Below are positions 1 to 64,000 of a stretch of 64,000 nucleotides of DNA, piece after piece; positions within the stretch are counted from its first letter, which is position 1, and every line of letters begins with the position of its first letter. Below the pieces are notes generated by a model, which saw only the letters and a list, made by a program, of their open reading frames with translations, searched no databases and had not been told where the DNA came from. The position numbers and the translations under genes are program-made. Origin of the DNA: a virus; the IMG/VR virus record IMGVR_UViG_3300045988_119396. One strand, given 5' to 3'.

Positions 1-195
1 AAACGCTGGAGTTTGAAAGAAACAGAATACATTGATGATTACAGTATCAAGCTATTTGAAAAGCGTATCATTGGTACGGTAGGTTTCTTCAGAAATTTAG
101 GTGGTACTGAAATTGTATCACGTACTGAATACATGGTGACGTCAATCAGTCCAGACAGTACCAAGAAAGTTGTAAGAAAATTATTATTGTATTAA
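1..195 (+). CDS. hypothetical protein, C-terminal fragment (ORF open to window start)
   Basis: Frame is open from nt 1; track ORF 13..195. Confidence 0.4.
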   Translation, partial: KRWSLKETEYIDDYSIKLFEKRIIGTVGFFRNLGGTEIVSRTEYMVTSISPDSTKKVVRKLLLY

Positions 196-213
196 AAGTC
201 TAGAGAAGAACTG

Positions 214-269
214 AGGGTAGGTTAGTACATAGAAAAAATTCTATCAAGGTGCAAATCCTTGCTATCCTA
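214..269 (+). ncRNA. tRNA-like minihelix: 7-bp acceptor-like stem (AGGGTAG/CTATCCT), internal hairpin, T-arm CAAGG-TGCAAAT-CCTTG
   Basis: T-loop-like GGTGCAAATCC; intergenic. Followed by palindrome CACTAGAttttTCTAGTG (273-290) and AAAAAATAAA before an RBS. Confidence 0.3.
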
Positions 270-319
270 TATCACTAGATTTTTCTAGTGAAAAAATAAA
301 CATTGTGGAGGTAGTCAAA

Positions 320-565
320 ATGATAGACTATATGGAATTATCACTAGATGAAAGAAGAAACTTATACAATGAATGGTGTAAAAATAAAAATAGATTGCTA
401 TTCATGGATGAGTTCGCATACCGTGATTTTAAAAAAGAATTAGACAACGACAACGATGTGTGGGTTATATTTTGTGACGGTTTAGTGCTTGAAATAGTGC
501 CAATGGATAAACTAGATGAAACACTAGAGGATTTAGTGGAATGTGGATATGAATTAGAGGACTAA
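320..565 (+). CDS. hypothetical small acidic protein
   Basis: ATG at 320 lies 6 nt after GGAGGT; track ORF 305..565. Confidence 0.5.
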   Translation: MIDYMELSLDERRNLYNEWCKNKNRLLFMDEFAYRDFKKELDNDNDVWVIFCDGLVLEIVPMDKLDETLEDLVECGYELED

Positions 566-591
566 AAATAAATTTTAGGAGGTACATTACT

Positions 592-858
592 ATGTACGAT
601 AACAAAATAATTTTAGAGGCTACAATTTCATATACAGTTGATAGTGACCATCCAGACTGGCAATACATGAATGAAAAACAACAAAACGGTATAAATAAAT
701 TTAGTGATGATTACTATTTTGACAAGAATTACTATTCAATCAGTGATAAAGATTACATGATTGAACATGCTAAACATGATTTACTGTTGGTTGCTGGTGG
801 TGGATACAATTACGACCACGTACACAATGCAAAATTTAAATTCAAGTTTTATGATTAA
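592..858 (+). CDS. hypothetical protein
   Basis: RBS AGGAGGT upstream; track ORF. Confidence 0.45.
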   Translation: MYDNKIILEATISYTVDSDHPDWQYMNEKQQNGINKFSDDYYFDKNYYSISDKDYMIEHAKHDLLLVAGGGYNYDHVHNAKFKFKFYD

Positions 859-918
859 AAGAATTTTTAGGTAGTAATTTCAGTCAAGAAAAGAATTTAA
901 AGAATAGAGGTAATTAAA

Positions 919-1302
919 ATGAATGCACAAAAAGAAAAATTATATCTATCAAAGCCAGTATATGAAGTAAGAGTACGTTATAAAGGCGGTGGATGGTTTA
1001 GTGGTGATGAATTTAAAAGTGAAAGTTTAGATATAGCAAAAAAGACAGGGCTTGAAAATTATACACGTTGTGGAGCTTGTAACGGTGGATACCTTAAAAT
1101 AGAAAAAATTCAATATATCAACGGTTTAAAATCACTACCAATAAAAGAATTATTAGAATTTGTTGGTAGTGAAAAAGAATTTTTACTCAACAATAAAGTA
1201 ACTATTGAGGAGTATAAAGAAAAATTAGTAGATGACAATAGATTTAGCTACAGGGTAGCACCATCTTTTATAGAAATTGAAAAGAAACATACAAAAAAAT
1301 AA
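919..1302 (+). CDS. hypothetical protein
   Basis: RBS AGAGGTAAT; track ORF. Confidence 0.5.
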   Translation: MNAQKEKLYLSKPVYEVRVRYKGGGWFSGDEFKSESLDIAKKTGLENYTRCGACNGGYLKIEKIQYINGLKSLPIKELLEFVGSEKEFLLNNKVTIEEYKEKLVDDNRFSYRVAPSFIEIEKKHTKK

Positions 1303-1321
1303 ATTTAGTGAGGTAAATATA

Positions 1322-1594
1322 ATGAATAAAAAGAATTTAGCAAAAAAATATTTAATGGATAACGTTGTAATTGACCTTGATTATATTGATGAAATTAAAT
1401 CACAACCTAGAGAACAAATTATATACATGGGTGGGGTCAAACACTGGTATATCAAAACAAAAACTAATTATGAAATTTTACAGAATGCAATCAACTATGC
1501 AAACTATAAAAATAAAATTAGTGATAGAAACTGGCGAACTGTAATTGCATTGTGGCAAGAAGTAGTTTATAGCAAATTAGAAAAGTTAGTGTAA
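1322..1594 (+). CDS. hypothetical protein
   Basis: ATG after GTGAGGTAAAT; inner start of track ORF 1277..1594. Confidence 0.45.
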   Translation: MNKKNLAKKYLMDNVVIDLDYIDEIKSQPREQIIYMGGVKHWYIKTKTNYEILQNAINYANYKNKISDRNWRTVIALWQEVVYSKLEKLV

Positions 1595-1621
1595 AAAAGA
1601 ATTTTTTAGGAGGACTTTATC

Positions 1622-1828
1622 ATGAAAAATAAAATTGAATATGTAGGGTTTACTTATGATATAGATAACATTGATGTTGAATTTATCGTTAATGGTATAA
1701 AAAAGAATTTATACATTAGTGGTAAAGGTGTAGAAGAAATTTTAGACTTTATGGATTATCAAGAAAACGAAGATGTAGATATGATATTAGACAGTTATTT
1801 TGAAACATATAAGCAAGAAATATTTTAA
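1622..1828 (+). CDS. hypothetical protein
   Basis: RBS AGGAGGA; track ORF. Confidence 0.45.
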   Translation: MKNKIEYVGFTYDIDNIDVEFIVNGIKKNLYISGKGVEEILDFMDYQENEDVDMILDSYFETYKQEIF

Positions 1829-1860
1829 CAAAAAAGAATTAATCAAGGGTGGTAATTGGG

Positions 1861-2073
1861 ATGAAAGTAACTTTAAAAAGAAATAATAGCTATGTAGCAA
1901 ACTATGAAGATATGTATTTTAGAGATTGCAAAGTGTTGGTATATAACACTTTATACGACAATATAGACAGTATGGAGGGTGCGAACGAAGAATTAAATTC
2001 AATTAGAAGTTGGGTTGACTTGGTAGACTTTGCAAACTCTCACGGTGGCAAAATGTTTATTGATGAAGATTAA
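1861..2073 (+). CDS. hypothetical protein
   Basis: ATG after GGGTGGTAATTGGG. Confidence 0.45.
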   Translation: MKVTLKRNNSYVANYEDMYFRDCKVLVYNTLYDNIDSMEGANEELNSIRSWVDLVDFANSHGGKMFIDED

Positions 2074-2107
2074 GCTAGAAAAGAATTTTTAAAGGTGGTA
2101 ATTAATC

Positions 2108-2494
2108 ATGAAAAAAATTAACGGTTTAAAAGTAGCTAATGTAATAACAATAATAGGTGTAGTTTGCTTAGGTGTATCTAATCATGAATACATTAAACAA
2201 AATAAGCAACTGAAAAAAGAAAATTTACACCAAGAAAAAGTAATTAAAAAGCAACGTCAAGAATTGACTTATAACGTCAAGAATTTAGACTTGCAAAGTG
2301 GCAGCATACTCAAAACAAGTAAATTTACGCTTGAATACTATGATGATAATAAAAAAGATTTTCACATGGTTATCTATCCTAACGATAAGAATTTAAGAGT
2401 AGTTAGTGAACAAGGTCAAGGTGCAAAGGGTGTAGAAATTGAAAGTGTACCTAGTGAATTTAAAGGCACTACTACAATAATTCAAGAAAAATAA
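2108..2494 (+). CDS. hypothetical protein with N-terminal hydrophobic segment
   Basis: RBS AAGGTGGTAATTAATC; TM-like residues 10-25. Confidence 0.5.
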   Translation: MKKINGLKVANVITIIGVVCLGVSNHEYIKQNKQLKKENLHQEKVIKKQRQELTYNVKNLDLQSGSILKTSKFTLEYYDDNKKDFHMVIYPNDKNLRVVSEQGQGAKGVEIESVPSEFKGTTTIIQEK

Positions 2495-2503
2495 ATTTTA
2501 GTG

Positions 2504-2563
2504 TTGACAAGGAAAAATAAAGAAGTTATAATTCAGTTGTCAAGTTAAGAGTACAGAGAATAA
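2504..2563 (+). promoter_or_regulatory. sigma-A-type promoter (TTGACA-17-TATAAT) with TTGACAA/TTGTCAA inverted repeat, followed by conserved leader GTTAAGAGTACAGAGAATAA
   Basis: -35 at 2504-2509; -10 at 2527-2532; IR at 2504-2510 and 2537-2543; leader motif at 2544-2563 (copy 1 of 6). Confidence 0.6.
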
Positions 2564-2605
2564 CTTGATAGCAAAAAATAAAATAATTTGAAAGAGGTAA
2601 TTATT

Positions 2606-3250
2606 ATGACAAACGAAGAAATTTTTGAAATTATGGGTGATGTGGTTAATGAATGGGGTTTATATATCGAAGATATAAATATATATACCAATGACCTAGA
2701 GGCTACTATTGTAGGTCAATATGATAGTAGAATTTACTACACTTACAACGATATAGATGAATTAGAAGGTAAGTCAGAAAAAGAAATTTTTGCAAGTTTA
2801 GAAAGTCAACTTATGGAAACACTAGAAGATTTTGATGCCGAAGAAGAGTTTGAAAACCTAGACATGAATGACGTAAGCATTTTAGAAAACATGAAACTTG
2901 ACGAAAAAGATTTTAAAGAAACCGTGTGGATGTATGAACAGAAACAGAAAGGTAAAGAAGTGTCAAGTTTTGAAATAGCTTTGACACATGAATTGCAAAA
3001 ACTAGGTCAATTAATGAATGATGAAGTTTATCCTGGTATGGTAGCTAGTTACGCTGTGGATATTTCAAGAGTTAGATGGTCAAATGAAATTTATGAGTAC
3101 ATGAAAGAAAAAAATATTGATATGACAAATGTAGATTATTATGACGTTAATTTCTTTAGCATTGTAAAAAGAGATAGTTTAATAACTGAGTTGTGGACTC
3201 AAGGCAAGAAAGATGAGGCAGTAAAACAATTTCAAAAACACGTATTTTAA
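2606..3250 (+). CDS. hypothetical acidic protein
   Basis: ATG after AGAGGTAATTATT. Confidence 0.5.
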   Translation: MTNEEIFEIMGDVVNEWGLYIEDINIYTNDLEATIVGQYDSRIYYTYNDIDELEGKSEKEIFASLESQLMETLEDFDAEEEFENLDMNDVSILENMKLDEKDFKETVWMYEQKQKGKEVSSFEIALTHELQKLGQLMNDEVYPGMVASYAVDISRVRWSNEIYEYMKEKNIDMTNVDYYDVNFFSIVKRDSLITELWTQGKKDEAVKQFQKHVF

Positions 3251-3288
3251 AGAAATATATATATTTAGAGTCTAGAGAAGAAATAAAA

Positions 3289-3346
3289 AAGGTATCTAGT
3301 CGGTAGAAAGTTTACAACTTGTAAGGTTCGAATCCTTACTACCTTA
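3289..3346 (+). ncRNA. tRNA-like minihelix: acceptor-like stem, AAGTTtacAACTT hairpin, T-arm TAAGG-TTCGAAT-CCTTA
   Basis: Canonical T-loop GGTTCGAATCC. Preceded by TCTAGAGAAGAA as in element 214-269. Followed by palindrome ATCCTAATTAGGAT and AGAAAAATAATTTT. Confidence 0.3.
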
Positions 3347-3395
3347 TATATCCTAATTAGGATAGAAAAATAATTTTATATAGGAGGTATCTATC

Positions 3396-4022
3396 ATGAA
3401 AAAGTTTATAGATACAAACAAAAAAGAATTTTTAGTAAGTGAGAATTTATATCACGTTGACAACTACATTGATGAGTTGAAAAGCAATGGTATTCATGTA
3501 GTAAGTAATGTAGATATTCTTGATTATACAGAGGCTTTAGAAGATATTACTGAGGCTTTTCTTGATATAGTTGATGATTTAGAAGAAGGAAATAATTATT
3601 TCAGACTACCAACTCAAGAAGAATTAATACAAAAGTGGGTAGATAGTGGGTGGAAAGATTTAAACGAGCCATTCGACAAAGAGTTAGCAACTAGCTTTTA
3701 TTATAGTGATTGCATACGTGACGCTTTGAGTGAAGAGCCTTGCGAGTTTCTAAGTTGGTTAGATAGTGAAAGTAGATTTTTCACTTATGAAACAGTAAGT
3801 GAAGGTATGGATTTCTATGACTTAATAGAATATCATCCACTAACCAATGTAGAAAGCGATATGTTGCTAACTTATGATGATGAATTAAGAAAAAATTTAT
3901 TTGATGATTGGTTTTTTGTAGAAGATAAAGAAGGCAACCAAGAAGAATTTAGCTTAGAAAGTTTTCAATCATTAAACATGTATATGTTAAAAAACTACAA
4001 TGCGTTAGAAGTAACTAAGTAA
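3396..4022 (+). CDS. hypothetical acidic protein
   Basis: RBS TAGGAGGT; track ORF. Confidence 0.5.
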   Translation: MKKFIDTNKKEFLVSENLYHVDNYIDELKSNGIHVVSNVDILDYTEALEDITEAFLDIVDDLEEGNNYFRLPTQEELIQKWVDSGWKDLNEPFDKELATSFYYSDCIRDALSEEPCEFLSWLDSESRFFTYETVSEGMDFYDLIEYHPLTNVESDMLLTYDDELRKNLFDDWFFVEDKEGNQEEFSLESFQSLNMYMLKNYNALEVTK

Positions 4023-4084
4023 AGAAAATTTTCTAAGAATTTCAGTAACAAAAAATAATTCAAATTAAAAGGGTGGTAATCAAT

Positions 4085-4282
4085 ATGTACGGACAAGAAT
4101 TTTACGGTGGTTTATTTATGATGAGTTTTGTTGCCTTGGTAATAATTTTGATGGGTAGCTATCATGCTGTTTGTTGGTTGTATAAAAGAAAAAGATTTAT
4201 TTTCAAGCTAATGTTATTCATACCATATACAATTTTGACTTTATTGTTGGTTGGTATCAAAGCATTAAACAATAGAATATAA
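4085..4282 (+). CDS. small membrane protein
   Basis: ATG after GGGTGGTAATCAAT; two hydrophobic helices. Confidence 0.45.
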   Translation: MYGQEFYGGLFMMSFVALVIILMGSYHAVCWLYKRKRFIFKLMLFIPYTILTLLLVGIKALNNRI

Positions 4283-4311
4283 AAAAATAATTATTAAAGG
4301 TGGTAATCAAA

Positions 4312-5139
4312 ATGACAAAAGAATTAGTAGAAACAGTAGTAGTAAAAGTAAATGCAAAAGATTTAGTTAGAAGTTATAAAGAAATTTTAGTACATGTTCA
4401 AAAGAAAGACTTTAGACCAATACTAGCAACAGTTAATCATGTAGTAGAAAACAATAAATTAACTTTAGTTGCTACTGATACACATTCACTAGGCAAGTTC
4501 ACTTTAGATTGTGAAAGTGACAGTGATGTTGAGTTTGCAGTACCTAGAAAAGTAATTCAAGCATTATCTAAGCTAAAAAATAAAGAATTAGTTAATGAAG
4601 AAATTATCCTTGAATTTTCTGATGACAAAATCAATTACATTGTGAATGGTAAGGAATTTATTAGCTCAATGACAGAAAGTAATTATCCAAGTGTTGAAAG
4701 AATTTTACCAGTAGTAAACGAAGATAGAAATATTACGTTCAATATTCGTGAATTAAAAGAATTTATCAAACATATTAAAGAAACTGGCTACCACAGAAAA
4801 GAGTGGAGCAATAAAACAATTCAATCAAATATTAAATTCATCAAAGGTCAATTCGTATTTAGTTATGAATACGAAGATGAAGAAGGTAAGGTATTCTACA
4901 AAAAAGAAAATATTAATTGCAATGTAACTAAGGGGTTCACTGATGATTATGATATTAATCTCAATATCTATGAATTAGAAAGACATGTAAATAAATTCTT
5001 AGTTGGTAACAAAACAATTACATTAGCTTTTGTTGAAAAAGAATTTATGAATAGTCAAAACGTAAGACCAATTCAAGTAACATACAACGGTATGAATAAT
5101 TACATTGGTGTGTTAGCACCAATGCGAGCATTTAAATAG
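4312..5139 (+). CDS. DNA polymerase sliding clamp (beta-clamp-like)
   Basis: N-terminal RPILATVNHVV-TLVATDTHSL and NYPSVERILP resemble DnaN motifs. Start placed at the inner ATG (4312) after RBS GGTGGTAATCAAA. Confidence 0.5.
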   Translation: MTKELVETVVVKVNAKDLVRSYKEILVHVQKKDFRPILATVNHVVENNKLTLVATDTHSLGKFTLDCESDSDVEFAVPRKVIQALSKLKNKELVNEEIILEFSDDKINYIVNGKEFISSMTESNYPSVERILPVVNEDRNITFNIRELKEFIKHIKETGYHRKEWSNKTIQSNIKFIKGQFVFSYEYEDEEGKVFYKKENINCNVTKGFTDDYDINLNIYELERHVNKFLVGNKTITLAFVEKEFMNSQNVRPIQVTYNGMNNYIGVLAPMRAFK

Positions 5140-5211
5140 TAGAAAAATAAAAGAAAAATTAGTTAGAAAATCAATAACAAAAATAATTTAAAAATTAAAG
5201 GGTGGTTAATT

Positions 5212-5601
5212 ATGATGGAAAATAACTTATTTGTAGCACCAATGTTAGGCTGTGGCACTTTAGACTTAAATATCTTTTTTGAAAAATTAGACAATTACGA
5301 AGATACAGTGTTTTTGCATGATGAAGAATTTTCATATCAAAAATTAATAGAAGAAACAAAATTTAGGGCTGGTGATGACTGGAGTTTTAATGACCTAATG
5401 GAAACTTTAGACTACATGGCTGTTGATAGTGCATTAGGTCAAGTAACAAAATCAGAAAAATTTAATGAGTTTGATGACCTAGTACGTGAAAGTATAAACG
5501 GTTGGTATAACTACGCAGATAATAATTTATATTTTGACAATGAAGAAGAATTAGAAAAATTTGATGAATGGAAAGAATTTTCAGAATTATTAGATTTATA
5601 A
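5212..5601 (+). CDS. hypothetical acidic protein
   Basis: RBS GGGTGGTTAATT. Confidence 0.45.
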   Translation: MMENNLFVAPMLGCGTLDLNIFFEKLDNYEDTVFLHDEEFSYQKLIEETKFRAGDDWSFNDLMETLDYMAVDSALGQVTKSEKFNEFDDLVRESINGWYNYADNNLYFDNEEELEKFDEWKEFSELLDL

Positions 5602-5614
5602 AGGGTGGTTAATT

Positions 5615-5854
5615 ATGAAAGTAAGAAATTTTAAAGAATTAAATAATGAATATCCAATGGTTGAGGAATTGGTAGTGTATAAACCAACTTTTAGGAAACG
5701 TGTTGATATTGTTGTAAATCAAGAAATAACTTTAGCTTTAGCAAGTAATATTGTTGCTTATGTAATACCAAGAAGTCTAAACAATAGAGTGAGAAAAGTT
5801 TGGGATATGGATTATATAGACAATCAGACAATCATTACAGTTGATTATGAATAA
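5615..5854 (+). CDS. hypothetical protein
   Basis: RBS GGGTGGTTAATT. Confidence 0.4.
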   Translation: MKVRNFKELNNEYPMVEELVVYKPTFRKRVDIVVNQEITLALASNIVAYVIPRSLNNRVRKVWDMDYIDNQTIITVDYE

Positions 5855-5883
5855 AGATTAAGAATTAAAAGGTGGTAATTGAA

Positions 5884-6123
5884 ATGAAAGAAAGAAAATT
5901 TAATGTGTACGTGAAAAATAGATTAGTGGGTCAAATAACATATGACAACTGGGTTTACTTTGATGATTATCGTACCAATGAATATGAAATTGATCTAGAT
6001 ATAAAAGATTTAGATGAGGCAATGGAAACTTTAATAGACTACTACATTAAAGATATACCTTGCAATTATGAAGATGTTGGTTTTGTTGAGTTAGTTAATA
6101 AAGAAAATTTAGTTGAAATTTAG
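5884..6123 (+). CDS. hypothetical protein
   Basis: ATG after GGTGGTAATTGAA. Confidence 0.4.
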   Translation: MKERKFNVYVKNRLVGQITYDNWVYFDDYRTNEYEIDLDIKDLDEAMETLIDYYIKDIPCNYEDVGFVELVNKENLVEI

Positions 6124-6170
6124 TGTTCGGATAAAATAACGATTTTATAAACGTTATAAACGTTGTTATG

Positions 6171-6238
6171 TAGGGTAATTGGTATAATACAATAAAATAA
6201 TTTATTGCATTTTAAGGTTCGATTCCTTTTTATCCTAT
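6171..6238 (+). ncRNA. tRNA-like element: 7-bp acceptor-like stem (TAGGGTA/TATCCTA), CAATAAAataaTTTATTG hairpin, T-arm AAGG-TTCGATT-CCTT. Overlaps a TGGTATAAT -10-like box
   Basis: Third member of the T-arm element family. Followed by palindrome AGTTTGAAacacaTTCAAACT and AGAAAAATAATTTTAGGAG. Confidence 0.3.
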
Positions 6239-6287
6239 CAGTTTGAAACACAATTCAAACTAGAAAAATAATTTTAGGAGTGATTAT

Positions 6288-6884
6288 ATGCAAGCTATAC
6301 GATATGGTGAAGCCTTGAATTATCTGTTTGAGTTTTGCTTGTCTACTGGTAAAGAATTTCCGAAAGACTGGCGAAGGATAGACAATAGATTTTTCAATGG
6401 CATAAAGGATAACAAATTGAAAGATGAAGTGAAGATGTGTGTTGAGGTTATAAGCAACCATTCAATTAATAAGAATGGAAAAATTATACCTAAATCAAAA
6501 CGTGAAAGAAAAATTAATAGAGTGTTTAGACTGCAAAAAATAATCGAGCATGATATTAACTTTCATTACGGTAGACATACAAAAAGTATTTTAGAAAGAG
6601 AAGGATTACGTTTGAGCAACATGTACTCGGCATTAGGTAATCATGATGATTATATATCACAAAGAGAAAACGGTAAAAGAATTTTCTTGATTGATAGAGA
6701 AATGATTATCCACAAAACATATGATGATGTACACGTTGCTAGTAAAGAATACGGTGTCCAACCTTACAATGTTTACGATTGGTGCAATCGAGGTGCTTAT
6801 CGTTTTGATGGAAAAAGAATGATTAAAGCACATGTGTACAGTAATCTAGTTTGCAAAAATAAAGAATTTCATTATCAATTTTAG
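6288..6884 (+). CDS. putative DNA-binding or homing-endonuclease-like protein
   Basis: C-terminal VASKEYGVQPYNVYDWCNRGAYRFDGKRM resembles the HTH tail found at the C-terminus of phage homing endonucleases. Confidence 0.4.
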   Translation: MQAIRYGEALNYLFEFCLSTGKEFPKDWRRIDNRFFNGIKDNKLKDEVKMCVEVISNHSINKNGKIIPKSKRERKINRVFRLQKIIEHDINFHYGRHTKSILEREGLRLSNMYSALGNHDDYISQRENGKRIFLIDREMIIHKTYDDVHVASKEYGVQPYNVYDWCNRGAYRFDGKRMIKAHVYSNLVCKNKEFHYQF

Positions 6885-6923
6885 GAAACAAAAACAACTT
6901 GAATTTGAAAGGGTGTCTTAATT

Positions 6924-7202
6924 ATGGAAAACAGAGAAGAATTAGCAACAAAATTATTAAACGTATCACTAAAAGCAATCAACGACAAAGATTTAAACCT
7001 AGAAGAAAAGAGTGTTGTATACATTCTGGTAAACAAAATCTTAACTATTGGATATGAAAATGCAATGGGTGAACTACTACATGAAGAAAAATTTTATGAA
7101 GGCTTCGGCTTTACATACAACTATCTAACGTTAGTAACTAAGTTTTTGATGAGTAAATACTTTAATGAAATTCGTGAAATTTTAGATGGTGGTGAAAAAT
7201 AA
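6924..7202 (+). CDS. hypothetical protein
   Basis: RBS AAAGGGTG; track ORF. Confidence 0.4.
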   Translation: MENREELATKLLNVSLKAINDKDLNLEEKSVVYILVNKILTIGYENAMGELLHEEKFYEGFGFTYNYLTLVTKFLMSKYFNEIREILDGGEK

Positions 7203-7894
7203 TGGAAAAAGAAAAAATTTTGGTAGAAGTCAAACAATTTGAACGTGAGCTACAAATGCAAAACAGGGTGCTTGCAGCTTTAAATACAGTAGATGATGTT
7301 AAGTTAGTTGTTATTGAAAATGAATTATTAGATATGTTCAAAAAGAAATTAAACGTAAAATTAAGGGCTTGGGGTGCAAAAGAAGGTTTGGCAGACAACT
7401 ACATCAATACTGAATGGAAAGATAGACTTTTGGTAATGTCGCTAGACCAGAAAAAAATAAAAGACAGATTAGGTATTGGCAAGAAGAAACGTTTTGACTT
7501 TGACGCTTATAGTTTGGACGAAGTGATGATGATTGTTAAAAAAGAAATTATCCGTCAAGGTATCGAAGATAATCCATCACAAAGTCTGTATTACAAGAAT
7601 TTGAAAGTAGGTTCAGCACCAACTCCACCAGCAATTCAACGTAAATACGGTATGAATTGGAATGATGTACTGGATTACATTGGAATTGAACCAACACCAT
7701 TAAAAACATATGAAGATACAGAAGAAATATTACGTGAATTGAAAGCAGAAATTGAAAGATTGAATATGAAATATCCCTTTAGAAAAAATGAATATGAAGA
7801 AAAAAGAGATAAAGAAAACAGTCCTTCATCAACAACAGCAATAGTTCGTACTGGTAAGGGGTGGAGAGAAATTATTAATGAAATTATGGACTAG
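7202..7894 (+). CDS. hypothetical protein, paralog of 9044..9790
   Basis: Shares EVMMIVKKEIIRQGIEDNP...APTPP...MNWNDVLDYIGIE with the 9044 gene. Confidence 0.5.
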   Translation: MEKEKILVEVKQFERELQMQNRVLAALNTVDDVKLVVIENELLDMFKKKLNVKLRAWGAKEGLADNYINTEWKDRLLVMSLDQKKIKDRLGIGKKKRFDFDAYSLDEVMMIVKKEIIRQGIEDNPSQSLYYKNLKVGSAPTPPAIQRKYGMNWNDVLDYIGIEPTPLKTYEDTEEILRELKAEIERLNMKYPFRKNEYEEKRDKENSPSSTTAIVRTGKGWREIINEIMD

Positions 7895-8065
7895 AAAATA
7901 AATCGAATTTAAAAGGATGTCATCACTTTAAGGAGGTGGTTAAATTGATTGATTTTGCTGTGTAGTTGTAACTACGGAGCTAAAACTATAAACATTTAAA
8001 TATAGTATTCATAATTAATTAATTATAAATAAAAATAAATTTTAAATATACAGGAGGGCATATAT

Positions 8066-8779
8066 ATGTCAAATGAGTTACAAAAATTTAATTTTGAAGG
8101 TCAAGATTTAGCAGTTAAGGAAATTGATGGACAAGTTTATTTTAATGCAGAACAAGCTGCCATTGGGTTAGGCATTACCTCAACTTCAAATGGCTATACC
8201 AACGTAAGATGGTCTAGAATCAACAATTATTTAAATTCTGCCACAAGTGGCAGAAAAATTTCAAAGGGTGATTTCATCACAGAACCACAATTTTATAAGC
8301 TCGCAATCAAGGCGAATAATCCAGTTGCAGAAAAATTTCAAGATTGGGTAACTGGTGAAGTTTTACCATCAATTCGTAAACATGGTGCTTACATGACAGA
8401 AGAAACTGTGGAAGAAATTTTAACTAATCCAGATACAATTATTAAATTAGCTACACAGTTAAAAGAAGAAAGATTAGCACATCAAAAGACAAAAGAAGAA
8501 AAATTAATTGTTGAACAACAACTAAGTGAAGCCAAACCAAAAGTTAGTTACTACGACATTATTTTACAAAATCCATCGCTTGTATCAATCACACAAATTG
8601 CTAAGGATTATGGTATGAGTGGTAAAGGTATGAACCAGAAGTTAAAAGAATTAAAAATCCAATACAAGCAAAGCGGAACATGGTTCTTATATTCTAAATA
8701 CCAAGATAAAGGTTGGACTTCATCAGAAACAAAAATTATTCCAACTAGCTATGGTGACAAGGTAACAATGTCCACTTAG
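8066..8779 (+). CDS. phage antirepressor (Bro-N N-terminal domain plus KilA-C/ORF6C-like C-terminal domain)
   Basis: FNFEGQDLAVKEIDGQVYFNAEQAAIGLGIT is Bro-N-like. C-terminal IIKLATQLKEE...ITQIAKDYGMSGKGMNQKLKEL is KilA-C-like. Confidence 0.65.
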   Translation: MSNELQKFNFEGQDLAVKEIDGQVYFNAEQAAIGLGITSTSNGYTNVRWSRINNYLNSATSGRKISKGDFITEPQFYKLAIKANNPVAEKFQDWVTGEVLPSIRKHGAYMTEETVEEILTNPDTIIKLATQLKEERLAHQKTKEEKLIVEQQLSEAKPKVSYYDIILQNPSLVSITQIAKDYGMSGKGMNQKLKELKIQYKQSGTWFLYSKYQDKGWTSSETKIIPTSYGDKVTMST

Positions 8780-8942
8780 TGGACACAAAAAGGTCGTTTG
8801 GCGTTGTATGACATTTTAAAAGAAAAAGGTATCTTACCTATGATTGAAAGAAACAATCAAGATTAAGATACCAAAATAAAAATAATTTTGAAAAATTATC
8901 TTTAGACCAACACCTAAAGATTAACACAAAAAATTATTTTTT

Positions 8943-8961
8943 CCCAGTGTTCTGGGTTTTT
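8943..8961 (+). terminator. rho-independent terminator CCCAGtgttCTGGG plus TTTTT
   Basis: Stem-loop then T-run. Confidence 0.5.
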
Positions 8962-9043
8962 AAATATTCCCTAGAAATAGGGGGTATCTAAAAGTTCAGA
9001 ACAATGAGCTTTAAAAATAAACAAAAGAAAGTAGGAATTAATC

Positions 9044-9790
9044 ATGGAAAAATTTGAATACAAGGATTTAGAACATATGAAAGAAGTTGTTAGAAACGAA
9101 ATTATACGATTGGGCATTCAAGATAACCCAAAGGTGCAATCTTACAACGATGGGTACATTCGTGGCAAAGCACCGAGTCCAAGTTTTATCTTTTCAAAAT
9201 CTAAGATGACATGGATTGAATTTATAGAAGAAATCGGTTTTAAGTCAATCTCACGAAAAGAAAGTAGTGAAACAGGTAAACGTAATTTAGGTAAGAAGTA
9301 TGCAAAAGTAGGTAAACAAGCATGGAAAAGTGATAGCTTTAGAAAAAGAATTATGGACGAAGCGGTAACAGCTATGCACGAAGGTGGGTACGGTATGCAA
9401 AATGAATTGCACAAAAAATTTAAGAATGATATTGGCATTGGTTTTGGAACATTCTTAAATCATGATTTTAATTACGGTGATTTCATTCATGCTTACGTGG
9501 AAAAATATGGTGAACTACCACATGGTGTGAGAAGTGTTTGGAAATACGCTACAGATAAAGAATTAATTGATGGCATGGAAAACTTATTTAAGAAATATGA
9601 ATGTACTAGCTTCTGGGACTACATCAGAAAAAATCACGACTCACTTGCACCAGACCCAAAGTTATTGATTAGAAGATTGGGTAAAAAGAATGTTTATGTA
9701 TTAGCAAATGGCTTTGCAGAACAATATGGAAAATTTAGCAAAACTAAAAGTATTAATAAAAATAAAAATATGGGTAAGAGATGGGCATAA
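9044..9790 (+). CDS. hypothetical protein, paralog of 7202..7894
   Basis: Shared N-terminal motif EVVRNEIIRLGIQDNP...APSPSFIFSKSKMTWIEFIEEIG. Confidence 0.5.
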   Translation: MEKFEYKDLEHMKEVVRNEIIRLGIQDNPKVQSYNDGYIRGKAPSPSFIFSKSKMTWIEFIEEIGFKSISRKESSETGKRNLGKKYAKVGKQAWKSDSFRKRIMDEAVTAMHEGGYGMQNELHKKFKNDIGIGFGTFLNHDFNYGDFIHAYVEKYGELPHGVRSVWKYATDKELIDGMENLFKKYECTSFWDYIRKNHDSLAPDPKLLIRRLGKKNVYVLANGFAEQYGKFSKTKSINKNKNMGKRWA

Positions 9791-9805
9791 CAAGGAGGAA
9801 TTAAC

Positions 9806-10102
9806 ATGGAATTAACATTCGCAGATAAAAACACAGAAATGATTTATAAGAAAAAGTTTTCTAAGAAGATACCACATCAGATACAGAAAACAGCATACAA
9901 GAAGTTGGCATTATTAGATGAGGCAGATAGCGTAGGTGATTTAAAAGTAATACCTTCTAATCGCTTAGAATTTCTAAAAGGCAGCATGAAGGGTGGTAAG
10001 AAAAATAAATATAGTATTAGGGTAAATAAGCAATACAGAATTTTATTTGAATACATCGCAGATATGTTTTGTAATGTTGAGTTGGTAGACTACCACATCT
10101 AA
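9806..10102 (+). CDS. HigB-like toxin (RelE/ParE superfamily, plasmid-killer or Gp49-like)
   Basis: LKGSMKGG..YSIRVNKQYRILFEY...VELVDYH aligns with HigB LKGDREGYWSITVRANWRITF...ILNYEDYH. Strong RBS AAGGAGGAATTAAC. Confidence 0.7.
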   Translation: MELTFADKNTEMIYKKKFSKKIPHQIQKTAYKKLALLDEADSVGDLKVIPSNRLEFLKGSMKGGKKNKYSIRVNKQYRILFEYIADMFCNVELVDYHI

Positions 10103-10276
10103 CAGTTACAAAAAGAAAAGAATTTTTACCAAAAAATACAAATGAAAATATTTTTTAAATTAAAAGGGTGTCAGCGTGTTACTTGGGTAAGTTGGCATAT
10201 AAAATAGCTCAGACAACGAAGTTATCATAACATAGATAGTAAAGTAAAAATAACTCGAATAGCGTTATTTTTATTA

Positions 10277-10304
10277 TTGACAGTAGTTAAAAATGTGGTA
10301 GAAT
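10277..10304 (+). promoter_or_regulatory. promoter TTGACA-16-TGgTAGAAT
   Basis: -35 at 10277-82; extended -10 at 10296-10304; upstream of the 10350 gene. Confidence 0.55.
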
Positions 10305-10349
10305 TACGTTATAAAGTTAAAAGTTAAAAGAATAAAGGGGTGATACAGT

Positions 10350-10601
10350 ATGAAAAAGAATTTAATCACAGTGATATCCAGTCAAGGCGAAAACAATGAA
10401 GTGAGATTGCATATCAATTATGAAAACAATGTGTACTATAAAGGTACTCCAGCAACAGATGATGATATTTATGTTAACTTTCATGAATATCCAGCTGTTA
10501 ATGTAATGAATGAAGATGAGTTAAATAATCAAGTTTCAGAATTAAATGCTAATGGTTTTAGAAGTGTTAGCAAGTCGGACTATCAAAGATTAATGAACTA
10601 A
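10350..10601 (+). CDS. hypothetical protein
   Basis: RBS AAAGGGGTG; track ORF. Confidence 0.45.
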   Translation: MKKNLITVISSQGENNEVRLHINYENNVYYKGTPATDDDIYVNFHEYPAVNVMNEDELNNQVSELNANGFRSVSKSDYQRLMN

Positions 10602-10654
10602 AAGATAAAAACAAAACAACAATAAAGATTAAGAATTAAAGGGTGGTAATTATT

Positions 10655-11671
10655 ATGGAAATTAGAGATGTATACACAAGTTGGTTGGAAAGTAAATCAG
10701 AAAACACAAGAACAAAATATCAAGCAAAGGTAGATAACTTTTCTGAAATGGTATTTGGGAAAGAGGCTTGGGAACTAACAGAAGAAGATTTGGTTAACTT
10801 AACATATCATGATGTTTATGGTAAATATATCAAAACATTCTTAACAGGTAGTAAACCAACTAAAGAAACAACTATTGTTAACTACCTACGTTCAATCAAA
10901 TCATATTTTGGTGCTATCAGACGTGCGGGTATTTATCCTAACGTTAATTTCGACCATCTGGTTAACGATGTATTATATACGAAAGATTTATCTGCTAAAG
11001 ATGGTGGACATAACGAACAAATTTCCAAATCAGAAGTTAAGGAAATGGAAAGTTGGTTGATTGATAACAAGCCAAATGGATATAAGTATGCTACATTGAT
11101 TGATTTCATGTTTCATACAGCAGTTCGTGTTTCAGCTGCATTCACTATCCGTTGGAGTGGCTTTACAGTTTATGAAAGTCCTTATGGTGGTACTTTTGCT
11201 AAGTTAAAAGTAATTGATAAGGGACGTAAATTGAACGATAAGGATATTCCAGTAAAACACTTTAACAACCTAAAGGAAACTATGGGGTATGATGGAAATG
11301 ATGATGAGTTAGTGTTTAAGGGTATGAAACAAACAACCTTGCGTAATTACATGAAGGAATTTAGTGACCTTCGTGGACGTAACTGGACTCCACATTCATT
11401 AAAGGTTGGTGCTGCTACTACATTTTATAGCATTACTAAAGACATTGTTGCTACATCAAGACTATTAGACCATGAAAGTTTAGATACAACAATGACTTAT
11501 ATTAGAAACAATCCTAACCCAAATGATAGTGGTACAACAATCTTATATAGTTCAGATACACACGTTGACTTCAGCAAATTAAAGAAGGAACAACTATTGA
11601 TGTTGATTAATAATAGACCAGAAGTTGCCGATATGTTATCACGTGACGCAGAACGTATGGGAGTGAATTAA
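10655..11671 (+). CDS. tyrosine recombinase/integrase family protein
   Basis: TAVRVSAAFTIRWSGF (Arg), HSLKVGAATTF (box II-like), TTMTYIRNN (Tyr). Start at the inner ATG (10655) after GGGTGGTAATTATT. Confidence 0.5.
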   Translation: MEIRDVYTSWLESKSENTRTKYQAKVDNFSEMVFGKEAWELTEEDLVNLTYHDVYGKYIKTFLTGSKPTKETTIVNYLRSIKSYFGAIRRAGIYPNVNFDHLVNDVLYTKDLSAKDGGHNEQISKSEVKEMESWLIDNKPNGYKYATLIDFMFHTAVRVSAAFTIRWSGFTVYESPYGGTFAKLKVIDKGRKLNDKDIPVKHFNNLKETMGYDGNDDELVFKGMKQTTLRNYMKEFSDLRGRNWTPHSLKVGAATTFYSITKDIVATSRLLDHESLDTTMTYIRNNPNPNDSGTTILYSSDTHVDFSKLKKEQLLMLINNRPEVADMLSRDAERMGVN

Positions 11672-11747
11672 TTTATTCATTAGACTCCTAATTAGTGCCA
11701 GCACCTAGACCTGTAATACAAGTCTTTGGTATAATTGATGGGGACAG

Positions 11748-13091
11748 GTGATGAAAATGAAGAGAACTTTTAATGAAATTCACATAAGAATGGTGACGCA
11801 TGAAGAGTATGAAAAAATCATGCGTCTTTGTCATAATCTGACTTATGAAGCAAAGAAAAAAGATGATATTGAATACCTAAATGAAATGCTAGATGAATAT
11901 TACGTTATTCGTGATTACTTTTATAGTCTACATTCTGACGAATATTGGTATAAAAGATTGGATGGAATGTCAGATGAGGAGTTTTTAAAAGAGAAAATTA
12001 AGATTGTTCATTTCCCTAATTACCAAAATATTTCTAATGAAATGGTACTTAGGAGGGCTGTGCGTAATATAAAAATCATAGACTATACAGTATATGCGGG
12101 CTACAATCTAGCGTTTAAAAATTCGTATGTTTTAAGAGCTAATGACCGAGATGTAAAAAAGAAGAAGATAGCTAATAAAATGACTTGGATAGGGGAGGTA
12201 GAAGAAAAAGAAGGTAAGCCTTTATCCAAAATACCAGTAGAAGATTTTTGTAAATATTTTTATTCAGAAAAAATAGCAACAGCTGGTTTTGAAAGAAGCG
12301 AGTTTTTGTGGTGTGTTAAAGGGTTATTGAAACTCGGTGGCATGACAGAAACAGAAATAGAAGAATACGCAGATACTTATATAAAGCATGTTGTAAAAGA
12401 AGTGGCAGAACGTTCTAATGCAGAACTTGAAAGCAGTCAAACTTTATATGGTGAAATAGATAAAGTATTAAGGACAGTATATAACAGGGGCAAAAGTTTT
12501 AAATATAGGTTTACTAATGCACGTGACCAAGTTATTATCTGCCTTATATTGTTAGGTGTAACAATAGATGAGTTCCAATACTTAGACGAGAAAGATTTCA
12601 ATTCAAAGGGCTTTAGTGATAACGGTGTCCTAACAATCAGAAATCTCAAGATGGGAACTAGAACTATAGAAATACCATTAGGTTTAAAGTTGAAAATAAA
12701 CGAATACTTAGGTATGGTGCATACAAAATCTTCTGATGGTTCTTTAATAGTCGGTGCAAGAGCTGTAAATAATGAGTATGTACGAATTACAGAAAGACAA
12801 GTGCGTGTTGTTGCGTTGAAATATGATGATAAGATAAAAAAAGCTACTGACCTAACACAAATAGGTAGAATGTTAAACTTTATGGACGTAGTTCGTGAGT
12901 ACGAAGAGGAACATGGTGAAAAACCAAAAGGTGATTATTTTGAAGATAAAGAGAATTTAGATTTAATAGCAAATAACATGAGAAGGTATGGCATGCTCCA
13001 TGCAGATGATTTTATTACTGTTGACGACATGAAATTTATAAAATTACAGTACCATAAGCTTTATTCAAATTATCTTGGGACTAGGGTCTAG
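11748..13091 (+). CDS. hypothetical protein (447 aa)
   Basis: Long ORF with RBS GGGGACAGGTG. Confidence 0.45.
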   Translation: MMKMKRTFNEIHIRMVTHEEYEKIMRLCHNLTYEAKKKDDIEYLNEMLDEYYVIRDYFYSLHSDEYWYKRLDGMSDEEFLKEKIKIVHFPNYQNISNEMVLRRAVRNIKIIDYTVYAGYNLAFKNSYVLRANDRDVKKKKIANKMTWIGEVEEKEGKPLSKIPVEDFCKYFYSEKIATAGFERSEFLWCVKGLLKLGGMTETEIEEYADTYIKHVVKEVAERSNAELESSQTLYGEIDKVLRTVYNRGKSFKYRFTNARDQVIICLILLGVTIDEFQYLDEKDFNSKGFSDNGVLTIRNLKMGTRTIEIPLGLKLKINEYLGMVHTKSSDGSLIVGARAVNNEYVRITERQVRVVALKYDDKIKKATDLTQIGRMLNFMDVVREYEEEHGEKPKGDYFEDKENLDLIANNMRRYGMLHADDFITVDDMKFIKLQYHKLYSNYLGTRV

Positions 13092-13127
13092 TAAACGTGT
13101 GAGAAATTGCACGTTTATTTTTTTGTT
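13092..13127 (+). terminator. rho-independent terminator AAACGTG...CACGTTT plus T-run
   Basis: 7-bp stem then ATTTTTTTGTTT. Confidence 0.55.
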
Positions 13128-13135
13128 TATAATTA

Positions 13136-13197
13136 TTGACTTATAATTATTGTATGTTATAATATAATAGTTGAGTTAAGAGTTTAGAGAATAAATG
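13136..13197 (+). promoter_or_regulatory. promoter TTGACT-16-TATAAT plus conserved leader GTTAAGAGTTTAGAGAATAAATG (copy 2)
   Basis: -35 at 13136-41; -10 at 13158-63; leader at 13175-13195; ATG start of the next gene at 13195. Confidence 0.65.
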
Positions 13198-13878
13198 ATT
13201 AACTTGCAAGAATTTGATAAAGGAGGTTTGTTTATCAATTTCGGAATTATGGCTTCCAGTGGTGGAAGTGGTAAAGATACAGTAGCAGATATGTTGTTGG
13301 CTTACCTAGCAAGCTATGATAGACATTCTAAAAAATACGCTTTAGCAGATGGTATTTATGATGTTTGTTATTCAATTCTAGGTAATGAAGATGACATTAA
13401 GCGTAGTCATCTACAAGGTGTAGGTGAGTCATTAAGACTTGTTTTTGGCAAAGATGTTTGGATTAACGATACAGACAAGAGAATTAAATCAGACCAACAA
13501 TTCCTTGATGATGTTATCGTAACAGACATTCGTAAGCTAAGAGAGTTCTCACATTACTTTGTAGATAAAGGTTTTGTTCCACTATATATCAAGGTTGATA
13601 AGGATATTGCCTTAGCACGTTTAAAAGAACGTGATGGTTATGTTCAAACAGAAAACTTTGGTAACAAAATCGAAAAGGAACTTAACTTTATTGAAAGTTT
13701 ACCTATTATCAAGACTAATATTCCAAATGTTAGCAAGGTAAATGTTCCAAACAATTCAGTGCTTAACAGCATTTATATCATTGACAATAACAGTGATGTA
13801 GATGAGTTGAGAGTTACAATCTCAATGTTGGTTGATAATTTAGCTCAGGAAGAAGGGTGGAATAAATTACAATGGTAG
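13195..13878 (+). CDS. deoxynucleoside monophosphate kinase-like P-loop protein
   Basis: GIMASSGGSGKDTVADMLL resembles the T4 gp1 dNMP kinase P-loop (SGKDT). Confidence 0.5.
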   Translation: MINLQEFDKGGLFINFGIMASSGGSGKDTVADMLLAYLASYDRHSKKYALADGIYDVCYSILGNEDDIKRSHLQGVGESLRLVFGKDVWINDTDKRIKSDQQFLDDVIVTDIRKLREFSHYFVDKGFVPLYIKVDKDIALARLKERDGYVQTENFGNKIEKELNFIESLPIIKTNIPNVSKVNVPNNSVLNSIYIIDNNSDVDELRVTISMLVDNLAQEEGWNKLQW

Positions 13879-14564
13879 AAGGTAAAAACTACACACATAT
13901 TCTCAATATCAAAGTTGGTATGAATATTGACGAAGCTATCAGTCCAGAAAATATTCATGGTGTAATGTATATGCTTGGTGTTAATAACCCAGATGATGTT
14001 GAGAAAGTATTTCTACAACGCAAGTATGATGAAATACAAACTACATTAGGTGCATTACATTTTGATGTGTTGCAAGGCGAAGTAGAACCTTTAAATCAAG
14101 GTCAAGCTGTTGATACTAAACCAGAAACAATACAAGAAATGAAACCAGTTGAACCAGAAGTGGAAAAATTACCAGAAGAAAATGGTGAAATTGCTGGTGC
14201 AACAGCCACACATATCGAACCTAATGAAAACATGGAAGATGACGGAATGTTCATGACAGAACCACCAGAAAATTTACATGATGACGACAAAATCGTACAG
14301 GATATGACAGATGAAGAACAAGAGTTAATCGGTGATTACTTTGGTTACTTACAAAACCACGAAGCAGATGATGTGTTAGCTTTTGTCGTCAATAAATCTT
14401 ACAAAGATAAGATTAACGAAGATGTTGTCAAAGCATTTGTCAGTGGCTTAACTGTAGTACCTTTTATGTACAAAGATTTAGGCGAACATGTATTAGCTGG
14501 CATTAAATACCTAAATAAAGAAACAAATAAGGTTGAAACAATTAAGTACGACACAACATTGTAA
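13872..14564 (+). CDS. hypothetical acidic protein
   Basis: Overlaps the upstream gene by 7 nt, consistent with coupled translation. Confidence 0.45.
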   Translation: MVEGKNYTHILNIKVGMNIDEAISPENIHGVMYMLGVNNPDDVEKVFLQRKYDEIQTTLGALHFDVLQGEVEPLNQGQAVDTKPETIQEMKPVEPEVEKLPEENGEIAGATATHIEPNENMEDDGMFMTEPPENLHDDDKIVQDMTDEEQELIGDYFGYLQNHEADDVLAFVVNKSYKDKINEDVVKAFVSGLTVVPFMYKDLGEHVLAGIKYLNKETNKVETIKYDTTL

Positions 14565-14590
14565 AAAGTAATAAGGAGGGATAGCCTTAG

Positions 14591-15745
14591 TTGGCAGAAT
14601 TAGAAAAAGAATTGAAAAGTGGTCAAGCACGTTTTGAAGTGTTTGGCGAATTAAGAGTAAATGAAGACTCATGGGGTGAAGTTAGACAATCAACTTCATC
14701 AACATATAAATATCGTAGAGCTGCTTTGTCCGTAGACTTAGGAGAAGGACGCTCAACTTTCGTAGAATTGATGGGTGGGTATGACCCCAACCGTCCTATC
14801 TTACGTAGACTTTCTAAAACACAAGGCGAAGGCTTAATGGATATTCCCTGGGCTAACCGCCTTAACGAAAACATTGTAGCTAATGTTTCACCACAAAGTT
14901 TATTTTCAGTAGGTAAATTAGACGAAAATGGTAACATCGCTCGTAAAGTTTTTGTATCTGAATTAGACGCTATCGAAGAAATGGAAAAGACCTTTAAGAA
15001 TGGTGACTCAGTTCACATTTGGGGTGATGTTGAATATCATCGCTACAACGGTCAAATCCAAAGACGTCTAAGTATTCGTGGTATCTCTCAAATCGTACCA
15101 GATAGTTCATCAGCTGGTCGCCACGAAGCAACACTTAGACAATCATTCTTATTTTCTAAGAACTCAATTTCCCCAGATTATGAAGATGAATTAGAAGAAA
15201 AAGGTAAGACAACAATTACAGTACACGTACCACAATATGTTGGTAAAGAAGAAGGTGTAGAAGTACGTAAAGTCTTACCATTCCCACAAACATTAGTATA
15301 TAAAGCTAATAATGAAGATGAAATCAAACGTGCAAAATTTGTTATTGAAAAATTCATGACAGTTGAAGATGACGATTTAGTACGTGAAGTTATCTTAGTC
15401 GTTGATATGTATGACGGTGTTGAAACATCTACTGGCGACTTTGAATTAACAGATGATTTGAAAGACTTATTAGATTTAGGTGTGGTTACAGAAGATGAAT
15501 TGAAACGCACATCAACTGTAAGTGGCAAGCGTATTCGTGAAAATATTGTATTAAAACCATACGTATACAAAGACCCACGCACACAACAAATCACAGTAAT
15601 GTCTAAAGACCGTTACGATATTTCAGTCTTAGATACATCTGTTAAGGAAGAAGAACCAGAAGAGGCTTCAATCGCAGATATGTTTGGTGAAAGTGATGTT
15701 GACACACCAAGCGAAAGTGAATTAGATGAATTAGATTTATTCTAA
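14591..15745 (+). CDS. putative single-stranded DNA-binding protein
   Basis: TTG start after AAGGAGGGATAGCCTTAG. Acidic C-terminal tail SESELDELDLF is typical of SSB. Confidence 0.4.
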   Translation: MAELEKELKSGQARFEVFGELRVNEDSWGEVRQSTSSTYKYRRAALSVDLGEGRSTFVELMGGYDPNRPILRRLSKTQGEGLMDIPWANRLNENIVANVSPQSLFSVGKLDENGNIARKVFVSELDAIEEMEKTFKNGDSVHIWGDVEYHRYNGQIQRRLSIRGISQIVPDSSSAGRHEATLRQSFLFSKNSISPDYEDELEEKGKTTITVHVPQYVGKEEGVEVRKVLPFPQTLVYKANNEDEIKRAKFVIEKFMTVEDDDLVREVILVVDMYDGVETSTGDFELTDDLKDLLDLGVVTEDELKRTSTVSGKRIRENIVLKPYVYKDPRTQQITVMSKDRYDISVLDTSVKEEEPEEASIADMFGESDVDTPSESELDELDLF

Positions 15746-15780
15746 ATTAAATTGCGTAACACAAATAAATAATAAGGTGG

Positions 15781-16770
15781 GATTTAGGAAAAATAGCATT
15801 AAAATTTAGAAAACCAGAAAAGAAGAAAAAAGGTGCAACATTCTTAGTTTACGGAGAAAGTGGTTCTGGCAAGACATTGTTTGCTTTAGGTTTCCCTAAG
15901 TCAGCATACATTGACGCAGAAAATGGTACTACTTTCTATGAAGGTACTGATAAAGCAGAACAAGTAGTAGGTTTCTTGGAAACACAATCATTCAAAGATA
16001 TTACACAACAAACAAAAGAGTTGGTTAAGTTAATGAAGAAAGGTGATAAGACCTTTGAAACATTAGTAATTGACTCTGAAACAAAAATCTACGAAAACTT
16101 ACAAGAAGCATTGTTAACAGTTGATGAAAAGCGTGCTAGAGAAAAAGGTCAAGACGTATTAGACGCAAATATTTCTATGCGTTCTTGGGGTAAGATTAAA
16201 CAAAAGGCACGTTCAATGCAAAACTTGAAGTTACAATTAGCTTCTACTGGTATGAACGTTGTTTCTATTGCACAACCTAAAGACACAATGGAAGATTTAG
16301 GTAATGGCAAGCGTATCAAGGTTGGTATTGAACCAGATATGAAGAAACAAGCTAAATTTGATTATGATGTAGTGTTACGTTTCTATACGGAAGATGGCAA
16401 GTATTATGCACAAGTTGAAAAAGACCGTACAGAAGCACATTTACGAGATGAAATCATTGAAAACCCTAGCTTTGAAGATTGGGCAGAAGTAATTGCAGAC
16501 CGTAAAGATTTAAAGGCGGTTGACGTTGATTACAATGTTGATACAGAAAAAGCTAAGGAAAGTTATGAAAAAGAATTAGATAACGAAGACTTGGATAGTT
16601 TACCAAAGACAGAACAAATCAAGGTTATGTTGGGTAAGTTATCACAAGATGATAAGAAAGAGTTCGCTGGACGAATTAAAACAGAAATTGGTATTACAGG
16701 CACATTAAGTAAAGCTAGTGACGACCAATTAACACAAGCATTAGAACTCCTAAAGACTGATTTTGCTTAA
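15781..16770 (+). CDS. RecA/Sak4-like P-loop ATPase; start codon unresolved
   Basis: Walker A GESGSGKT is encoded upstream of the track start (15877) in the same frame. No ATG/GTG/TTG lies in-frame between the stop at 15766 and 15877. Confidence 0.45.
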   Translation, partial: DLGKIALKFRKPEKKKKGATFLVYGESGSGKTLFALGFPKSAYIDAENGTTFYEGTDKAEQVVGFLETQSFKDITQQTKELVKLMKKGDKTFETLVIDSETKIYENLQEALLTVDEKRAREKGQDVLDANISMRSWGKIKQKARSMQNLKLQLASTGMNVVSIAQPKDTMEDLGNGKRIKVGIEPDMKKQAKFDYDVVLRFYTEDGKYYAQVEKDRTEAHLRDEIIENPSFEDWAEVIADRKDLKAVDVDYNVDTEKAKESYEKELDNEDLDSLPKTEQIKVMLGKLSQDDKKEFAGRIKTEIGITGTLSKASDDQLTQALELLKTDFA

Positions 16771-16973
16771 TAAAAAGGGACTCACTTCGATAGTGGGTTC
16801 TTTTCATATTAATAGATAAGGTGGTTTTATGAAAGATTTCAAGAAGATATAAGAATAGCAAAGGCAAAACGGTTGCTGTAAGTGACGAACATCTCGCTGC
16901 TGCGATTAAAATCAAAGAAGAACTACAAAAAGCCAGTCCTGGTAGACGTACAAACTGGAAAGAACACAAAAAG

Positions 16974-18080
16974 TTGATGATAAAATCAGGATTTTATGAT
17001 AGCGACTCAAACGAAAGTTATCGCTGTTTAATCAAAGCTGTACAAAAAGAACGTGGTAGTTTACCAAGTGTAGAGAAACACGCTGATATGTTGTCTAGCA
17101 ACAAGCTACAGGGCTTAAAAGAGAAAATAGGCGAACTACATTACGCTAAGTTTGCTGAGCAACAGGAACGTAGAGAACTAAACAAGGTTAAACGTGATAT
17201 GTCTAAGGGTGCTTTAGTGGCAGATAGTATCAGTAATTTAGTTGCTGATATGAATTTTGCTGAATTACCCAAGAGTAAGATTTACAAAAATCAAGTTAAA
17301 TCGCCTAGTTCATTAATCATCTGCTTATCTGATATTCATTATGGGGCTGATTTCTCAATTCCACAAAACGAATACAACCCAGAAATGTCTGCTAGATTAC
17401 TAGATGAATATGCTGGGAAATTAATTAGTTTCATCAAAATGCGTAAGGATATTATCCACGTACATGTAGTTAATTTAGGTGACTCCATTGAACATGCTCA
17501 AATGCGTCAACAAAATACATTTGAGGTACGTAAGACTGTATCAGAACAAGTCACAGAAATTGCTAGATTGATTTGGAAATTCTTAGCACGATTAAGTGAA
17601 GTAGCGTATGTAACCTATGAAGGTATTGCTGGTAATCATGACAGATTAAATGGTAACTACAAAAATGCTTTAACTGGTGATACAGCCTCCACATTGATTA
17701 ATCAAATCATTCGTAGCTTGGCAGAAGTTACTGATGGACGTGTAGAATATGTCGAGGCTAAAGATTACTACTTTACTGATATTGACTTAATGGGACATAG
17801 CTTTGCTTTTGTGCATGGGGACAAACATAGAGTAGATAGCAATAACAGTGTGTTATCTAAGTTAGGTGACATTCATAATAAGCATTATGACGCTGTAATT
17901 GCGGGACATATTCACCATTACAAGATGACAGAAGTTGGAGAAAATCGTTTCCAAGTTAACTTTGGCTCATTTAAAGGTATTGACCCTTATGCAGTGCAAC
18001 AAGGTTTTGCATCCAGTCGGTCACAAGGAATAATTGTAGTAAACAAAAAAGGCTACGAAATCAGACGTGTAACTCTTTAG
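16974..18080 (+). CDS. calcineurin-like metallophosphoesterase (SbcD/Mre11-like)
   Basis: Motifs DIHYG, GDSIEH, GNHD, GHIHH. The frame is open upstream to 16833 without a canonical start. Confidence 0.6.
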   Translation: MMIKSGFYDSDSNESYRCLIKAVQKERGSLPSVEKHADMLSSNKLQGLKEKIGELHYAKFAEQQERRELNKVKRDMSKGALVADSISNLVADMNFAELPKSKIYKNQVKSPSSLIICLSDIHYGADFSIPQNEYNPEMSARLLDEYAGKLISFIKMRKDIIHVHVVNLGDSIEHAQMRQQNTFEVRKTVSEQVTEIARLIWKFLARLSEVAYVTYEGIAGNHDRLNGNYKNALTGDTASTLINQIIRSLAEVTDGRVEYVEAKDYYFTDIDLMGHSFAFVHGDKHRVDSNNSVLSKLGDIHNKHYDAVIAGHIHHYKMTEVGENRFQVNFGSFKGIDPYAVQQGFASSRSQGIIVVNKKGYEIRRVTL

Positions 18081-18091
18081 GTAGGTGGAAT

Positions 18092-18943
18092 ATGGCAAAG
18101 AGAGCTAAAACGTGTTTCTACTGTGGTGGAACTTTTGAAGATGAAATGGATATTGTGGAGTTTAGAGTTCCTTATACAAGTGGGAAATCAGCTCACAGAA
18201 GATTTCATGAGAAATGTTTGCCAGAATTTAAGAAGGTATTAGAGGAACAAGGCGGGGAAATCGAATCGGCTTCATATCGTAAGAAGTTGAACGAAAGAAG
18301 AACCGCACAGAAAAAGCCTAATTGTACGTATTGTGGAAGATTGTTCGTTGATACAGACGAGTCATTGGTGTTGTATAACCAGTTTGGTAATAGTTATGGC
18401 AAGTATCACCCTAATTGTTATATCAAGTACATTAACAATATGCAAAATGCAGACTTGAGAAAGCAAGAAAACAAGGAATGGGAAGAAGTGTACGACTACT
18501 TTGCTTATGAAATTCTAAATATGCGACCATCACAAGCAAGAGAGAATAAAGCTATTGTTTATAGGCTTGCAGCATTACGAATTGGTAAGAAAAGACTTAA
18601 CCGAGGTGACGTTATTATGGGTGTTGAGGCTGGTTATTCTTATAAGACTATCCTTTACACTATGAAATATGTTAGAACACAAATCACCGAAGAATTTGCA
18701 AGTCGTAGATTTCATGATATGAACCACAAGATTAACTATGCGATGGTTATCATCTGGAACAACATTGACTTTATTAACGGTAGAGTTAAAGCGATGGAAC
18801 GTCAAAAGGAATTGACTGAAATTGAAACCAAGAAACGCTTGGCAGAAAAAGAGAGATTGAGCAACGTTGAGAAACTACCATATCAACGCAAGTCTAAAAC
18901 AAGTGGTAAAGCTAGATGGGTTTGGCTTGAAGATGAGGAATAA
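18092..18943 (+). CDS. zinc-finger protein (two CxxC...H..C clusters)
   Basis: CFYCGG...HEKC and CTYCGR...HPNC. Confidence 0.5.
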   Translation: MAKRAKTCFYCGGTFEDEMDIVEFRVPYTSGKSAHRRFHEKCLPEFKKVLEEQGGEIESASYRKKLNERRTAQKKPNCTYCGRLFVDTDESLVLYNQFGNSYGKYHPNCYIKYINNMQNADLRKQENKEWEEVYDYFAYEILNMRPSQARENKAIVYRLAALRIGKKRLNRGDVIMGVEAGYSYKTILYTMKYVRTQITEEFASRRFHDMNHKINYAMVIIWNNIDFINGRVKAMERQKELTEIETKKRLAEKERLSNVEKLPYQRKSKTSGKARWVWLEDEE

Positions 18944-18960
18944 GGAGGCTATGTTTGTAG

Positions 18961-19275
18961 TTGGATAGAACTAGCGAATTAGAGTATGTAAAGCACGAGC
19001 TTGAACGTAACAAGATGTTGTTGCTATCAAGTTTTGGATTAGAAGGTATTGTTAAATCAGAAAACAAGGAACGTATTTTCATGAAGGTTATAGACAATAC
19101 ACATAAATATTTTAATATTTCTAATGGGGAAGTGTTAAACATGTTGTTTAATGCTTTGGAAATTATGTATCGAAGTGATAAAACACTTAAATCATTATAC
19201 GACCCAGAAACATTAAGTAAATTTGCAGCCGAAGAAAAGGCTTATATAACCAATAATTTAATGAAAGTGGGATAG
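18961..19275 (+). CDS. hypothetical protein
   Basis: Track ORF (TTG start). Confidence 0.35.
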   Translation: MDRTSELEYVKHELERNKMLLLSSFGLEGIVKSENKERIFMKVIDNTHKYFNISNGEVLNMLFNALEIMYRSDKTLKSLYDPETLSKFAAEEKAYITNNLMKVG

Positions 19276-19279
19276 AAAC

Positions 19280-20761
19280 TTGCCAAAAAAAATAGAAGAG
19301 TTGTCAGATTTTGAAAAGAACTTAGTATACGACCAACAACGTGAAGAAGGTCTGTATGTATTATCCATATACAAGGACACAGAATTGTATTATGAATACA
19401 AACTAAAACCAACAATGTTCGCTAGTAAAGGTTGGAAAATGTTCTATGGAATTGCACAAGACTTAATAGATAACGGTGGTGTGCATAAATTAGACGCTGT
19501 TACGGTAGGTACTTATGTATCTGGACAAAGTGATAAATTACAAGAGCTATATAATGCCTTTGGTGGATTTCAAGAAATTGCTGATGGTATGGAATTGGTT
19601 GAAGAAAGCAATATCGAAACATACTACAACAATATTCAAAAATACCAAGTGTTGAGAATTTTGTACAAGAAAGGTTTTCCTATCGAAAGTCAATGGAAGA
19701 ACCTTAAAAGTATGCCTTTGGAAGAACTCAACGACTATTTTACTAATGTAATCAACAATGCTTTTATTGATACAGATAGTCAAAATGAAAAGGTTGGGGA
19801 TATTTTTAGAGGTATGGACGAAATGATAGAGTCCGCTAATCTCGGCAAGGAAGCTGGTTTGCCACTAAAGTCAAAGCTAATGGAAGATATACAACATGGC
19901 TTACGTTTAGGTAATATCACTATGCTGGCAGCTCATTCTGGTGTTGGTAAAAGTTTCTTAACAACATTAATTCATGTTCAATCATGTATTGAAAACAAAG
20001 AACCTGTATTAATTATTGCCAACGAAGAAGACAGAAGTAAATGGCAACAGGAATTGTTGGTTAGATTTATTAATACAAAACATAAGAATGCTTATTTCAA
20101 TAAGAACCGTTTCTTTGATGGTAATTTTTCAGACAAGGAAATGGAATACCTTAAAGAAGCAAGCGATTGGTATAAAGCTAATATCGAAGAAAATACTATA
20201 CGATTTGTAAGCATGGAAAGTTTTAGCATGGCTAAGACAATCAGATTAATTAAGAAGTACGCAACAATGTATGGTGTTAAATACTTTGTGTTAGATACAT
20301 TAAAGTTAGATAATGATACAGGCTCACATGTTAGTGATAAAAGTTGGTTGGTTATGCAACAAAACATGGTTAGATTGTATAACGTTATCAAGGAATCCAG
20401 TTTGAATGTTCATGTCTGGGTTACAGCTCAATTATCTAAAGGTGGACGCAATTCAAGATATTTAGACCAATCACAATTAGGGGTTTCTAAAAATATCATT
20501 GACGTTGCCTCATCTGTTATGTTAGTTCGTGATGTAACTCAAAGTGAAAAAGACCCAGAGGCTAAGGCTTCTGAAAGATTAACAGTGCATAATGCAGCTG
20601 GATATGAAGTTGAATTGCAACCAGAAGAAGATTATGTAATCATATTCTGGGACAAGAACCGTCAAGGAACAACTAATGAACAAGTTGTATTAAAGGTAAA
20701 TCGAGGGTTAAATACCTTTACAGATGTAGGGACTTGTCGTTTAGATAGAGCATTGGTATAA
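19280..20761 (+). CDS. DnaB-like replicative helicase
   Basis: Walker A LAAHSGVGKSFLT; Walker B-like FVLDTLK; RecA-fold C-terminal domain. Confidence 0.7.
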   Translation: MPKKIEELSDFEKNLVYDQQREEGLYVLSIYKDTELYYEYKLKPTMFASKGWKMFYGIAQDLIDNGGVHKLDAVTVGTYVSGQSDKLQELYNAFGGFQEIADGMELVEESNIETYYNNIQKYQVLRILYKKGFPIESQWKNLKSMPLEELNDYFTNVINNAFIDTDSQNEKVGDIFRGMDEMIESANLGKEAGLPLKSKLMEDIQHGLRLGNITMLAAHSGVGKSFLTTLIHVQSCIENKEPVLIIANEEDRSKWQQELLVRFINTKHKNAYFNKNRFFDGNFSDKEMEYLKEASDWYKANIEENTIRFVSMESFSMAKTIRLIKKYATMYGVKYFVLDTLKLDNDTGSHVSDKSWLVMQQNMVRLYNVIKESSLNVHVWVTAQLSKGGRNSRYLDQSQLGVSKNIIDVASSVMLVRDVTQSEKDPEAKASERLTVHNAAGYEVELQPEEDYVIIFWDKNRQGTTNEQVVLKVNRGLNTFTDVGTCRLDRALV

Positions 20762-20767
20762 GAAAAG

Positions 20768-20795
20768 TAGCACTCAAAAACGAGTGCTTTTTTCA
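20768..20795 (+). terminator. rho-independent terminator AGCACTCaaaaacGAGTGCT plus TTTTTT
   Basis: Stem-loop then T-run after the helicase gene. Confidence 0.6.
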
Positions 20796-20805
20796 TTTTT
20801 AATCA

Positions 20806-20865
20806 TTGACTTAATATGTATATATGTTATAATATAATAGTTAAGTTAAGAGTTTAGAGAATAAA
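20806..20865 (+). promoter_or_regulatory. promoter TTGACT-16-TATAAT plus conserved leader GTTAAGAGTTTAGAGAATAAA (copy 3)
   Basis: -35 at 20806-11; -10 at 20828-33; leader at 20845-65. Confidence 0.65.
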
Positions 20866-20897
20866 CAATTAGCTTACAAGCACACAATAAGGAAGGT

Positions 20898-21398
20898 GAT
20901 TTTCTGCTTAGTAACTCTTTCTACGAGCATTTAAAAAACGCAGAGTATAAGAATGGTTTAGATGTTGAATGGACATTAGATGATAATGACCCAGACCTAG
21001 TATGGTGCAGAGAATATCTAAGCAATCGTTATTTCTATCAAAGATATTTCGCATTTGCAAATATGGTGATGGAGAACTTAACTCTACGTACAAAACCAAC
21101 TCTCAAGCAAGTCCTTTCTAAATTTGCTGGTAAAAAGACGGACAAGCCATTCATAAAGAAGTTGAAAACAGATAAACACTTCAAAGAATATGCAAGTCTT
21201 GTCAAGAAACACCAAAATCATTACGTATTATCTAGTTCACTCGGCATAGATGATACTACTATCTTTTCTAGTAAGGCAAAAGCCCTTAAATATATCCGTA
21301 CAAATAATTTACAAGGCTATGTTCCTTACCCTTATACCAAGTTACTTTGTAAGAAATACTTGAGAGGGAGGAGGGACATTGATGGAAATTGTAACTGA
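20898..21398 (+). CDS. hypothetical protein; probable N-terminal extension of track ORF 21063..21398
   Basis: Frame is open from 20865. AAGGAAGGTGA RBS at 20889-20899. No canonical start, only a possible CTG at 20904. Confidence 0.35.
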   Translation, partial: DFLLSNSFYEHLKNAEYKNGLDVEWTLDDNDPDLVWCREYLSNRYFYQRYFAFANMVMENLTLRTKPTLKQVLSKFAGKKTDKPFIKKLKTDKHFKEYASLVKKHQNHYVLSSSLGIDDTTIFSSKAKALKYIRTNNLQGYVPYPYTKLLCKKYLRGRRDIDGNCN

Positions 21399-21684
21399 TG
21401 AAGGTCGTGGAACTTTTAAGTTAAGACGTGATTTTAACATGGCAAAGTTCAAGTCGATTATTCATTACGAGATGTTCACAACTCTTGACCTTAAAGAGTA
21501 TCACCGTTCCAAAGGTGCTATATCAGCTGTTTTAAGTAAAGATGATGTGGACAGGGCTATTGAGTCTGGTAGACCTATTTTGGTTTATCACGAAACAAGT
21601 AATCATGTAGCAGATATGCTAGATTATTACAACGTTGATGACGCTCAAGCGATGCAAATAGTAAAGGCTGTGAAAAGCTCATGA
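21379..21684 (+). CDS. hypothetical protein
   Basis: RBS GGGAGGAGGG. Confidence 0.4.
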   Translation: MMEIVTDEGRGTFKLRRDFNMAKFKSIIHYEMFTTLDLKEYHRSKGAISAVLSKDDVDRAIESGRPILVYHETSNHVADMLDYYNVDDAQAMQIVKAVKSS

Positions 21685-24002
21685 GAGATGGAATTAAATT
21701 TGTAGGAACACTTAATAACTATATTTTTTCTTCCAAAACAAGTGATTTTAAAATTGCTAGTATTAACGTTCTTGATGAGCTAGAAGGCTTATTCAGATAC
21801 AACAATTATGGCAATATCACTCTTAAAGGTGGTATGGAGCTACTACCAAAAACAGAGTATGAAATTGTTGCCTCGTATATTGTTGATAAGAAATATGGTG
21901 AGCAATATAATATCGAGTCATATAAGCGTACACGTGCTATTGAAGATATGAGTACAGAAGACTTTAACGAGTTTATGGCTAGTCTAGGTAATAGTGCTGA
22001 TAAGGTCGCTGAATACTTTGGTGAAAAGACTAAAGATGTTATGAATAAGGCCCTTGAACAAAACGATACCAGTGAACTTGAAAAGGTAAACGGTATTGGT
22101 AAGGTTAAGGCTACAAAGATATTAGATAAGTATGGCAGTCAACGTGATTATAGTATGGCTATTGCAGTGTTTGGTAAGTGGGGTTTTACTCATTCTAAGA
22201 TTAAAACTATCGTTAACAAGTATCGTAACCAAGATTTAGCTATCAAAAAGCTGAATGAAAATCCATACAATCTATATCTTGACCGTATTTCTGGCATAGG
22301 GTTTAAGACTATTGATAACAAAGCGTTAGAAAATGGTATTGCTCCCAATGACAGAAGACGTGTTGAGGCTTATATCTATAATTTCTTTGATGATTTAAGC
22401 ATGTCTGGTGACTCATATATTCCTATTGAAAAGCTACGTAATCATCTACGTACAGAAGTCTACAATGCTGATTTAGATAGTGCTACTAACTTTATCTTAG
22501 ACAATGAAGACTTTAAGATATTCAAAAAAGATGGTGTTAATTGCGTAGCTTTAAGGGAAATATATGAACTTGAGAAGAAAACAGCTTATGAATTATTAAG
22601 GGTTCAAAATGCTTGGGATAACAAAAAGAGTATTGATGATATTGATACCTACATATCAGAAGTCGAAAAGGAACAAGGATGGAAGTATGGTAAGCAACAA
22701 TTAGAAGCTATCCATACCATCGCCACAAACAACGTCTTCTTATTACAAGGTTATTCTGGTACAGGTAAATCATCTTTGCTTAAAGCAGTAGTAAGAGCTA
22801 TGCAAGCTAACAACTTTACAATAGCTCAATGTGCTTTGTCTGGTAAGGCAGCGGATAACTTAACCAAAGTTACAGGGTTGCAAGGTATGACTATTCATAG
22901 ATTATTACAATACAATCCTAGCTCAGACTCCATGTTTAATTATTGGAAGAAGAACCCATTGCCTTATGATGTAATTATTTTAGATGAAGTTTCAATGGTT
23001 AGTTTAGACCTGTTTTATAGTTTGGTTAGTGCAATCAAAGATGGGGCTAAGTTAATCATGGTAGGTGACTCGGGTCAGCTTGACTCAATCGGTATCGGTG
23101 TCATGTCTGGTATTTTGGACTCGCAAGTTATTCCTACAATCACCTTGACTGAAATCCATAGACAAGCAGAAGAAAGTGCCATTATATCTCATTCTATTAC
23201 GTATCGTAAAGGTGCTATGCCAAAGGAAGTAAATAAAGAAGGCTTGTTCCTATGTGGTACTAAAAAGGACTTAGTATATAAGTTACTTGAGAATGAGAAG
23301 GAACATGATGGGCAAGGTAAAGTGGTAGATAATCTAACTCCTAACGCTTTAGTCTTTTTCAAGAAAGCCTTGAGTAAGTATGAAGTAAAGGATATACAGA
23401 TTATCACACAAACTACAAAGAATTGTAATGCGTTAAATGCACTTTGCCAACAGATTGCTAACCCTAAGAATAGGGAAAAGGAAGAGTATGTCGTTTCATT
23501 CCAAAACAAAGATGATGATTATGTTTTACGTGTAGGTGATAAGGTTATCAATACAGTAAACAATAGACGTACTGTTTCTGCTGAAAAAGGCAATCCTATT
23601 ACACCTATCTATAATGGCAACACTGGAATAATCGAGTCTATTACAAAGCAAGTTGACGAAGATGGCGATGAATATATCGAGTCTGTAATCAACTTTGACG
23701 GTATCGGTAGGGTTCTTTTGAGCAGTGCCGATTTGAGAAGTATTAGACTTGGTTATGCAATTACAGTACATAAGTCACAGGGTTCAACTATCCCATGTGT
23801 GATTGTAGTATTACCATTCCAATTCATGTTAAACAGTCGTGAGTTGGTTTATACAGCTATTACACGTACAAGTGAATTATGTTTTGTAATTTCCAGTTAT
23901 GCTACTTTGGCTAAGGCTATTAAGAAGTCTACAAACAAGGTGCATAAAACAAATCTATCTGCATTCATGTCTTTGGAAGCTAGAAAGAGAGGTGAAATTT
24001 AG
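21681..24002 (+). CDS. RecD-like (SF1B) DNA helicase with N-terminal helix-hairpin-helix
   Basis: GYSGTGKSS (motif I), IILDEVSMV (motif II), TVHKSQGST (motif VI), HhH GIGKVKATKIL. Confidence 0.75.
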   Translation: MRDGIKFVGTLNNYIFSSKTSDFKIASINVLDELEGLFRYNNYGNITLKGGMELLPKTEYEIVASYIVDKKYGEQYNIESYKRTRAIEDMSTEDFNEFMASLGNSADKVAEYFGEKTKDVMNKALEQNDTSELEKVNGIGKVKATKILDKYGSQRDYSMAIAVFGKWGFTHSKIKTIVNKYRNQDLAIKKLNENPYNLYLDRISGIGFKTIDNKALENGIAPNDRRRVEAYIYNFFDDLSMSGDSYIPIEKLRNHLRTEVYNADLDSATNFILDNEDFKIFKKDGVNCVALREIYELEKKTAYELLRVQNAWDNKKSIDDIDTYISEVEKEQGWKYGKQQLEAIHTIATNNVFLLQGYSGTGKSSLLKAVVRAMQANNFTIAQCALSGKAADNLTKVTGLQGMTIHRLLQYNPSSDSMFNYWKKNPLPYDVIILDEVSMVSLDLFYSLVSAIKDGAKLIMVGDSGQLDSIGIGVMSGILDSQVIPTITLTEIHRQAEESAIISHSITYRKGAMPKEVNKEGLFLCGTKKDLVYKLLENEKEHDGQGKVVDNLTPNALVFFKKALSKYEVKDIQIITQTTKNCNALNALCQQIANPKNREKEEYVVSFQNKDDDYVLRVGDKVINTVNNRRTVSAEKGNPITPIYNGNTGIIESITKQVDEDGDEYIESVINFDGIGRVLLSSADLRSIRLGYAITVHKSQGSTIPCVIVVLPFQFMLNSRELVYTAITRTSELCFVISSYATLAKAIKKSTNKVHKTNLSAFMSLEARKRGEI

Positions 24003-24385
24003 TGACAAAACCATATCGTTGGTATAAAGGTGAACCTGTTATCATGAAAAAAGTCTATTACATAGGCAATCAAATGTTTACTAGATTGGAACACTTCTAT
24101 ACTAAGGAGGTAATTCCAGCAGTTGATGTTCATGATGTTAAAGATACTTGTGAAGAAAGCCTAGAAATTGCTAGTGATTTACAGGAAGAACCGAAGCAAG
24201 AAGAACAAACACAAGTCAATAAGATTAAGTTTACTGATGTAAATGGTAATGAAAATGCGTTTGAAGAAAACAGCAAAGAATACCAAAAGTTTGTTGATGA
24301 TAACAAGCTAAAAGATGAGTTTATTGGACGTGTCTTAGATGGCAAAATCAATAAACATAAAGGTTTTAATATCGAACGTGTATAG
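24002..24385 (+). CDS. hypothetical protein
   Basis: Overlaps the upstream stop (ATGA junction). Confidence 0.45.
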   Translation: MTKPYRWYKGEPVIMKKVYYIGNQMFTRLEHFYTKEVIPAVDVHDVKDTCEESLEIASDLQEEPKQEEQTQVNKIKFTDVNGNENAFEENSKEYQKFVDDNKLKDEFIGRVLDGKINKHKGFNIERV

Positions 24386-24417
24386 CCTTAACATTCGGGA
24401 AGTGTGCAAGGTTGTGA

Positions 24418-24564
24418 GATGTTTGATGATTATGAAACGTCTGAATTATTAGATGTACTCAATTACATTTTACGTTCTGGGAGATGGAAAGAGTTAGAGT
24501 ATGTCTATTCAGAGTTAGTTTTAGAGCTACGGAAGCGTAGTGAGTTGTTGGGTATGATTTATTA
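24418..24564 (+). CDS. small hypothetical protein (48 aa)
   Basis: ATG after AAGGTTGTGAG; not in the ORF track (<60 aa). Confidence 0.3.
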
Positions 24565-24860
24565 AAAGGTATAAAAATAGGATAGCCTTATCAGAAATCA
24601 GCTATCCTAGAACATCGTGAGTGTACCGACCCTTTTTAATTCCGAACATTTGATTAAATTACAGATGGAAATAGAAAGGTGTTTTTGACATTTTTCGTTT
24701 CAGTTTCAGTATGTTAAATCAATTAGAAGTACACTCGGTTCATGCCTATTATACCTTACATTCATTACGTTTTCTATACAAAATTAAGAAGCGATGTTAA
24801 TCGTGGATAAGCAAGTCGTAAGACTGAAAGCTAAAGAGAAGAAAGAAGAGGTAATTCATT

Positions 24861-25625
24861 TTGGAAAACAATACAGTAGATAAGTTTGATAACACAGGTG
24901 CATGGTATAACGTGTTGAAACCAACATGGTATCTAGAACAAATGAAAGGCTGGTCTTTCCCTAGCTACATGTTATTGATGTTTGGCTTAGGTGCAATTAT
25001 TGGTATGACAGCTGCTAGTGGTATCAATGGTATCTCAATTTTAACTTTATTGGCTGGTACATTAGGCTTTACATGTACTATTTCTATTACAAATGCTAAA
25101 CCATTAAACGGTATTTTTGGTTTGGTTAGTGCTTTGATTTACATTACAGTAGCTATTCATGCCAAAAACTTTAATGATGTTCTATTGCAAACTGTTTATA
25201 TCTTGTTATTGGACTTACCAGTATTGCTTATGCCATCTTGGGCAAAGAACGTTGAAGAAAAGGTGCGTTTCTTACATGAAGGTGGTAAAGGTAAGCGTAA
25301 TTGGTTATTAACATTAGTATTCTTCGTAGTAGTTGCTTTAGTATTGTACTACTCAGATACACATTGGTTCATTAGCCCACGTCCAGTTGTAGATAGTGTG
25401 GCAGCAGCTATCGGTATTACAGGTGCTATGTTAACTACATTACGTTTTTCAGAAAGCTACTATTTTTGGATTGCACAAGGTCTTTCTTCTGTTATCTTAT
25501 GGGGAATTACCGCAGCAAGTGGAGCAGTTAACTGGGTATTATTCGTAACATACCTATTGTACTTATCTAATGACGCAGTTGCATTATTTGATGAGAAGAT
25601 TAGCTGGTTCCATCATAATAAATAG
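24861..25625 (+). CDS. PnuC-like nicotinamide riboside transporter (probable)
   Basis: About 7 TM helices, 254 aa, conserved Trp/Asn pattern. Assignment is from recalled PnuC features. Confidence 0.4.
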   Translation: MENNTVDKFDNTGAWYNVLKPTWYLEQMKGWSFPSYMLLMFGLGAIIGMTAASGINGISILTLLAGTLGFTCTISITNAKPLNGIFGLVSALIYITVAIHAKNFNDVLLQTVYILLLDLPVLLMPSWAKNVEEKVRFLHEGGKGKRNWLLTLVFFVVVALVLYYSDTHWFISPRPVVDSVAAAIGITGAMLTTLRFSESYYFWIAQGLSSVILWGITAASGAVNWVLFVTYLLYLSNDAVALFDEKISWFHHNK

Positions 25626-25756
25626 GGCTCCCTAATGCTAAAAGTTAGTTAAGTGGTTGTTACTAACGGTTATTAAAGTATGGTTGTTAGACTGGGTTTT
25701 CCAGTCTTTTAGAAGCGGTAGATATAAGCTACTGTTTCTAAAAGGAGGGAAAGTAA

Positions 25757-25989
25757 TGGAAGATTGGAATTGGAAACAAATTAGAAGGCAATCCATTATT
25801 GGTTTGATTATTGGTTTCATTGTCATCAATATTTATGCTGTGTTATATGTGATGTTTCATGGAACAAGTAAAATGGCAGATACTCTGTTGGACGTAAATA
25901 TGTTTATGATTATTGCACCTTGTAGTGTAGTATTCATGATGAGTTTTCTGGGGTTAATAGTGTCGATGGGAGTTGAAGATGATGAATGA
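25757..25989 (+). CDS. small membrane protein
   Basis: ATG after AAAGGAGGGAAAGTA; inner start of track ORF 25657..25989. Confidence 0.4.
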
Positions 25990-26008
25990 TAAAAAGGAAG
26001 TGATATAA

Positions 26009-26188
26009 ATGGAAGTTTTGAAACTATTCGTAGGAACTTGTGCCTTCACATTAGCTTTCCTTTTCTTGTACATATCGAGTAGAGCATTTATGGTAGGTAT
26101 GTTTATGCTTGGTTTCATGTCTGCATTGATTGGAATAGGCATGGGTCATCTATCATATTCAATGTTTATAGATTTGTTTGAAGATTAA
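26009..26188 (+). CDS. small membrane protein (59 aa)
   Basis: ATG after AAAAGGAAGTGA; two TM helices; below the track cutoff. Confidence 0.35.
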   Translation: MEVLKLFVGTCAFTLAFLFLYISSRAFMVGMFMLGFMSALIGIGMGHLSYSMFIDLFED

Positions 26189-26414
26189 AGGAGTGGTATT
26201 CATAGTAGGAAAGATAATTGATGGAATATTATTGGGGCTATTAACACTTGTATATTTAGCTCTATTAGCTTGTGTAATATATTTCTTTCCACATGTAATT
26301 CATGTATATTTTGGATTGGGTTGGTTAATACTATATTGGTTGTTCTTTGGAATACAAACTATATTAGGTTTAGTTGTAGTGCTGCTAATTATTATAGGTA
26401 GCTTAGGTGATTAG
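26178..26414 (+). CDS. small membrane protein
   Basis: Track ORF; highly hydrophobic. Confidence 0.35.
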   Translation: MKIKGVVFIVGKIIDGILLGLLTLVYLALLACVIYFFPHVIHVYFGLGWLILYWLFFGIQTILGLVVVLLIIIGSLGD

Positions 26415-26472
26415 TCCAATGCAACTATAATAAATTGAGATAAATAAATGTGTTAACAGAGGAGGTGTAGGT

Positions 26473-26886
26473 ATGACATTACATTTGGGAAAATTTGACG
26501 ATTTGACGTTAGATACCAAGTATGAGTACAAATATTGTATGCTTGTCTATATTAAAAGTAGCTTGTATGATACACACGTTGTTCAGTTCACATATTTCAA
26601 TAGTCTTTTTGAATTAGAAAAGGGATATAAAACACTTGTTGACGCATTAGAAGGTCGTAGTAAATGGGTTAATACCGAGGCTGGCGTTTTTCGTGTAGAA
26701 GATATTGAACATATTGCTCCAGTGGTTGCCTATAATGTCCCATCTGACGAATTTGACGAGGGGACATACAAAAGATGTTTGGACTTTGACATAAGCAAAG
26801 GTGACGTTTTTGACGGTCGATACAATCATATTAAACACGTTCCTATTGATTTGATACGTGCTAGTGAAAGATGGGTGCGTGAATAA
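26473..26886 (+). CDS. hypothetical protein
   Basis: RBS GAGGAGGTGTAGGT. Confidence 0.45.
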   Translation: MTLHLGKFDDLTLDTKYEYKYCMLVYIKSSLYDTHVVQFTYFNSLFELEKGYKTLVDALEGRSKWVNTEAGVFRVEDIEHIAPVVAYNVPSDEFDEGTYKRCLDFDISKGDVFDGRYNHIKHVPIDLIRASERWVRE

Positions 26887-26912
26887 AATGGATATTTTAT
26901 AAGGAGATTTTT

Positions 26913-27182
26913 ATGGAAATAATAGACAATCGCAACATAATTGTTGATGAAAATATCAAAACTGGTGACGTCTTAGAGGTCATTGACCCAGAAGACCATA
27001 GACATGAGTATTGGATTGTTGGTTGTCATGGTGATATTGACGAAGAAAAAGCTGGATACTCACTTATTAACTTGGAAACTGGTGTGGCATTATTAGCAAC
27101 AGACCTTGACTCAGCACTTAAATACTATTGCTTAGGCTGTGATATTAGAGTAGTAGATACGGAATTGCATATAGTTGAATAG
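26913..27182 (+). CDS. tandem paralog family member 1 (about 90 aa)
   Basis: Shared pattern: GDV(I/L) then Y.IV, then Y.L(I/V)(D/N)LE.G. Confidence 0.5.
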   Translation: MEIIDNRNIIVDENIKTGDVLEVIDPEDHRHEYWIVGCHGDIDEEKAGYSLINLETGVALLATDLDSALKYYCLGCDIRVVDTELHIVE

Positions 27183-27192
27183 GGGTGTGTTC

Positions 27193-27450
27193 ATGGAAAT
27201 TGTACAAGGATTAAAACGTAATTTAATAGTTGGTGACGTAATCAAAATTTATCGCACCAAATACGCAGATGAATATGTAGATTATATAATGGTAGCACAT
27301 CACGAAAACATAAAAACATACTATTTGGTTGACTTAGAGTCTGGGACTTTTATATATACAACTCGTGATTTTGAGAGTATTCGTGAGTTTTTAGATACAG
27401 ATGTTAACGATTGGGAAATTGTAGACGCTAAGTTAATTGTATCTAAGTAG
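27193..27450 (+). CDS. tandem paralog family member 2
   Basis: ATG after GGGGTGTGTTC; same pattern. Confidence 0.5.
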   Translation: MEIVQGLKRNLIVGDVIKIYRTKYADEYVDYIMVAHHENIKTYYLVDLESGTFIYTTRDFESIREFLDTDVNDWEIVDAKLIVSK

Positions 27451-27460
27451 AGGTGTAAGT

Positions 27461-27718
27461 ATGTCATTACGTAGAAATGTGAATGTGATAAAAAGTCTTA
27501 GAAGTGGAGATATAATTGACCTCGGCTTGAATGGGCATAGCGAATACTACATAGTAGCGTACCAAGCGGTTGGTGGAAGGTATTGTTTAGTCAACCTACA
27601 AGATGGCTACACAAGTGTATATGGGGATAGCCTAGCGTATATTGAAGACTTCTTGCGTGGCTTAGGTTATGAAATTATAGAAGATACAGAAGTACGTGTT
27701 AGTGATTTTAGCTTTTAG
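27461..27718 (+). CDS. tandem paralog family member 3
   Basis: ATG after GAGGTGTAAGT; same pattern. Confidence 0.5.
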   Translation: MSLRRNVNVIKSLRSGDIIDLGLNGHSEYYIVAYQAVGGRYCLVNLQDGYTSVYGDSLAYIEDFLRGLGYEIIEDTEVRVSDFSF

Positions 27719-27730
27719 GAGGTGTACATA

Positions 27731-28009
27731 TTGGATATTAAAGAGATATTGGATAGAGAAGACTTGCGTTTGGGTGATGTAATCTACGATAAAACTCTTG
27801 ACAAACACTTCATGTTGGCGGTGAATTGGGCTGAATTTGACACTTTCGCATGTGTTATTGATTTGGAATATGGTGCAGTTATTAAAGACTATACGGTAGG
27901 TAATTCCATTGGGTTTTGGGAAGACTTCTTTGGTGATGATGATGTGGAACTTGTAGATGAGCTTACAGCTGTTAGAGAAACGGAGGAAGAAGACGATAAT
28001 GAAGATTGA
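27731..28009 (+). CDS. tandem paralog family member 4 (acidic C-terminus)
   Basis: TTG after GGAGGTGTACATA; same pattern. Confidence 0.45.
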   Translation: MDIKEILDREDLRLGDVIYDKTLDKHFMLAVNWAEFDTFACVIDLEYGAVIKDYTVGNSIGFWEDFFGDDDVELVDELTAVRETEEEDDNED

Positions 28010-28157
28010 GCTAGAGAAAATCCTAACAACAATAGTCTTTTTGATAATTGTAGTTGGTTTAATTTTTTTACAGATAGATACAGTCATGAAATTTTCAGCT
28101 GCAATGTTGGTTTTAATTTATTGGGAACTTGAAGATATTTTGAGAAAACTTGATTAG
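27999..28157 (+). CDS. small membrane protein (52 aa)
   Basis: ATG after GGAGGAAGAAGACGATA; inner start of track ORF 27957..28157. Confidence 0.4.
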   Translation: MKIELEKILTTIVFLIIVVGLIFLQIDTVMKFSAAMLVLIYWELEDILRKLD

Positions 28158-28169
28158 GAGGAATAGCTC

Positions 28170-28580
28170 ATGGATAGACCATTACAGAACATAAACGATA
28201 TAGATACATCTAAAATTGTTGAAGTCTATGATAATCTAGTGTGGTACAAATTATCATTAGATAATGGTTGGACATCTTATACGCTGCGTGCACATGATTG
28301 TATGCACGACAACGTGGAAATCTACAACAAGGATAATATCTATTCTGATGATGGATATACCCTCGGTGTTAATTTCTCTCATATTCCATCTGAACGCTAT
28401 GATGAACTACGTCCCATTGTTAAGTGGTATGGCTGTAAGATTGAAGATGATGGGGAAGTTGTATTGCATACTAATAAGATGAGATTTGGGAATCCGTTAT
28501 TAAATATGACGTTAGCCCTTAGTACAATCGAAAACTACTTCGAGTTTAGTGGCAAGAAGGGAGATTATCCATACGAATGA
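28170..28580 (+). CDS. hypothetical protein
   Basis: RBS TAGGAGGAATAGCTC. Confidence 0.45.
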   Translation: MDRPLQNINDIDTSKIVEVYDNLVWYKLSLDNGWTSYTLRAHDCMHDNVEIYNKDNIYSDDGYTLGVNFSHIPSERYDELRPIVKWYGCKIEDDGEVVLHTNKMRFGNPLLNMTLALSTIENYFEFSGKKGDYPYE

Positions 28581-28951
28581 CAAGTGCTGAAAGAGAGTTT
28601 AATAAGTCAGTGCGTAATCTATCTACATACCTTGAGAGTGATGACATGATTTCTGCTGATAACGAACTAAAAGTTATGCGTAAAGTATATGACGAGATGA
28701 AAAAGATAGAAAGCCATAGCATTACATTATGGCTATTTGTTACAGCGGCTTTGGTTGTGTATATTGGTATGGGATGGGGTAAGTACGAAATACTAACCAT
28801 GCTAATGACAGGACTAGAGGCATTTTCATTTGCTCTAATGACTTATACTTCTAATATAGTAGATAATTTTATTGACAATATCGAATATTGGGAAGACAAG
28901 TATAATTTACATAAGGGGGTGAACAGACGAGTTGACAACAGTATCAACTAA
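28577..28951 (+). CDS. membrane protein
   Basis: Two TM helices; overlaps the upstream stop. Confidence 0.45.
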   Translation: MTSAEREFNKSVRNLSTYLESDDMISADNELKVMRKVYDEMKKIESHSITLWLFVTAALVVYIGMGWGKYEILTMLMTGLEAFSFALMTYTSNIVDNFIDNIEYWEDKYNLHKGVNRRVDNSIN

Positions 28952-29180
28952 TAATGTAGTAACAGTATATACTAAGAATAATTGTCCGCAATGCAAGATA
29001 ACAAAACGTAAGTTGCATATTTTGGGTATTAACTATCATGAACACAATGTAGATGAAGACCCTAAAGCATTAGAATATCTAATAGAAAGAGGCTTGCGTA
29101 GTTTACCTGTTGTAGTTACAGAAGATGATACATGGACTGGGCTACGAATGGATAAGTTAAACAATCTTCAAAAAAGATGA
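28932..29180 (+). CDS. NrdH-like glutaredoxin
   Basis: CPQC redox motif in a thioredoxin-fold-sized protein. Confidence 0.6.
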   Translation: MTTVSTNNVVTVYTKNNCPQCKITKRKLHILGINYHEHNVDEDPKALEYLIERGLRSLPVVVTEDDTWTGLRMDKLNNLQKR

Positions 29181-29199
29181 ATATTTCTTAGTTTTTCTG

Positions 29200-29258
29200 T
29201 TGACTTTTATTTTCTATGTGGTATCATAATATATGTAGTTAAGAGTTAAGAGAATAAA
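29200..29258 (+). promoter_or_regulatory. promoter TTGACT plus TATCATAAT -10, with conserved leader GTTAAGAGTTAAGAGAATAAA (copy 4, left flank of the tnpB island)
   Basis: -35 at 29200-05; -10 about 29222-30; leader at 29238-58. Confidence 0.6.
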
Positions 29259-29970
29259 CGAGCAACTCAAAGCTACAACAAAACAATTAAATAAATCTAT
29301 TATATGCGTTGAGCTTACAAAATGTGTCCTGTTAAGTAAGTCAACAATCGGATAGCTTAATGGCAGAGCGTACGAGTATGATAACGATACTTGTAAGGTT
29401 TGATGTTCAATTCATCAATCCGATATTTGTCACAGTGATTATTTGACAATAATGTTTATTTTGTACTCATGATGAGTACCTCCTTTTATTTAAACTTATT
29501 TTTCTGAATTATGTAGTACGTATACCTAATCACTGTGGCACACCTCCAAGTTAGATTGGTAGGTGGGTAAGATAACGGTATTGCCCATCTACAAAAGAGT
29601 TGGCACTTCTCCTACATAAAATTAGAATTAATGTTTCATTCCAGTCAGCTCTTTTGTAGGTGAACAAAACTTAGTTTGCCTAAACAATTTTCGCAAGTCT
29701 GAAAGGATTTGTACTTTCCAAATTGATGGTGTTCTATGGTTAGTATTTCTCTAGTCTATTTTGTTAATTATTTTAATACTAATTTTAATATCATCTCTTT
29801 AACACTTTTTATTTTTATATTATTTTGTTTTTATCTGAATGTCAGCCCATTAGGGTTGATATATCAGCGAGTAGACGGTTGACTTTTTGATATATTTTTT
29901 ACGACCTCCGATTTTATGCTTGTTTTTTAAGCTACTCGTTGATATATCCATCTTAGTCGGAGGTGTAAGC

Positions 29971-30186
29971 GTGGATAAATTAAGCAATATAATTGATAAG
30001 TTTCTCTTAACAAGAACATGGTATGTAATACAATGGCTGTTTATCATAGTTATTGCATTTGACCTAATCTTTTACAGCTACGGTTTCTGGACTAAGTTAT
30101 TCTATTTAACTGGTTTGACAGCTGGGTTTAGCAATATTAAGGAATGGCACAAGAAGCGTACCTATTCTGTTAAGAGAAAACATTAA
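29971..30186 (+). CDS. small membrane protein (72 aa)
   Basis: GTG after GGAGGTGTAAGC; inner start of track ORF 29887..30186. Confidence 0.3.
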   Translation: MDKLSNIIDKFLLTRTWYVIQWLFIIVIAFDLIFYSYGFWTKLFYLTGLTAGFSNIKEWHKKRTYSVKRKH

Positions 30187-30311
30187 TATACATACAACTC
30201 TAAAGCTATAACATATCTTAATTTTTTGCGTGATATGTATCGGCTTACTTTATAAAGTTAGTACAGTATAGAATATAAAATCATTACATCAATTTAGTGA
30301 AGTGAAGCGAG

Positions 30312-31481
30312 GTGAGTAAGATGTTAAAAGGTATTAAATTACGTATATACCCAAATAAGAGACAACGTGAACAGTTGGATATTATGTTTGGTAATAGTCG
30401 TTTTATTTGGAATAATATGTTAGCTACGATGAACGAGCGTTACAAGAATAACAAAGATTTACCTATGTTAACCGAGTATAAATTACATGTTCTACTAAAA
30501 CCTTTGAAAGTTGAATATCCATTCTTGAAAGAGAGTGATAGCACTGCTTTACAAGTAGATTGTCAAAATCTGTATCGAGCGTGGAAGAACTTCTTTAAAT
30601 CTGGTTTTGGTAAGCCTAGATTCAAGTCTAGGAAATTCTACAAGCAATCTTATACAGGTAAGTCGGCACCTAATGTTCATGTAGTAGCTAAAAGATATAT
30701 GAAACTACCTAAGCTAGGCTATATCAAAACTAGCAAAACATTTCAACTCACCGATTGCAAGATTAAACGTTATACGTTAAGTCATGGCACGACTGGTCGT
30801 TATTATTTATCTTTACAGGTAGAATGTGAAAATCAAGCATTGTTACCTAAGACAAATAAATCAGTTGGGTTAGATTTAGGTGTAGCAGATTTAGCTATTT
30901 CTTCTGATGGAATTAAATATGATACATTCCATGTGGGAGATTTAGAACATAAAGCTAACTTGTGGCAACGTAAGTTTTCTAAGCGTAGACATCAAGCTAA
31001 GGTTTGTATCGAAAGTGATAAATACTCAAAAGTATTAGTGCCTAGAGATTTTGATGATTTTAAAAATCTACAAAAGGCTCGAAAGCGCAAAGCGAGATTG
31101 CAAGCTAAGATAGCTAACAAACGTAAAGATTACTTGCATAAATTAACCACTACGTTAGTAAAGCAATACGATACTATCGTTATTGAAGATTTAAAGGCTA
31201 AGAATATGATGAAAAATCATAAACTAGCAAAAGCAATAGCTAACGGTTCATGGTATTTATTCCGTTCTATGTTGGAATATAAGTGTAATTGGTATGGGAA
31301 GCAACTAATAGTAGTTAGTCCTAAATACACTTCACAAGTCTGTTCTAACTGTGGTGTAAATACAGGCAAGAAATCGTTAGATGTTCGTGAGTGGACTTGT
31401 GATAATTGTGGTACACATCACGATAGAGATATTAACGCTGCTAGAAATATCTTGGCTAAAGGATTGAAAGAAGTAGCTTAA
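30312..31481 (+). CDS. tnpB: TnpB (OMEGA RuvC-like RNA-guided nuclease, IS200/IS605 OrfB)
   Basis: RuvC-I GLDLGV, RuvC-II IVIEDL, zinc finger CSNCG...CDNCG, Ruv[14 protein letters not shown]. Confidence 0.85.
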
Positions 31482-31764
31482 ATAAGCGCAAAAGGTACGG
31501 GACGTGCCTCGGTAATATATCTAGGTTCTGTAAGTTAGGCTTAGTCCTAAATACTACCTAGAGTTCCCAGAAACCACCGTTTTTAATAGGTGTGTAGTCC
31601 ATATAAGGCAGCTTGATGGTTGCTAAAGGGAACGGGTTGGTTTTTCACATCCTTTCAATGAATACAGATAATTAACCCCTAATACAACTTACAATACTGA
31701 CACAGTTTTTGTCCCGTTCTCTCTAGGAGCTATCAAAAGCTCTCCCAAAACAAGTCTACTACAT
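31380..31764 (+). ncRNA. candidate TnpB omega-RNA scaffold (overlaps the tnpB 3' end and right end)
   Basis: Structured ORF-free DNA 3' of tnpB. Long-range pairing GGGAACGGG (31627-35) with CCCGTTC (31712-18); right-end-proximal hairpin. Confidence 0.3.
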
Positions 31765-31787
31765 GTTAAGAGTTTAGAGAATAAATG
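31765..31787 (+). promoter_or_regulatory. conserved leader GTTAAGAGTTTAGAGAATAAATG (copy 5, right flank of the tnpB island; no consensus promoter upstream)
   Basis: Identical to the leaders at 13175 and 20845. Confidence 0.5.
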
Positions 31788-31969
31788 GTAGACATTTGGT
31801 ATGTAAGGCAGTAGAAAAATGCTAACACACCACAGCATTTACACTAATCAGACGTCCTTGCATACCACGCTCACAGACTTTGGCGCAACGAGGAATGTGG
31901 GAGCGGATAGCTGAGTCACAGGTGGTGTTGTGACAGAGAGCTATGCGTAATTATTTATCTTAGTTGGTA

Positions 31970-32042
31970 GTCATGTGGTGTATATGTGTAGCACACTCGT
32001 CCTTAACACGAGAGAAGTAGGGTTCAACTCTCTACCATGACA
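31970..32042 (+). ncRNA. tRNA-like (73 nt) with anticodon loop CCTTAAC (anticodon UUA, would read UAA) and degenerate D-arm; possible suppressor-tRNA relic
   Basis: Acceptor 6/7 bp; anticodon stem CTCGT/ACGAG at canonical positions 27-31 and 39-43; T-arm TAGGG-TTCAACT-CTCTA. No GG in the D-loop; C at position 33. Confidence 0.25.
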
Positions 32043-32160
32043 TAGAGGCGAAATGTCTCGAAACAAGCATATCTTGTATGGTGATATACATTGTTATGTA
32101 TTGATTGGTTATTAATCAATCTCATATAAATACTCCTTTTTTTTAAATTATTTTTTTGGT

Positions 32161-32212
32161 TACCGCAGATGTTAAAAGGTGCATTTTACGAGTTCGACTC
32201 TCGATGTGGTAA
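32161..32212 (+). ncRNA. tRNA-like minihelix (acceptor, hairpin, T-arm CGAG-TTCGACT-CTCG)
   Basis: 7-bp acceptor-like stem TACCGCA/TGTGGTA with one G-U. Confidence 0.2.
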
Positions 32213-32363
32213 TTGGGGTAGAGCATGAATGCCCCGAAGCACAATAACGGTAAGTGCGTAGATTTACGTATTTTGCGTGACATTAAAAAGTTAATTCATG
32301 AACAGGTTCATTACGACTTACGTGGTTGGTTCATGAATAAGATTTCCTCCTTTTAAAAAGGTA

Positions 32364-32425
32364 TACGGTGTAGCTCAAATGGTAGAGCAAGGAGGCTGAT
32401 ATGGGTTCGAGTCCCATCACCGTAA
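32364..32425 (+). ncRNA. tRNA-like RNA lacking an anticodon arm
   Basis: Perfect 7-bp acceptor TACGGTG/CACCGTA; canonical D-arm GCTCaaatggtaGAGC; T-arm ATGGG-TTCGAGT-CCCAT. Only 12 nt (AAGGAGGCTGAT) where the anticodon arm should be. Confidence 0.35.
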
Positions 32426-33088
32426 TTTTGTTCTTTGACAATCGTATACTTTACTATTCAAACAGCAATTCAAGCATAACCAGTTGTATAAGGGGTCTAA
32501 TCAACCCTTGCTGGATATGTACCTGTAATTCGTAGTAGATGTAGTCTGAGTGATAGCTTAGACAAGTCGTGAGATGGTTAGTAATATCTATTGAACCTAG
32601 TAAAAGCTAGGACGTAGGGTACGTATGTGGATACATGTGACGTTAGTGTTTCACTGGCTGTTGGCATTAGATAATAGACGCTTACAGTGTGAGAATAACC
32701 CATTGACAGCTTAGTGTGGCAACTAAGTGTTGCGTTGGGAATGCCAAGAATAATGTTTGCCTTGACGCTTAGGAAACTAAGCTATAACAACAGAGGTGAG
32801 AACAAGTAGGGTAATGGCAATATATACAGTTAACTTGTGCATTACAAACGACAGATAAGAGATAATTTTGTAAATATTCTGAATGATAACCTGAAAGTTG
32901 GGATTTACCATAATCGCCACATTTTTAAAAAGCAAAAGGAAGTGATGAGGTAGCTCTTTGTCACTCAGACCTTTTGAGATGTTCACATAATAAACGGTAG
33001 CATGTTGAAGCAGAGTGAAAGCTCATGTTTGAATTGCTATTTGAGTAGTGAAGCATATGATATATCAAAGAACATATAACTATATTTA

Positions 33089-33130
33089 CTCACCTCGGTA
33101 GTTATGTTCTGGTTCAACTCCAGAAGTGAG
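33089..33130 (+). ncRNA. T-arm minihelix (CTCAC...TCTGG-TTCAACT-CCAGA...GTGAG)
   Basis: Same T-arm plus short acceptor architecture as the other elements. Confidence 0.2.
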
Positions 33131-33500
33131 CTTTGTACCAACTCCCGACACACCTCTCATCAAGGCAGTACCGTTATGCGTACTTTAAAGTGGGACGGGT
33201 GCGGTACGGCATCTCGTTAGTACGTTACTCGAGGGTGCGGAAGGTGTTTTGCAAGGGACATACTATGCCAAGCGTGGAGGTTGATTACCTCGCAGCAGAT
33301 AGCTACTGTTGTCATACGTGCGAGCTTGGTGTGTGTAGTTAGGTGTGCCGCCTATTTAGTAAGTTGTCTTAAAGTGGCAAGATAGCTTTTCGATTATAAG
33401 CCCGTTAGCCAGCTATCCCTTCGGTGCAGTGGAGTTACTCGCTAGACTTCGCTAGGGAGCAGATTGCAGAGGCGACTGTGATTTATGCTTGATGGCTGAC
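33130..33500 (+). ncRNA. relatively GC-rich structured non-coding segment of unknown identity
   Basis: No credible ORF. Many inverted repeats, e.g. GATAGCT...AGCTATC at 33383-33418. Composition differs from the flanking AT-rich DNA. Confidence 0.25.
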
Positions 33501-33507
33501 TATTTTT

Positions 33508-33597
33508 GGTAAGTTACTCAAGTTGGTGAAGAGGACAGTTTGCTAAACTGTTAGGTCTGCGATTGTAGACGCAAGGGTTCGAGTCCCTTACTTACCT
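33508..33597 (+). tRNA. tRNA-Ser(GCU), class II with long variable arm
   Basis: Acceptor GGTAAGT/ACTTACC; D-arm CTC-aagttggtgaa-GAG; anticodon stem ACAGT/ACTGT with loop TTGCTAA; variable arm GTCT...AGAC; T-arm AAGGG-TTCGAGT-CCCTT. Confidence 0.65.
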
Positions 33598-33845
33598 TTA
33601 ACAATTAAATATTAAAGTTCGTGTGCATATACAGGAATGATTTCACATTGTCATGTTTACCCTTGCAAGTGAAAACACAAGCAGCGTTACAATTACATAT
33701 TATTGTTTGTCTAGTAATTGATGTAATTGTTCATCGTCAGTTAGCTGTTACTCTGGTTTAAGGTCTATCAATTCTTGTTCGCATTGCTTTATTAGTTCTA
33801 CTTCTGGGAGTTATGTTCTAATCATTCCTGTACATACACACGAAT

Positions 33846-34577
33846 GTGAGAAAGAAGTTGGTTAGTATTATCTATGTAATTGGTAGTATTTCTGCTGGCA
33901 AATCTAGCTTAACGGAGATACTCGCTAAAGATTTAAATAGTACCCCATACTACGAAGATGTAAACAATGGCTTAATCAAAGGCATGTTGGAACATTTTTA
34001 CAGTGCTGGTGCAGAAAGTAGAAAACAAGTTAGTGCTATGTTACAGGTGGCTTTCTTAACGGTTAGATACCAACAATTAAAGAAGGCTATCGTTGAAGAA
34101 AATGCTATATTAGACTCCAATCTAGTAAGCGATTATATCTTAGCACGAAATATATATGAACGAGGGGAAATGGACGAAGACGCTTATAACGTTTACATGA
34201 CATTGAACCAAGAAATGCAATCTAATGTTAATGGTAGTCCTTTTAACGGTTTTCCAGATTTAGTAGTATATATTGATATTGATGAAGAAGCTGAAATTGA
34301 CTCAATACAAGCACGTGGTCGTGATATGGAAGATGTACGTAAAGACCCTAAGTTAGTTGATTATTATCATTCAGTGAATAGAGCATACAAGCGTTGGTAT
34401 GATGGGTTCTACCAAGCACCAGTTGTACGCATTGACCGTTCACAATACGATTTCGTAAACAACCTATCCGACCGTAATGAAGTACTTAATCTAATTGAAC
34501 AAAAGCTAGTTGATTTAGGTAAATTGACGCAAGATGAGTTCGATAAAATCAAAGCAAAACGTGATAAGGAGGTGTAG
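33846..34577 (+). CDS. deoxynucleoside kinase (dAK/dGK/dCK family)
   Basis: P-loop IGSISAGKSSL; DRS/ERS-like region LDSNLVSDYILARNIYERGEMDE. Confidence 0.65.
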   Translation: MRKKLVSIIYVIGSISAGKSSLTEILAKDLNSTPYYEDVNNGLIKGMLEHFYSAGAESRKQVSAMLQVAFLTVRYQQLKKAIVEENAILDSNLVSDYILARNIYERGEMDEDAYNVYMTLNQEMQSNVNGSPFNGFPDLVVYIDIDEEAEIDSIQARGRDMEDVRKDPKLVDYYHSVNRAYKRWYDGFYQAPVVRIDRSQYDFVNNLSDRNEVLNLIEQKLVDLGKLTQDEFDKIKAKRDKEV

Positions 34578-34584
34578 CCCCTAG

Positions 34585-34809
34585 TTGCGTAACATTGAAA
34601 AGTTATCTAAACCAATCTATATCGTTAAAGGTTTGAGCGATGATTACTATCATGTAACTACCGATAATGCTGCTGATGGTAAAGATGTGTTATTTAGTAG
34701 TGATAATGGTATTGAGTTACTATCATTCGTTACTGGTTACAATATCAATGCTCAAATCAAAATCAATGAAGATAAATTGGAAAATCTAATTGCTGAATTA
34801 TCTAAATAA
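34585..34809 (+). CDS. hypothetical protein
   Basis: TTG after GGAGGTGTAG. Confidence 0.4.
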   Translation: MRNIEKLSKPIYIVKGLSDDYYHVTTDNAADGKDVLFSSDNGIELLSFVTGYNINAQIKINEDKLENLIAELSK

Positions 34810-34821
34810 GGTAGGTAAATA

Positions 34822-35448
34822 ATGAGTTCGATTAACAAGGTATTGTATGGAGATACAGACTATCTCAATACGCTTAAGGATAAAGTTAATAAAGTAGTAA
34901 ACAAAAACTTGAAACAAATTTCTAAAGAAAAGGACGGTGACTACATGTTTTCTAGTACAAAATTGGTAGAAGCTCCTATGCCTCCAGTCAAAGCGTATAT
35001 TGGTTGTTCGTGGTTTAGTGATAAGCAAACAGCACATATGAAAGCTGGGATAGAAGCTATCAAGGCAAACCCTAGTGTAAGTTGGGAATATTCACATTAC
35101 CCATTAGCACATCAATATAAGGGAATGGACGTGAATAATAACCCAGAAATCATGCAAGATAAAGAGTGGCAATTAGCCACAATAAATTCAGATTTTGAGG
35201 GCATTAAGAGTAGTGAATTGGGTATTATGCTCTACGTTCCAAGTGAACCAGATGATGGGCAAGCATGGGAAATGGGTAACTTACATGCAAGTGGTAAGCA
35301 ATGTGTTGTAGTTATTCCAGATGATGATAAAGAACCATTAAATCTTATGGTTGCATGTGGTACAACATGTATCATTAAGTTATCTGAATTAGCTACATTT
35401 GATTTCAGACATGTAGTTGCTGATGTCTATGACGGTGAAGTGTACTAA
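34822..35448 (+). CDS. nucleoside 2-deoxyribosyltransferase-like protein
   Basis: KAYIGCSWFSDKQ resembles the NDT N-terminal IYLAGPFF motif. Sits in a nucleotide-salvage context. Confidence 0.4.
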   Translation: MSSINKVLYGDTDYLNTLKDKVNKVVNKNLKQISKEKDGDYMFSSTKLVEAPMPPVKAYIGCSWFSDKQTAHMKAGIEAIKANPSVSWEYSHYPLAHQYKGMDVNNNPEIMQDKEWQLATINSDFEGIKSSELGIMLYVPSEPDDGQAWEMGNLHASGKQCVVVIPDDDKEPLNLMVACGTTCIIKLSELATFDFRHVVADVYDGEVY

Positions 35449-35566
35449 GACTATTTTTACACACCGAAATAAACAAGTGTTGTTATGATAATCAGCTTAG
35501 ATTTTGGTTAGACTATAATAACACTTCGATACATATTGATACTGATATAAGGAGGGATAGGCTTGT

Positions 35567-35848
35567 TTGAGTAAGCAAGTACAATGGGAATTTATTAAAG
35601 GTAAATCATTAGATGGAGAAAAGATTGTGTTCGCACATAGCACAAAATATTTGGGACGTGTTGACGTTGCGACATGGAGTCCAAAATGGGCTTTGCAACA
35701 ATCTATCTTTGATGAATATATTTATGTAATTGAAGATGAAGATATGAAATTAGTTGATGTATTAGATAAGCATGGCTTGTCAGAACATACATTAATTAAA
35801 AACCAAAAAGAGTTCATTGATATGAGTAAGCCAAGAACAGAGGTGTAG
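35567..35848 (+). CDS. hypothetical protein
   Basis: RBS AAGGAGGGATAGG. Confidence 0.4.
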   Translation: MSKQVQWEFIKGKSLDGEKIVFAHSTKYLGRVDVATWSPKWALQQSIFDEYIYVIEDEDMKLVDVLDKHGLSEHTLIKNQKEFIDMSKPRTEV

Positions 35849-35850
35849 CT

Positions 35851-36213
35851 ATGGCTATGAGCGAAGGGCTTAGCAAGGTTGATAAGTTCGTCTATGTAGT
35901 TGACATTGTGATAAAGGACAAGTATGGCCGTTTCTCTGGTAATGCTAATTATGTATGTGACAATGAAAGTACCGCAGATGAAGTAGCAAAAGTTGAAGCT
36001 AAAAGCTATATTGGCTTGCTCCACTATGAATTTGGGCAAGATTATCATACTAAAGATTTAATTATCAAAACTGATAATGATGGACATATCTACAACATTA
36101 AATTGTATGATAAAGATGACCCTACAATAACAAGGTTAGATATTAATATCACCAAGGTAGCGGTGCTTACAAGTAGTGAAGAGTATTTTAACCTTTATTT
36201 AGATAATGACTAA
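35851..36213 (+). CDS. hypothetical protein
   Basis: Adjacent to the upstream gene (coupled). Confidence 0.4.
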   Translation: MAMSEGLSKVDKFVYVVDIVIKDKYGRFSGNANYVCDNESTADEVAKVEAKSYIGLLHYEFGQDYHTKDLIIKTDNDGHIYNIKLYDKDDPTITRLDINITKVAVLTSSEEYFNLYLDND

Positions 36214-36613
36214 TGGAGGTGCTGTTATGACAAATCGAGTACTAATGGTTGACGCTAGGACATATGATAGAACTGGCTATCTAACAAGTACTACTAGATA
36301 TACTGTTATTGACAACCAAAGTTTAGCAGAAGATATAGCCGAAGATTTAGCTTTTGAATGTATGGACGAACTTAATGAAGAAGTCCGTAGCAATATCTAT
36401 GATGATTTCATGAATGAAGAGTATACAGAAGCTGATATGCACAAGAGATATGTTGGCGATGAAGACTTTCCAGAATTGAAGTATATTACTATTGCTGATA
36501 AAGATGTACCAGATTTCATGAGAGTAGTCGTGGAAATCACTCCATCAACCTTAATCAAAGAACGAGATGATTATTTTTCATTAAAATCATTTCGTGATAG
36601 GTTGGATAAATAG
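36206..36613 (+). CDS. hypothetical acidic protein
   Basis: Overlapping start; RBS GGAGGTG. Confidence 0.4.
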   Translation: MTNGGAVMTNRVLMVDARTYDRTGYLTSTTRYTVIDNQSLAEDIAEDLAFECMDELNEEVRSNIYDDFMNEEYTEADMHKRYVGDEDFPELKYITIADKDVPDFMRVVVEITPSTLIKERDDYFSLKSFRDRLDK

Positions 36614-36684
36614 GAGTTGCAGTTCCTAGTCAAGAATACCGTTTAAGACGGTGGCATAAAACTTAGTTTTTAATAATTGATTAG

Positions 36685-36718
36685 ACCACTAACTTAGAAA
36701 TGAGTTGGTGGTTTTTAT
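36685..36718 (+). terminator. rho-independent terminator ACCACTAACT...AGTTGGTGGT plus TTTTTATT
   Basis: Stem-loop then T-run. Confidence 0.55.
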
Positions 36719-36840
36719 TATGAATAGAGTTATAATATAGGTAGGTTGTTGCTAGTCTTTTGTATTGATTAGCAATGATTTAGTGATTTTGTTGCGAACC
36801 GTACACCTTCCACATTCTTAATCAAAACGGGGTGATGGGT

Positions 36841-36978
36841 TATGACAACACGAGAAGAGCCGAGGTGGACATTTTTGCTTGGTATGGCTTTTGCACTGGC
36901 GGTATTATTCGGCAATCTACACCGTATAATTATTGCTGCTGCTTGGGCTTATAGCAAAATAAAAGACGCTAACCGTAA
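36841..36978 (+). CDS. small hydrophobic peptide (45 aa)
   Basis: ATG after GGGGTGATGGGTT; single TM helix; followed by a strong terminator. Confidence 0.35.
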
Positions 36979-37020
36979 AGGCTAACGTCCAACACACTAA
37001 GGTTCAATCAAATCACGATT

Positions 37021-37053
37021 GGGGCTACCGACTGGTACTCGGTAGCCCCTTTT
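37021..37053 (+). terminator. rho-independent terminator GGGGCTACCGA-ctggtac-TCGGTAGCCCC plus TTTT
   Basis: 11-bp GC-rich stem then T-run. Confidence 0.7.
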
Positions 37054-37386
37054 CCATTTCTAAGTATATCACACATCTATTTACTTTTCAAAGCAAAACA
37101 CAGAACAGATGTTAATAGCAGAGATTGTACATCCGTTCCGCTTATTAATAATCTTAAATCTAATCCTTGAATTATTTGTGAAGTTTTTCTCATGTAAATG
37201 TAAAGAATACGTTAATTATTTATATAAACTATTAGAAAATCTACTAATTTCACACTTTACTTATTTTATACAAATTCGATAAAGTTATTTCCCATCTTTT
37301 CAATAAATTGTATTTGCACCATTTATACTTTATCGAAAAAGTGGTATAATGTAGTTAATCAGTAAAGTAGGTTTTGAGGTGGAAAT

Positions 37387-37944
37387 ATGGTTTACAATTC
37401 TAAACCACTTAGAACACAAGCCCAAATAGGTGATGTATTGTTCTATTTAAGGCGGACTCGTTATCCAGAACGTGATACATTCTTATTTTTGATTGGAATT
37501 AACACTGGGTTAAGATGTTCTGATATAGTAAAACTCAAAATAGGTACTTTAAGACATTCTAAACGACCAGAAATTATAGAGAAGAAAACTGGTAAAAAGA
37601 AAACATTGTTTTTAGATAATGTGCAAGACATTGTGCGTGATTATATTGAAGGCAAAGATGATAGTGAGTGGGCTTTTCCATCTAGCTATGATAAGAATAA
37701 ACACATAACAGTGCAGAATGTATATAAACTATTCAAACGAATTGATAATGAATTAGGTGGAATAGGATTTACTACACACTCTATGAGAAGGACGTTTGGT
37801 TTGTGGTATTATCGTAAGACTAAAAACATATATTACTTGATGGAGTTGTTTAATCATTCTAGCCAAGCAATTACTATGAGATATATAGGTCTTACAGAAG
37901 ATGAGTTAGGGGACTCTTTAGAAGGGTTCAGAATAGGGTACTAA
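37387..37944 (+). CDS. mini tyrosine recombinase (catalytic domain only, 185 aa)
   Basis: GLRCSDIV (Arg), HSMRRTFG (HxxR), ITMRYIG (Tyr). Preceded by a TGgTATAAT box at 37342-37350. Confidence 0.55.
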   Translation: MVYNSKPLRTQAQIGDVLFYLRRTRYPERDTFLFLIGINTGLRCSDIVKLKIGTLRHSKRPEIIEKKTGKKKTLFLDNVQDIVRDYIEGKDDSEWAFPSSYDKNKHITVQNVYKLFKRIDNELGGIGFTTHSMRRTFGLWYYRKTKNIYYLMELFNHSSQAITMRYIGLTEDELGDSLEGFRIGY

Positions 37945-37982
37945 AATACTCCTATATAATAGGTAGAGATTTTTCAAAAATT

Positions 37983-38105
37983 AAGAAGGGTAGGTAATTA
38001 ATATGCGTGATTTGGTTGGTTGTGTAGGTTGTTTGTTCTATATTATTTTGGCTATTTTTAGTATTGGCTTGCTTATGTTTTCGTTCATTGAGATGAGCTT
38101 GTAGA
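37983..38105 (+). CDS. small hydrophobic peptide (40 aa)
   Basis: ATG after AAGAAGGGTAGGTAATTAAT; sequence MRDLVGCVGCLFYIILAIFSIGLLMFSFIEMSL. Confidence 0.3.
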
Positions 38106-38122
38106 TGTATTATAATATATTT

Positions 38123-38238
38123 AACTAATGCGATAACTATTAAGTGGTTATTTTAGGTATTAGTTTCAGAAGAATGTTAGATTGAGGTTGAAAAACTTAA
38201 AACCTTACGAGGCTATGCTATTTTGCATAGTCTTTTTA
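38123..38238 (+). ncRNA. array unit 1 short RNA
   Basis: Core GTTTCAGAAGAATGTTAG at 38163-38180; terminator CTATGCtattttGCATAG plus TCTTTTTAT. Confidence 0.45.
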
Positions 38239-38255
38239 TGTGGTATAATAGGGTT

Positions 38256-38347
38256 ACCGCTATTAATGTGGTTTTTTGTTTCAGAAGAATGTAAACAATG
38301 TGGTTATACCTAGAAGGCTGCGTTTTGATACGTAGTCTTTTTATTTT
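38256..38347 (+). ncRNA. array unit 2 short RNA
   Basis: TGgTATAAT at 38241-49; core GTTTCAGAAGAATGTAAA; terminator CTGCGttttgataCGTAG plus TCTTTTTATTTT. Confidence 0.45.
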
Positions 38348-38372
38348 GATTGGAATGTGGTATAATACCAAT

Positions 38373-38444
38373 GTACCGAAAAGGTATTATATATTATTTC
38401 AAAAGAATGTTAAATCGGGACTTCACTTCGGTGGAGTCTTTTTA
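38373..38444 (+). ncRNA. array unit 3 short RNA
   Basis: TGgTATAAT at 38358-66; core TTTCAAAAGAATGTTAAA; terminator GACTTCACttcgGTGGAGTC plus TTTTTAT. Confidence 0.45.
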
Positions 38445-38481
38445 TGTAGTTATGATTGTAGCAATGTGGTATAATATAAGT

Positions 38482-38569
38482 AACTAATCTGCACAGGAGG
38501 ATTAGTTTCAGAAGATTGTTAAACAATGAGGTAAGACTCAAGGCTATGCTTAATGTGTAGCCTTTTTGT
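38482..38569 (+). ncRNA. array unit 4 short RNA
   Basis: TGgTATAAT at 38467-75; core AGGAGGATTAGTTTCAGAAGATTGTTAAA; terminator GGCTAtgcttaatgtgTAGCC plus TTTTTGTAT. Confidence 0.45.
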
Positions 38570-38605
38570 ATGGTATTGCCTCCATATACATGGTATAATA
38601 TAGAT

Positions 38606-38696
38606 ACTGAAATGCCTCATAGGAGGATTAAGTTTCAGAGGAATGTTAAATTGAGTTAAAACTCGTAGTCCCACAGCAGTGTGGGGCTTTTTATTT
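38606..38696 (+). ncRNA. array unit 5 short RNA
   Basis: TGgTATAAT at 38591-99; core AGGAGGATTAAGTTTCAGAGGAATGTTAAA; terminator CCCACAgcagTGTGGG plus GCTTTTTATTT. Confidence 0.45.
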
Positions 38697-38977
38697 ACAA
38701 ATAATGGTAGCGGTGTTATAATAAAACCATAGTAAATATAGTATAAATCCATAATCTTGTTTTGTGAGATTACTTGAGCGAGCCTTTCACTGATGTTTGG
38801 GCCATCCCCTTTCCTATTTTTTGTTATATTTTTCTCAGCTATTTAGTGTTATAATATAGTTGTAATGATGACAAGGAGTAACAGTTCCTTACTTTGTGGC
38901 TTGAACAGAACAACCACATGTATGACGATTTGGGCGGGACTTAGTTCCGTCCTTTTGTTTATTTAGAGGTGATTTAA

Positions 38978-39316
38978 ATGGAATATATGAGCGAAATCAA
39001 CAAAGATATTGTTAATCAAGGCAATGATTATAATGTAAATTGGTATGTCACACGCAATAATTTTGGCAGCTTTAATGGATACGCTGAACTACCAGGTGAC
39101 TGGCATGATGGTGATGAAGATGACTTGCTAGTGCATGGTGGAGTAACATTTCGTGGCAAGTTAAATGGTGTAGAAGTGATAGGATTTGACACAACAGATG
39201 AGTTAGACTATGACATGAGATGGTCTTTGAATGAGATAGTGCGTGAAACCAAAGAGAGATTAGTACGTGGGGTATACGATAGCATAACATATAGAAGAAG
39301 CCAAAAGGCTAGGTAA
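38978..39316 (+). CDS. hypothetical acidic protein
   Basis: RBS AGAGGTGATTTAA; track ORF. Confidence 0.45.
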   Translation: MEYMSEINKDIVNQGNDYNVNWYVTRNNFGSFNGYAELPGDWHDGDEDDLLVHGGVTFRGKLNGVEVIGFDTTDELDYDMRWSLNEIVRETKERLVRGVYDSITYRRSQKAR

Positions 39317-39323
39317 GACAAAT

Positions 39324-39356
39324 AAGACCCGCACCGTAATAGTGTAGGTCTTTTAT
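39324..39356 (+). terminator. rho-independent terminator AAGACC...GGTCTT plus TTTATT
   Basis: Stem-loop then T-run. Confidence 0.5.
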
Positions 39357-39604
39357 TGTATTATCAACTTATTTTATTTGTCTAGTTTACATAAGATACG
39401 TTATCGAAAGTATAACAAAATTGGAAAATACATAAAAATTTATATGATAGCAATCATATAATTAGATGTCGCATACACGCATTTTAAGGTGTATTTGTGA
39501 TGGTTTATCTGTTTAATGTTCTGAACTCATGCTTAGAATGTGTCTGTCAGCACCCAAACATACTAAAATAAGGTATTAACCCACTACGAGCCAATACCTT
39601 ATAC

Positions 39605-40270
39605 TTATTTACTACTTGCTTTCGCTATTCTACCAACGATTTCTTCGACTGGTGTGTTTTTGTTGTCAACATCTTTCATAACAGCAGTCTTTAACCTACC
39701 CAACTTCCAATGAAATCTACATAGTGATGTATATTCTTCATCACCTATTACAACTTGTTCACCATCAGTTACCTGCTTACCATCTACTAGCCTTGCATTC
39801 ATTGTGGCTTTACGTTGGCATGTTGGATTAGCACAAACTGTTTTGATTTCTTCTAGCTTATCTGCATACTTTAATAACGCTTCTGACCCCTCGAATAATT
39901 CACCACGAAAATCAGTCTTTAAGCCATAACAGATAACTGGCATATTATAATAATCTACTATTCTGCAAAGGTCATGCACGTTACTCTTTGACAAGAACTG
40001 TGCCTCATCAACTAAAACACAGCTAGGTTTATCTTTATCTTGAGCATTCTTGTATATCACATCTACTAGATTATCATCTGCATTGATAGCAATAGCGTCT
40101 TCTGATAAACCAATACGACTAGCAACCGTTCCAACACCATCACGTGTATCTAAGGCACTTGTCATAATAATGACTTCTTTACCTTGTTCTCTATAATTAT
40201 GAGCTGTTTTGAGTAATTCAATACTCTTGCCACTGTTCATAGTTCCATATTTAAAGAATAGTTGAGCCAT
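39605..40270 (-). CDS. tdk: thymidine kinase
   Basis: P-loop GTMNSGKS; DEAQF; C-terminal zinc ribbon CANPTC...CRFH. Confidence 0.85.
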   Translation of the reverse strand: MAQLFFKYGTMNSGKSIELLKTAHNYREQGKEVIIMTSALDTRDGVGTVASRIGLSEDAIAINADDNLVDVIYKNAQDKDKPSCVLVDEAQFLSKSNVHDLCRIVDYYNMPVICYGLKTDFRGELFEGSEALLKYADKLEEIKTVCANPTCQRKATMNARLVDGKQVTDGEQVVIGDEEYTSLCRFHWKLGRLKTAVMKDVDNKNTPVEEIVGRIAKASSK

Positions 40271-40611
40271 TATTCTTCCTCCTTACTTGCAAGGAGCTTG
40301 TCCATTTCATCTTTTTCAATACGTACAATACGTGTATCTTTTTCAACCCATTCTTCAAATTCCTTACGTTTGAAACCAGAATGAGAACGGAAACGATTAT
40401 CTCCGTCCACTTCATCAAAACGTGAAGCGTCAAATACAATAACTGTACGTGATGTTTGTTCAAATACAGGATATAAGAAGTCTGCTACGAATACTAACCC
40501 ATCATAGCTCTTAGGCAAACCTGTATCTTCATCATACTTAATGTTTTCGTAAATATCTTCTTTTGGATAAATGTAATATAAAATCTTGTAATCGTTGTTT
40601 TCTTCTGTCAT
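40270..40611 (-). CDS. hypothetical protein
   Basis: Overlaps the tdk start, consistent with coupling. Confidence 0.45.
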   Translation of the reverse strand: MTEENNDYKILYYIYPKEDIYENIKYDEDTGLPKSYDGLVFVADFLYPVFEQTSRTVIVFDASRFDEVDGDNRFRSHSGFKRKEFEEWVEKDTRIVRIEKDEMDKLLASKEEE

Positions 40612-40625
40612 TAATTCATCTCGCT

Positions 40626-41159
40626 TTATATATTATTTGGTTTAATAGGCTTAAAACCTATTTCTGTTGCATACTTTGTCGTTCTTGTTGGGTCTGACAA
40701 TGGATAATCATCTTTAACTCTCGTCACAAAATCTATTCTACGGTCACCTATCACAGCTACATGACCTTTGTCATTTAAGTATTCTAATGCCATCAACTTG
40801 TTTGCTCTAGCAATATCACTATAATCAATATCCCAGCCAAACAGATATGGTGCGTGAGAGTAGATGATATATAAGGCTTTCAAAGATATTTCGTACAAAA
40901 CCTTATTATCACGTCTCCCTTGTTTTCCATGAGGATACAAAATCCTTACTTTATCTAAAGGTTCACCATTGAGAGTAATATCCCTATAAATGTAAATACA
41001 TATCTTTTCCGTCCCAGAACCATAATAAAACCATAATAAATCGCAGTATTTTGTTATTTCATTTGCGTCACCAGTTTTAATGTTAATTCCTTCACCGAAA
41101 TATTCTTTTAAACCTTGTACAATCGCAGCTAGAGTTTCGTTATCAATACGTTTGCCCAT
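40626..41159 (-). CDS. hypothetical protein
   Basis: Track ORF, 177 aa. Confidence 0.45.
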   Translation of the reverse strand: MGKRIDNETLAAIVQGLKEYFGEGINIKTGDANEITKYCDLLWFYYGSGTEKICIYIYRDITLNGEPLDKVRILYPHGKQGRRDNKVLYEISLKALYIIYSHAPYLFGWDIDYSDIARANKLMALEYLNDKGHVAVIGDRRIDFVTRVKDDYPLSDPTRTTKYATEIGFKPIKPNNI

Positions 41160-41403
41160 ATTAGAATCCTAACTTGAATGCTGCGTTGAGAATATCAACT
41201 GTCTTAGCATTTTGTAACTTAACTCGACTACCATTTGCTAATGTAATTGTGTTAATTCCTTTTGATTTCATAAATTTCTTTACTTGTGCCTTTAAACCTT
41301 GCATTTTATTTTCTCCATTCTTTTATGTTTCTTTGTATAATAAAAATCAGCTATCGCTGCTGACATGTTTTTTTCTTTTGTATTATTTTAGAGTTGCAAT
41401 GGA

Positions 41404-41712
41404 TTAATTAAGAATTCTATTCCATTCTATTTCAGTGTACACACGAACCATCTTACGAACCTTGTAGGGTTGCTCATATTCATATGAGTTAGTAGATTGA
41501 TTATATGTTCCTGTAATATCAAAAGCATAGCCATAATCTTGATTGGCAAAATTAGGGACGACAATGATTTCATAATCATTATCTTCTATGCTAGAGATTA
41601 ACGGGCTGTTATCCAGTTCACCGTCATAATAAGCATTTACAATGTATTGCTTATCTGAACTGTTTAGCTCTTTTCCTTTATGCAACTTATTAAATATCTT
41701 CTCTAAACTCAT
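41404..41712 (-). CDS. hypothetical protein
   Basis: Track ORF. Confidence 0.4.
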   Translation of the reverse strand: MSLEKIFNKLHKGKELNSSDKQYIVNAYYDGELDNSPLISSIEDNDYEIIVVPNFANQDYGYAFDITGTYNQSTNSYEYEQPYKVRKMVRVYTEIEWNRILN

Positions 41713-42191
41713 TAAAAGTCGAAATCCTTTTCCTTTACCTTTTCTTCGTTAGCGTCTTTCACAACCTTTTTCCACATTAATTTCATAAAGTGGTCGCCCA
41801 ACTTATCTTCGTCAATTTCACTACCATTCTTTTCCATATAGTCTTGAATAATAGCTGTATATAAACGGTCATTAATTATTTTTGCTGTTTCTTTATCCCC
41901 GTTTTCAGTATCAAAGTTGAGTACATCATCAATGGCTTGGTTTACATCAATATGTTCTCGATATTTTAATGGAACTTTTACGTCCTTTTCATCTTCTGTA
42001 TCATCATCTTCAACCATTTGACTGTCTACTGCATATCCAGCAATCTTTTCTAGGTCAAACATAGCATGACGTTTCTTGCCCACTGTTTGTCCATAATAAT
42101 CAAATTCTAAAATCACATCACCATCAACGTTTTCTACGTCAATGAAGTGGTATGTAGCACCATTTTGTAAAAATACTGTTAATTCAGCCAC
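41712..42191 (-). CDS. hypothetical acidic protein
   Basis: Track ORF. Confidence 0.45.
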   Translation of the reverse strand: MAELTVFLQNGATYHFIDVENVDGDVILEFDYYGQTVGKKRHAMFDLEKIAGYAVDSQMVEDDDTEDEKDVKVPLKYREHIDVNQAIDDVLNFDTENGDKETAKIINDRLYTAIIQDYMEKNGSEIDEDKLGDHFMKLMWKKVVKDANEEKVKEKDFDF

Positions 42192-42543
42192 TTTAATTCC
42201 TTCTTTCTATTTTTTGATTAATAACCCCATTGAGTACTCGAAACTCACGTCTAACCACCTAGCAGCAACGATAGGTTATAGAATAGGGTTTTGCATTTGC
42301 TCCACCTACGATACGAAGATATTACGAAGATGTTAGTAGTTTATGAAATTAGACGGGCTAAATAATTGTACAACGCACCGCCTTTCCATAATTTTAGTTT
42401 GATGTGTAGGTGGAGTAATAACAGAATTGTACCTACTGATAAGTTATTTAGTTTTTATTTTGGTAGTTTCCTACCTATAACCCAACAGCCTTTTACAACT
42501 GTTAGGTTTACAATTCTAGTCAGTATCGCAAAGTATAATCGAC

Positions 42544-42774
42544 TTATTCACTTATTGGGAAATACGTTCCTTCATGTAATTGATACTCTTCAACTTTAAT
42601 CGAGTTTGGAAAATATTCTGTTTCTCTAGCTCGTTCAATTTGCTCAGCTACTTCATCAGCATGTTTCTTTGTTGTGTAGATACCAATTATATGTTGAACA
42701 ATTTCTGTTCTAGTGTGATATATCTCAGTTTGGGTAAAATGTTTGATACCAGTAACTATGAAGATTTTATTCAT
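42544..42774 (-). CDS. hypothetical protein
   Basis: Track ORF. Confidence 0.35.
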   Translation of the reverse strand: MNKIFIVTGIKHFTQTEIYHTRTEIVQHIIGIYTTKKHADEVAEQIERARETEYFPNSIKVEEYQLHEGTYFPISE

Positions 42775-43321
42775 TTAAATCTTCCTCTTTAACAAATACA
42801 CCATTAATCATTTTCCCTTTTCGGTCTTTGATTTCGTTGTATGCCATTTCCAAAGTTTCTTCCAGGCTAGTGCCATATTCTTTAGCAATGTCATGTAGGC
42901 ATACCATAGTGCGTTCTACTGAAAGATGTTCAAGTTTTTTAGTTCTTTTTCTATTGTATGCACTAATAATTCGTGAACTACTGTGAACCAAATGATAAAC
43001 CAAATTGTTGACATCAAAACTACCTCTATCCTTTGATTCTTGTGCAAGGTCATCGTATTCAGTCCAGAAGTCACCTTCTTGTTCTACTTGTTTCTTGAGG
43101 TCGATACCACGAATTAAACAATAGATGATTAATGTGACTTGGTAATCTCCTAAGCTATCTTTTACACCAGAGTCGCCATTAATATTATTAGCCATCATGG
43201 CAAGCAATAATTCCCCTTGTTCTTCAATTAATTTTGTGTATTGAGTACGTGCCTCAACAGTATCTAAATTTCTATCCTTAGCCCATTGTTCCACGTTACC
43301 AAGTAATTTTAAGTATTCCAT
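42767..43321 (-). CDS. MazG-like nucleotide pyrophosphohydrolase
   Basis: QWAKDRNL...YTKLIEEQGELLLAMMANN is a typical MazG/NTP-PPase helix pair. Confidence 0.5.
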   Translation of the reverse strand: MEYLKLLGNVEQWAKDRNLDTVEARTQYTKLIEEQGELLLAMMANNINGDSGVKDSLGDYQVTLIIYCLIRGIDLKKQVEQEGDFWTEYDDLAQESKDRGSFDVNNLVYHLVHSSSRIISAYNRKRTKKLEHLSVERTMVCLHDIAKEYGTSLEETLEMAYNEIKDRKGKMINGVFVKEEDLNE

Positions 43322-43324
43322 TGT

Positions 43325-43729
43325 CTACACCTCTAAAATGATTTCTTCTGTTTCTTGTTCAGCCTTAATAATAAGCTTATTCTTACCTCTTAATTCATCA
43401 ACAAAATCTCTAAACTCATCTACTGAATTAAATTCCAACAGTTTATTGTTGTCTAAGACAACCGTTGGAGCATCAATCATATCACTACGTGTCTTTAATT
43501 CAGTTACGTATGTTACAGGTACAGAACCTTTGATTTTTACACGTAAAGCAAAAGCTCTCACATTATCGTTTTGTTTGTCTGTAAACATCGCATGAATTGA
43601 TTTGATTACATCGCCCCTAACACCATAAGATGAAGGGTTATAACCATATTCAGCTGCAATGTCTAAGACTTGGTTGTACCTGTCTAATAATTCCTTACGT
43701 ACTTCTAACTTAAATGATGTCATTGTCAT
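43325..43729 (-). CDS. hypothetical protein
   Basis: Track ORF. Confidence 0.4.
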   Translation of the reverse strand: MTMTSFKLEVRKELLDRYNQVLDIAAEYGYNPSSYGVRGDVIKSIHAMFTDKQNDNVRAFALRVKIKGSVPVTYVTELKTRSDMIDAPTVVLDNNKLLEFNSVDEFRDFVDELRGKNKLIIKAEQETEEIILEV

Positions 43730-44408
43730 TTACCTCGTTTTCATCTGCCCAGATTACATTCAATTCTTGTGCAAATTCATCTGTCTTAGGAAGTTCAATT
43801 ACTTCTGAAAACCTCAAATAATCAGATGTATTGTTGCGAATGAAGTAAGCATGAGTAGCCTTACGAGTTAAACTATCACATTGAATAGCAACACCGTTCA
43901 TACCACGAATAGCCATATTAAAGATTAAGAATGGCATTGCTCGGTCTGATAGTTCTTCTACTTGATACCAGTAAGCACGAGGGTTATAAGTCATAACTGG
44001 TGATGTAAGTAATTGTACAAGTGATTGACGACTTGCTACTGGTTTATATGTTCTATCTTTTTGCCATTTAGCAATTAAGATACTACCCGTACCAGCAGCT
44101 GGTTCATAGTAAATGTTGTCACTCTTGTCTTCTCCGCTAACCAGTGCATTGAGTAAGTTAGCAACGGAGTCTGGAGTAAAATCTTGTTTCTTAGATTTAC
44201 GTTCTGCTTGTTCCTTTTGGAAATACTCTCTGAACCAATCACGACTTACATCTGTTTCTACATTCAAGAAACGCTTAAACATCTCTTCACGTTCCTTATC
44301 ATCTAACATGACGTTCATCACCTTTTGTGGTGTTTTATATGCGTCATTTACCCCTAATAATTCATTAATTTCTTTTACACTAAACTCTTTCATGTTTAGC
44401 ACCTCCAA
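43710..44408 (-). CDS. N6-adenine methyltransferase-like protein lacking a recognisable NPPY motif
   Basis: QDFTPDSVANLLNALV plus EPAAGTGSILI (motif X/I of HsdM-like MTases). No NPPY/DPPY found. Confidence 0.45.
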   Translation of the reverse strand: MEVLNMKEFSVKEINELLGVNDAYKTPQKVMNVMLDDKEREEMFKRFLNVETDVSRDWFREYFQKEQAERKSKKQDFTPDSVANLLNALVSGEDKSDNIYYEPAAGTGSILIAKWQKDRTYKPVASRQSLVQLLTSPVMTYNPRAYWYQVEELSDRAMPFLIFNMAIRGMNGVAIQCDSLTRKATHAYFIRNNTSDYLRFSEVIELPKTDEFAQELNVIWADENEVNDNDII

Positions 44409-44621
44409 GTTTTGTTAAAAAATTCTCGGCACGTATTTAACGGTAGTGCCTATGTCCCATCACGCTCTCAAAAACGTGTGAACTCTCAAATCATGGTTAT
44501 GGGACGGTGTGTTTTTAAGTGACGTAACTTTTAAAACCATGCCTTGTTTTATTAGTTTTCGCAAAGAACAGCTAACTTTGCAACGACCTATCAATCTTTT
44601 ACAATTAATAGACCCAGTGCG

Positions 44622-45134
44622 TTATTGTAAGGCTAACGCAGAACCATGCCCAAAACGTGCCACAACAGCACTACATAATGCCAAGAACAAATCATCAGCA
44701 AATGTATTTACTTTACCATCTTCATTATCAAGTTTCTTAGCCAACCCTAGCTTAACCTTATCACCTAAACCAAAGTTAGAACTTGAGATAGTACCGTATA
44801 GTTGTGTAATGTTAAACGCTAAGGCTTCATCAACACCAAACATACCTAAGTCATTTGCAATGATAGTATGTAACACTGGAGTTAATTTGTTTTCTGCTGC
44901 TAGGTTATCTAGCTCAAACCCAATAGCTAAGATATTAAGCACTTCACGTTTCTTTAACACGTTCTTTAATTCACTACCAAATTGTTCTACTGTAACATCT
45001 GGATAGTACTCATGCTGCAATTCGTAGGCTACTTTACCTACTTCGATTTCATTAATGCCACGCTTGTCTAGCTCTTGCATAACAAAATCATGCAATCCTT
45101 TATCTGGGTACTTTACCCCTTTTGTTGCTACCAA
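44622..45134 (-). CDS. hypothetical protein
   Basis: TTG start after GGAGGTGAAAA; driven by minus-strand copy 6 of the promoter-leader module. Confidence 0.45.
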   Translation of the reverse strand: MVATKGVKYPDKGLHDFVMQELDKRGINEIEVGKVAYELQHEYYPDVTVEQFGSELKNVLKKREVLNILAIGFELDNLAAENKLTPVLHTIIANDLGMFGVDEALAFNITQLYGTISSSNFGLGDKVKLGLAKKLDNEDGKVNTFADDLFLALCSAVVARFGHGSALALQ

Positions 45135-45145
45135 ATTTTCACCTC

Positions 45146-45206
45146 CATTTATTCTCTAAACTTTTAATTACATTTATTATAATATCACACCAAAATAAAA
45201 AGTCAA
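45146..45206 (-). promoter_or_regulatory. promoter TTGACT-N17-TATTATAAT plus leader AAAAGTTTAGAGAATAAATGG (copy 6, minus strand)
   Basis: Reverse complement of 45146-45206 matches the + strand modules. Confidence 0.6.
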
Positions 45207-45265
45207 TACATATTCACAAAAAATGAACATGTTTTGACTTTCTTCTAATTATTTAATTAATAGGT

Positions 45266-45487
45266 TTATTCCATGTCATCCATTATCCAATCGTCTACTG
45301 TATAGCCAGAATGTTTCAAAGCCTCTATACAAGTATATGGATTGGTATTTTTAATCGTTACTGATTGTTCAATACAATATTCGTCTAATCTATCCATTGG
45401 GACAATATCCCCACTTACAGAGTAGTAGAGAATGTCTTCACTTAGGTCTTCACCAAAATAGTCTAGCCCCAAAAAATCACTTGGCAT
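45266..45487 (-). CDS. hypothetical protein
   Basis: Track ORF. Confidence 0.35.
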   Translation of the reverse strand: MPSDFLGLDYFGEDLSEDILYYSVSGDIVPMDRLDEYCIEQSVTIKNTNPYTCIEALKHSGYTVDDWIMDDME

Positions 45488-45738
45488 ATCTGTAAATAAA
45501 TGTTCTATCTCTTCATCTTGTATTGAACATAGGTAGTTTGTATCATCAAAATCTACAAAGTTATCTATGCAATCATCTTCCTTATTCTGTAATGTTATGG
45601 TATACTAAAAACATTAGAGGGAACAAATTACCGCCCTTTAATTCTTAATTTTTATTTTTTGTTAAAAATTCTTTTTAAAGGACAGGAAGTTTACCCGACT
45701 TCCTGTTTTTTGTTTACCATAATTCCTTGATTTTTGTA

Positions 45739-46023
45739 TTATAAAACTAAGTTTTTATTAAGCTCGTTTTGTTGTTCATTATACAATTCGATGAAATCTT
45801 CTAAGTTATTCATATACTTATAAACCTTATCATCAGAAACCATGTTGTCTGGTATAGCTGTGGAATCTGATACAAACTCACTATACTTGATTTGTGGTTC
45901 TTTCTTTAATCTCACTTTTGTTTCATATAAATCAGCCACATCATTGCTAACATAATGATAAACGTATGTATTATTAGCTTGTGGTGAGTATGCTAAGATG
46001 TGTGTGTATTTAATATTAATCAT
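45739..46023 (-). CDS. hypothetical protein
   Basis: Track ORF. Confidence 0.4.
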   Translation of the reverse strand: MINIKYTHILAYSPQANNTYVYHYVSNDVADLYETKVRLKKEPQIKYSEFVSDSTAIPDNMVSDDKVYKYMNNLEDFIELYNEQQNELNKNLVL

Positions 46024-46035
46024 TCCTTCCCGTTA

Positions 46036-46401
46036 TTACCATTCAAAACGGTAGTAATCTATTTGCATTGATATACCATTACTACTCTTAATTTCACGAA
46101 AACGTATTTTATTGCGTTTACAAATTCCCTTTAGTTCTTCAACAACCTCGTAGCGATTAAAGACGTTGTTATTATCCATAATATCTCCAAAACTTTCAAA
46201 AGAATACTCTATGAAAAAATATCCGTCATTAGCCCGTTTAGCGAAATCTTGGCTCATAACACTAAATACATTCTGTGCCAATGCTTTAGTTTCTTCAGTT
46301 TCTTCATTTAACTTATCACGTATTTTGTTCTGGTTCTCTCGTGCTGTTCTTTTTAATTTATCGCCCAATTTCTTGTTGCGTTTACCAAAAAGCCACATCA
46401 A
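46036..46401 (-). CDS. hypothetical protein, paralog of 46405..46980
   Basis: Shared MWF/MMWLF...LGDKL...EN pattern. Confidence 0.45.
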   Translation of the reverse strand: MMWLFGKRNKKLGDKLKRTARENQNKIRDKLNEETEETKALAQNVFSVMSQDFAKRANDGYFFIEYSFESFGDIMDNNNVFNRYEVVEELKGICKRNKIRFREIKSSNGISMQIDYYRFEW

Positions 46402-46404
46402 TTA

Positions 46405-46980
46405 TCACCCCACCAATTTACCCCAAGTGAAGCTAAAAATCTTTCCGCCACCATATTGGTTTGCTGTTTCTAGCTCCATATTATTGCGTTCGCATATTTC
46501 TTTAAAGAACATTTCAAGATATGGTGACTTGTTAATGTGTATGCCATTTTCTTTTACAATCTCATTCATTTCATCAATATCTAAAGTACAAGAAAAATTA
46601 CCTTCCTTTGCGCGCTTTACCATTTCTACCTTTAGCATATCGAATATTCTTTCAATGTCTTTACGTGCTTTATCCATCATTTTATCAAAGCTGTCATTCT
46701 TTTCTTTTTGGTTTTCTTTTGATATTTCTCTTAGCTTATCGCCCAATGTTACCTTATCCTCATTCCGATTTTCCAATTTACGCACCACCATTCGTATCTC
46801 CCAGTCTTTCACAAAATCATACTTACTTGTATCATACTCATTTCCATTGACATCTACGTACGTCTTAGGTTGTGGTTTAGGAGCAGGAGCTGGTCCTTTT
46901 CCTCGTTCTGGTAAGACACCTTTATTACCACCAAAGCTATTATTACCACAAACATGCTTTTGTTCTTTCTTAAACCACAT
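46405..46980 (-). CDS. hypothetical protein
   Basis: Track ORF. Confidence 0.45.
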   Translation of the reverse strand: MWFKKEQKHVCGNNSFGGNKGVLPERGKGPAPAPKPQPKTYVDVNGNEYDTSKYDFVKDWEIRMVVRKLENRNEDKVTLGDKLREISKENQKEKNDSFDKMMDKARKDIERIFDMLKVEMVKRAKEGNFSCTLDIDEMNEIVKENGIHINKSPYLEMFFKEICERNNMELETANQYGGGKIFSFTWGKLVG

Positions 46981-47261
46981 TATTCATCACCTAACTTAAA
47001 TTCTCTATTCACGACATGCTTGTAAGCGTCAAAATACAACTCATTCTTATCTCCATTATAAGTAATCTCGTAATACATACCATCTGTAATTGTGGTAGAG
47101 AGTAGTGCTTTATTGTTTTGCAGCGTTCTATTCAACCAAACTACATACACATCATCTACGGTAATATTCACTGGTGGGTTAATACTGTTCAAGTTCATGT
47201 GTGTATTAGTATAATCAACTACTTTTCCCTTACATAATTCTGCAAATTCTTTATTATCCAT
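46980..47261 (-). CDS. hypothetical protein
   Basis: Track ORF. Confidence 0.4.
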   Translation of the reverse strand: MDNKEFAELCKGKVVDYTNTHMNLNSINPPVNITVDDVYVVWLNRTLQNNKALLSTTITDGMYYEITYNGDKNELYFDAYKHVVNREFKLGDE

Positions 47262-47262
47262 C

Positions 47263-47601
47263 TTATTTTCTCCATTTCACTTCAATGTATGTTGTTCCAT
47301 CTAACTTATACATATTGGCTAAGTATAGATTATTATGATTTTCGATAGCTTCTTTTAACTTGGTAAGCACTGATAATTCAAGTGTTGGTCGGTTCAACTC
47401 ATCAAAACCCGCATATATATTGTCATAGAACAATGTGTTATCTCTGACAACCTTCTCAACGAACTTATCAGATACTGTAACATACGCTTCTTTGTCTTCT
47501 GGCTTAATATCGTAATTTTTTAGACCTTCTATACTTTTATCTATTGTGCGTATGATGTCATATACAAGTCCATCAACTGTTTTATTGTATTTACGTTCCA
47601 T
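47263..47601 (-). CDS. hypothetical protein
   Basis: Track ORF. Confidence 0.4.
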   Translation of the reverse strand: MERKYNKTVDGLVYDIIRTIDKSIEGLKNYDIKPEDKEAYVTVSDKFVEKVVRDNTLFYDNIYAGFDELNRPTLELSVLTKLKEAIENHNNLYLANMYKLDGTTYIEVKWRK

Positions 47602-47602
47602 A

Positions 47603-48013
47603 TCACTTTTCTCCCAATACGTCTTTCATATCTTCTTCCATTTGATTGGTAATTTTTTCTAATCTATCCGTCATATTTTCAACGGACTTACTTGCTGTAT
47701 CGACACGTAATGCAAGCAACTTAAATACTCTCCATGCCCAAATCATGTTATCAATAAGATACATAACCAACTTGATTACTAATAACATTACGACATAAGT
47801 CACAAACAAACCTAATGTACGCCATGAAATTACATTATCTAAGATAAACCATGAATAGTTATTTAAAATCAAATACGAGTTAATTATTATGAAGATAAGT
47901 ACACTCAACCAACTGAATAATTTGGGGTGTTTTTCTTCAAATGTATATAATTCACGTTTACCTTCATCTACAAAATCAAACATTATTTGTCCTCCTACTT
48001 TCTCTTTTCCCAC
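47603..48013 (-). CDS. membrane protein
   Basis: Two to three TM helices. Confidence 0.45.
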   Translation of the reverse strand: MGKEKVGGQIMFDFVDEGKRELYTFEEKHPKLFSWLSVLIFIIINSYLILNNYSWFILDNVISWRTLGLFVTYVVMLLVIKLVMYLIDNMIWAWRVFKLLALRVDTASKSVENMTDRLEKITNQMEEDMKDVLGEK

Positions 48014-48450
48014 ACTAATTTAGCTTGCTTAACCAATTCTTCGTCTTTCAATTTTTTATTAGACCGTACGTAGTCGGAATAATTGTAATAACTTGGATGT
48101 ATGCATTCATCTAATGCTGAAATGAAACCGTCATAGACTTCGTTATCATAGACATAAGTTTCTTTACTAAATAACTTGTCAAATCTAAACGACACCGTTG
48201 CAACCAAAGCAAATACAAAACACGAAAGCAAATAATACAAAAAGTAGCATGGAATAATAACAGCCGAACAATACCAGTTAATAGTTTCTCTTCGCATTAT
48301 GGGATATTCGTACTCAACATCACCATAAAACATATTGTAATTATTTGAGTGATATCTGGTTGAAACGTATATCTTTTCTTTTAGGAAAATTCCATGTCGT
48401 TTAGTCATGACATATAAGTGCTTATCATTATCATGAATAACACTTTTCAT
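47995..48450 (-). CDS. membrane protein
   Basis: TM helices. Confidence 0.45.
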   Translation of the reverse strand: MKSVIHDNDKHLYVMTKRHGIFLKEKIYVSTRYHSNNYNMFYGDVEYEYPIMRRETINWYCSAVIIPCYFLYYLLSCFVFALVATVSFRFDKLFSKETYVYDNEVYDGFISALDECIHPSYYNYSDYVRSNKKLKDEELVKQAKLVWEKRK

Positions 48451-48935
48451 TACTCTACCTTCCTTTCAACAGTTGTAATTGTGTCATTATGCCAGCTACC
48501 ATGAGCCACCAATAGTATTTCCTGTATCTCAAAACCATACTTCTTACCAATTCCACCACTATTCCAAGCACAACTAATAACATAGCCACCTTGCTTTACA
48601 ATACGTGCAATCTCACGTTTTTGCTTAGTCCAATAGCTGTTTTGTGTGGTTTCCATGTTTACACTCATATCAAGTTTCCTATATGACTCACTCACTTGTC
48701 GTTGAGAATATGGCGGGTCGTATAATACTAAATCAACTGAATTGTCTTCGATTTGTTTGAGAAAATCTAATGCGTCTAAATGATAGTCTGTATCATATTG
48801 TGGGTCTAAATCATTTGTGATAGTCGCTAATTTATTAGCGTTTGCGAAAGGGTCAACCACAAGCATATCTTCCTTTAAATACCTGTGAATTAACTCATTG
48901 ATAGGTTTAATATTGAATGTATTCTTGTTAGGCAT
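48450..48935 (-). CDS. DNA methyltransferase (N6-adenine or N4-cytosine; DPPY motif)
   Basis: LVLYDPPY (motif IV); VVDPFANANK (motif I-like). Confidence 0.65.
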   Translation of the reverse strand: MPNKNTFNIKPINELIHRYLKEDMLVVDPFANANKLATITNDLDPQYDTDYHLDALDFLKQIEDNSVDLVLYDPPYSQRQVSESYRKLDMSVNMETTQNSYWTKQKREIARIVKQGGYVISCAWNSGGIGKKYGFEIQEILLVAHGSWHNDTITTVERKVE

Positions 48936-48972
48936 AGCCCATTTTCTATTTATTTCCAGTTAATCAGCTCCC

Positions 48973-49245
48973 TTATTCATCTTTGAAAATGTAATACAAT
49001 CCGAGTAAGACTATGCCGAATGCTATTATTCCCAATACTCCTAAAAGTATTATACCAATACGGAGTAACAACAATGACATCGCTACGATATAATCATTTT
49101 CTGATGTGGTTAATATCACAGCTGTTACCAACATTAATAGTTGTATTATCAGGCATGGTATTCCTATGAATACTGCTATGGGGTCTTTGTTAGCCATCTG
49201 TCTTATAGTAGCTTTAACCTTATTCGTCTGTATCTTCATCTTCAT
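48973..49245 (-). CDS. small membrane protein
   Basis: Hydrophobic. Confidence 0.4.
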   Translation of the reverse strand: MKMKIQTNKVKATIRQMANKDPIAVFIGIPCLIIQLLMLVTAVILTTSENDYIVAMSLLLLRIGIILLGVLGIIAFGIVLLGLYYIFKDE

Positions 49246-49546
49246 AATCTATATCTTCGTAGAAGTATTCATCTTTGTATCTGTAGTGATTATATATTTT
49301 TAGCCAGATTGTATAGATTATTGATAGCACTACACCGAACAAAAATATAGCTATGAATGCACCGCCAATACCCATGACACCCATAATATTTTTAACGAAG
49401 CCTACTTTAAGTACTTCTACAGCAAGCGAAACTAAAAAGGATAATATCGAAAACGGCATGACTATAAAAACAGTGAACACTGCTAAACATACAGTTATGC
49501 GTTCAAGGCTAAATGCCTCACGAATGAAACTCTTTATCTTACTCAT
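49220..49546 (-). CDS. small membrane protein
   Basis: Hydrophobic. Confidence 0.4.
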   Translation of the reverse strand: MSKIKSFIREAFSLERITVCLAVFTVFIVMPFSILSFLVSLAVEVLKVGFVKNIMGVMGIGGAFIAIFLFGVVLSIIYTIWLKIYNHYRYKDEYFYEDIDYEDEDTDE

Positions 49547-49560
49547 CTACTCACCCCCTA

Positions 49561-49839
49561 TTAAATATCGAATAACTTAGCTATGATTGTTCCAATTAAG
49601 GCAGCGATAATAATAACAATGCTGCATGCCAACAGTGTTAATAGCGCTTCAACAATTCCAACCTGTATTGTAACGTATACAAAGAGACAAATATCGACCA
49701 ATAACACAATAACCATTAGCCCTATCAACGTATTCAAAACTATATCTAATACAATGTCCAACAAACTACTCAACCTTTCTAATATATTCAGCCACCACCT
49801 TTGCATTGATTTCTTCAATACGTTTTGTGGCAGTATCAA
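49561..49839 (-). CDS. small membrane protein
   Basis: Hydrophobic. Confidence 0.4.
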   Translation of the reverse strand: MILPQNVLKKSMQRWWLNILERLSSLLDIVLDIVLNTLIGLMVIVLLVDICLFVYVTIQVGIVEALLTLLACSIVIIIAALIGTIIAKLFDI

Positions 49840-50486
49840 AGTAATGTTTATCTAATTCAATACCAATAAAGTTTCTATCAAGTTCTAATGCTGCAACTCC
49901 TGTTGAGCCACTACCCATGAAACAATCGAGAACTATATCGTGTGGATTGGACAATTTTTCAATTATCCATTTCATTGCGTCCAATGGTTTCTGTGTGGGA
50001 TGACTACCGAATTTCTTTTCACTCTTAGGTGTTACATTAACTCTTACTTCTGGACGTTCGTACTTCTCATCAATTCTATTAAAAGTCCATTTTTTCTTTC
50101 TTTTTAACAGCCCAAATTGCAAACTCATAATCTACAACAAATCTTCTATCTCGATTACGAGGCATAGGATTATTTTTAATCATTCGTATAATGTCTTTTG
50201 ACACACAACCGTTTTCTTCTAGTGCATTAGAAATCTCACCTAGATTTCTCCACGCATTAAATACTACAATGTTTCCACCATTGCGTACTTTATTTGTTGC
50301 TTGTCCTATCCATGAGGTTAAATCGAATTCTCTGTCCCAATTTCCAAAATCAACCCCTTGCCGATTAGCACTTTTCATGGTTGAAAAATTATTACTTTGT
50401 GAAATATTATATGGTGGGTCAGTCAACAACAAATCAACACTACCATCTTGAACTTCGTTTAATTTATCTAGGCAATCACCTTGCAA
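49766..50486 (-). CDS. beta-class DNA adenine/cytosine methyltransferase, split across two overlapping frames (frameshift in a homopolymer)
   Basis: N-terminal part (50079..50486) has DPPY; C-terminal part (49766..50128) has HPTQKP and DCFMGSGSTG. The frames overlap at an A/T homopolymer near 50086-50105. Confidence 0.55.
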
Positions 50487-50509
50487 TAATTTATAATCTG
50501 CTATCTTCC

Positions 50510-50929
50510 CTAAATCCCACCTTGTTGTTTATTTGTGCTATTATTTGTTACGCTGCTATTATCAAAGAACTTAGCTTTAATCAAGAACATATAGTAATAT
50601 ATCCTAATTGTTAATCTACCCCAGAGTGTTCTATTCTTACGTCTGAAATACAAACATTGGAATACAATCTCATCTAGGTCATGGTTCTTTAACAATACAT
50701 TCATACCATTAATAGCTTGTTGATTTGTTTTGATATTTAAATCTTCTTGTTTAACCAATACAGTTAGACTGTAAGCTACTTCGCCTTCTGGCTGTTCTTT
50801 TAACCAATCCATTAGTTTGTAGATTGATTTGTTATCTTCTGGTGTAATATCTTCATAATCACCATGAAAGAATGCACGCAATCGGACATCACCCCGCATA
50901 CACAACTTGCAAACCATCATCTCTAACAT
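50510..50929 (-). CDS. hypothetical protein
   Basis: Track ORF; overlaps the upstream ORF in another frame. Confidence 0.35.
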   Translation of the reverse strand: MLEMMVCKLCMRGDVRLRAFFHGDYEDITPEDNKSIYKLMDWLKEQPEGEVAYSLTVLVKQEDLNIKTNQQAINGMNVLLKNHDLDEIVFQCLYFRRKNRTLWGRLTIRIYYYMFLIKAKFFDNSSVTNNSTNKQQGGI

Positions 50930-51515
50930 TAATTAAAAAATCACTTTCGTATTCTTTAATATATTTATAGATTGGATGTTTTGAAATTTCTTTTTCTAAT
51001 TTTTCTAGTTTTACATACCACTTATCTTCTTCTAATAACTCAACACGTATTCCAAAATATTTATAAGGAATTACAGCAATCGCTTTCCCTTTTTCTCTTG
51101 CGCTATATAGGAGGTCGGCTCTCATTCTAGTTAAGGTAGCGAAATTATCCCAATTTTCTTTGGTTATCTTAAACATTTTACTTGCAGCAGTGCCAAAATT
51201 ATCGCATTCTCTCCACGAGATAGTAATATTAAAATCACCATTCGAGAAAGTATATGCCTGTTCTAAAACGTCAAAATCTTCATCATCACATAAGATTGAA
51301 ATAAGCTTTCTGTAGTAATTCATACAAAAACTTTCAGACATATTACCAATAGCTCGTTTACATAAATCAGCGTAATTAACCTCGATTTCCAATAATCCTA
51401 TTTTTGCTGCAGCTTCAATTTGCTTCAATACCGCTCCTGTTATTTTATTAATAACATCTTCTTTCTTTTTCTCTGCAATTCTTTCATCAAACATATCTGT
51501 TCTAAAAATACTCAT
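50889..51515 (-). CDS. hypothetical protein
   Basis: Track ORF. Confidence 0.4.
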   Translation of the reverse strand: MSIFRTDMFDERIAEKKKEDVINKITGAVLKQIEAAAKIGLLEIEVNYADLCKRAIGNMSESFCMNYYRKLISILCDDEDFDVLEQAYTFSNGDFNITISWRECDNFGTAASKMFKITKENWDNFATLTRMRADLLYSAREKGKAIAVIPYKYFGIRVELLEEDKWYVKLEKLEKEISKHPIYKYIKEYESDFLINVRDDGLQVVYAG

Positions 51516-51526
51516 TATAGTACCTC

Positions 51527-52063
51527 CTATTCGTATTTAAATATAATCTCACTTCTATCATCATTCAGATAAGCATATATGTTGTGAAGTCTGAGATGCT
51601 TGAGTGCCTCTGGTGCCATTAATCTCATGTACTCTGTGATATCTCTTTTCACGACAATGTCATATACTTTCTTGCCATGTTCAAGGTTCTTAGATTTCTT
51701 TATCATCTCATCTATGACCCCCGTGACTTTCTTTGCATTATCTCGATTATCTTCTGCAATTCTAATAGCCTTATGTGCTGGCAATAGATTAAACCAAAGC
51801 TCCAACTTTTTAATTTCTTTTTCGTATACAGGTGGTAAATCTATCCACACTGCGTCAAAGCGTACTGTTATTTTTACAGTAGGTTCTGTTTCTCCAGCAC
51901 TAGCCCCAACGTCATATCCTAGATGTAATAACATGTTGTAGATGTCATCAAAATAAGTCTTTGGAATAATAAAGTCGGTTTCATAAAGCCCCATATAAGC
52001 AGTGTCAGAAATCTCATTACTAATATTATTAAGTACCGATAATTCAATATTTTCTAAGCTCAT
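51527..52063 (-). CDS. tandem paralog C (about 175-aa family)
   Basis: N-terminal L..N..NEI and C-terminal blocks shared with 52060 and 52582. Confidence 0.45.
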   Translation of the reverse strand: MSLENIELSVLNNISNEISDTAYMGLYETDFIIPKTYFDDIYNMLLHLGYDVGASAGETEPTVKITVRFDAVWIDLPPVYEKEIKKLELWFNLLPAHKAIRIAEDNRDNAKKVTGVIDEMIKKSKNLEHGKKVYDIVVKRDITEYMRLMAPEALKHLRLHNIYAYLNDDRSEIIFKYE

Positions 52064-52581
52064 ATTTCCACCTCTTTAACTTCAAAAACAACAATATTTC
52101 CATCATCAATGGTATGAACATGAATGTCATAGTAAACTTCAAGCCACCACAATTCCGTCCCACCCATAATGGAACTCACATCATTTAATCTTTTTTTTAA
52201 TACTTCACCCTTTTTGCGAGCCTCATAGGTTTTGCTAACAATGGTTTCAAGCATTTCAAATACAAATTCGTTAGACTTTGCACGTGCCCATGCGTCTTCT
52301 GCAGTTGTTACATCAATGGCACAATCTAACTCACACTCATCATGTTTTTTGGTAGGCTTACCATATTCAACGCTTAAATATTTTGTACCACGTGGATATG
52401 TGAGGTTGGAAATTATCACTGTATAACCTAAGTATTCTAAGATTTCAACGATTCGATTTACATACTTATCTTCTACAGTTTTGTCTAAATAATATAAACC
52501 AATTCCAGAGTTACTATAAATTGCGTCATCAATCTCAGTCAATAATGCTAATGGAATATTATCTGTGTTAACTTTATTCAT
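52060..52581 (-). CDS. tandem paralog B
   Basis: MNKVNTDNIPLALL ... TELWWLEVYYDIHVHTIDDGNIVVFEVKEVE. Confidence 0.45.
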   Translation of the reverse strand: MNKVNTDNIPLALLTEIDDAIYSNSGIGLYYLDKTVEDKYVNRIVEILEYLGYTVIISNLTYPRGTKYLSVEYGKPTKKHDECELDCAIDVTTAEDAWARAKSNEFVFEMLETIVSKTYEARKKGEVLKKRLNDVSSIMGGTELWWLEVYYDIHVHTIDDGNIVVFEVKEVEI

Positions 52582-53100
52582 CTAATCTACCTCACCATCT
52601 TTTAACTCAAAAATAACCGTATCTCCGCCATCAACAGCATGTGCATAAATATTGTGATAATGTTCCAAATACCATAATTCAGTTTCATGCAAGATATTTG
52701 ATACATCACTTACATGCTCTTTTAGCGTATAGCCTTTTTTCTTCATACTTTTAGTTCTTCCAATAATAAGTAGCAAAAGTATTCTCTTTTTCTTTCGGTT
52801 TTCAGCGGTGTTATTTGCGTCCTCGGCTGTAGGTATCCAAACAGCACATTCCAAATTGGCATCACCATCTGAATTTTGGGGTTTGCCAAAAACAATACCC
52901 AGCTTTGTCATATCTGTATCGGGGTTACTACCAAGATTTTTAATCTTATAGCCTAAAGTTTCCAAAGCCGCCATAACTTTAACCAAATACTGATTTGGTA
53001 TGTTGACTTCTGTATTAAACACCCCAATTTCAGCCACGTTATTGATTGAACTACTTACCTCTGCCAATACCCTTAACGGAATGTTGTCCATGTTAACCAT
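52582..53100 (-). CDS. tandem paralog A
   Basis: MVNMDNIPLRVL ... TELWYLEHYHNIYAHAVDGGDTVIFELKDGE. Confidence 0.45.
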   Translation of the reverse strand: MVNMDNIPLRVLAEVSSSINNVAEIGVFNTEVNIPNQYLVKVMAALETLGYKIKNLGSNPDTDMTKLGIVFGKPQNSDGDANLECAVWIPTAEDANNTAENRKKKRILLLLIIGRTKSMKKKGYTLKEHVSDVSNILHETELWYLEHYHNIYAHAVDGGDTVIFELKDGEVD

Positions 53101-53449
53101 GCTTATAATATCCTTCCTCTACTAACACTTTTTCTATTTTATCTAAGTATTTACTTACGATAGCCATTGCACCGCTAAGCACTTCGATATGGCTAACTGG
53201 AATAAACCCATCTAGTTCGTACATGTCACCAACCTTGTCAAGAACAATATTTTCGCTCTTGTATTCGATATATATTCTATCGAGTTTTTCTCCGTTAAAG
53301 TCACAACCCTCATCATAAAACAATGATGTATCAAACTCTTCGCCATAAAAATCCATGGGATATACATATACTTCATCGTTATATTTTTTTTCTACTTCTT
53401 CAACCATATCGGCGAGTATATCTTGAACTTTCCAAGATAAATCATTCAT
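53093..53449 (-). CDS. hypothetical acidic protein
   Basis: Track ORF. Confidence 0.4.
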   Translation of the reverse strand: MNDLSWKVQDILADMVEEVEKKYNDEVYVYPMDFYGEEFDTSLFYDEGCDFNGEKLDRIYIEYKSENIVLDKVGDMYELDGFIPVSHIEVLSGAMAIVSKYLDKIEKVLVEEGYYKHG

Positions 53450-53515
53450 GAGTTACCCCTCCTTTTCATCAATATAATTTGCCATACTCCTTTCTTGCAT
53501 AGTATTATTAATACG

Positions 53516-53860
53516 CTATCCCATAATATATTGTTTTTCAGTAATTACTTGTTCTTGCCAATTATTACTATGGTTAATTAAGCTGATATTTTTAGTTGAT
53601 GTATAACTTTTATCACTATTGCTTACATACTCACCAAAAATATCTCTTAGCCTTGTACCCGCCCCTTTAGCAGTAAATCCACTAATATAGCCTTTCTTGT
53701 TGCTATTCTTAATTTTGGCATAATCATTTAGCCAAAATCCTCTAGCGTATTTAGTATTTTTAGAATTTCTTTTACTTGTTATATTAGGTGTCTTACGACC
53801 CTTACGTGCCGTAGCCTCATGTAAGGAACGCTTTTTCTTTCTAAATTGTTTAAACATCAT
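53516..53860 (-). CDS. basic protein; possible detached C-terminal fragment of the IscB-like gene
   Basis: Lys/Arg-rich. Lies 37 nt downstream of the iscB-like stop, in a different frame. Confidence 0.3.
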   Translation of the reverse strand: MMFKQFRKKKRSLHEATARKGRKTPNITSKRNSKNTKYARGFWLNDYAKIKNSNKKGYISGFTAKGAGTRLRDIFGEYVSNSDKSYTSTKNISLINHSNNWQEQVITEKQYIMG

Positions 53861-53897
53861 AATGCTAGTTGGTTTTGCTTTGATTTTTCTAATCCCA

Positions 53898-54809
53898 CTA
53901 ATTATTATAGTGGGACTTAGTTAATTCTAAGTCAGCTCGCTGTAATGTTGTCCATGCTCCATACTGAAATTTAGCTTGAGGGAAAGCTAAAAATAGTCTT
54001 CTTCTTAGAATGTTCATGAAAGTCGCACCTTTATAAGACTTGTTGACTTTCTTTTTATCCTTACACCATTTAGCTAAAATTCCAGTTTGGTGATTTTTAG
54101 TTGTGTGGCAATTAGAACATACTGTAATTAGATTATTTACAGTGTTAGTTCCACCTAAAGAACGGTAGATAATATGGTGGATTTTGAGTTTACCACCTTT
54201 TTTCTTACATACTTGACAAGTATAGTTATCTCTAGCTAAAACAAATTGTTTAACAGTTTGATAGCCGTATAAATCACCTTGCTGATAACCCTCACCATTT
54301 ATTTCTGGATTTTTCATTTTTTGAATATCAAACTTACCTACTTCGATATGTAAATCAGCTTTAGGTAAGACTGATAATAAACGCTTTATCCAGTTGATAT
54401 TATGGTTAACTTTACTTAATACCGAAGGCGGTAGCCAGTTATCTTTTTTCTTAGCTATACGATTTAAAAATTTAGCTTTACGATAACGTGTTTTACGGTT
54501 ACGTCTACTTCTACGATATATTCTTCTAGTATCTATTAGCTTTTTGACATCTTGTCTTAACTCTACTTCGCCTTGAAATAAGACTTTATCTTGGCTTGTA
54601 ACAGCTAGTCCAATATGTCTTTGACCGCTATCAATACCAATACTTATATCCTGTTTATAACCAGTTGAACCATATAAGAGCTGAATGGTAAAAGGTTCTT
54701 TTTTAAGTACCTTAGCTTTACCATCTCTTAACAAAATTCTAGCTTTTCTAGGCTTACATGGCATTAACGCTTTACCATGTTTGTTAATCACAAAAACTCG
54801 GTTTTGCAT
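53898..54809 (-). CDS. iscB: IscB-like OMEGA nuclease (PLMP, RuvC-I, Arg-rich bridge helix, RuvC-II, HNH); terminates inside the expected RuvC-III motif
   Basis: ALMPCKPRKARILL; GIDSGQRHIGLAV; RRSRRNRKTRYRKAKFLNR; IHIEVGKFD; HNH CQVCKKKGGKLKIHHI...CSNCH; ends ...LELTKSHYNN*. Start taken at the second Met (54809), after GGAG. Confidence 0.65.
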   Translation of the reverse strand: MQNRVFVINKHGKALMPCKPRKARILLRDGKAKVLKKEPFTIQLLYGSTGYKQDISIGIDSGQRHIGLAVTSQDKVLFQGEVELRQDVKKLIDTRRIYRRSRRNRKTRYRKAKFLNRIAKKKDNWLPPSVLSKVNHNINWIKRLLSVLPKADLHIEVGKFDIQKMKNPEINGEGYQQGDLYGYQTVKQFVLARDNYTCQVCKKKGGKLKIHHIIYRSLGGTNTVNNLITVCSNCHTTKNHQTGILAKWCKDKKKVNKSYKGATFMNILRRRLFLAFPQAKFQYGAWTTLQRADLELTKSHYNN

Positions 54810-55045
54810 AATTTGTACTCCTTTCATTTTTTATAAGGTACTAACGACCTTATCACGTATTTATCAGAGTTAATAAATACATGTAGTTACCCTTCGACAA
54901 TGTTATTTCAGCTTATAAACAAGGTTGACTAGCACATTAACCTTATGCTTGTTTACAGAGCCTCCATAGTGCTAGAAACTAGGGTATCATTTCTAGGTAT
55001 GTTCACTGAAATAACGTAGTTCTCTAAGAACTTAGTCTAGACAAC
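54810..55045 (-). ncRNA. candidate IscB omega-RNA / structured 5' leader
   Basis: About 235-nt ORF-free region directly upstream of iscB. Minus-strand hairpins CTAGAAAtgataccctagTTTCTAG, CTAAGttCTTAG, ATAAGGTcgttagtACCTTAT. Confidence 0.3.
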
Positions 55046-55075
55046 AAAATTATTAAGTTACCTACTTTAGTAGGT
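55036..55075 (-). terminator. rho-independent terminator (minus strand) ACCTACtaaaGTAGGT plus T-rich tail
   Basis: Follows the stop of the 55078..55575 gene. Confidence 0.45.
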
Positions 55076-55077
55076 GG

Positions 55078-55575
55078 TTACTGTTGACCCTTCTTAGTCA
55101 TTTCTTCCAAAGCGTCTTGCCACTTATATTCCACATCTTCCTTGATAATAGGGTTAGTTTTCTTCGTCAGACCAACAACCTTAACCCTAAAGTCATGAAC
55201 ACGAGGAACTACAATCTCAACAGGAATACCATATTGCTTAGCAAACATCTTAAATCTTAATTGTGCTGCTGGGTCAATATTGTATGTTGAGTTAAACCCT
55301 GTCTTGACGTCATAAACATGCAGCAAGTTACCATCTTCATCTCTTATCACAACATCTGGTGTGTAATTAGCACTTCTCAAACGCAGACCATTGTGTAATT
55401 CCACCATAGGTTGTATTGTAAAAGACTCGTGTACGGTAGCATTTAAATCTCTACCATAAATAAATCGCTCATAAAACTTAGCTTCTTTTTCAGAGTCAAA
55501 TTTCAGACCATTAAATTCAACTTTCTTACCAAAGTAAGTTGTTCTACCTCTATTAATTCTAGTTTTGCACCTCAC
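55078..55575 (-). CDS. DUF1064-like phage protein (putative nuclease)
   Basis: KFDSEKEAKFYERF...PDVVIRDEDGNLLHVYDVKT pattern, from recalled family features. Confidence 0.4.
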   Translation of the reverse strand: MRCKTRINRGRTTYFGKKVEFNGLKFDSEKEAKFYERFIYGRDLNATVHESFTIQPMVELHNGLRLRSANYTPDVVIRDEDGNLLHVYDVKTGFNSTYNIDPAAQLRFKMFAKQYGIPVEIVVPRVHDFRVKVVGLTKKTNPIIKEDVEYKWQDALEEMTKKGQQ

Positions 55576-55670
55576 TTATGCGATTTTGTTAAGAGCTTGT
55601 TTATTCTCTGAACCCTTAACTTAACTATTACATTATATCATATATTAATATTAAATCAAGAATTAAACGC

Positions 55671-55712
55671 AAAAAAACCTCGCAGCAGAAAGCTACGAGG
55701 TCAAAAAGGTTT
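55671..55712. terminator. bidirectional terminator A7-CCTCG...CGAGG-TCAAAAAGGTTT
   Basis: Hairpin flanked by an A-run and a T-run. Confidence 0.55.
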
Positions 55713-55732
55713 ACAGTGTGTTATAATGTATT

Positions 55733-55987
55733 GTGGCGAAAGTTATAAAGACGGTGGCTGACTTATTAGAAAGTGTGGTGTTGCCTATGCAATGCGAAAC
55801 TAACGAAAGGAAAGCCATTTGTGTCTGTCTATCAAGCCTTGATGTTGATGTTAACATTCGGTGTGTTTCTGTTAGCATTACTGACATACATCAGCAAAAA
55901 GTAAGCAACTTTGTTGTGACGATAGTAGATACAGTAAAACCGTCCGATTGTAACTTTGGCGAGTTCGTGGACGGTTGCTGTATGTGA
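55733..55987 (+). CDS. small Cys-rich ORF inside a promoter-to-terminator unit; may be non-coding
   Basis: TGtTATAAT at 55719-27 lies only 5 nt before the GTG start. Terminator CATGCttcgGCATG plus TTTTT at 56031-56060. Confidence 0.25.
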   Translation: MAKVIKTVADLLESVVLPMQCETNERKAICVCLSSLDVDVNIRCVSVSITDIHQQKVSNFVVTIVDTVKPSDCNFGEFVDGCCM

Positions 55988-56137
55988 CTATCTAAGTAAC
56001 TATGCCACCGTCTTTTAAACGGTCGCTATAAGTCATGCTTCGGCATGGCTTTTTCTATTTATAGAATATCACAAAATGCAATAAATTACCATATTTGATA
56101 TTCCACAACGTTTCACAGCATTCCATTTTTGTGTGAT

Positions 56138-57520
56138 TTATGCTTCATATGAAATGTCTTCTGGAGTTTTGTCTAATCGAATTGATTTAATAGTAGGAAA
56201 TCTAAGTGAAATGTTATTGTCGTTTTGATTGTTTGTTTCTTCAAAGTATTGGACATCTACAACTTTACCGATAATCTTGTTAGGGTTAGCCCAATATGTG
56301 TTACGTTCTTCCAATGTAAAGCCAGAACCTACCTTAACATCATTGCCTTTATAGTCAATAATTACACCGCCTAGTGTGCCAGATAGTTCGCCTGTGCCTT
56401 CAAACACATCTTTGACTAAGACATCAGCATTGAAAAACTCTTTAACTTTTAAAATATCACTTGTACGTTTGGTTTGATATAAACCGTCTGAAAGATTAAT
56501 CATTAAGCCTTCCCAGCCTAATGGTTCTACGTATTCTTCTTGTAGGGATAGGATAACATTTGGGTGATATGTGTCTTCATAGATATTTTCGACAATACGT
56601 AGATGTTGAGCTAATGGGTCAATTTCTGTAGATTTTACTGATTTGAGTGGGTAGATAGAGTAGAAAGCATTAGCTAAATCTTCTTTTCGTTTCCAGAATG
56701 GGTCTTTAGATTTTCCAGTGGTAAATTCTTTGTAAGGCAAACAGTCAAATGCGTTGAATAAAACTGAACTTTTATCAGCACTATCACTTCTCAAAATACT
56801 TGTCGTTAATCTAAACAAGTCCTTAGTTTCTAACCCATCAGTGTTGTATACAAGCAACTCACCATCTAGCACATAATCTTTTCCACCAAAGCCACGTTTC
56901 ACCAATTCTTCTGCTTCATGTTCTTGAATATCCAAACCGTTAATCACTAAGCCTTTTCTTGTGTAGAATGTAGCCTTACCGTTCTTTACAATACAGATAG
57001 ACCTATGCCCATCTAACTTTTGTGTAACGATAATTTCGCTACCTTCTAGCCTATTCAAATACTTGTGATAGGGATAAGCTAATTGGCAGCCAAACTCTTC
57101 AATAAACCCCTTGCCTAATACCTTATTGATTGTTTTAGCTGTAATACCAACCTTTAGCTTTTTGGTAAAGACATCTTTTAGGAATTGCTTTGTTTCTTCA
57201 TCTTCAAACTGGTTAATATAGGTTTGCAACATATACACCGTATCCAATTTACCAGTGTTATGTTTCTTAACCCAATCTAACAGATTTTCGTAATTGTATT
57301 TAAAACTTGTATTTAACACCATAAATTCATTATCTTTAACGTTGGCATTAATCTTTTTAGTCGAAATACCAGTGGTAATAAAGTCGTCATAGACAAACTT
57401 CAATGTCTTAGTAAACAACTCATTATCCTTGTATTTCTTAATAATATCCTCCTTAGCTTTCTTGGAAGATACAGATTTGATTTCTTTAAAAATATCTTTT
57501 AATTCAATGATATTATTCAT
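56138..57520 (-). CDS. ATP-dependent DNA ligase
   Basis: Motif I QKLDGHR (KxDGxR) plus adenylation and OB-domain length. Confidence 0.8.
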   Translation of the reverse strand: MNNIIELKDIFKEIKSVSSKKAKEDIIKKYKDNELFTKTLKFVYDDFITTGISTKKINANVKDNEFMVLNTSFKYNYENLLDWVKKHNTGKLDTVYMLQTYINQFEDEETKQFLKDVFTKKLKVGITAKTINKVLGKGFIEEFGCQLAYPYHKYLNRLEGSEIIVTQKLDGHRSICIVKNGKATFYTRKGLVINGLDIQEHEAEELVKRGFGGKDYVLDGELLVYNTDGLETKDLFRLTTSILRSDSADKSSVLFNAFDCLPYKEFTTGKSKDPFWKRKEDLANAFYSIYPLKSVKSTEIDPLAQHLRIVENIYEDTYHPNVILSLQEEYVEPLGWEGLMINLSDGLYQTKRTSDILKVKEFFNADVLVKDVFEGTGELSGTLGGVIIDYKGNDVKVGSGFTLEERNTYWANPNKIIGKVVDVQYFEETNNQNDNNISLRFPTIKSIRLDKTPEDISYEA

Positions 57521-58007
57521 TAACGCTTACCCCACTACCTTCAAGATTTTCTAGCTTATCTTTAACTTTGTTAAATCTATCGTCATCTTTACCTTGTTCT
57601 TCTAAAATCTTAGCAAACAAACCAGATATGTTATTTTTAGTCTTTACTAAATATTCTTTTAATGATAAGACTTCGCATTCATCATTACCAACAATCTCAT
57701 CAATTTTATACAACATACCATCATAGATATATTCAAACTCTACTAAGCACAATCTATCTTCACCTAGCACGTTGCCTACATCATTACAATGTAATACTAA
57801 GTTGTTTGTATTCATAATCTCACGTAGTAATTCTTGCCAATTTCTTAATGCTGTTTCACAACTACTAATCTTTTCATCATTGTTTGGGTCGGCTGCTAAT
57901 ATTGTAGTTAGTACATCAACATCACGACAAGTTTTTGATAATTCGATATTTTTAACTGCTATTACACGTTTGACTTTCACTTTACATACCACTGTCCTTT
58001 TTACCAA
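57513..58007 (-). CDS. hypothetical protein
   Basis: Track ORF. Confidence 0.4.
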   Translation of the reverse strand: MVKRTVVCKVKVKRVIAVKNIELSKTCRDVDVLTTILAADPNNDEKISSCETALRNWQELLREIMNTNNLVLHCNDVGNVLGEDRLCLVEFEYIYDGMLYKIDEIVGNDECEVLSLKEYLVKTKNNISGLFAKILEEQGKDDDRFNKVKDKLENLEGSGVSVNE

Positions 58008-61000
58008 AATTTATTAAATTAAATGCTTCTAACCAGAACTCTCTCTCATCTTCGCTCTTAGTCCATTTCCCATTGACATTAACTATCTTAGGTTTTGCAA
58101 CAACCTTCTTAATATTGATGAAATCACCCACCTCTATTTTTTGAGATATATAGTTTCGTTTTAACACCAATATTTGACTTGCTTTTCCAGTTTTTAAGCT
58201 ATAAATATTTAATTTATACCTATTACTCATCTTAGTTAAATCAGCCACAAAAACGTAAGTATTAGGTAATTTGTCATTGGAATAGCTAATTTTCCCTTTT
58301 AGTTCTAACTGTTGTTTAAGTTGGTAATCTAGCGGAAAATCAACGTTATTAGACGTTCTTTCAAACTCAAGGCATTCAAGATATGCCTTCTGTTTGTTGA
58401 TGAACGTCTTATTCTTTGGTTTATATATTTTGATAAACTTTTCATAAGTATCAGCTAATAGTTCAGAGCCACCAAATTCATCAAAATAATTCAGCGATAT
58501 TAAGTTTAGCATAATAGACTTATTAACTTCAACACATTTTTCTTTTTTTATGAAGATGTTTTTGTTGCACTTTGCAAGTTTGTCTATTTCCTTGACTTTT
58601 TCAGATGATAATTTATACAATTCTGTTAAATTTATTGCATAATTACCCTCTTGAATTGACTTAATAGGCTCGTAAATATCCAATAACAAGTCTGTAAATG
58701 TGTCATATTGGTTGTCACGTAAACTGTATAATTGTTCACCAGCTTTCTCATTTACACGTTTGATTGGTTCGATACCTTCATAAATTGAGTTAGTTTCCTT
58801 ATCCATGTAATACAATGCACGTGATTTTCTAAATCTAGCTGGCTTGATATTAATACCCCTGCTTTCAAGGTATGAAGTAACCTTTGCAATCTTTTCTGGT
58901 TTATCTTTCCAGATTTCACATGCTGCTGTACCCCACTCAAGAGGATAGTAATATCTTAACCATGTTGAGATATAGCCAATATATGAATATGCCATTGAGT
59001 GATTAATAGAGAAACCATAGTTAGCAGCGTCCATGAATACTTGCATAAAGTCTTTTGCAATCTTTTCAGCATGTTCTGTGCTGTCACCATATTTTTCCGT
59101 CATGGTCTTAACAAATGCTGTATGGATTTTAGGCACTTCTTCATCGATAACTTCCTTCAATTTCTTACCTATTGACCGCCTAATAACGTCTGCAGCCCCC
59201 GCTGTGTACCCACAAAATTGCACTAAAAACTGGATTAATTGTTCTTGATATACAAGATTACCGAGTGTAGGAGCTAAAAATTCATTTAAGGCTGGGTGTC
59301 CGTTATCTTTAACAATGCCATGAGTTACATTATATAAATAACTTGCACCAGATGGTCTTTGTGCTGCGTTGGCCAAACTTAACAAATCCATGTATCGAAC
59401 TTTTGTTCTTTTATTATTATCGAACTCATTTTCGATTTTGTCAATAGTATCTGGTGCGAACAAATCTTTAAGAATTTGCCCCGCTCTATCAGCTTCAAAT
59501 TGGAAGATACCAATATTATTATCACGCATGGAGTCCCAAACCTTTTTATCTTCAAAATCAACAATATCTGTACTGTCTGGAGTTAGGTATGGCAAACCAG
59601 CTAATTTGCACGCTTTGGAGATTAAACCAACGTTATCCAAGCCCAACATATCAAACTTAACCCAGTTGTAATGGTCTATTTCTTTCATAGTAACTTGTGT
59701 TACAGGATAGTCCCATTTAGAGATAGTTTGAATACCAACATGGTCGTCAATGGTATTAGTATCAATTAAAACACCAGCTGCATGTCTACCAAAGGAGTCA
59801 ATTACACCTACAATTTGTTTTGCATTATCAAATAGTTCTTTGTGCTCTTCGTATAAGGTATTGTTGTAATTACCCTTATCATCAATCTGATTTCTAATAC
59901 TTTGGATGTATTGTGGCTTACCAGCATATCTATCCATACCATCTGCGATAGCCTTGATAGCACCTTTTAGACCATAAGTGTTAGTTGTTAAGATGGAGGC
60001 AGCGTGCCACTTATCATTAGTCAACATCCATTGTTGTAACCATTGTTGGTCTTGACTATAGCTATCATTATCCACGTCCGCTAGGCTTACACGTTCTGGG
60101 TTCATAAATCGTTCAAAGTTTAATCCTAACTTAACACTGTCCATTTCAGTTTGATGACATAGATATGCGATTAAAGACCCCGATACCGAACCTCTTCCGT
60201 AACCAACATCAATATCATTATCGTGAGCTGCATTGAGGATGTCTTCGTGGCACAGCATGTAATCAATCGCACCGTTGTGCTTATATACTTCATATTCGTG
60301 TTTAACTCTATCCAAGTACACTTTACGTTCTTCTTTAGGTTTGTCTAAGATGCCTCTATCTTTCAACCCTTGTTTAATTCTCTTTTGGAACTCTTTCTCT
60401 GGGTCTTTGTATAATTTAGGGTATTTATGACTTTTATCTAACTCAAATTCTTCTACACTATTCGCAATATCTAAAGTTGATTTTAGACCTTGCGCTATAA
60501 TTTCATCGCTCATAATATCAACATTGAAATCATCACGTTGCTTTTGGAATGACTGAACCATTTCATCGTAAGATTTAACCCATAATTCAAACTCGTCATC
60601 GCTATCGTAACCATTACGTTTTCCCTTTTTAACAATCATTCTTAGTTCATTATGTTTAGGGTTTAAAGCATGAACGTCATTACTAGTAATAACATGGCAG
60701 CCAACTAACCTAGCATACTTAATAGCTAAAGTGTTTAATTCAGCTTGTTCCTTATTATCATGTGGTTGAATTTCAAAATAGAACATATCTTTATGCAATT
60801 TAGCCATATCAAGCCATTGTTGTACTATGTTCTTTTTAGTGTTTCTTATTTCTTCTGTATCATCTTTTTGGAATTTGTTTTGATAGATAAAACCCGCTAA
60901 ACAGGCTGTGGTAATATAGATATTACCGTTTTTAAAAGTTTGTTTTAATTCATCAAATAGAATACGAGGTTTACGATAGAAGTGTCCGTCCGTTCTATTA

Positions 61001-61323
61001 AAGGAGTTTGATGAAAGTTTGTTAATTTCCTTAACACCGTCATAATTTCGTGCTAAGAGAATTGTATGATAGGCTTCTTTGCCTTCCAAACTCATTGTCA
61101 CATAGGCTTCCATTCCATGAATATATTTCAAACCAGCTTGTTCTGCCAGTTCCTTTCGATATATCCACCGAACTACATTCCCATGTTCAGTTGATGTTAC
61201 TGCATTTAATCCATGTTCTTTAGCATAAGCAACATAATCTTTGAATTGAGTTACAACTTCAAAATAGTTACTATTACTAATATCTGTATGTTGATGTAAA
61301 CTTATCCACTGCTTATCTGCCAT
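57982..61323 (-). CDS. DNA polymerase III alpha subunit (DnaE/PolC-type, N-terminal PHP domain)
   Basis: HQHTDISNSNYFEV...AYAKEHGLNAVTSTEHGNV PHP motif; 1113 aa. Confidence 0.85.
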   Translation of the reverse strand: MADKQWISLHQHTDISNSNYFEVVTQFKDYVAYAKEHGLNAVTSTEHGNVVRWIYRKELAEQAGLKYIHGMEAYVTMSLEGKEAYHTILLARNYDGVKEINKLSSNSFNRTDGHFYRKPRILFDELKQTFKNGNIYITTACLAGFIYQNKFQKDDTEEIRNTKKNIVQQWLDMAKLHKDMFYFEIQPHDNKEQAELNTLAIKYARLVGCHVITSNDVHALNPKHNELRMIVKKGKRNGYDSDDEFELWVKSYDEMVQSFQKQRDDFNVDIMSDEIIAQGLKSTLDIANSVEEFELDKSHKYPKLYKDPEKEFQKRIKQGLKDRGILDKPKEERKVYLDRVKHEYEVYKHNGAIDYMLCHEDILNAAHDNDIDVGYGRGSVSGSLIAYLCHQTEMDSVKLGLNFERFMNPERVSLADVDNDSYSQDQQWLQQWMLTNDKWHAASILTTNTYGLKGAIKAIADGMDRYAGKPQYIQSIRNQIDDKGNYNNTLYEEHKELFDNAKQIVGVIDSFGRHAAGVLIDTNTIDDHVGIQTISKWDYPVTQVTMKEIDHYNWVKFDMLGLDNVGLISKACKLAGLPYLTPDSTDIVDFEDKKVWDSMRDNNIGIFQFEADRAGQILKDLFAPDTIDKIENEFDNNKRTKVRYMDLLSLANAAQRPSGASYLYNVTHGIVKDNGHPALNEFLAPTLGNLVYQEQLIQFLVQFCGYTAGAADVIRRSIGKKLKEVIDEEVPKIHTAFVKTMTEKYGDSTEHAEKIAKDFMQVFMDAANYGFSINHSMAYSYIGYISTWLRYYYPLEWGTAACEIWKDKPEKIAKVTSYLESRGINIKPARFRKSRALYYMDKETNSIYEGIEPIKRVNEKAGEQLYSLRDNQYDTFTDLLLDIYEPIKSIQEGNYAINLTELYKLSSEKVKEIDKLAKCNKNIFIKKEKCVEVNKSIMLNLISLNYFDEFGGSELLADTYEKFIKIYKPKNKTFINKQKAYLECLEFERTSNNVDFPLDYQLKQQLELKGKISYSNDKLPNTYVFVADLTKMSNRYKLNIYSLKTGKASQILVLKRNYISQKIEVGDFINIKKVVAKPKIVNVNGKWTKSEDEREFWLEAFNLINFGKKDSGM

Positions 61324-61960
61324 ATTCCTCTAACCACTTCTTTTCTCTGTTTTCTGTATCATAATGTTCTGCTAAGACTAATAAATTGCTACTGTCAAAA
61401 TCTTCGTAAACATCACCATTATATGTTACTAAATCAGTGTAGTATAGCGCTTTACCATTTGGGTGATAGTCAAATTCCTTATCAAACATTGTAAATTTAA
61501 TATGGCTAGTTGCATAACTGTCTAAATCTATATAACAATCATCCGCTCTTACAGTTTTGCCACGATAATTAACTAATACAATAGAGTCTGCATAGATGGG
61601 GGCACCTTCTCTATCTTTAATACCTAAATCACCACAAACTCTAAAATATTCCATAATGGCACTTTCTAACCAATCTGTATCAAACTTGGTATCGTTGCGA
61701 TATACTTTTGTATCTAACCACTCAGCAAAATGAACCAGATTGTTAATTGGTGGTACTGTTGCATTATCCCAGCTGTCCCACCAACCATTTACCGTAATTT
61801 CTTTACCGTTAGCTAATTTGAATATAAAAGTAGGGTATTCAAACATTTCGTAAGTTCCAAAGCAAAATTCACAAGTTCCAACATCAACTTCTTCATATTC
61901 AGTTTGTACATCAATTAAATGTATTTCCATCCAAATTTCCTCCATTAAAATACTATCCAA
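61313..61960 (-). CDS. hypothetical protein
   Basis: Track ORF. Confidence 0.45.
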   Translation of the reverse strand: MDSILMEEIWMEIHLIDVQTEYEEVDVGTCEFCFGTYEMFEYPTFIFKLANGKEITVNGWWDSWDNATVPPINNLVHFAEWLDTKVYRNDTKFDTDWLESAIMEYFRVCGDLGIKDREGAPIYADSIVLVNYRGKTVRADDCYIDLDSYATSHIKFTMFDKEFDYHPNGKALYYTDLVTYNGDVYEDFDSSNLLVLAEHYDTENREKKWLEEYGR

Positions 61961-62999
61961 ACAACATGTTCATGATTTCATCTGTTTCATCATCTTGTTG
62001 TTTATCCATTTCACCACCGAATAGCCATGCTGTATCTTCATCTAAGTTTTCTTCTGGTGGCAAATCATCTACTAAATTTTCACGTTTCTTAAAGTAATCA
62101 GATGTATGATATGCACACAATTTCTTGTCATAATAGTTATCTGGGTCATATGGATATGTGTAAGATAGGTAACCTTCTAAATCTTCAATATCTTCTAAAG
62201 CTACAATTTCATCACACTTGTTGCCGATATGTTTATTCAATTCTTTTATATCATCTTCATTAATATCAATTTCAATGAAGTAGTTTTCAATATAGAATTG
62301 TTCCCGAATATCTTCTGGTAAGTTATCCATATCGTTATTTGCACAAGCTGTATCAATCATTTCTTCGATTGTGATAGGGTCTAAGTCAGTTTTCTTCAAC
62401 TTGGTTTCTAACTTCTTACGCATTTTCTCTACCCATTGATAACGTTCTTGCACACTTGTTTTCCATTTACCATTTTCTTGTTTAAAATGAACTGTACAAT
62501 ATTTAGCCATATCAAAACGTGCCTTAATCTTATCGTAAGGAATACCATGTACTTGGTGTTCCGCCATAGCATACAATCTTAACTGCATTGATTTTTCTGG
62601 TAACTTAGCTTTTGAGAAACTAGACTTAGATGAAGTCTTATAATCAACCAATACTAAATTCCCATCTTCATCAGTATATTCTGTATCAACATAACCAACG
62701 AATACATATTTATTACCCTTATCACTTTCAACAATGGCTCTAACAGGCTTTTCATTAACTGCTTTATCTGTCATAACCTTTGTATGTTTGAAATAGTGAT
62801 TAAGGTTTTTGATGTAACCATCTTTAATCTTTACAGTATCAAACATGTAACGTGCTGGGTCGCTTTCCCATTTAGCTACAAACTTACTCCATTGCTTATA
62901 CAAGTCATCATATTCAATTTCATGGTTGTAAAAGTCTTCCATTTCTTGATGGAATTGAGAACCCATAAATGAATAGATATTACCCTTTGCTAAATCCAT
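61953..62999 (-). CDS. PD-(D/E)XK family exonuclease (RecB/lambda Exo-like)
   Basis: GYVDTEYTDEDGNLVLVDYKTSSK gives motifs D...(D/E)xK. Confidence 0.5.
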   Translation of the reverse strand: MDLAKGNIYSFMGSQFHQEMEDFYNHEIEYDDLYKQWSKFVAKWESDPARYMFDTVKIKDGYIKNLNHYFKHTKVMTDKAVNEKPVRAIVESDKGNKYVFVGYVDTEYTDEDGNLVLVDYKTSSKSSFSKAKLPEKSMQLRLYAMAEHQVHGIPYDKIKARFDMAKYCTVHFKQENGKWKTSVQERYQWVEKMRKKLETKLKKTDLDPITIEEMIDTACANNDMDNLPEDIREQFYIENYFIEIDINEDDIKELNKHIGNKCDEIVALEDIEDLEGYLSYTYPYDPDNYYDKKLCAYHTSDYFKKRENLVDDLPPEENLDEDTAWLFGGEMDKQQDDETDEIMNMLFG

Positions 63000-63147
63000 A
63001 TGCCATAAGTAAGTAGCTACGTAATCCCATTTACATGCCTCAAACTTGGAAACTCTACTATAACTCCAAATTCTATCTACATCATACTTTTTCTTTAACG
63101 CATTTAGTTGTTCTTTGGTTAATCGTGCTATTTTATCTTATCCCACC

Positions 63148-64000
63148 TTATACAAAATTTACTTTATTTCTAGTTTTCATTGAATACCGCCAACCTACAC
63201 CTTTTTTACCCAAAGTATCTATTGGTGATTGCTTAGGCTTGAATATATTAACAGGCGGTCTAATATACGATACTCTACGGAATTTGGAGAACTTATCTGC
63301 TACTTCTTTTAGATATTCTTCCCCACCATTTTCACCAAACATAACATCTTCATCAAACGCTATGACAATCTCACAGTCTTCTGGGGTGTTCCTTATAATG
63401 AACTTCCGTTGTATTTCAGATACGTTGTGATTGCCTAATGCAACAGAATATCCTTTACCACGTTTATATGTGAATTGCTTTAATACCGACTTTTCACCCT
63501 CGAACAAAATAAGCATATTACTCTTAGCTAAATTGCTCTTAGATTGTTGGAAACCATATAGGTTATTACTCTTAGAAAAGCCATCAATATAATTCCAATA
63601 CTTAGGAACACCTAGCAACTTGGCTGTATCACTATCTAATATAGTTCTGCCTTGTATGCCAACAATGTTATTCTCATCATTCCAATCATAATGTGGAAAG
63701 ATTATCCTATCTCTTTCTGAGTCATAACAGATGTTGAATTGTTTAATTACATCTGGTGAAATACCTTCTTCAATCAATGATTTATGTGGCATTGGAATGA
63801 AACAACTAAGATAGCTATTGTCATACTTTTTGTTTTCTTTGCCTTGCACAACCATCCCATACTTAGCAAATTGTCTATATTCTTCAATCAAGCTAGTAGT
63901 TTGACTTTGTTGTATTGAGTTCCCAACCCCAAACAATGCTTTCATGTAAGCAAATGTTGTAGTGAAGTCCCAACCTTTTATCTCCTGTATTGCACCAATC
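63148..64000 (-). CDS. DnaG-like primase, TOPRIM domain; N-terminus lies beyond the window
   Basis: LILFEGEKSV (EGE) and IVIAFDEDV (DxD). The frame is still open at nt 64000. Confidence 0.55.
   Translation of the reverse strand, partial: IGAIQEIKGWDFTTTFAYMKALFGVGNSIQQSQTTSLIEEYRQFAKYGMVVQGKENKKYDNSYLSCFIPMPHKSLIEEGISPDVIKQFNICYDSERDRIIFPHYDWNDENNIVGIQGRTILDSDTAKLLGVPKYWNYIDGFSKSNNLYGFQQSKSNLAKSNMLILFEGEKSVLKQFTYKRGKGYSVALGNHNVSEIQRKFIIRNTPEDCEIVIAFDEDVMFGENGGEEYLKEVADKFSKFRRVSYIRPPVNIFKPKQSPIDTLGKKGVGWRYSMKTRNKVNFV

Follow-up and report, generated by a model that had tools for sequence, protein, structure and literature searches.

Three tRNA-like elements in the first part of the window

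The analysed window, a stretch of 64,000 nucleotides, comes from a member of the pMP1046B-like phage-plasmids of Ligilactobacillus salivarius. Near its start, three short tRNA-like elements lie upstream of ORFs of 81, 208 and 198 aa (Table 1). The first-pass annotation had placed them at 214-269, 3289-3346 and 6171-6238, and all three are present, with covariance-model bounds that differ only for the third (6172-6237). Their common layout is a short hairpin and a canonical T-arm within a 7-bp acceptor stem. Element 1 has the acceptor AGGGTAG/CTATCCT with one G.U pair, an unpaired segment in place of the D-arm, the inner hairpin ATAGAA-AAAA-TTCTAT, the T-arm CAAGG-TGCAAAT-CCTTG and discriminator A269. 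Element 2 combines the acceptor AAGGTA/TACCTT, a D-like hairpin TCTA-GTCGG-TAGA, an inner hairpin with a loop of 3-5 nt, the T-arm TAAGG-TTCGAAT-CCTTA and discriminator A3346. In element 3 the acceptor AGGGTAA/TTATCCT is followed by a D-like region that includes TGGTATAAT, an inner hairpin of 7 bp (CAATAAA-ATAA-TTTATTG), a variable-loop-like spacer of 5 nt, the T-arm (T)AAGG-TTCGATT-CCTT(T) and discriminator A6237. The T-loops are canonical as originally described, except that those of elements 1 and 2 had been listed in swapped order: GGTGCAAATCC belongs to 214-269 and GGTTCGAATCC to 3289-3346. A decoding tRNA is ruled out, in agreement with the earlier view that the elements are not complete tRNAs: ARAGORN calls none, the Rfam tRNA model gives at most 20 bits (the value for element 3, under the 29-bit threshold), and the inner loops comprise 3-5 nt.

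Table 1. Coordinates of the elements and their flanking features in the window
Feature	Position	Strand	Remarks
Upstream box AAAGTCTAGAGAAGAA	195..210	+	separated from element 1 by 3 nt; belongs to the AGAGTYTAGAGAAKAA family of 16-nt boxes
tRNA-like element 1, 56 nt	214..269	+	covariance model 63.3 bits
Hairpin TCACTAGA-TTTT-TCTAGTGA	272..291	+	begins 2 nt past element 1 discriminator
A-rich spacer, SD (GGAGG 307-311), ATG (320-322) of 81-aa ORF	292..322	+	3' of element 1 hairpin
Perfect sigma-70 promoter TTGACA-17-TATAAT (2504-2532), comparison module	2504..2571	+	
Upstream box AGAGTCTAGAGAAGAA	3267..3282	+	6 nt before element 2
tRNA-like element 2, 58 nt, compressed cloverleaf	3289..3346	+	covariance model 69.1 bits
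Hairpin TATCCT-AATT-AGGATA	3349..3364	+	begins 2 nt past element 2 discriminator
A-rich spacer AGAAAAATAATTTT, SD (GGAGG 3383-3387), ATG (3396) of 208-aa ORF	3364..3398	+	3' of element 2
tRNA-like element 3, 66 nt	6172..6237	+	covariance model 63.7 bits
Hairpin AGTTTGAA-ACACAA-TTCAAACT	6240..6261	+	begins 2 nt past element 3 discriminator
A-rich spacer AGAAAAATAATTTT, SD (AGGAG 6276-6280), ATG (6288) of 198-aa ORF	6262..6290	+	3' of element 3 hairpin

A family of sense-strand RNA structures

Searches with the covariance model found 45 copies in 14 sources, each with E <= 1e-7; 26 of the copies are distinct. All are on the + strand, and those covered by gene calls or annotation are intergenic, as is each copy in the RefSeq record of pMP1046B. 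Genomes carry 3-5 paralogues, several of them diverged. A complete 129-kb relative has exactly five copies, confined to one 6.6-kb stretch of its first rightward operon block, which is free of terminator-like sites and has promoters at positions 6564 and 9397 of L048. In the 64 kb of the window, the T-loop pattern GGTKCRAWTCC has four matches where 0.06 are expected (none of 100 shuffles reached four), and three of the four are elements 1-3.

Across the family 93.8% of the cells are standard pairs, with both-sided changes at 10 of the 16 pairs; the covariation score was reached by none of 500 shuffles, and slid controls were 37-57% paired. The G.U pairs (e.g. 10 at pair 4-62) are consistent only with + strand RNA. 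The T-loop, whose conservation in relatives had been proposed as a test, retains U54, C56, R57 and U60 in all 26 distinct copies, and A58 and the G53-C61 pair in 25. The T-stem adjoins the 3' acceptor strand without a gap, the discriminator is A or G in all copies, and the trailer is TAT or TCA, never CCA, while the inner hairpin and the D region are free to vary. The elements are thus RNA structures of the sense strand that selection maintains in the relatives, and their geometry (a coaxial acceptor/T stack of 7 + 5 bp, a purine discriminator, no encoded CCA) matches a minimal RNase P/RNase Z substrate.

These features bear on whether the elements could be decaying tRNA pseudogenes or tRNA-derived attP-type remnants, functionless today, which we disfavour as very improbable. 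The tRNA cluster of the phage-plasmid does contain other truncated tRNA-like pieces (32168-32213 and 32364-32425). However, covariation and fixed architecture speak against decay, and the real tRNAs of the window reach only 14 bits with the family model. Moreover, a search of 185,579 species representatives for the T-arm plus acceptor pattern gave no match in any Ligilactobacillus genome, so the elements are not copies of a host tRNA 3' end. The only matches were one metagenome-assembled genome and one Pediococcus locus with two tRNA-like elements that match the ones of a prophage locus (L042).

It is improbable, in our estimate, that the elements act at the DNA level as recombination modules, i.e. 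as homology patches of ~60-100 bp or as site-specific or attC-like sites, with their tRNA likeness as ancestral baggage. Such modules would let small early gene cassettes be gained, lost or exchanged, and several observations fit: upstream of position 2079 the relatives are mosaic, yet the element regions still align; the type of element or hairpin in front of one and the same ORF differs from relative to relative; one relative (L003) has two additional units of element plus ORF; and tyrosine recombinases are encoded nearby. There is also a precedent in the PeSL cassettes of T4-type phages, which consist of an early promoter and stem-loop (terminator-like) motifs (PMC2839356, PMC4122927). Like our elements, these are short conserved regulatory modules among small variable early ORFs, and in both systems ORFs have been gained, lost or exchanged at the modules between relatives; our cassettes, in contrast, have a tRNA mimic and no promoter. 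Homology patches would have no need of compensatory changes, of G.U pairs compatible with one strand only, or of invariant T-loop nucleotides, and elements 2 and 3 stand before the same genes, at fixed positions, in every relative. The shuffling more probably follows as a by-product from the repetition of functional cassettes.

Fixed coupling to a hairpin and a Shine-Dalgarno site

The three downstream palindromes reported earlier are all present (Table 1), and they are part of a fixed arrangement. In all 37 distinct contexts a hairpin of 6-8 bp starts at +3, exactly 2 nt past the purine discriminator, followed by an A-rich spacer, an SD that lies at +31 to +39 and, at +45 to +53, a start codon, all counted from the discriminator. 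At least seven stem-sequence types occur, and their differences are fully compensatory; the stem after element 1, for instance, is replaced in relatives by TCACTGTA/TACAGTGA, TCACTAAA/TTTAGTGA, TCACTAAT/ATTAGTGA or TCTACC/GGTAGA. Together with their hairpins, elements 1 and 2 fold as drawn (z = -4.2 and -1.9), and the composite of element 3 has z = -2.5.

Some motifs proposed as components of the arrangement dissolve on inspection. TATCCTAT is no separate motif: after elements 1 and 3 it represents the 3' acceptor strand plus discriminator, and at element 2 TATCCTA is part of the palindrome; nor is TATCCTA enriched (12 occurrences in the window, 11.3 expected). The sequence AGAAAAATAATTTT before the ribosome-binding site is exact only after elements 2 and 3, and it belongs to a general A-rich/AATTT pre-SD spacer, with 18 matches at <= 2 mismatches in 1-10 kb against 6.9 expected, many of them before SD sites without any element. 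TCTAGAGAAGAA, noted before two elements, makes up the 3' portion of a box of 16 nt, AGAGTYTAGAGAAKAA, which has 10 matches in the window (0.74 expected). The box does lie upstream of elements 1 and 2, and in relatives it occurs 2-7 nt upstream of most element 1-type and all element 2-type copies, but never upstream of element 3 copies. It is also found 14-15 nt past six sigma-70 promoters, most non-element matches being just downstream of strong ones. At four sigma-70 promoters hairpins begin at approximately the predicted start site, in parallel to the cassette. In the comparison module at 2504-2571 an 11-bp hairpin starts 5 nt past the -10 hexamer, carries the box (2548-2563) in its loop and is followed by an A-rich spacer and SD.

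The first-pass annotation regarded the elements as mRNA punctuation, either processing sites or attenuators. Conserved covarying structure, RNase P/Z-substrate geometry and location within terminator-free polycistronic units (in both the window and pMP1046B) support the general idea and favour its first variant. Transcription attenuators or terminators between early-gene blocks would account for a stable hairpin between cistrons, but we regard them as highly improbable: the stems are AT-rich, with 6-8 bp, and each is followed by an A-run instead of a U-run; the terminator scan called no terminator-like site at the elements in the window, nor any on the + strand of pMP1046B between 6100 and 14500 of L048; and an alternative anti-terminator pairing is not conserved.

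Constant distances from element to SD and start codon, with an unstructured A-rich spacer between them, would also be expected of an uncleaved structural insulator or translation enhancer, which would shield the ribosome-binding site from upstream RNA or recruit ribosomes or S1; the same spacer before many other SDs fits this as well. We consider such a role quite unlikely: a plain hairpin would suffice for it, leaving U54, C56, A58, the 12-bp stack, the purine discriminator and the absence of CCA unaccounted for, and in an uncut RNA the fixed 2-nt offset of the hairpin from the discriminator would have no role.

Predicted function as mRNA processing signals

The explanation to which we give about an even chance is that the elements are processing sites for RNase P and RNase Z, like the t-elements of plant mitochondria, combined with a 5' hairpin that counteracts RNase J. 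In a read-through transcript the acceptor stem (7 bp) would stack on the T-stem (5 bp) and expose the canonical T-loop. Host RNase P would then cut at the 5' end of the element and host RNase Z directly past the purine discriminator. RNase Z cuts CCA-less precursors 3' of the discriminator and is blocked by CCA, and long 5' leaders impair it, so RNase P is expected to act first (PMC1874595; PMC8549757). As the elements encode no CCA, RNase Z would not be blocked. The tRNAs of the replicon itself likewise lack an encoded CCA, hence the host route of RNase Z and CCA-adding enzyme must operate on replicon transcripts.

The two cuts would part upstream from downstream cistrons and free a tRNA-like RNA of 55-66 nt. 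The new 5' end of the downstream mRNA would consist of two unpaired nucleotides and, immediately after them, the hairpin of 6-8 bp, a putative roadblock against RNase J, a 5'-monophosphate-dependent exonuclease; the unstructured A-rich spacer would then expose the Shine-Dalgarno site. RNase J1 degrades downstream fragments with a 5'-monophosphate, and 5' roadblocks are strongly stabilising in Bacilli (PMC3997798). The optional 16-nt box, element, 2-nt junction, hairpin, A-rich spacer and SD could thus be seen as a portable 5'-UTR cassette, which would provide the next gene with a 5' end that is defined, stabilised and independent of context. The unit is shuffled among relatives along with small early ORFs.

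Several observations weigh against processing. The relatives are close (their clamp proteins are 74-96% identical), so the covariation stems from few independent lineages and from paralogous copies. In ten distinct copies out of 26, each of element 1 type, position 55 is G instead of U and the D-arm is lacking, hence the tRNA elbow used by RNase P and RNase Z may be imperfect there. Element 3 has the weakest fold of the three and the highest sequence conservation: its T-arm is missing from the minimum-free-energy fold, and its core alone has z = -0.85. It also contains a perfect extended -10 (TGGTATAAT, 6180-6188), and a transcript initiating there would be without the 5' acceptor strand.

Comparison with known systems

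Early polycistronic mRNAs of phages are known to be divided into defined, stable mRNAs by host nuclease sites between cistrons, namely the RNase III sites of T7 (R0.3-R1.3) and of the Bacillus phage SP82, which are double-stranded hairpins of ~20 bp. Our elements share the intercistronic position in a phage early operon and, by our prediction, the cutting, but their hairpins have only 6-8 bp, and with a tRNA mimic as the conserved signal they point to RNase P/Z. Phage RNAs processed by RNase P include the C4 antisense RNA precursor of the phage-plasmids P1 and P7 and the M3 RNA of phi80, in which host RNase P recognises a tRNA-like acceptor/T-type structure. The likeness lies in this structure within a phage or phage-plasmid transcript, and in the RNase P role that we predict; the difference is that C4 and M3 processing matures a regulatory small RNA, whereas our elements would serve to punctuate operons of protein-coding genes, each in connection with the 5' UTR of the next gene.

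A close parallel in principle is mitochondrial tRNA punctuation, and in particular the plant-mitochondrial t-elements. These were found by the same GGTTCRANYCC screen; mapped 5' and 3' termini of mRNAs fall at their ends, and in vitro they serve as substrates of RNase P/Z (PMC1920247). Both groups are non-canonical tRNA-like folds with the conserved GGTTCRANYCC T-arm and an acceptor stem, located in mRNA precursors beside coding regions and devoid of a functional anticodon loop. Ours, in contrast, reside in a bacterial phage-plasmid, not an organelle, with cleavage as a prediction, and constitute one sequence family with 3-5 paralogues in one early operon block. They are also coupled, at a fixed 2 nt, to a hairpin, A-rich spacer and SD, which is not in the description of t-elements (PMC1920247) and fits the RNase J world of Firmicutes.

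Finally, the product and not the cut could be what matters: the elements would be genes for small stable tRNA-like RNAs, which tRNA-processing enzymes release from the operon transcript and which act in trans. They could, for instance, be decoys or sponges that bind host factors with an affinity for the acceptor/T-arm half of tRNA, candidates being the CCA-adding enzyme, RNase P/Z, EF-Tu, toxins that target the acceptor, and enzymes of T-loop modification. We judge this unlikely, though compatible with processing. The diverged paralogues in each genome and the strictly conserved T-loop identity nucleotides agree with it, as does the nearest Rfam architecture, the Streptococcus sRNA SpF41 (RF02435), in which an acceptor-like stem around a hairpin and a GGUUCGAAUCC T-arm is likewise followed by a second hairpin. 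Element 1 is the sole match to SpF41, with 28.6 bits where the gathering threshold is 52, and the consensus 3' hairpin of SpF41 is G+C-rich with a U-rich tail, as opposed to our AT-rich hairpins with A-runs. A trans-acting role is further at odds with the invariant 2-nt junction to a hairpin and SD that belong to the downstream mRNA, with the freely varying inner hairpin and D region, and with elements 1 and 2, for which scans of the window and of pMP1046B found no promoter or terminator of their own. Other tRNA-like elements that are neither tRNAs nor Rfam families, 54 and 92 nt long, are present in Lactobacillaceae (pro)phages, and several of those examined are followed by a T-run hairpin, a layout that resembles small-RNA genes and suits action in trans.

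tRNA-like elements that are not tRNAs

Sequence reading of the window recovered, on the + strand and where the first-pass annotation had placed them, three tRNA-like elements (el1, el2 and el3; see table). In each, a short hairpin and a 5-bp stem, the latter with a 7-nt loop of T-loop sequence, lie within a 7-bp acceptor-like stem; the T-loops quoted in that annotation are present, but those of el1 and el2 had been listed in swapped order. The motif GGTKCRAWTCC matches four times in 64 kb (0.06 expected), and three of the four matches are el1, el2 and el3. For el1 and el2 the MFE folds agree with the tRNA-like drawings, and the composite fold of element plus hairpin gave z = -4.2 (el1), -1.9 (el2) and -2.5 (el3). 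Structurally el3 is the weakest, with a 4-bp T-stem (AAGG/CCTT) that is absent from its MFE fold.

The elements have the T-arm signature of a canonical tRNA (G53-C61, U54, C56, R57, A58, and a 5-bp stem stacked on a 7-bp acceptor). Their inner hairpin loops measure 3–5 nt, whereas in a canonical tRNA the anticodon loop has 7 nt and its stem 5 bp, and the inner stem varies freely in length and sequence among copies. ARAGORN, whose only calls in the window are tRNA-Sup(tta) and tRNA-Ser, called no tRNA at el1–el3 or at any copy in L001–L003, three of the loci from relatives. Rfam family RF00005 (threshold 29 bits) gave 20.0 bits for el3 (E = 1.9) and no match for el1 and el2, and RF02435, the SpF41 sRNA (gathering threshold 52), gave 28.6 bits for el1 (E = 0.25) and no match for el2 and el3. 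The elements are not tRNA genes and not members of RF00005; they also lie outside RF02435, although el1 weakly resembles SpF41. Two further motifs that had been described with the elements dissolve into other features: in el1 and el3 TATCCTAT consists of the discriminator and the acceptor's 3' strand, in el2 it belongs to the palindrome, and AGAAAAATAATTTT is an A-rich spacer preceding the SD, which many genes of the block have without an element. As an independent motif TATCCTAT shows no enrichment in the window (12 found, 11.3 expected).

Positions of the elements and of other features in the window, in pMP1046B and in further loci
Feature	Source	Position	Strand
tRNA-like element el1	window	214-269	+
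tRNA-like element el2	window	3289-3346	+
tRNA-like element el3	window	6172-6237	+
ATAAACGTT repeats, region	window	6145-6190	
Extended -10 TGGTATAAT	window	6180-6188	
16-nt box	window	2548-2563	+
16-nt box	window	10300-10320	+
16-nt box	window	13179-13194	+
16-nt box	window	20849-20864	+
16-nt box	window	29242-29257	+
16-nt box	window	31769-31784	+
16-nt box	window	41696-41711	-
16-nt box	window	45149-45164	-
Sigma-70 promoter with downstream box	window	2504	
Sigma-70 promoter with downstream box	window	10277	
Sigma-70 promoter with downstream box	window	13136	
Sigma-70 promoter with downstream box	window	20806	
Sigma-70 promoter with downstream box	window	29200	
Sigma-70 promoter with downstream box	window	45206	-
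tRNA-Sup(tta)	window	31970-32042	
Truncated tRNA-like piece, ~46 nt	window	32168-32213	
Truncated tRNA-like piece, 62 nt	window	32364-32425	
ROOL RNA	window	32456-33043	
tRNA-Ser	window	33508-33597	
Array of 105-125 nt units	window	38100-38900	
HEARO RNA/HNH ORF, rli28, salivarius-1, 389-aa ORF (listed jointly)	window	53898-55088, 55712-55891, 44452-44505, 30312-31481	-, +, -, +
tRNA-like elements, five copies	pMP1046B (L048)	6821, 7167, 7617, 10171, 13306	+
Strong sigma-70 promoters	pMP1046B (L048)	6564, 9397	
54-nt element	L037	2558-2611	
54-nt element	L022	11697-11750	
54-nt element	L015	3931-3984	
92-nt and 55-nt elements	L042; also L012, L035, L026 and others	3283-3373, 3555-3609 (L042)	

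A phage-plasmid of Ligilactobacillus salivarius

Near and distant DNA searches of GenBank phages gave no useful match, the replicon being absent from that collection. PLSDB supplied a match: pMP1046B of Ligilactobacillus salivarius JCM1046, a circular plasmid 129,218 bp long, shares 86.5% identity with the window over 5.9 kb. The viral contigs of IMG/VR include the same replicon and two relatives; a protein scan of genome contigs for relatives found nothing. pMP1046B (NZ_CP007648.1; loci L048 and L065–L068) encodes a tape-measure protein, a holin, XkdX and RepA/ParA, together with tail-fibre-like genes, a CI-like HTH regulator, antirepressors and a phage-type replisome, and the window encodes a phage-type replication set. 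On account of the tape-measure protein, holin, XkdX, RepA/ParA and the phage-type replication set we regard the replicon as a phage-plasmid, and we reannotate pMP1046B as a phage-plasmid with a structured early regulon. The available portion of its published description presents it as a candidate chromid with two tRNAs, and in that portion the tRNA-like elements are not mentioned (PMC4165912). Close relatives of pMP1046B abound in public assemblies; for one protein there were 40 index blocks.

Conservation and covariation of the RNA structure

The family search called for in the first-pass annotation was carried out with a covariance model built from 13 copies. In the 64-kb window it detects el1, el2 and el3 only (real tRNAs there score 14 bits), and copies occur in the loci of all 13 relatives. 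Window and relatives together hold 45 copies, of which 26 are distinct; every copy lies on the + strand and has E <= 1e-7, and each genome carries three to five. The complete pMP1046B has exactly five, which are intergenic in the RefSeq annotation (5/5) and confined to a stretch of ~6.6 kb in the first rightward operon block; a divergently transcribed HTH_3 regulator adjoins the start of this block. All the relatives sampled are close; a search with the clamp protein returned close ones only, 74–96% identical in that protein.

Paired cells amount to 93.8%, against 37–57% in slid controls; two-sided changes are seen in 10 of the 16 pairs, and none of 500 shuffles reached the observed covariation score. 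Variants include AGGGTAG/CTATCCT, AGGGTAG/CTACCCT, AAGGTGG/CCACCTT and AAGGTAG/CTGCCTT in the acceptor stem, CAAGG/CCTTG, TAAGG/CCTTA and CAAAG/CTTTG in the T-stem, and ATAGAA..TTCTAT, GAAGT..ACTTT, CTTAC..GTAAG and AAGTTTT..AAAACTT in the inner hairpin. G.U pairs are numerous and compatible with a + strand transcript only. The T-loop likeness, on which the earlier reading depended, is conserved in the relatives: U54, C56, R57 and U60 are found in all 26 distinct copies, and A58 and G53-C61 in 25; position 55 is G in 10 of the 26. The T-stem abuts the 3' acceptor strand with 0 nt between them, the discriminator is always A or G, and the trailer is TAT (25 contexts) or TCA (6), never CCA. The elements are sense-strand RNA structure under selection. 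It is very unlikely that they act as recombination modules at the DNA level, as this would leave the covariation and the G.U pairs unexplained. An origin as pseudogenes or attP remnants is highly improbable: exact matching to the degenerate T-arm/acceptor pattern of the family in 185,579 species-representative genomes, one per species, gave no match in Ligilactobacillus, and the copies differ among themselves and covary, which argues against the core of a tRNA-derived attP.

A modular cassette within early operons

All 37 distinct contexts share one layout, in which a hairpin of 6–8 bp starts at the third nucleotide past the discriminator and is followed by an A-rich stretch, an SD at +31 to +39 and a start codon at +45 to +53 (counted from the discriminator). 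The hairpin has at least seven stem types (TCACTAGA, TCACTGTA, TCACTAAA, TCACTAAT, TCTACC, TATCCT and AGTTTGAA), which differ by changes that are compensatory throughout. Directly 3' of the hairpins there are A-runs, and no terminator-like site was called at any element. An intrinsic terminator has a G+C-rich hairpin and a U-tract after it; an attenuator or terminator, as the first-pass annotation had contemplated, is hardly credible for a hairpin that has no U-tract.

The cassettes behave as movable units. The relatives are mosaic 5' of window position 2079, and cassettes there remain alignable; across genomes the same ORF is preceded by differing element and hairpin types. Upstream of the ORF starting with MYISTIDK, L001 has an el1 copy and L003 has an el2x copy, the ORF starting with MIDYMELS is found behind two different hairpins, and L003 has two additional units of cassette plus ORF. 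A 208-aa ORF always follows el2 and a 198-aa ORF always follows el3. Pfam and PHROGs assigned no function to the ORFs downstream of the elements.

In pMP1046B there are strong sigma-70 promoters at L048 6564 and 9397, and no terminator-like site was found on the + strand between L048 6100 and 14500, hence the five elements lie within polycistronic units. In the window a perfect promoter is located ~750 nt 5' of el2 (at 2504), and scanning found no sigma-70 promoter belonging to el1 or el2 themselves. Among the contigs returned by a look-up of those encoding the downstream ORF, none begins or ends at an element.

A 16-nt box shared with promoters

The 16-nt box AGAGTCTAGAGAAKAA has 10 matches in the window (0.74 expected) and can be written as a 16–20 nt tandem of the heptad TTWAGAG, (GTTA)AGAGTTTAGAGAATAA. 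Its position upstream of two elements, as originally described, holds for most el1-type and all el2-type copies (2–7 nt 5' of the element), and it is never found upstream of el3 copies in the window or in relatives; it is not element-specific, however, as it also follows promoters. Five of the 10 matches, and a more diverged copy at the 10277 promoter, lie 14–15 nt past the -10 hexamer of strong sigma-70 promoters. At four of these (2504, 13136, 20806 and 29200) a hairpin starts close to the predicted transcription start and has the box in its loop. The replicon thus shows two ways to start a hairpin-headed 5' UTR, from a promoter or from a tRNA-like element. At 31769 the box lies in a hairpin loop ~200 nt 5' of the tRNA cluster, without a promoter. 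We also considered the upstream box as a sigma-70 promoter in its own right; by inspection the hexamers do not fit. The box may function as an operator bound by the divergent HTH repressor (the C1 operators of P1, scattered and asymmetric, offer a comparison), as a nut/put-like leader signal or as an RNA-protein site.

A different arrangement is found at el3. Its D-like region holds a perfect extended -10, TGGTATAAT, and just 5' of the element there are two direct ATAAACGTT repeats, each with the palindrome AACGTT. Repeats and extended -10 are kept in all relatives, and the sequence conservation of el3 is far above that of el1 and el2. Together these features suggest that el3 may carry a second, DNA-level signal, and a regulated internal promoter may overlap its tRNA mimic.

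Predicted processing by RNase P and RNase Z

The geometry is that of a minimal substrate for RNase P and RNase Z, devoid of CCA, placed inside long operons and at a fixed distance of 2 nt from the hairpin that heads the next 5' UTR. RNase Z prefers U after the discriminator, a preference not used here as evidence. In precursors without CCA it cuts directly 3' of the discriminator, CCA blocks cleavage, and long 5' leaders are a hindrance, so that RNase P acts first (PMC1874595; PMC8549757). The RNase Z substrate class of Firmicutes calls for precursors that have no CCA after the discriminator (PMC1874595), and the elements agree with it in this; the replicon's own tRNAs have no encoded CCA either. 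In Bacilli, RNase J1 degrades downstream fragments with a 5' monophosphate, and roadblocks at the 5' end are strongly stabilising (PMC3997798).

From this geometry we infer, with about even chances of being right, that RNase P and RNase Z excise the tRNA mimic and that the hairpin protects the downstream mRNA with the SD left exposed. The two enzymes would cut the mimic out of the transcript and leave a 3'-OH end on the upstream mRNA; the downstream mRNA would begin with UA or UC and the protecting hairpin, and the A-rich spacer would keep the SD accessible. Excision is also compatible with the product itself being the purpose, a mini-tRNA that acts in trans, although this is rather unlikely. 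An insulator or translation enhancer that works uncleaved is unlikely, and it would leave the tRNA identity nucleotides unexplained.

If excision takes place, a bacterial virus or plasmid may possess "tRNA punctuation" of the organelle style, with portable cassettes heading selected immediate-early genes, a proposal that we make tentatively. The cassette would then consist of a tRNA mimic recognised by the two enzymes RNase P and RNase Z, 2 nt, a hairpin that blocks RNase J, an unstructured spacer and an SD, and would give each gene a standard, stable 5' end regardless of the sequence upstream. The freed mini-tRNAs, once CCA-tailed, may also serve as decoys for host tRNA-binding factors. The 16-nt box, found after six sigma-70 promoters and before most el1-type and all el2-type copies, would mark a single early-expression regulon.

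Comparison with known systems

Among known kinds of element, the t-element of plant mitochondria comes nearest. T-elements were found with the same GGTTCRANYCC screen and coincide with mapped mRNA ends (PMC1920247). The phage-plasmid elements resemble them in having a non-canonical tRNA-like fold and a conserved T-arm motif and in lying in an mRNA precursor beside a coding region, and their structure, like that expected of a t-element, is maintained by selection (93.8% paired, with covariation). Functional parallels are found in phages. The RNase III sites in the early mRNA of T7 and SP82 are extended double-stranded stems of ~20 bp, whereas the cassette stems have 6–8 bp; C4 RNA of P1 and P7 is processed by RNase P. 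The PeSL cassettes of T4-type phages, an early promoter plus stem-loop between variable ORFs, behave in a similarly modular manner (PMC2839356), but el1 and el2 have no sigma-70 promoter; it is the four promoter-and-hairpin modules of the window that do resemble PeSLs. Under the organelle-style reading, the cassette would be a natural equivalent of synthetic ribozyme-plus-hairpin insulators.

A full-text literature search returned no description of tRNA-like mRNA punctuation in phage. If cleavage is confirmed, this would be, as far as we could find, the first such punctuation known in a bacterial phage or plasmid, and RNase P and RNase Z would have programmed mRNA targets in Lactobacillales. 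As a natural design, the combination of processing site, 2-nt junction and hairpin would offer organisms with RNase J a compact means of segmenting operons and stabilising 5' ends, and synthetic biology in Gram-positives could adopt it as an insulator part. The processing hypothesis is directly testable in the culturable L. salivarius JCM1046.

Other RNA and mobile features

The tRNA-Sup called by ARAGORN has the anticodon UUA and would read UAA; since the early genes at 1–7 kb end in ordinary TAA (code 11), any recoding would have to be confined to certain places or to one stage of infection. The ROOL RNA (245 bits) is flanked by truncated tRNA-like pieces, one an acceptor plus T-arm minihelix, the other a "tRNA" with a shortened anticodon arm that reaches 48 bits in Rfam and is rejected by ARAGORN; both fall outside the element family (14 bits with the family model). 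In the array about six or seven units follow one another; every unit combines an extended -10 (ATGTGGTATAATA) with a GTTTCAGAAGAATGT segment and has a T-run hairpin of terminator-like form (AGGCTATGC..GCATAGTCTTTTTAT). It looks like a series of tiny transcription units, for sRNAs or micropeptides, and Tandem Repeats Finder is silent on it because the units are too diverged.

Directly 3' of a HEARO RNA (116 bits), and on its strand, is an ORF for a 309-aa HNH endonuclease, an IscB/omega-RNA-like arrangement, and the window also contains matches to rli28 (67 bits) and salivarius-1 RNA (50.6 bits). The 389-aa ORF matches PHROG transposase families, and relatives have OrfB_IS605/TnpB genes at the same place; the phage-plasmid and its relatives appear to harbour mobile genes for RNA-guided nucleases at scattered places.

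A pattern scan of IMG/VR and GTDB genomes returned other tRNA-like elements of 54, 55 and 92 nt, on contigs matched in GenBank by phages of Lactiplantibacillus plantarum alone, and also in Pediococcus (L063, Pediococcus stilesii). Their acceptor has A1-U72 and their T-arm is the same CAAGGTTCGATTCCTTG; either the anticodon arm is absent or a long inserted hairpin is present. The 54-nt elements lie ~40 nt after a tRNA-Asn (L037, L022) or a tRNA left unclassified by ARAGORN (L015). The elements themselves are not called by ARAGORN, and in the ten loci compared with Rfam none of them had a match. The layout with a hairpin at +3 and an SD is absent from those inspected, and some are followed by a conserved hairpin, GTCACATAACTTAATTGTTGTGTGAC, and a T-run. 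These elements may represent a wider, undescribed superfamily of phage mini-tRNA-like RNAs.

Follow-up and report, generated by a model that had tools for sequence, protein, structure and literature searches.

A repeated leader motif at early promoters of a probable phage-plasmid and its possible role as a dispersed operator

The phage-plasmid P1 carries dispersed asymmetric C1 operators. In L5 and other Cluster A phages, the operator/stoperator sites are short asymmetric repeats, which are present in many copies per genome, intergenic and oriented with transcription (PMC6550527). Promoter-early stem-loop (PeSL) cassettes have been described in the T4-type phages RB49 and phi1 (PMC2839356). 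We have analyzed a stretch of viral DNA of 64,000 nucleotides (the window), which is ~94% identical to pMP1046B, a 129-kb phage-plasmid of L. salivarius. By this resemblance, the window is probably part of a large, plasmid-like phage-plasmid of the pMP1046B type from the gut bacterium Ligilactobacillus salivarius. The repeated cassettes of the window belong to an already known kind of phage regulatory cassette and do not represent a new kind of system.

The element at the center of these cassettes resembles the L5/Cluster A and P1 sites in being a short asymmetric sequence with many genome copies, located in short intergenic regions and pointing with transcription, some within early promoters and others promoterless. 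Its consensus is similarly lineage-specific, and some of the known systems also belong to extrachromosomal prophages. It differs from L5 and P1 sites in that most copies (8 of ~14) are linked to a promoter and always occupy the same position after the -10 hexamer, no copy lies among the structural genes, and the putative site is longer (21 nt) and bipartite. PeSLs are likewise repeated cassettes of ~100 nt, in which an AT-rich stretch accompanies a stem-loop and a strong early promoter of the sigma-70 type. They fill the space between a stop codon and the Shine-Dalgarno (SD) sequence of the following gene and remain similar past the promoter hexamers. Unlike the present cassettes, they have no leader motif conserved in the transcript; their stem-loop, around the promoter, is a terminator rich in G/C, and they occur in other host and phage lineages. 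PeSLs are also found next to ORFans in hyperplastic regions, at sites of indels, whereas here 2 of ~22 breakpoints are near a cassette.

The motif repeat in the window is real. A search with up to 3 mismatches found eight copies of RTTAARAGTYWAGAGAAYAAA, compared to 0.09 expected, and 0 of 100 shuffles reached this number. All six copies listed in the first-pass annotation were recovered at their reported positions, and two further copies, each with a promoter, were found at 10316-10335 (+) and 55620-55601 (-). Two degenerate copies without a promoter are also present (191-210 and 3263-3282). The full cassette consists of an upstream terminator (in many cases), a T-rich stretch, a sigma-A promoter with a mostly extended -10, and the 21-nt asymmetric motif. 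The promoters are indeed near-consensus, with a -35 of TTGAC(A/T) or TTGATT, a spacer of 16-17 nt, a -10 of TATAAT, TAGAAT, TATCAT or TATTAT, and a TG extension in 6 of 7. The terminators reported before the copies at 13175 and 20845 were found at 13090-13119 and 20769-20788, and a third one (55702-55676) lies upstream of the copy at 55620. The copy at 31765, previously described as promoterless, has no promoter at the canonical distance. The features are as follows.

191..210, + strand: degenerate promoterless copy ATTAAAAGTCTAGAGAAGAA; tRNA-like element 4 nt downstream
2504..2532, + strand: c2544 sigma-A-type promoter TTGACA-17-TATAAT, 12/12 match
2544..2563, + strand: c2544 leader motif GTTAAGAGTACAGAGAATAA, from the motif search
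2539-2547/2561-2569, + strand: c2544 predicted 5'-terminal hairpin, -7.0 kcal/mol, z -2.7, kept in 4 orthologues
3263..3282, + strand: degenerate promoterless copy ATTTAGAGTCTAGAGAAGAA right after a stop codon; tRNA-like element 6 nt on
10277..10304, + strand: c10316 promoter TTGACA-16-TAGAAT, TG-extended, missed by the first-pass annotation
10316..10335, + strand: c10316 leader motif GTTAAAAGTTAAAAGAATAA, no hairpin (0 kcal/mol), SD GGGGTGAT directly after
13090..13119, + strand: intrinsic terminator closing the preceding operon
13136..13163, + strand: c13175 promoter TTGACT-16-TATAAT, TG-extended
13175..13194, + strand: c13175 leader motif, exact consensus; real SD at 13219-13226
13173-13179/13199-13205, + strand: c13175 predicted hairpin, z -2.6
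20769..20788, + strand: intrinsic terminator after a DnaB-like helicase gene
20806..20833, + strand: c20845 promoter TTGACT-16-TATAAT, TG-extended
20845..20864, + strand: c20845 leader motif, exact consensus
20842-20849/20869-20876, + strand: c20845 predicted hairpin, z -3.9
29200..29227, + strand: c29238 promoter TTGACT-16-TATCAT, TG-extended, driving a tRNA gene (29347-29425) and no mRNA
29238..29257, + strand: c29238 leader motif GTTAAGAGTTAAGAGAATAA
29234-29240/29271-29277 and 29243-29247/29264-29268, + strand: c29238 predicted two-tier hairpin, z -3.8
31765..31784, + strand: promoterless motif copy inside a stem GTCTAC.../...GTAGAC (~31754-31794), upstream of tRNAs and a ROOL RNA
45179..45206, - strand: c45168 promoter TTGACT-16-TATTAT, TG-extended
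45149..45168, - strand: c45168 leader motif ATTAAAAGTTTAGAGAATAA, no hairpin, SD GGAGGTG directly after; PgpA-like gene with TTG start
55676..55702, - strand: intrinsic terminator upstream of c55620
55632..55659, - strand: c55620 promoter TTGATT-16-TATAAT, TG-extended, missed by the first-pass annotation
55601..55620, - strand: c55620 leader motif GTTAAGGGTTCAGAGAATAA, driving a DUF1064 gene
55620-55611/55597-55588, - strand: c55620 predicted 10-bp hairpin, z -3.4

The gap between promoter and motif, previously given as 15-19 nt, is in fact 10-11 nt from the -10 hexamer to the G of GTTAAGAG in all seven promoter-linked copies, and an extra copy at 9109 of pMP1046B has the same gap. This fixed spacing would place the motif at roughly +4 to +24 relative to the predicted start sites. 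The motif ATG had been taken as the real start of the 13195 gene, but it is not a start codon. The orthologues in pMP1046B and a second relative either lack this ATG or have it out of frame, after a stop; 27 nt downstream there is a strong AAAGGAGG, and the RefSeq start of the orthologue is the downstream ATG. The N-terminal coding reported as conserved is not conserved coding: the likeness of TISLQAHNKEGDF to MINLQEFDKGGLF is homology at the nucleotide level, from a duplicated cassette of 110 nt (80% identity), which spans the SD: 'KGG' is AAAGGAGG and 'KEG' is AAGGAAGG. At 45146, the motif ATG does overlap the SD of the TTG-initiated, PgpA-like gene. Thus, of the proposal that the motif is a control element rather than shared coding, the non-coding nature and the attachment to strong sigma-A promoters stand, while the arguments from ATG start, N-terminus and spacing do not. 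The suggestion of a factor-binding leader is plausible.

A scan of the whole pMP1046B element identified ~14 motif copies, all intergenic. With local transcription run 8 promoter-linked and 5 promoterless copies, and one is opposed; all but one are in the early/replication arms. Among the structural genes of this complete relative (~76-125 kb) no credible copy was found. This supports a motif that serves early/replication operons only. The motif is conserved in close relatives; it drifts at 75-84% and is absent in relatives with ≤55% helicase identity. Among orthologues, the substitution density is 0.07 in the -35, 0.30 in the spacer and 0.05 in the -10, and 0.07, 0.26 and 0.06 in motif positions 1-8, 9-14 and 15-21, respectively, compared to 0.21 in the next 20 nt. 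The GTTAA and GAAYAAA blocks are thus conserved like the promoter hexamers and more strongly than neutral flanks, and the middle of the motif drifts like the promoter spacer.

The explanation we tentatively prefer is that the motif is a dispersed asymmetric operator of a putative regulator, overlaid on a 5' stabilizer hairpin. A single trans-acting regulator would bind the two conserved blocks and thereby couple all cassette operons; we favor a DNA-binding repressor acting on dispersed asymmetric operators. Promoter-linked copies could block initiation or escape, and promoterless intergenic copies could be roadblocks of the kind found in mycobacteriophage L5 or P1. In favor of this reading are the enrichment of the motif, its fixed gap to the -10 hexamer, its orientation and intergenic placement, the conservation of the two blocks and the lineage-specific distribution. 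The hairpin, or the SD directly after the motif in hairpin-less copies, would shield the transcript 5' end from 5'-dependent decay. Several observations argue against an operator. The promoterless window copies are weakly conserved (16-17 bits, whereas the paralogue at pMP1046B 9305 has 31 bits), and the direct 7-nt repeat inside the motif (GTTAAGA GTTTAGA) does not amount to a helical repeat. The second block changes in some orthologues, such as AGTGAATAAA, AGTGGATAAA and GAACAAA in the c55620 family, with the hairpin intact. In a lineage at 78% (L124), the copies have diverged in different ways from each other, which is unexpected for a co-evolving operator set. A Pfam scan of 30 window ORFs revealed no DNA- or RNA-binding candidate regulator, and in pMP1046B the sole HTH repressor that was seen has palindromic sites of its own. 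In favor of an operator, on the other hand, four promoters beside the gene of this repressor each carry the palindrome TTGTCGA-N5-TCGACAA just downstream of the -10, a classical operator at the position that the motif takes at its own promoters.

Firmicute mRNA 5' stabilizers include the aprE leader stem-loop, the ermC and SP82 5' stabilizers and the cryIIIA STAB-SD; they are single-gene features and are not known to share a loop sequence. The cassettes are similar in having, as alternatives, either a stem-loop, which begins no more than a few nt from the predicted 5' end, or else a nearby ribosome-binding site, but differ in that one sequence family is found on seven window operons (eight in pMP1046B), and stabilization here is putative. 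The most serious alternative, which we consider somewhat less likely, is that the motif is a 5' UTR module with a role in the RNA alone and no DNA-binding factor. Early RNAs would acquire a protected 5' end, by a hairpin or a 5'-proximal ribosome, and the A-rich single-stranded GAAUAAA would be offered to a ribosome, nuclease or RNA-binding protein. Consistent with this, and equally with the hairpin layer of the preferred explanation, a significant 5'-terminal hairpin (z -2.6 to -3.9), with the first motif block as its 5' arm, is predicted in five of the seven promoter-linked families and is kept in every orthologue of these five. Interior stem changes always preserve pairing, mostly via G-U, which is possible only in RNA of this strand; covariation tests were not significant (207/500 and 394/500 shuffles match the observed score, with only 5 and 6 distinct sequences). 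The hairpin also complements an adjacent SD in its distribution, being present in 5/5 window families with a distant or absent SD and in 0/2 with an adjacent SD; this tally covers the window families, and the extra copy at 9109 of pMP1046B is SD-adjacent as well. Additionally, all but one copy run with transcription, promoterless ones included, and the second block is similar to an A-rich stretch in the element's recurrent translation-initiation cassette, AAGAATTAAAGGGTGG. However, the conserved blocks are paired, in the loop or unstructured beside the SD, depending on the copy, so that a single RNA-binding mode is hard to picture and recognition as DNA fits better. In front of the tRNA gene driven by c29238, the motif is fully conserved in four orthologues; translation is thus not the constraint there, and mRNA stability is equally irrelevant. 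Finally, a plain stabilizer hairpin requires no conserved sequence: a 75% relative (L131) retains an 8-bp 5' hairpin with a different loop and has lost the motif.

It is less probable still that the likeness simply reflects common descent and/or gene conversion of a strong promoter together with the first bases of its transcript. Selection would then act on the hairpin and on promoter output alone, the latter through a purine-rich initial transcribed region like that of the phage T5 early promoters, with no dedicated trans factor; the cassettes might then double as recombination linkers like the T4-type PeSLs. Cassettes c13175, c20845 and c55620 do share 81-110 nt at 80-84% identity, terminator tail and spacer included, but c2544, c10316, c29238 and c45168 retain at least 17 of 20 motif positions despite unrelated spacers and flanks. 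The assembly contig of a relative ends exactly within the motif, as expected of a dispersed repeat, and two indel boundaries between the window and pMP1046B (10194/10248 and 45261) are ≤60 nt from a cassette; most of the ~22 synteny breakpoints are, however, away from cassettes. T5 early promoters, such as PN25, have a conserved initial transcribed ('downstream') region that acts on escape within ~+1 to +20. The cassettes share with them a very strong host-type promoter and purine-rich first ~20 transcribed bases, the non-template strand of the motif being ~70% purine with C nearly absent. In contrast to T5, promoterless copies exist and the conserved block reaches +25; the second block (~+19 to +25) is farther downstream than the stretch on which promoter escape usually depends.

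Two further readings would have the motif load an antiterminator onto early transcription complexes. It could be a nut-like antitermination site, in which a linear box is joined by a boxB-like hairpin (GUUUA-GAGAA-UAAAC, GNRNA pentaloop), or a sigma-dependent pause element close to the promoter, in which GAGAAT serves as the -10-like hexamer. Such readings would agree with the position just downstream of each early promoter, the terminators between operons and the inner stem predicted in c13175 and c20845. Both are very improbable and appear already at odds with the sequence data, since positions 9-11 of the inner stem change from T to C or A without compensation at the invariant positions 19-21, 4 of 6 c55620 orthologues have T for the critical A of the -10-like hexamer, and its critical T is C in several copies. 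Least credible is a promoter read by a sigma factor or RNA polymerase of the phage itself, in tandem as early plus middle promoter (the 'middle-class promoter signature' proposed earlier): GTTAAGA is weakly like the SPO1 late -35 box, CGTTAGA, and promoterless copies precede RNA genes, but a conserved second box is missing at 15-20 nt after the motif, neither the scanned ORFs nor the annotated genes of pMP1046B include a sigma factor or RNA polymerase gene, such a promoter would leave the fixed phasing with the -10 hexamer unexplained, and seven of the eight copies sit on a complete host-type promoter.

The window contains a leader motif of about 21 nt, with the conserved blocks GTTAA (block 1) and GAAYAAA (block 2), downstream of sigma-A-type promoters. 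A pattern search of the window allowing up to three mismatches found eight copies against 0.09 expected, and no shuffle reached eight. On reading each of the six sites listed in the first-pass annotation, promoter and motif were found as described there; the two extra copies, at 10316–10335 (+) and 55620–55601 (−), both have promoters. A position-weight scan added degenerate promoterless copies at 191–210 and 3263–3282. The promoter-linked copies are referred to as cassettes, named by the window position at which the motif starts (c2544, c10316, c13175, c20845, c29238, c45168 on the minus strand and c55620 on the minus strand). Their promoters are at or near the top among intergenic, correctly oriented matches in a consensus promoter scan. 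The motif consensus, RTTAARAGTYWAGAGAAYAAA, has no dyad symmetry. In each of the seven cassettes the motif's first G follows the −10 hexamer by 10 or 11 nt, not by the 15–19 nt originally given for the promoter–motif gap, and, with the start site taken ~7 nt past the −10 hexamer, the motif would span approximately +4 to +24. Terminators lie upstream of three of the seven, at 13090–13119 (c13175), 20769–20788 (c20845) and 55702–55676 (c55620); the first two were reported previously, and the scan confirmed all three.

The motif had also been proposed to supply the ATG start of the kinase-like gene at 13195 and to be followed by conserved N-terminal coding sequence. In the nearest orthologues this ATG is either missing or not in frame; a strong SD is found 27 nt beyond it, and the RefSeq orthologue begins at a later ATG. 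The apparent N-terminal conservation is a 110-nt cassette duplication that extends through the SD. A coding explanation was rejected on the frame analysis in the orthologues. The gene downstream of c20845 has an apparent CTG start at 20904, 4 nt past AAGGAAGGTGAT, where the orthologue of a 75% relative (L131) has TTG.

Megablast against phage records gave no match to the window, and its DnaE-type polymerase has at most 38% identity to that of any deposited phage. A relative was found in a plasmid collection, pMP1046B of Ligilactobacillus salivarius JCM1046 (129,218 bp, circular), which is 95% identical across an 8-kb query and ~94% across the longest shared block. As its annotation places ParA and RepA beside tape measure, holin and tail genes, pMP1046B is a phage-plasmid; the original paper presented it as a putative chromid, with no description of promoters (PMC4165912). 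No account of the promoters described here was found in either paper mentioning pMP1046B, nor among the titles that a phage-plasmid/salivarius search gave. Close relatives also comprise three IMG/VR contigs of 126–129 kb, one being pMP1046B itself, and helicase homologues extend to a wide family of 100–145 kb elements in Lactobacillaceae, Enterococcus and Vagococcus. A degenerate-motif scan of viral contigs returned 117 loci, of which just three related contigs proved to be true relatives. An exact-motif scan of representative genomes gave six single matches in unrelated MAGs, which were taken as chance, and a related-locus query with window 50889–51515 found no relatives. The motif is kept in close orthologues and absent at ≤55% helicase identity.

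The scan of pMP1046B gave 16 matches in all, of which ~14 were counted as copies; a weak match at a gene start (113685, minus strand) and the window match inside the polymerase gene (60651) were left out.

Leader-motif copies counted in pMP1046B (plus strand unless stated)
9109, 11943, 23023, 25881, 33545, 42686, 56422 (minus), 67955 (minus): promoter-linked copies (8)
9305, 12653, 43790, 46079, 125832 (minus): promoterless copies oriented with transcription (5)
24404 (minus): oppositely oriented copy (1)

All counted copies are intergenic, and 13 of the ~14 are oriented with transcription. The structural genes (~76–125 kb) contain no credible copy.

Constraint was assessed by aligning orthologues of the seven promoter-linked families (3–5 genomes each) and counting changes per site.

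Changes per site in orthologues of the seven promoter-linked families
−35 hexamer: 0.07
Promoter spacer: 0.30
−10 hexamer: 0.05
Motif positions 1–8: 0.07
Motif positions 9–14: 0.26
Motif positions 15–21: 0.06
Next 20 nt after the motif: 0.21

Among 36 distinct sequences, conservation reaches 94% or more at T2, T3, A5, G8, A12, G15, A16, A17, A19 and A20, and nearly all variation at positions 1, 6, 7 and 13 is from one purine to the other. This profile, together with the position conservation, indicates that the motif is bipartite and under selection. The c29238 cassette, which drives a tRNA gene, has no substitutions in 25 nt across four genomes, and its flanks vary. In a 78% relative (L124), one assembly contig ends exactly inside the motif (10560–10620), as would be the case if short-read assembly fails at a dispersed repeat.

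Folding from the predicted start gave 5′-terminal hairpins in five of the seven families (c2544, c13175, c20845, c29238 and c55620; z −2.6 to −3.9) and none in c10316 and c45168. The hairpins begin at predicted +1 to +6, with starts deduced from −10 spacing, and their 5′ arm always contains GTTAA; the 3′ arms of non-homologous families are unlike in sequence and lie at different distances. The hairpin is kept in every orthologue. Pairing holds in 92.5% and 95.5% of cells of the two alignments examined; interior stem changes all preserve pairing, mostly through G-U and once through a G-C to A-U exchange, and only loop-closing pairs break. Covariation counts on these underpowered alignments were not significant and did not exceed shuffle controls. 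The 75% relative retains an 8-bp 5′ hairpin, CAGAUUAA/UUAAUUUG, closed by an unrelated loop, and the 78% relative retains a hairpin in another register, as judged by eye only. An SD directly follows the motif in both hairpin-less families, as it also does at the extra pMP1046B copy at 9109, and lies 25–40 nt further downstream, or is absent, in the five hairpin families. In Bacillus mRNA decay, a 5′ stem-loop or a 5′-proximal ribosome each protects from 5′-dependent decay. A hairpin in some families and an adjacent SD in others could be alternative ways of protecting the 5′ end, which would explain this pattern. No antisense partner RNA for the hairpin loop was found in the window. Rfam gave no match at any motif copy across the window at gathering thresholds, nor over the motif within window 1–4000 and 29200–34000 at E up to 1.

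We tentatively favor the motif as the site of a trans-acting factor that acts on DNA, that is, an operator. The motif lacks symmetry and is specific to its lineage; its dispersed copies are oriented along transcription, some at promoters and others in intergenic gaps. All of this favors the operator reading. P1 operator/stoperator-like logic matches such a layout, with short sites lacking dyad symmetry and many dispersed intergenic copies along transcription. The logic of the phage L5 operators and stoperators likewise matches overall (PMC6550527). In contrast to these systems, whose sites are mostly promoter-free and genome-wide, 8 of the ~14 copies here are promoter-linked and the structural genes are spared. 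In those systems a cognate repressor binds and silences the sites; a Pfam scan of 30 window ORFs yielded no regulator candidate. Their consensus shifts in concert with lineage (heteroimmunity); the leader motif disappears at ≤55% helicase identity, and in the 78% lineage its copies drift differently from each other. Eight near-consensus promoters before polymerase, helicase and nuclease genes would presumably need silencing in the carrier state.

The pMP1046B-type element has two other promoter classes without the motif, a small-unit array and promoters beside an HTH repressor gene. Four of the latter (6840–7320 of pMP1046B, beside the repressor gene at 6335–6694, minus strand) each carry the palindrome TTGTCGA-N5-TCGACAA 4–5 nt past the −10 hexamer; this is probably the immunity region, and the window has no copy of it. 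The HTH repressor has its own palindromic sites, separate from the leader motif. The operator reading is favored by this promoter class, in which a classical palindromic operator occupies the place next to the promoter that the motif has in the cassettes. This reading is held only tentatively because no regulator was found, block 2 has changes in the c55620 family, the copies in the 78% lineage drift differently and independently of one another, and most copies are promoter-linked.

Somewhat less probable is that the motif acts solely in the transcript. Firmicutes 5′ stabilizers, which lengthen transcript half-life, have a stem-loop within a few nt of the 5′ end; the five predicted hairpins would begin at a comparable place if the predicted start sites are right. 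However, a stabilizer hairpin needs no conserved sequence, yet block 2 is conserved like the −10 hexamer, and the invariance of the tRNA cassette likewise favors a trans-acting factor. DNA is favored over RNA since the RNA context of the blocks differs among copies: paired in some, within loops in some, and without structure in the rest. Less probable again is a plain duplicated cassette like the PeSLs (PMC2839356) or the T5 early promoters. T4-type PeSLs are likewise repeated cassettes in which AT-rich sequence precedes a strong sigma-70-like promoter. A stem-loop that terminates upstream transcription is part of the PeSL; here terminators precede three of seven cassettes. PeSLs mark indel or replacement boundaries, whereas only 2 of the ~22 breakpoints between the window and pMP1046B are no more than 60 nt from a cassette, and four families with unrelated spacers and flanks still keep the motif, such that shared descent alone does not account for its likeness. 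It is unlikely that a phage-plasmid factor recognizes the leader as RNA and that the leader, together with the tRNA-like elements located directly after two of the promoterless copies, forms an RNA punctuation and processing system setting all early-transcript fates; in such a system one recognition sequence would serve both for primary 5′ ends and for internal cleavage.

Several candidates were rejected: a lambda-type nut site (no conserved boxB hairpin with a GNRNA pentaloop; in the boxB-like inner hairpin, stem positions 9–11 vary without compensation in orthologues, and some copies have A in place of the loop G); a sigma-dependent pause element (hexamer positions A2 and T6 are not invariant, GAGAAT being GTGAAT in four of six c55620 orthologues and GAGAAC in others); a phage-specific promoter (no second conserved box); CodY-box or PyrR-site resemblance (weak, 9/15 positions, or absent, by eye); and a TnpB/IscB guide matching the motif (none in the window, where the sequences next to the IS at 30195–31602 and to the HEARO RNA are unrelated).

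Early promoter cassettes in repeated copies, asymmetric operators dispersed over a genome and 5′ stabilizers are all known kinds of element. The present example comes from a new host lineage and combines an unusual, constant placement past the −10 hexamer with a dual DNA/RNA anatomy. The motif defines an early-promoter regulon of a barely studied phage-plasmid family (120–140 kb) of Lactobacillaceae, Enterococcus and Vagococcus. If it is an operator, it would form a second regulatory tier alongside a CI-like repressor and offer a direct handle for finding its regulator. The cassettes are ready-made strong promoter and 5′ UTR parts for L. salivarius engineering, and the paired design, 5′ hairpin or 5′-proximal SD, is a testable transcript-stability rule in this host.

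The small-unit array (window 38088–38700) lies where two gene arms converge. Each of its five tandem units has an extended −10 promoter, TGGTATAAT, and 60–90 nt including the conserved GTTTCAGAAGAATGTTAAA, then an intrinsic terminator; the units could be small RNAs or mini-ORFs. At five loci of distant relatives without the motif (L127, L137, L161, L162 and L171), several strong promoters have a conserved AAACAAAAGTA directly upstream of the −35 TTGACA, and some have inverted repeats bracketing the −10 hexamer.

Three tRNA-like elements (215–268, 3289–3346 and 6172–6236), each with an acceptor-like stem and the T-arm AAGGTTCGAATCCTT, lie in mRNA intergenic regions and are called by neither ARAGORN nor the Rfam tRNA model. 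Two are located 4–6 nt past a degenerate, promoterless motif, and similar elements occur in distant relatives (L126 and L127). ARAGORN predicts a tRNA at 31970–32042 with anticodon tta (ochre-suppressor type; Rfam tRNA score 32 bits). Above Rfam gathering scores are a ROOL RNA (32456–33043, 245 bits) flanked by tRNAs, Listeria rli28 (55712–55891, 67 bits) and salivarius-1 RNA (44452–44505, minus strand, 50.6 bits).

The TnpB-type insertion at 30195–31602 is recently mobile, as the site is empty in two relatives and the insertion is elsewhere in a third. Downstream of a TnpB gene in pMP1046B (45921–46075), the 30-nt GTGTTACCCATATGTGCGTGGGGACAGACT occurs three times with 32–34 nt spacers, the last immediately followed by a motif copy, ATATGTAGTTAAGAGTTTAG, that agrees with the c29238 cassette. 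The arrangement may represent an IS right end in repeated copies, with its guide position reading the motif. The window has the ROOL RNA in its place. At 53479–55089 (minus strand), just downstream of the c55620-driven DUF1064 gene and without a pMP1046B counterpart, are a HEARO RNA (54883–55088) and a 309-aa RRXRR/HNH ORF (53898–54827), which is a short IscB-like protein.

A translation-initiation cassette, AAGATTAAGAATTAAAGGGTGGTAATT, recurs before many genes.

Translation-initiation cassette in the window
1827, 4038, 5167, 5850, 10132, 10608: plus strand
45626–45659: minus strand

In its A-rich part this cassette is similar to block 2 of the leader motif.

Follow-up and report, generated by a model that had tools for sequence, protein, structure and literature searches.

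Positions 31482-33845 of the window, by which we mean the whole 64,000-nucleotide stretch of viral DNA analysed here, are a non-coding RNA island of a large Herelleviridae-like phage whose host is Ligilactobacillus salivarius, and within it a full-length ROOL RNA stands among conserved tRNA stumps and close to a GC-rich stretch that is likely a new structured RNA. That ROOL occurs beside tRNAs in phages is known already; new here are the tRNA stumps kept under selection, together with the GC-rich RNA. Our best reading, to which we give somewhat more credence than doubt, is that the island would be made as one tRNA-punctuated non-coding transcript, which RNase P and RNase Z would cut to release ROOL and its neighbours. 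Phage-type replication genes are present in the window, which resembles the Herelleviridae phage 3-521; a blastn search of GenBank phages returned sequence similarity to the window's tRNA-Ser and to nothing beyond it. The island is flanked by an nrdH-like gene upstream and a deoxynucleoside kinase gene (dNK) downstream, and all of its elements lie on the + strand, the same as the flanking genes. From 5' to 3' they are the tail of a TnpB element, a leader, tRNA(UUA), two truncated tRNA-likes and ROOL, followed by another truncated tRNA-like, a GC-rich RNA of ~380 nt and tRNA-Ser(GCU). Before the TnpB element was inserted, the island extended from the end of the nrdH-like gene at 29180 to the start of dNK at 33846; it was larger than 31482-33845 and also holds a further tRNA-like and one small conserved membrane-protein ORF. 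The window contains 11 copies of the T-loop motif GTTCRANTC, whereas 3.9 +/- 2.1 would be expected at random, and five of these copies, all on the + strand, fall within 31482-33845. A first-pass annotation had presented this region as an island free of credible ORFs that contains tRNA-like elements. Its longest ORF is indeed not above 69 aa and every element then listed is present, but the island is not featureless, because ROOL, which belongs to an RNA family already described, makes up a quarter of it, and this biggest component had been overlooked.

The ROOL RNA occupies 32456-33043 on the + strand (588 nt) and matches Rfam RF03087 at 245.5 bits, where the gathering score is 99.1, over model positions 1-574 of 574 (E = 1e-54), that is, over the whole covariance model. 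It shares 79% identity with the ROOL on a 166-kb L. salivarius replicon and 93% with that of L070, which is the one contig found to encode the window's own dNK and is useful for comparison; a metagenome scan for related islands through the dNK protein yielded nothing useful, and the contigs of many dNK homologues have ORFs directly upstream and no island. To our knowledge, ROOL is among the largest bacterial and phage RNAs without a known function. Its phage or prophage tRNA context has been described for the family (PMC5737381, PMC12286853), and cryo-EM of other members has revealed a homo-oligomeric cage (PMC12286853, PMC12990946). The window agrees with such ROOL islands in that the match is full length, phage-borne and on the gene strand, with tRNAs and tRNA-likes at most 500 nt away on both sides. 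It differs in that the immediate neighbours are truncated tRNA-likes instead of canonical tRNAs, and in that the corresponding slot of sibling genomes holds TnpB and a CRISPR-like mini-array instead of ROOL. A canonical tRNA lies upstream of ROOL, with 18-23 nt between them, in 12 loci of one lineage and in L056 and L060, and a tRNA follows ROOL at a distance of 19-24 nt in L056, L060, L053 and L065; in the window truncated tRNA-likes occupy those sites, ending 30 nt before and starting 45 nt after ROOL. No tRNA or tRNA-like lies directly at the ROOL ends in L048, L049, L069 or the host replicon L042, and therefore flanking tRNAs are not required for ROOL. Arm-less tRNA-likes beside ROOL were also looked for in L048, L049 and L069, and none was found.

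The GC-rich candidate at 33131-33507 (+ strand; ~380-430 nt across orthologues) begins 0 nt after one truncated tRNA-like and ends at the first base of tRNA-Ser. Its composition had been noticed before, and the 47-50% GC in 33100-33500 against ~33% around it bears this out. The accompanying description of it as dense in inverted repeats finds no support in folding energy alone, which is not better than in shuffles on either strand (z = -0.14), and we have dropped that argument in favour of covariation. Four orthologues give 104 consensus pairs at 98.5% pairing, with a consensus structure derived from the same four closely related sequences. They contain 13 compensated pairs, compared with 5.9 +/- 1.7 in shuffles (0/500) and 0-2 in slid controls; two adjacent compensations fall in one helix whose strands are ~85 nt apart, and one hairpin of variable length exists in three versions. 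A search of 31300-34000 gave no Rfam match for the stretch at E <= 1, whether to an intron, RNase P, tmRNA, GOLLD or any other family. A known ribozyme or intron, which the first-pass annotation had thought might reclassify the stretch, did not appear, and it was a different stretch, ROOL, that matched a known family. Searches for further homologues by blastn against GenBank phages and PLSDB plasmids, with an exact 21-mer in IMG/VR, by nhmmer over all the fetched loci and with a 20-mer in 185,579 species genomes led to the same phage group only. The stretch could instead be conserved DNA, such as a mobile-DNA remnant or a protein-binding region, with its helices an artefact of fitting four similar sequences. 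The unremarkable folding energy, the small set of close relatives from which the structure was derived and the lack of homologues in these collections all agree with such an explanation. However, the number and placement of the compensations, the different lengths of the variable region, boundaries that match tRNA-like modules exactly at either end and the shortness of its ORFs (none above 69 aa) speak against it, and we regard it as rather unlikely while leaving it appreciable weight. The class II tRNA-Ser(GCU) that follows at 33508-33597 on the + strand is a canonical tRNA with a complete cloverleaf including the anticodon arm, called by ARAGORN as tRNA-Ser(gct) and scoring 57 bits with Rfam; its discriminator is U here and G in the relatives.

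The best example of the tRNA stumps is a 62-nt element without an anticodon arm at 32364-32425 on the + strand, which scores 48.3 bits with the Rfam tRNA model and was not called by ARAGORN. It has a 7-bp acceptor stem, a D arm with GG, a T arm with UUCGAGU and an 11-nt linker, AGGAGGCUGAU, and its anticodon-arm region measures 7 nt compared with 17 in the Rfam model. This element is a tRNA-like and not a tRNA, although its acceptor, D and T arms are all present. Compared with its orthologues (L002 7970-8029, L004 7391-7450), it shows compensation at four pairs of the acceptor stem and at one of the T stem, and the D and T loops are identical among them. A family of 11 such arm-less elements is 98.3% paired, with 12 of 16 pairs covarying, and arm-less elements with intact acceptor stems are found in unrelated viral contigs as well. 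Within the 62-nt element an AAGGAGG-N5-ATG motif was considered as a coding start for a 44-aa ORF (32401-32535), but neither the motif nor the ORF is conserved in L002 and L004. Two shorter minihelices on the + strand likewise fold as the first-pass annotation had claimed, and both are conserved. The first (32161-32212) consists of an acceptor stem, a short hairpin and a T arm, without an anticodon arm; its T stem is CGAG/CUCG here and UAGG/CCUA in L004, which makes two compensated pairs, and changes in its acceptor stem are retained through G-U pairs. The second (33089-33130), which runs from the 45-nt gap after ROOL to the start of the GC-rich RNA, has a 5-bp acceptor stem, a D-loop remnant UCGGUAG and a 6-bp T arm, and it is kept in L001 and L004, again with acceptor changes as G-U pairs. 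Another tRNA-like, outside 31482-33845 but within the upstream half of this island (29347-29425, + strand), scores 35.5 bits with the Rfam tRNA model, has a 9-bp anticodon stem and a fold z of -3.3, and its orthologues in L002 and L004 score 29-32 bits. None of the truncated tRNA-likes encodes CCA, and two more stumps lie on the gene strand in intergenic gaps of the window. Throughout the window lineage the GG of the D loop and the UUCGA of the T loop are conserved, and both folds and covariation support an acceptor stem stacked on the T arm, with a D-loop/T-loop elbow wherever a D arm exists.

Upstream of these elements, the conserved non-coding leader (31603-31969, + strand) shares 76-79% identity with L002 and L004 and ends at the 5' end of tRNA(UUA). 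Its hairpins are conserved with variable tips, for example at 31798-31866, and RNAalifold finds five compensated pairs in it, including a GG/CC to AA/UU change in that hairpin. The tRNA(UUA) itself, of ochre-reading type (31970-32042, 73 nt, + strand), was noticed in the first-pass annotation and is recovered by ARAGORN as tRNA-Stop(tta) and by the Rfam tRNA model, where it scores only 32.3 bits and the base of its acceptor stem is mismatched. The orthologue has tta in L002 and ttg (Gln) in L004, one acceptor pair changes from G-C to A-U among the orthologues, and judging from this comparison tRNA(UUA) is a variant of, or derived from, a phage tRNA-Gln(UUG). Recoding of stop codons by tRNA(UUA) was considered and rejected, since TAA is not avoided and the ORFs make sense, with normal lengths, under the standard code; TAA closes 40 of the 70 window ORFs of at least 100 aa, and efficient suppression is unlikely because it is the main stop codon.

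The truncated tRNA-likes and tRNA(UUA) might be functionless pseudogenes, the decaying remains of a larger phage tRNA array. As many as 14 intact tRNAs surround ROOL in other phage contigs that bear it, and the window lineage has one intact and several damaged; the island is also a hotspot of insertions and replacements, and tRNA(UUA) has a low score (32 bits) and, on this account, no capacity for efficient suppression. However, neutral decay would break pairs, whereas compensated changes hold the stems at ~22% sequence divergence, and the relatives that carry island elements, which are L. salivarius Herelleviridae-like phage genomes, differ in their stems by compensatory changes. The unchanged D and T loops of the 62-nt element and the recurrence of arm-less elements with intact acceptor stems in unrelated viral contigs also argue against decay, and we consider a pseudogene origin of these features unlikely.

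Taken with the tRNAs at the ROOL ends of other phages, the conserved stumps probably mark the cut sites of a long transcript. RNase P, RNase Z and the CCA-adding enzyme all identify their substrates by the acceptor/T-arm top half of a tRNA together with the elbow. The modules in the window retain this top half, and in the 62-nt element the D-loop/T-loop elbow as well, and they appear to lack the parts that decoding would need. If the whole array were transcribed as a single long precursor, its tRNAs and tRNA-likes would serve as punctuation: RNase P would cleave at the 5' end of each and RNase Z directly behind the discriminator, the latter position being predicted because no CCA is encoded, and these cuts would leave ROOL and the GC-rich RNA with defined ends. 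The first-pass annotation had offered RNase P and RNase Z signals as one of several possible roles, and this idea fits the new evidence best, namely the compensated stems, the missing CCA and the positions that canonical tRNAs take elsewhere; the cleavage itself we infer. In L. salivarius 225-450 nt separate the mapped ROOL promoter from the mature RNA downstream of it (PMC5643018), which implies processing. There are no terminator-like sites inside the array and no promoter-like site of at least 9/12 directly before ROOL, but this silence is weak evidence because the scan gave no more sites than chance. Against punctuation, the gaps of 30 and 45 nt to ROOL exceed the 18-24 nt of canonical tRNAs, and the wholesale change observed in the acceptor stem could go back to replacement by a paralogue instead of stepwise compensation.

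Comparison with sibling genomes and with L042, an L. salivarius replicon, bears on how general this role may be. In the siblings the ROOL slot is filled by a 418-aa TnpB and then a CRISPR-like mini-array, and a relic of the degenerate last repeat of this array is found in the window at 33052-33078 (+ strand). Its counterpart by alignment is L004 9121-9151, where a 29-nt repeat that recurs every 61-63 nt has its fourth and degenerate copy. The siblings retain the 62-nt tRNA-like, with the TnpB element instead of ROOL after it, and therefore its role is not ROOL-specific. In L042 three of four omega/tracr-like scaffolds start directly after a truncated tRNA-like and the fourth directly after ROOL, a pattern for which no match was found in species genomes or other plasmids. 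That arm-less elements could be decoys for host enzymes or for defence toxins that target acceptor ends, or cargo attached to ROOL and displayed or enclosed by the cage as proposed for tRNAs embedded in GOLLD, would suit an intact elbow and acceptor stem without decoding capacity, and cage models of ROOL and GOLLD do consider tRNA cargo, with GOLLD able to bear covalently linked tRNAs (PMC12286853, PMC12990946), but we hold it to be improbable, as nothing links the elements to any defence system here, the siblings keep the element where ROOL is missing, and the same type of element precedes the L042 scaffolds and occupies ordinary intergenic gaps, where a general processing role fits better than a ROOL-specific one. 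For decoys of the CCA-adding enzyme or EF-Tu, which the first-pass annotation had suggested, the present evidence speaks neither in favour nor against.

Processing by RNase P and RNase Z has parallels in other systems. The mitochondrial punctuation model, MALAT1/mascRNA and synthetic polycistronic tRNA-guide-RNA arrays all use tRNA-shaped modules, some without a working anticodon arm, that are excised by RNase P and RNase Z. Those systems are eukaryotic, organellar or engineered, whereas in the window cleavage is predicted from the sequence. GOLLD, too, is a large and ornate RNA of phages that is linked physically to tRNA genes and is probably transcribed together with them (PMC12286853, PMC12990946), but 31300-34000 has no sequence or model match to it, and here the tRNA-likes flank the large RNA instead of being embedded in it. 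In the Herelleviridae phage K, abundant long non-coding RNAs lie beside tRNA genes, and their authors likened them to ROOL and GOLLD (PMC9241854). The virus family and the position of non-coding RNAs next to tRNA genes are the same; however, as far as PMC9241854 states, those RNAs are not of the ROOL family, and the window has no GenBank phage similarity beyond tRNA-Ser.

What this locus offers is a testable account of how ROOL may be made, by excision from a tRNA-punctuated precursor, and a natural comparison between near-identical phage genomes that carry either ROOL or a TnpB/CRISPR-like cassette in one slot. The neighbouring conserved structured RNA may work jointly with ROOL as a companion. 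Truncated tRNA-likes selected for their shape would add a case from bacterial viruses to the few tRNA-shaped RNAs with a non-decoding use, and the modules ahead of the L042 TnpB guide scaffolds hint at how the guide RNAs of transposon-to-CRISPR intermediates gain their 5' ends. We speculate, tentatively and with more doubt than conviction, that this phage lineage and other L. salivarius mobile DNA have turned tRNA genes into anticodon-less 'cut here' modules, which would organise a multi-RNA operon and release ROOL, an undescribed ~380-nt RNA that would be a new class of large phage RNA partnered with ROOL and, in relatives and the host replicon, TnpB guide-RNA scaffolds with CRISPR-like arrays. 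If this is true, such modules would represent nature's own equivalent of engineered tRNA-guide-RNA arrays.

The left edge of the region is not native to the island as had been assumed, since 31482-31602 (121 nt) is the 3' end of a TnpB insertion. This TnpB-only insertion of IS200/IS605 type (30195-31602, + strand) has no counterpart in L002 and L004, where homology jumps from 30194 to 31603 and both flanks align; it is a discrete mobile unit, present or absent between collinear genomes, and on this comparison it is a later arrival in the island. Its tnpB ORF (30312-31481, + strand) encodes a RuvC-type OrfB with a zinc-ribbon domain, with Pfam matches to OrfB_IS605 (PF01385), Cas12f1-like_TNB (PF07282) and HTH_OrfB_IS605 (PF12323). 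Further copies of the element were not found in plasmids. The TnpB element abuts a tRNA-like in L002 and L004, but the window's does not, and tRNA-likes as TnpB insertion targets were therefore rejected. Unlike the IS200/IS605 systems known for omega-RNA, the window element has no TnpA, and its putative omega-RNA, which has no Rfam model, has ends placed from sequence. As in those systems, however, the 121 nt after the tnpB stop (31482-31602, + strand), a putative omega-RNA scaffold and right end inside the inserted segment, resemble TnpB-linked scaffolds, and they share the motif AGAGTTCCCARRAA with the four omega/tracr-like scaffolds of L042.

The region at 31482-33845 was described in the first-pass annotation as an ORF-free non-coding island with tRNA-like elements, and indeed no ORF longer than 69 aa is found in it, but the left 121 nt belong to the end of a TnpB element and a full-length ROOL RNA had been overlooked. 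This RNA lies at 32456-33043 (RF03087, 245.5 bits against a gathering score of 99.1, model positions 1-574). ROOL is a known family of ornate RNAs of about 580 nt that phages and prophages carry, frequently in the vicinity of tRNA islands; these RNAs build cages according to cryo-EM, and their role is unknown (PMC5737381; PMC12286853; PMC12990946). The copy described here is a new member of the family, and its occurrence beside tRNAs in phages is prior knowledge. What appears to be new is that anticodon-less tRNA-likes and minihelices hold the positions of tRNAs around ROOL, with their structure kept by selection, that tRNA-like modules flank a GC-rich RNA on both sides, and that ROOL and a TnpB/CRISPR-like cassette swap in a single slot. 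The literature searched contained no papers on tRNA-like-flanked ROOL, the bracketed GC-rich RNA or ROOL/TnpB slot exchange.

The tRNA-like elements proposed from the sequence were all recovered. The tRNA-Ser at 33508-33597 is called by ARAGORN as tRNA-Ser(gct) and scores 57 bits with the Rfam tRNA model; its discriminator at 33597 is U in the window versus G in the sibling phage genomes L001 and L004. The 62-nt tRNA-like at 32364-32425 scores 48.3 bits, with 7 nt replacing the 17-nt anticodon arm, while the 73-nt element at 31970-32042, tRNA(UUA), scores 32.3 bits and is reported by ARAGORN as 'tRNA-Stop' (tta). Two T-arm minihelices, a (32161-32212) and b (33089-33130), are likewise present. 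CCA is encoded by none of these tRNAs and tRNA-likes. Across the window there are 11 copies of the T-loop motif GTTCRANTC versus 3.9 +/- 2.1 in shuffles; five of them lie within the region and one at 29405, all on the + strand. The orthologue of tRNA(UUA) carries tta in the sibling L002 but ttg (tRNA-Gln) in L004, so that the element is a variant of a Gln-tRNA (G36A); one of its acceptor pairs is compensated. TAA closes 40 of the 70 window ORFs with 100 aa or more. The standard code is in use, and tRNA(UUA) could not suppress efficiently without harm to the phage's own genes.

Comparison with L002 and L004, which share 76-79% identity with the window over 31603-32416, reveals how the arm-less element has changed. 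Its D arm and D loop are invariant, as is the T loop save one base in L002, and acceptor pairs 2:71, 4:69, 5:68 and 6:67, together with the first T-stem pair, are altered on both sides with pairing kept; the terminal pair 1:72 is the sole pair lost. The T stem of minihelix a reads CGAG/CUCG in the window versus UAGG/CCUA in L004, and acceptor substitutions of minihelix b in L001 are retained as G-U pairs. Conserved hairpins with compensated changes are also found in the leader at 31603-31969. A pattern scan of IMG/VR yielded 35 arm-less stretches, many with an intact acceptor stem and several giving 58-66-nt 'tRNA' matches in Rfam. In an alignment of 11 arm-less members, chosen partly for their tRNA-likeness, 98.3% of cells are paired and covariation is seen at 12 of 16 pairs; given that choice, the compensation within the lineage is the stronger argument. 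Unrelated viral contigs carry an arm-less tRNA-like of about 60 nt and then a minihelix of about 49-58 nt in tandem (L006 4857-4977; L012 12523-12644, - strand; L019 7423-7544; L020 754-875, - strand), and Rfam takes such a tandem as a single 121-nt 'tRNA'. Within 32343-32403 of the window, an invariant UUUCCUCCUUUU 12 nt upstream of the 62-nt element resembles the 16S rRNA 3' end, and the linker of the element is complementary to it both as AAGGAGG (window) and as AAAGGA (L002 and L004). In the window only, AAGGAGG with an ATG 5 nt on looks like a strong ribosome-binding site. Weak tRNA-like stumps with an acceptor stem and a T arm (UUCGAAU and UUCGAUU) are found in intergenic gaps on the gene strand (+) at 3289-3346 and 6181-6237, and may be processing or stability elements of mRNAs.

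The positions of these elements were compared among 22 ROOL loci pulled from IMG/VR by pattern, 19 of which were scanned. One lineage, with 12 loci, has a tRNA-Thr whose end lies 18-21 nt upstream of ROOL; in L056 and L060 a tRNA-Gln(UUG) ends 20-23 nt upstream and a tRNA-Gln(CUG) starts 19 nt downstream, and in L053 and L065 a tRNA-Gln starts 23-24 nt downstream. The corresponding distances in the window are 30 nt from the end of the 62-nt tRNA-like to ROOL and 45 nt from ROOL to the start of minihelix b. The GC-rich RNA (33131-33507) is bracketed likewise, beginning directly after minihelix b and stopping at the first base of tRNA-Ser. At three ROOL loci (L048, L049 and L069) neither a tRNA nor a tRNA-like flanks the RNA, and the arrangement is therefore common but not obligatory.

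From the parts list, strand, conservation pattern and positions, all directly observed, we infer that the ROOL/tRNA-like/GC-rich array would be read as a single precursor, in which RNase P would cut the 5' side of the tRNA and tRNA-like modules and RNase Z would cut after the discriminator of these CCA-less modules, thus freeing ROOL and the GC-rich RNA. Such cutting at arm-less modules is proposed because substrate recognition by RNase P, RNase Z and the CCA-adding enzyme is known to depend on the acceptor/T-arm half and the elbow rather than on the anticodon arm. Neither terminator-like sites within the array nor promoter-like sites of at least 9/12 just upstream of ROOL were detected, a silence that lends weak support since the scan overall did no better than chance. 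Further support comes from a report that places the L. salivarius ROOL promoter 225-450 nt ahead of the mature RNA (PMC5643018). Processing at the tRNA and tRNA-like modules is a plausible hypothesis, and the tRNA-likes may instead be decoys or cage cargo. That they are neutral pseudogenes is disfavoured, as the compensated stem changes speak against it.

The GC-rich character of the last part of the region is borne out (47-50% GC in 33100-33500 versus about 33% nearby), but its supposed density of inverted repeats is not, the folding-energy z being -0.14 (+ strand) and -0.08 (- strand). No Rfam family matched it at E <= 1, and searches of GenBank phages, plasmids, IMG/VR and species genomes turned up no similar sequence beyond this phage group. 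Orthologues are found in L001, L004 and L070, a Logan contig reached via an identical dNK and matching window 32420-33639 at 92% identity. Their consensus with the window, four sequences in all, comprises 104 pairs that are 98.5% paired, with 13 compensated pairs versus 5.9 +/- 1.7 in shuffles (0/500) and 0-2 with slid partners. Two neighbouring compensations lie in one helix, formed by strands about 85 nt from each other, and one hairpin region exists in three versions differing in length. The pattern suggests that this is probably a structured RNA of an undescribed class, with the reservation that its structure comes from these same few, closely related sequences. A rival reading is that the stretch has a non-RNA explanation.

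The slot between the 62-nt tRNA-like and minihelix b is polymorphic. In place of the window's ROOL, L002 and L004 carry a cassette of a 418-aa TnpB, an omega-like scaffold and a CRISPR-like mini-array (L004 7497-9151; L002 8076-9738), with a 29-nt repeat GTGTTACCCATATGTRCGTGGGGACAGAC in 3-4 copies at a 61-63 nt period. The slot of L001, whose contig starts inside the array (7-157), is probably occupied in the same way, while L070 is arranged like the window. Window 33052-33078 aligns with the final, degenerate repeat of the mini-array, of which the window thus retains a relic next to ROOL. The phage-borne TnpB with its mini-array looks like a transposon-to-CRISPR intermediate, a concept reviewed in PMC13565253.

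A parallel is found in L042, at 102626-109227 of the 166-kb L. salivarius ZSA5 replicon NZ_CP123973.1 (features at locus positions 560-5472), where a ROOL 79% identical to that of the window sits between a 484-aa TnpB, whose ORF terminates inside a tRNA-like, and a 418-aa TnpB. There are four omega/tracr-like scaffold copies, three of them followed by a CRISPR-like array (36-nt repeat, 66-nt period, 10 copies altogether). Three scaffolds start immediately downstream of an arm-less tRNA-like or minihelix (about 571-619, 897-958 and 2594-2654), two of which score 52 and 48 bits as Rfam tRNA, and the fourth starts directly after ROOL. This parallel supports a general processing role of tRNA-likes, and the layout resembles engineered tRNA-guide-RNA arrays in a naturally occurring form.

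The ORF ending at 31481 encodes a TnpB (OrfB_IS605, Cas12f1-like TNB and HTH domains). Because homology in L002 and L004 passes from window 30194 directly to 31603, 30195-31602 is an insertion, and the first 121 nt of the region are therefore the element's right end, where its omega-RNA is presumably encoded. They contain the scaffold motif AGAGTTCCCARRAA, common to four TnpB-linked scaffolds (L. salivarius replicon L042). Before the insertion, the non-coding island spanned from an nrdH-like gene (ending at 29180) to the dNK gene (starting at 33846), interrupted only by one small conserved membrane-protein ORF. Its upstream half holds a tRNA-like at 29347-29425 (+ strand; Rfam tRNA 35.5 bits) with a 9-bp anticodon stem. 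Together with an extended -10 promoter-like site (TTGACT-16-TATCAT, TG in front) and a terminator-like hairpin and T run downstream at 29463-29489, it makes 29200-29489 (+) look like a self-contained small-RNA gene.

The window also encodes DnaB-like and RecD2-like helicases, a DNA polymerase III alpha subunit, an ATP-dependent DNA ligase, a deoxynucleoside kinase (dNK) and a nucleoside deoxyribosyltransferase. The dNK shares 63% identity with its counterpart in Lactobacillus brevis phage 3-521 (Herelleviridae, Watanabevirus), 96-97% with those of L001 and L002, two 127-kb IMG/VR viral genomes, and 60% with that of L004 (129,218 bp). Since L004 and the 'plasmid' pMP1046B of Ligilactobacillus salivarius JCM1046 are one molecule, this kinship makes L. 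salivarius very probably the host; the element is a large Herelleviridae-like phage or phage-plasmid. As a likeness, the Herelleviridae phage K has abundant unexplained RNAs beside its own tRNA genes (PMC9241854). At 53898-55088 (-), an IscB-like ORF of 309 aa with RRXRR and HNH domains is directly preceded by a HEARO RNA (RF02033, 116 bits) in the same orientation, a second RNA-guided-nuclease-type mobile element in the window. Rfam matches above threshold were further obtained for the Listeria sRNA rli28 at 55712-55891 (+, 66.8 bits) and for the salivarius-1 RNA at 44452-44505 (-, 50.6 bits), the latter also being present at the corresponding place in L001, L002 and L004.
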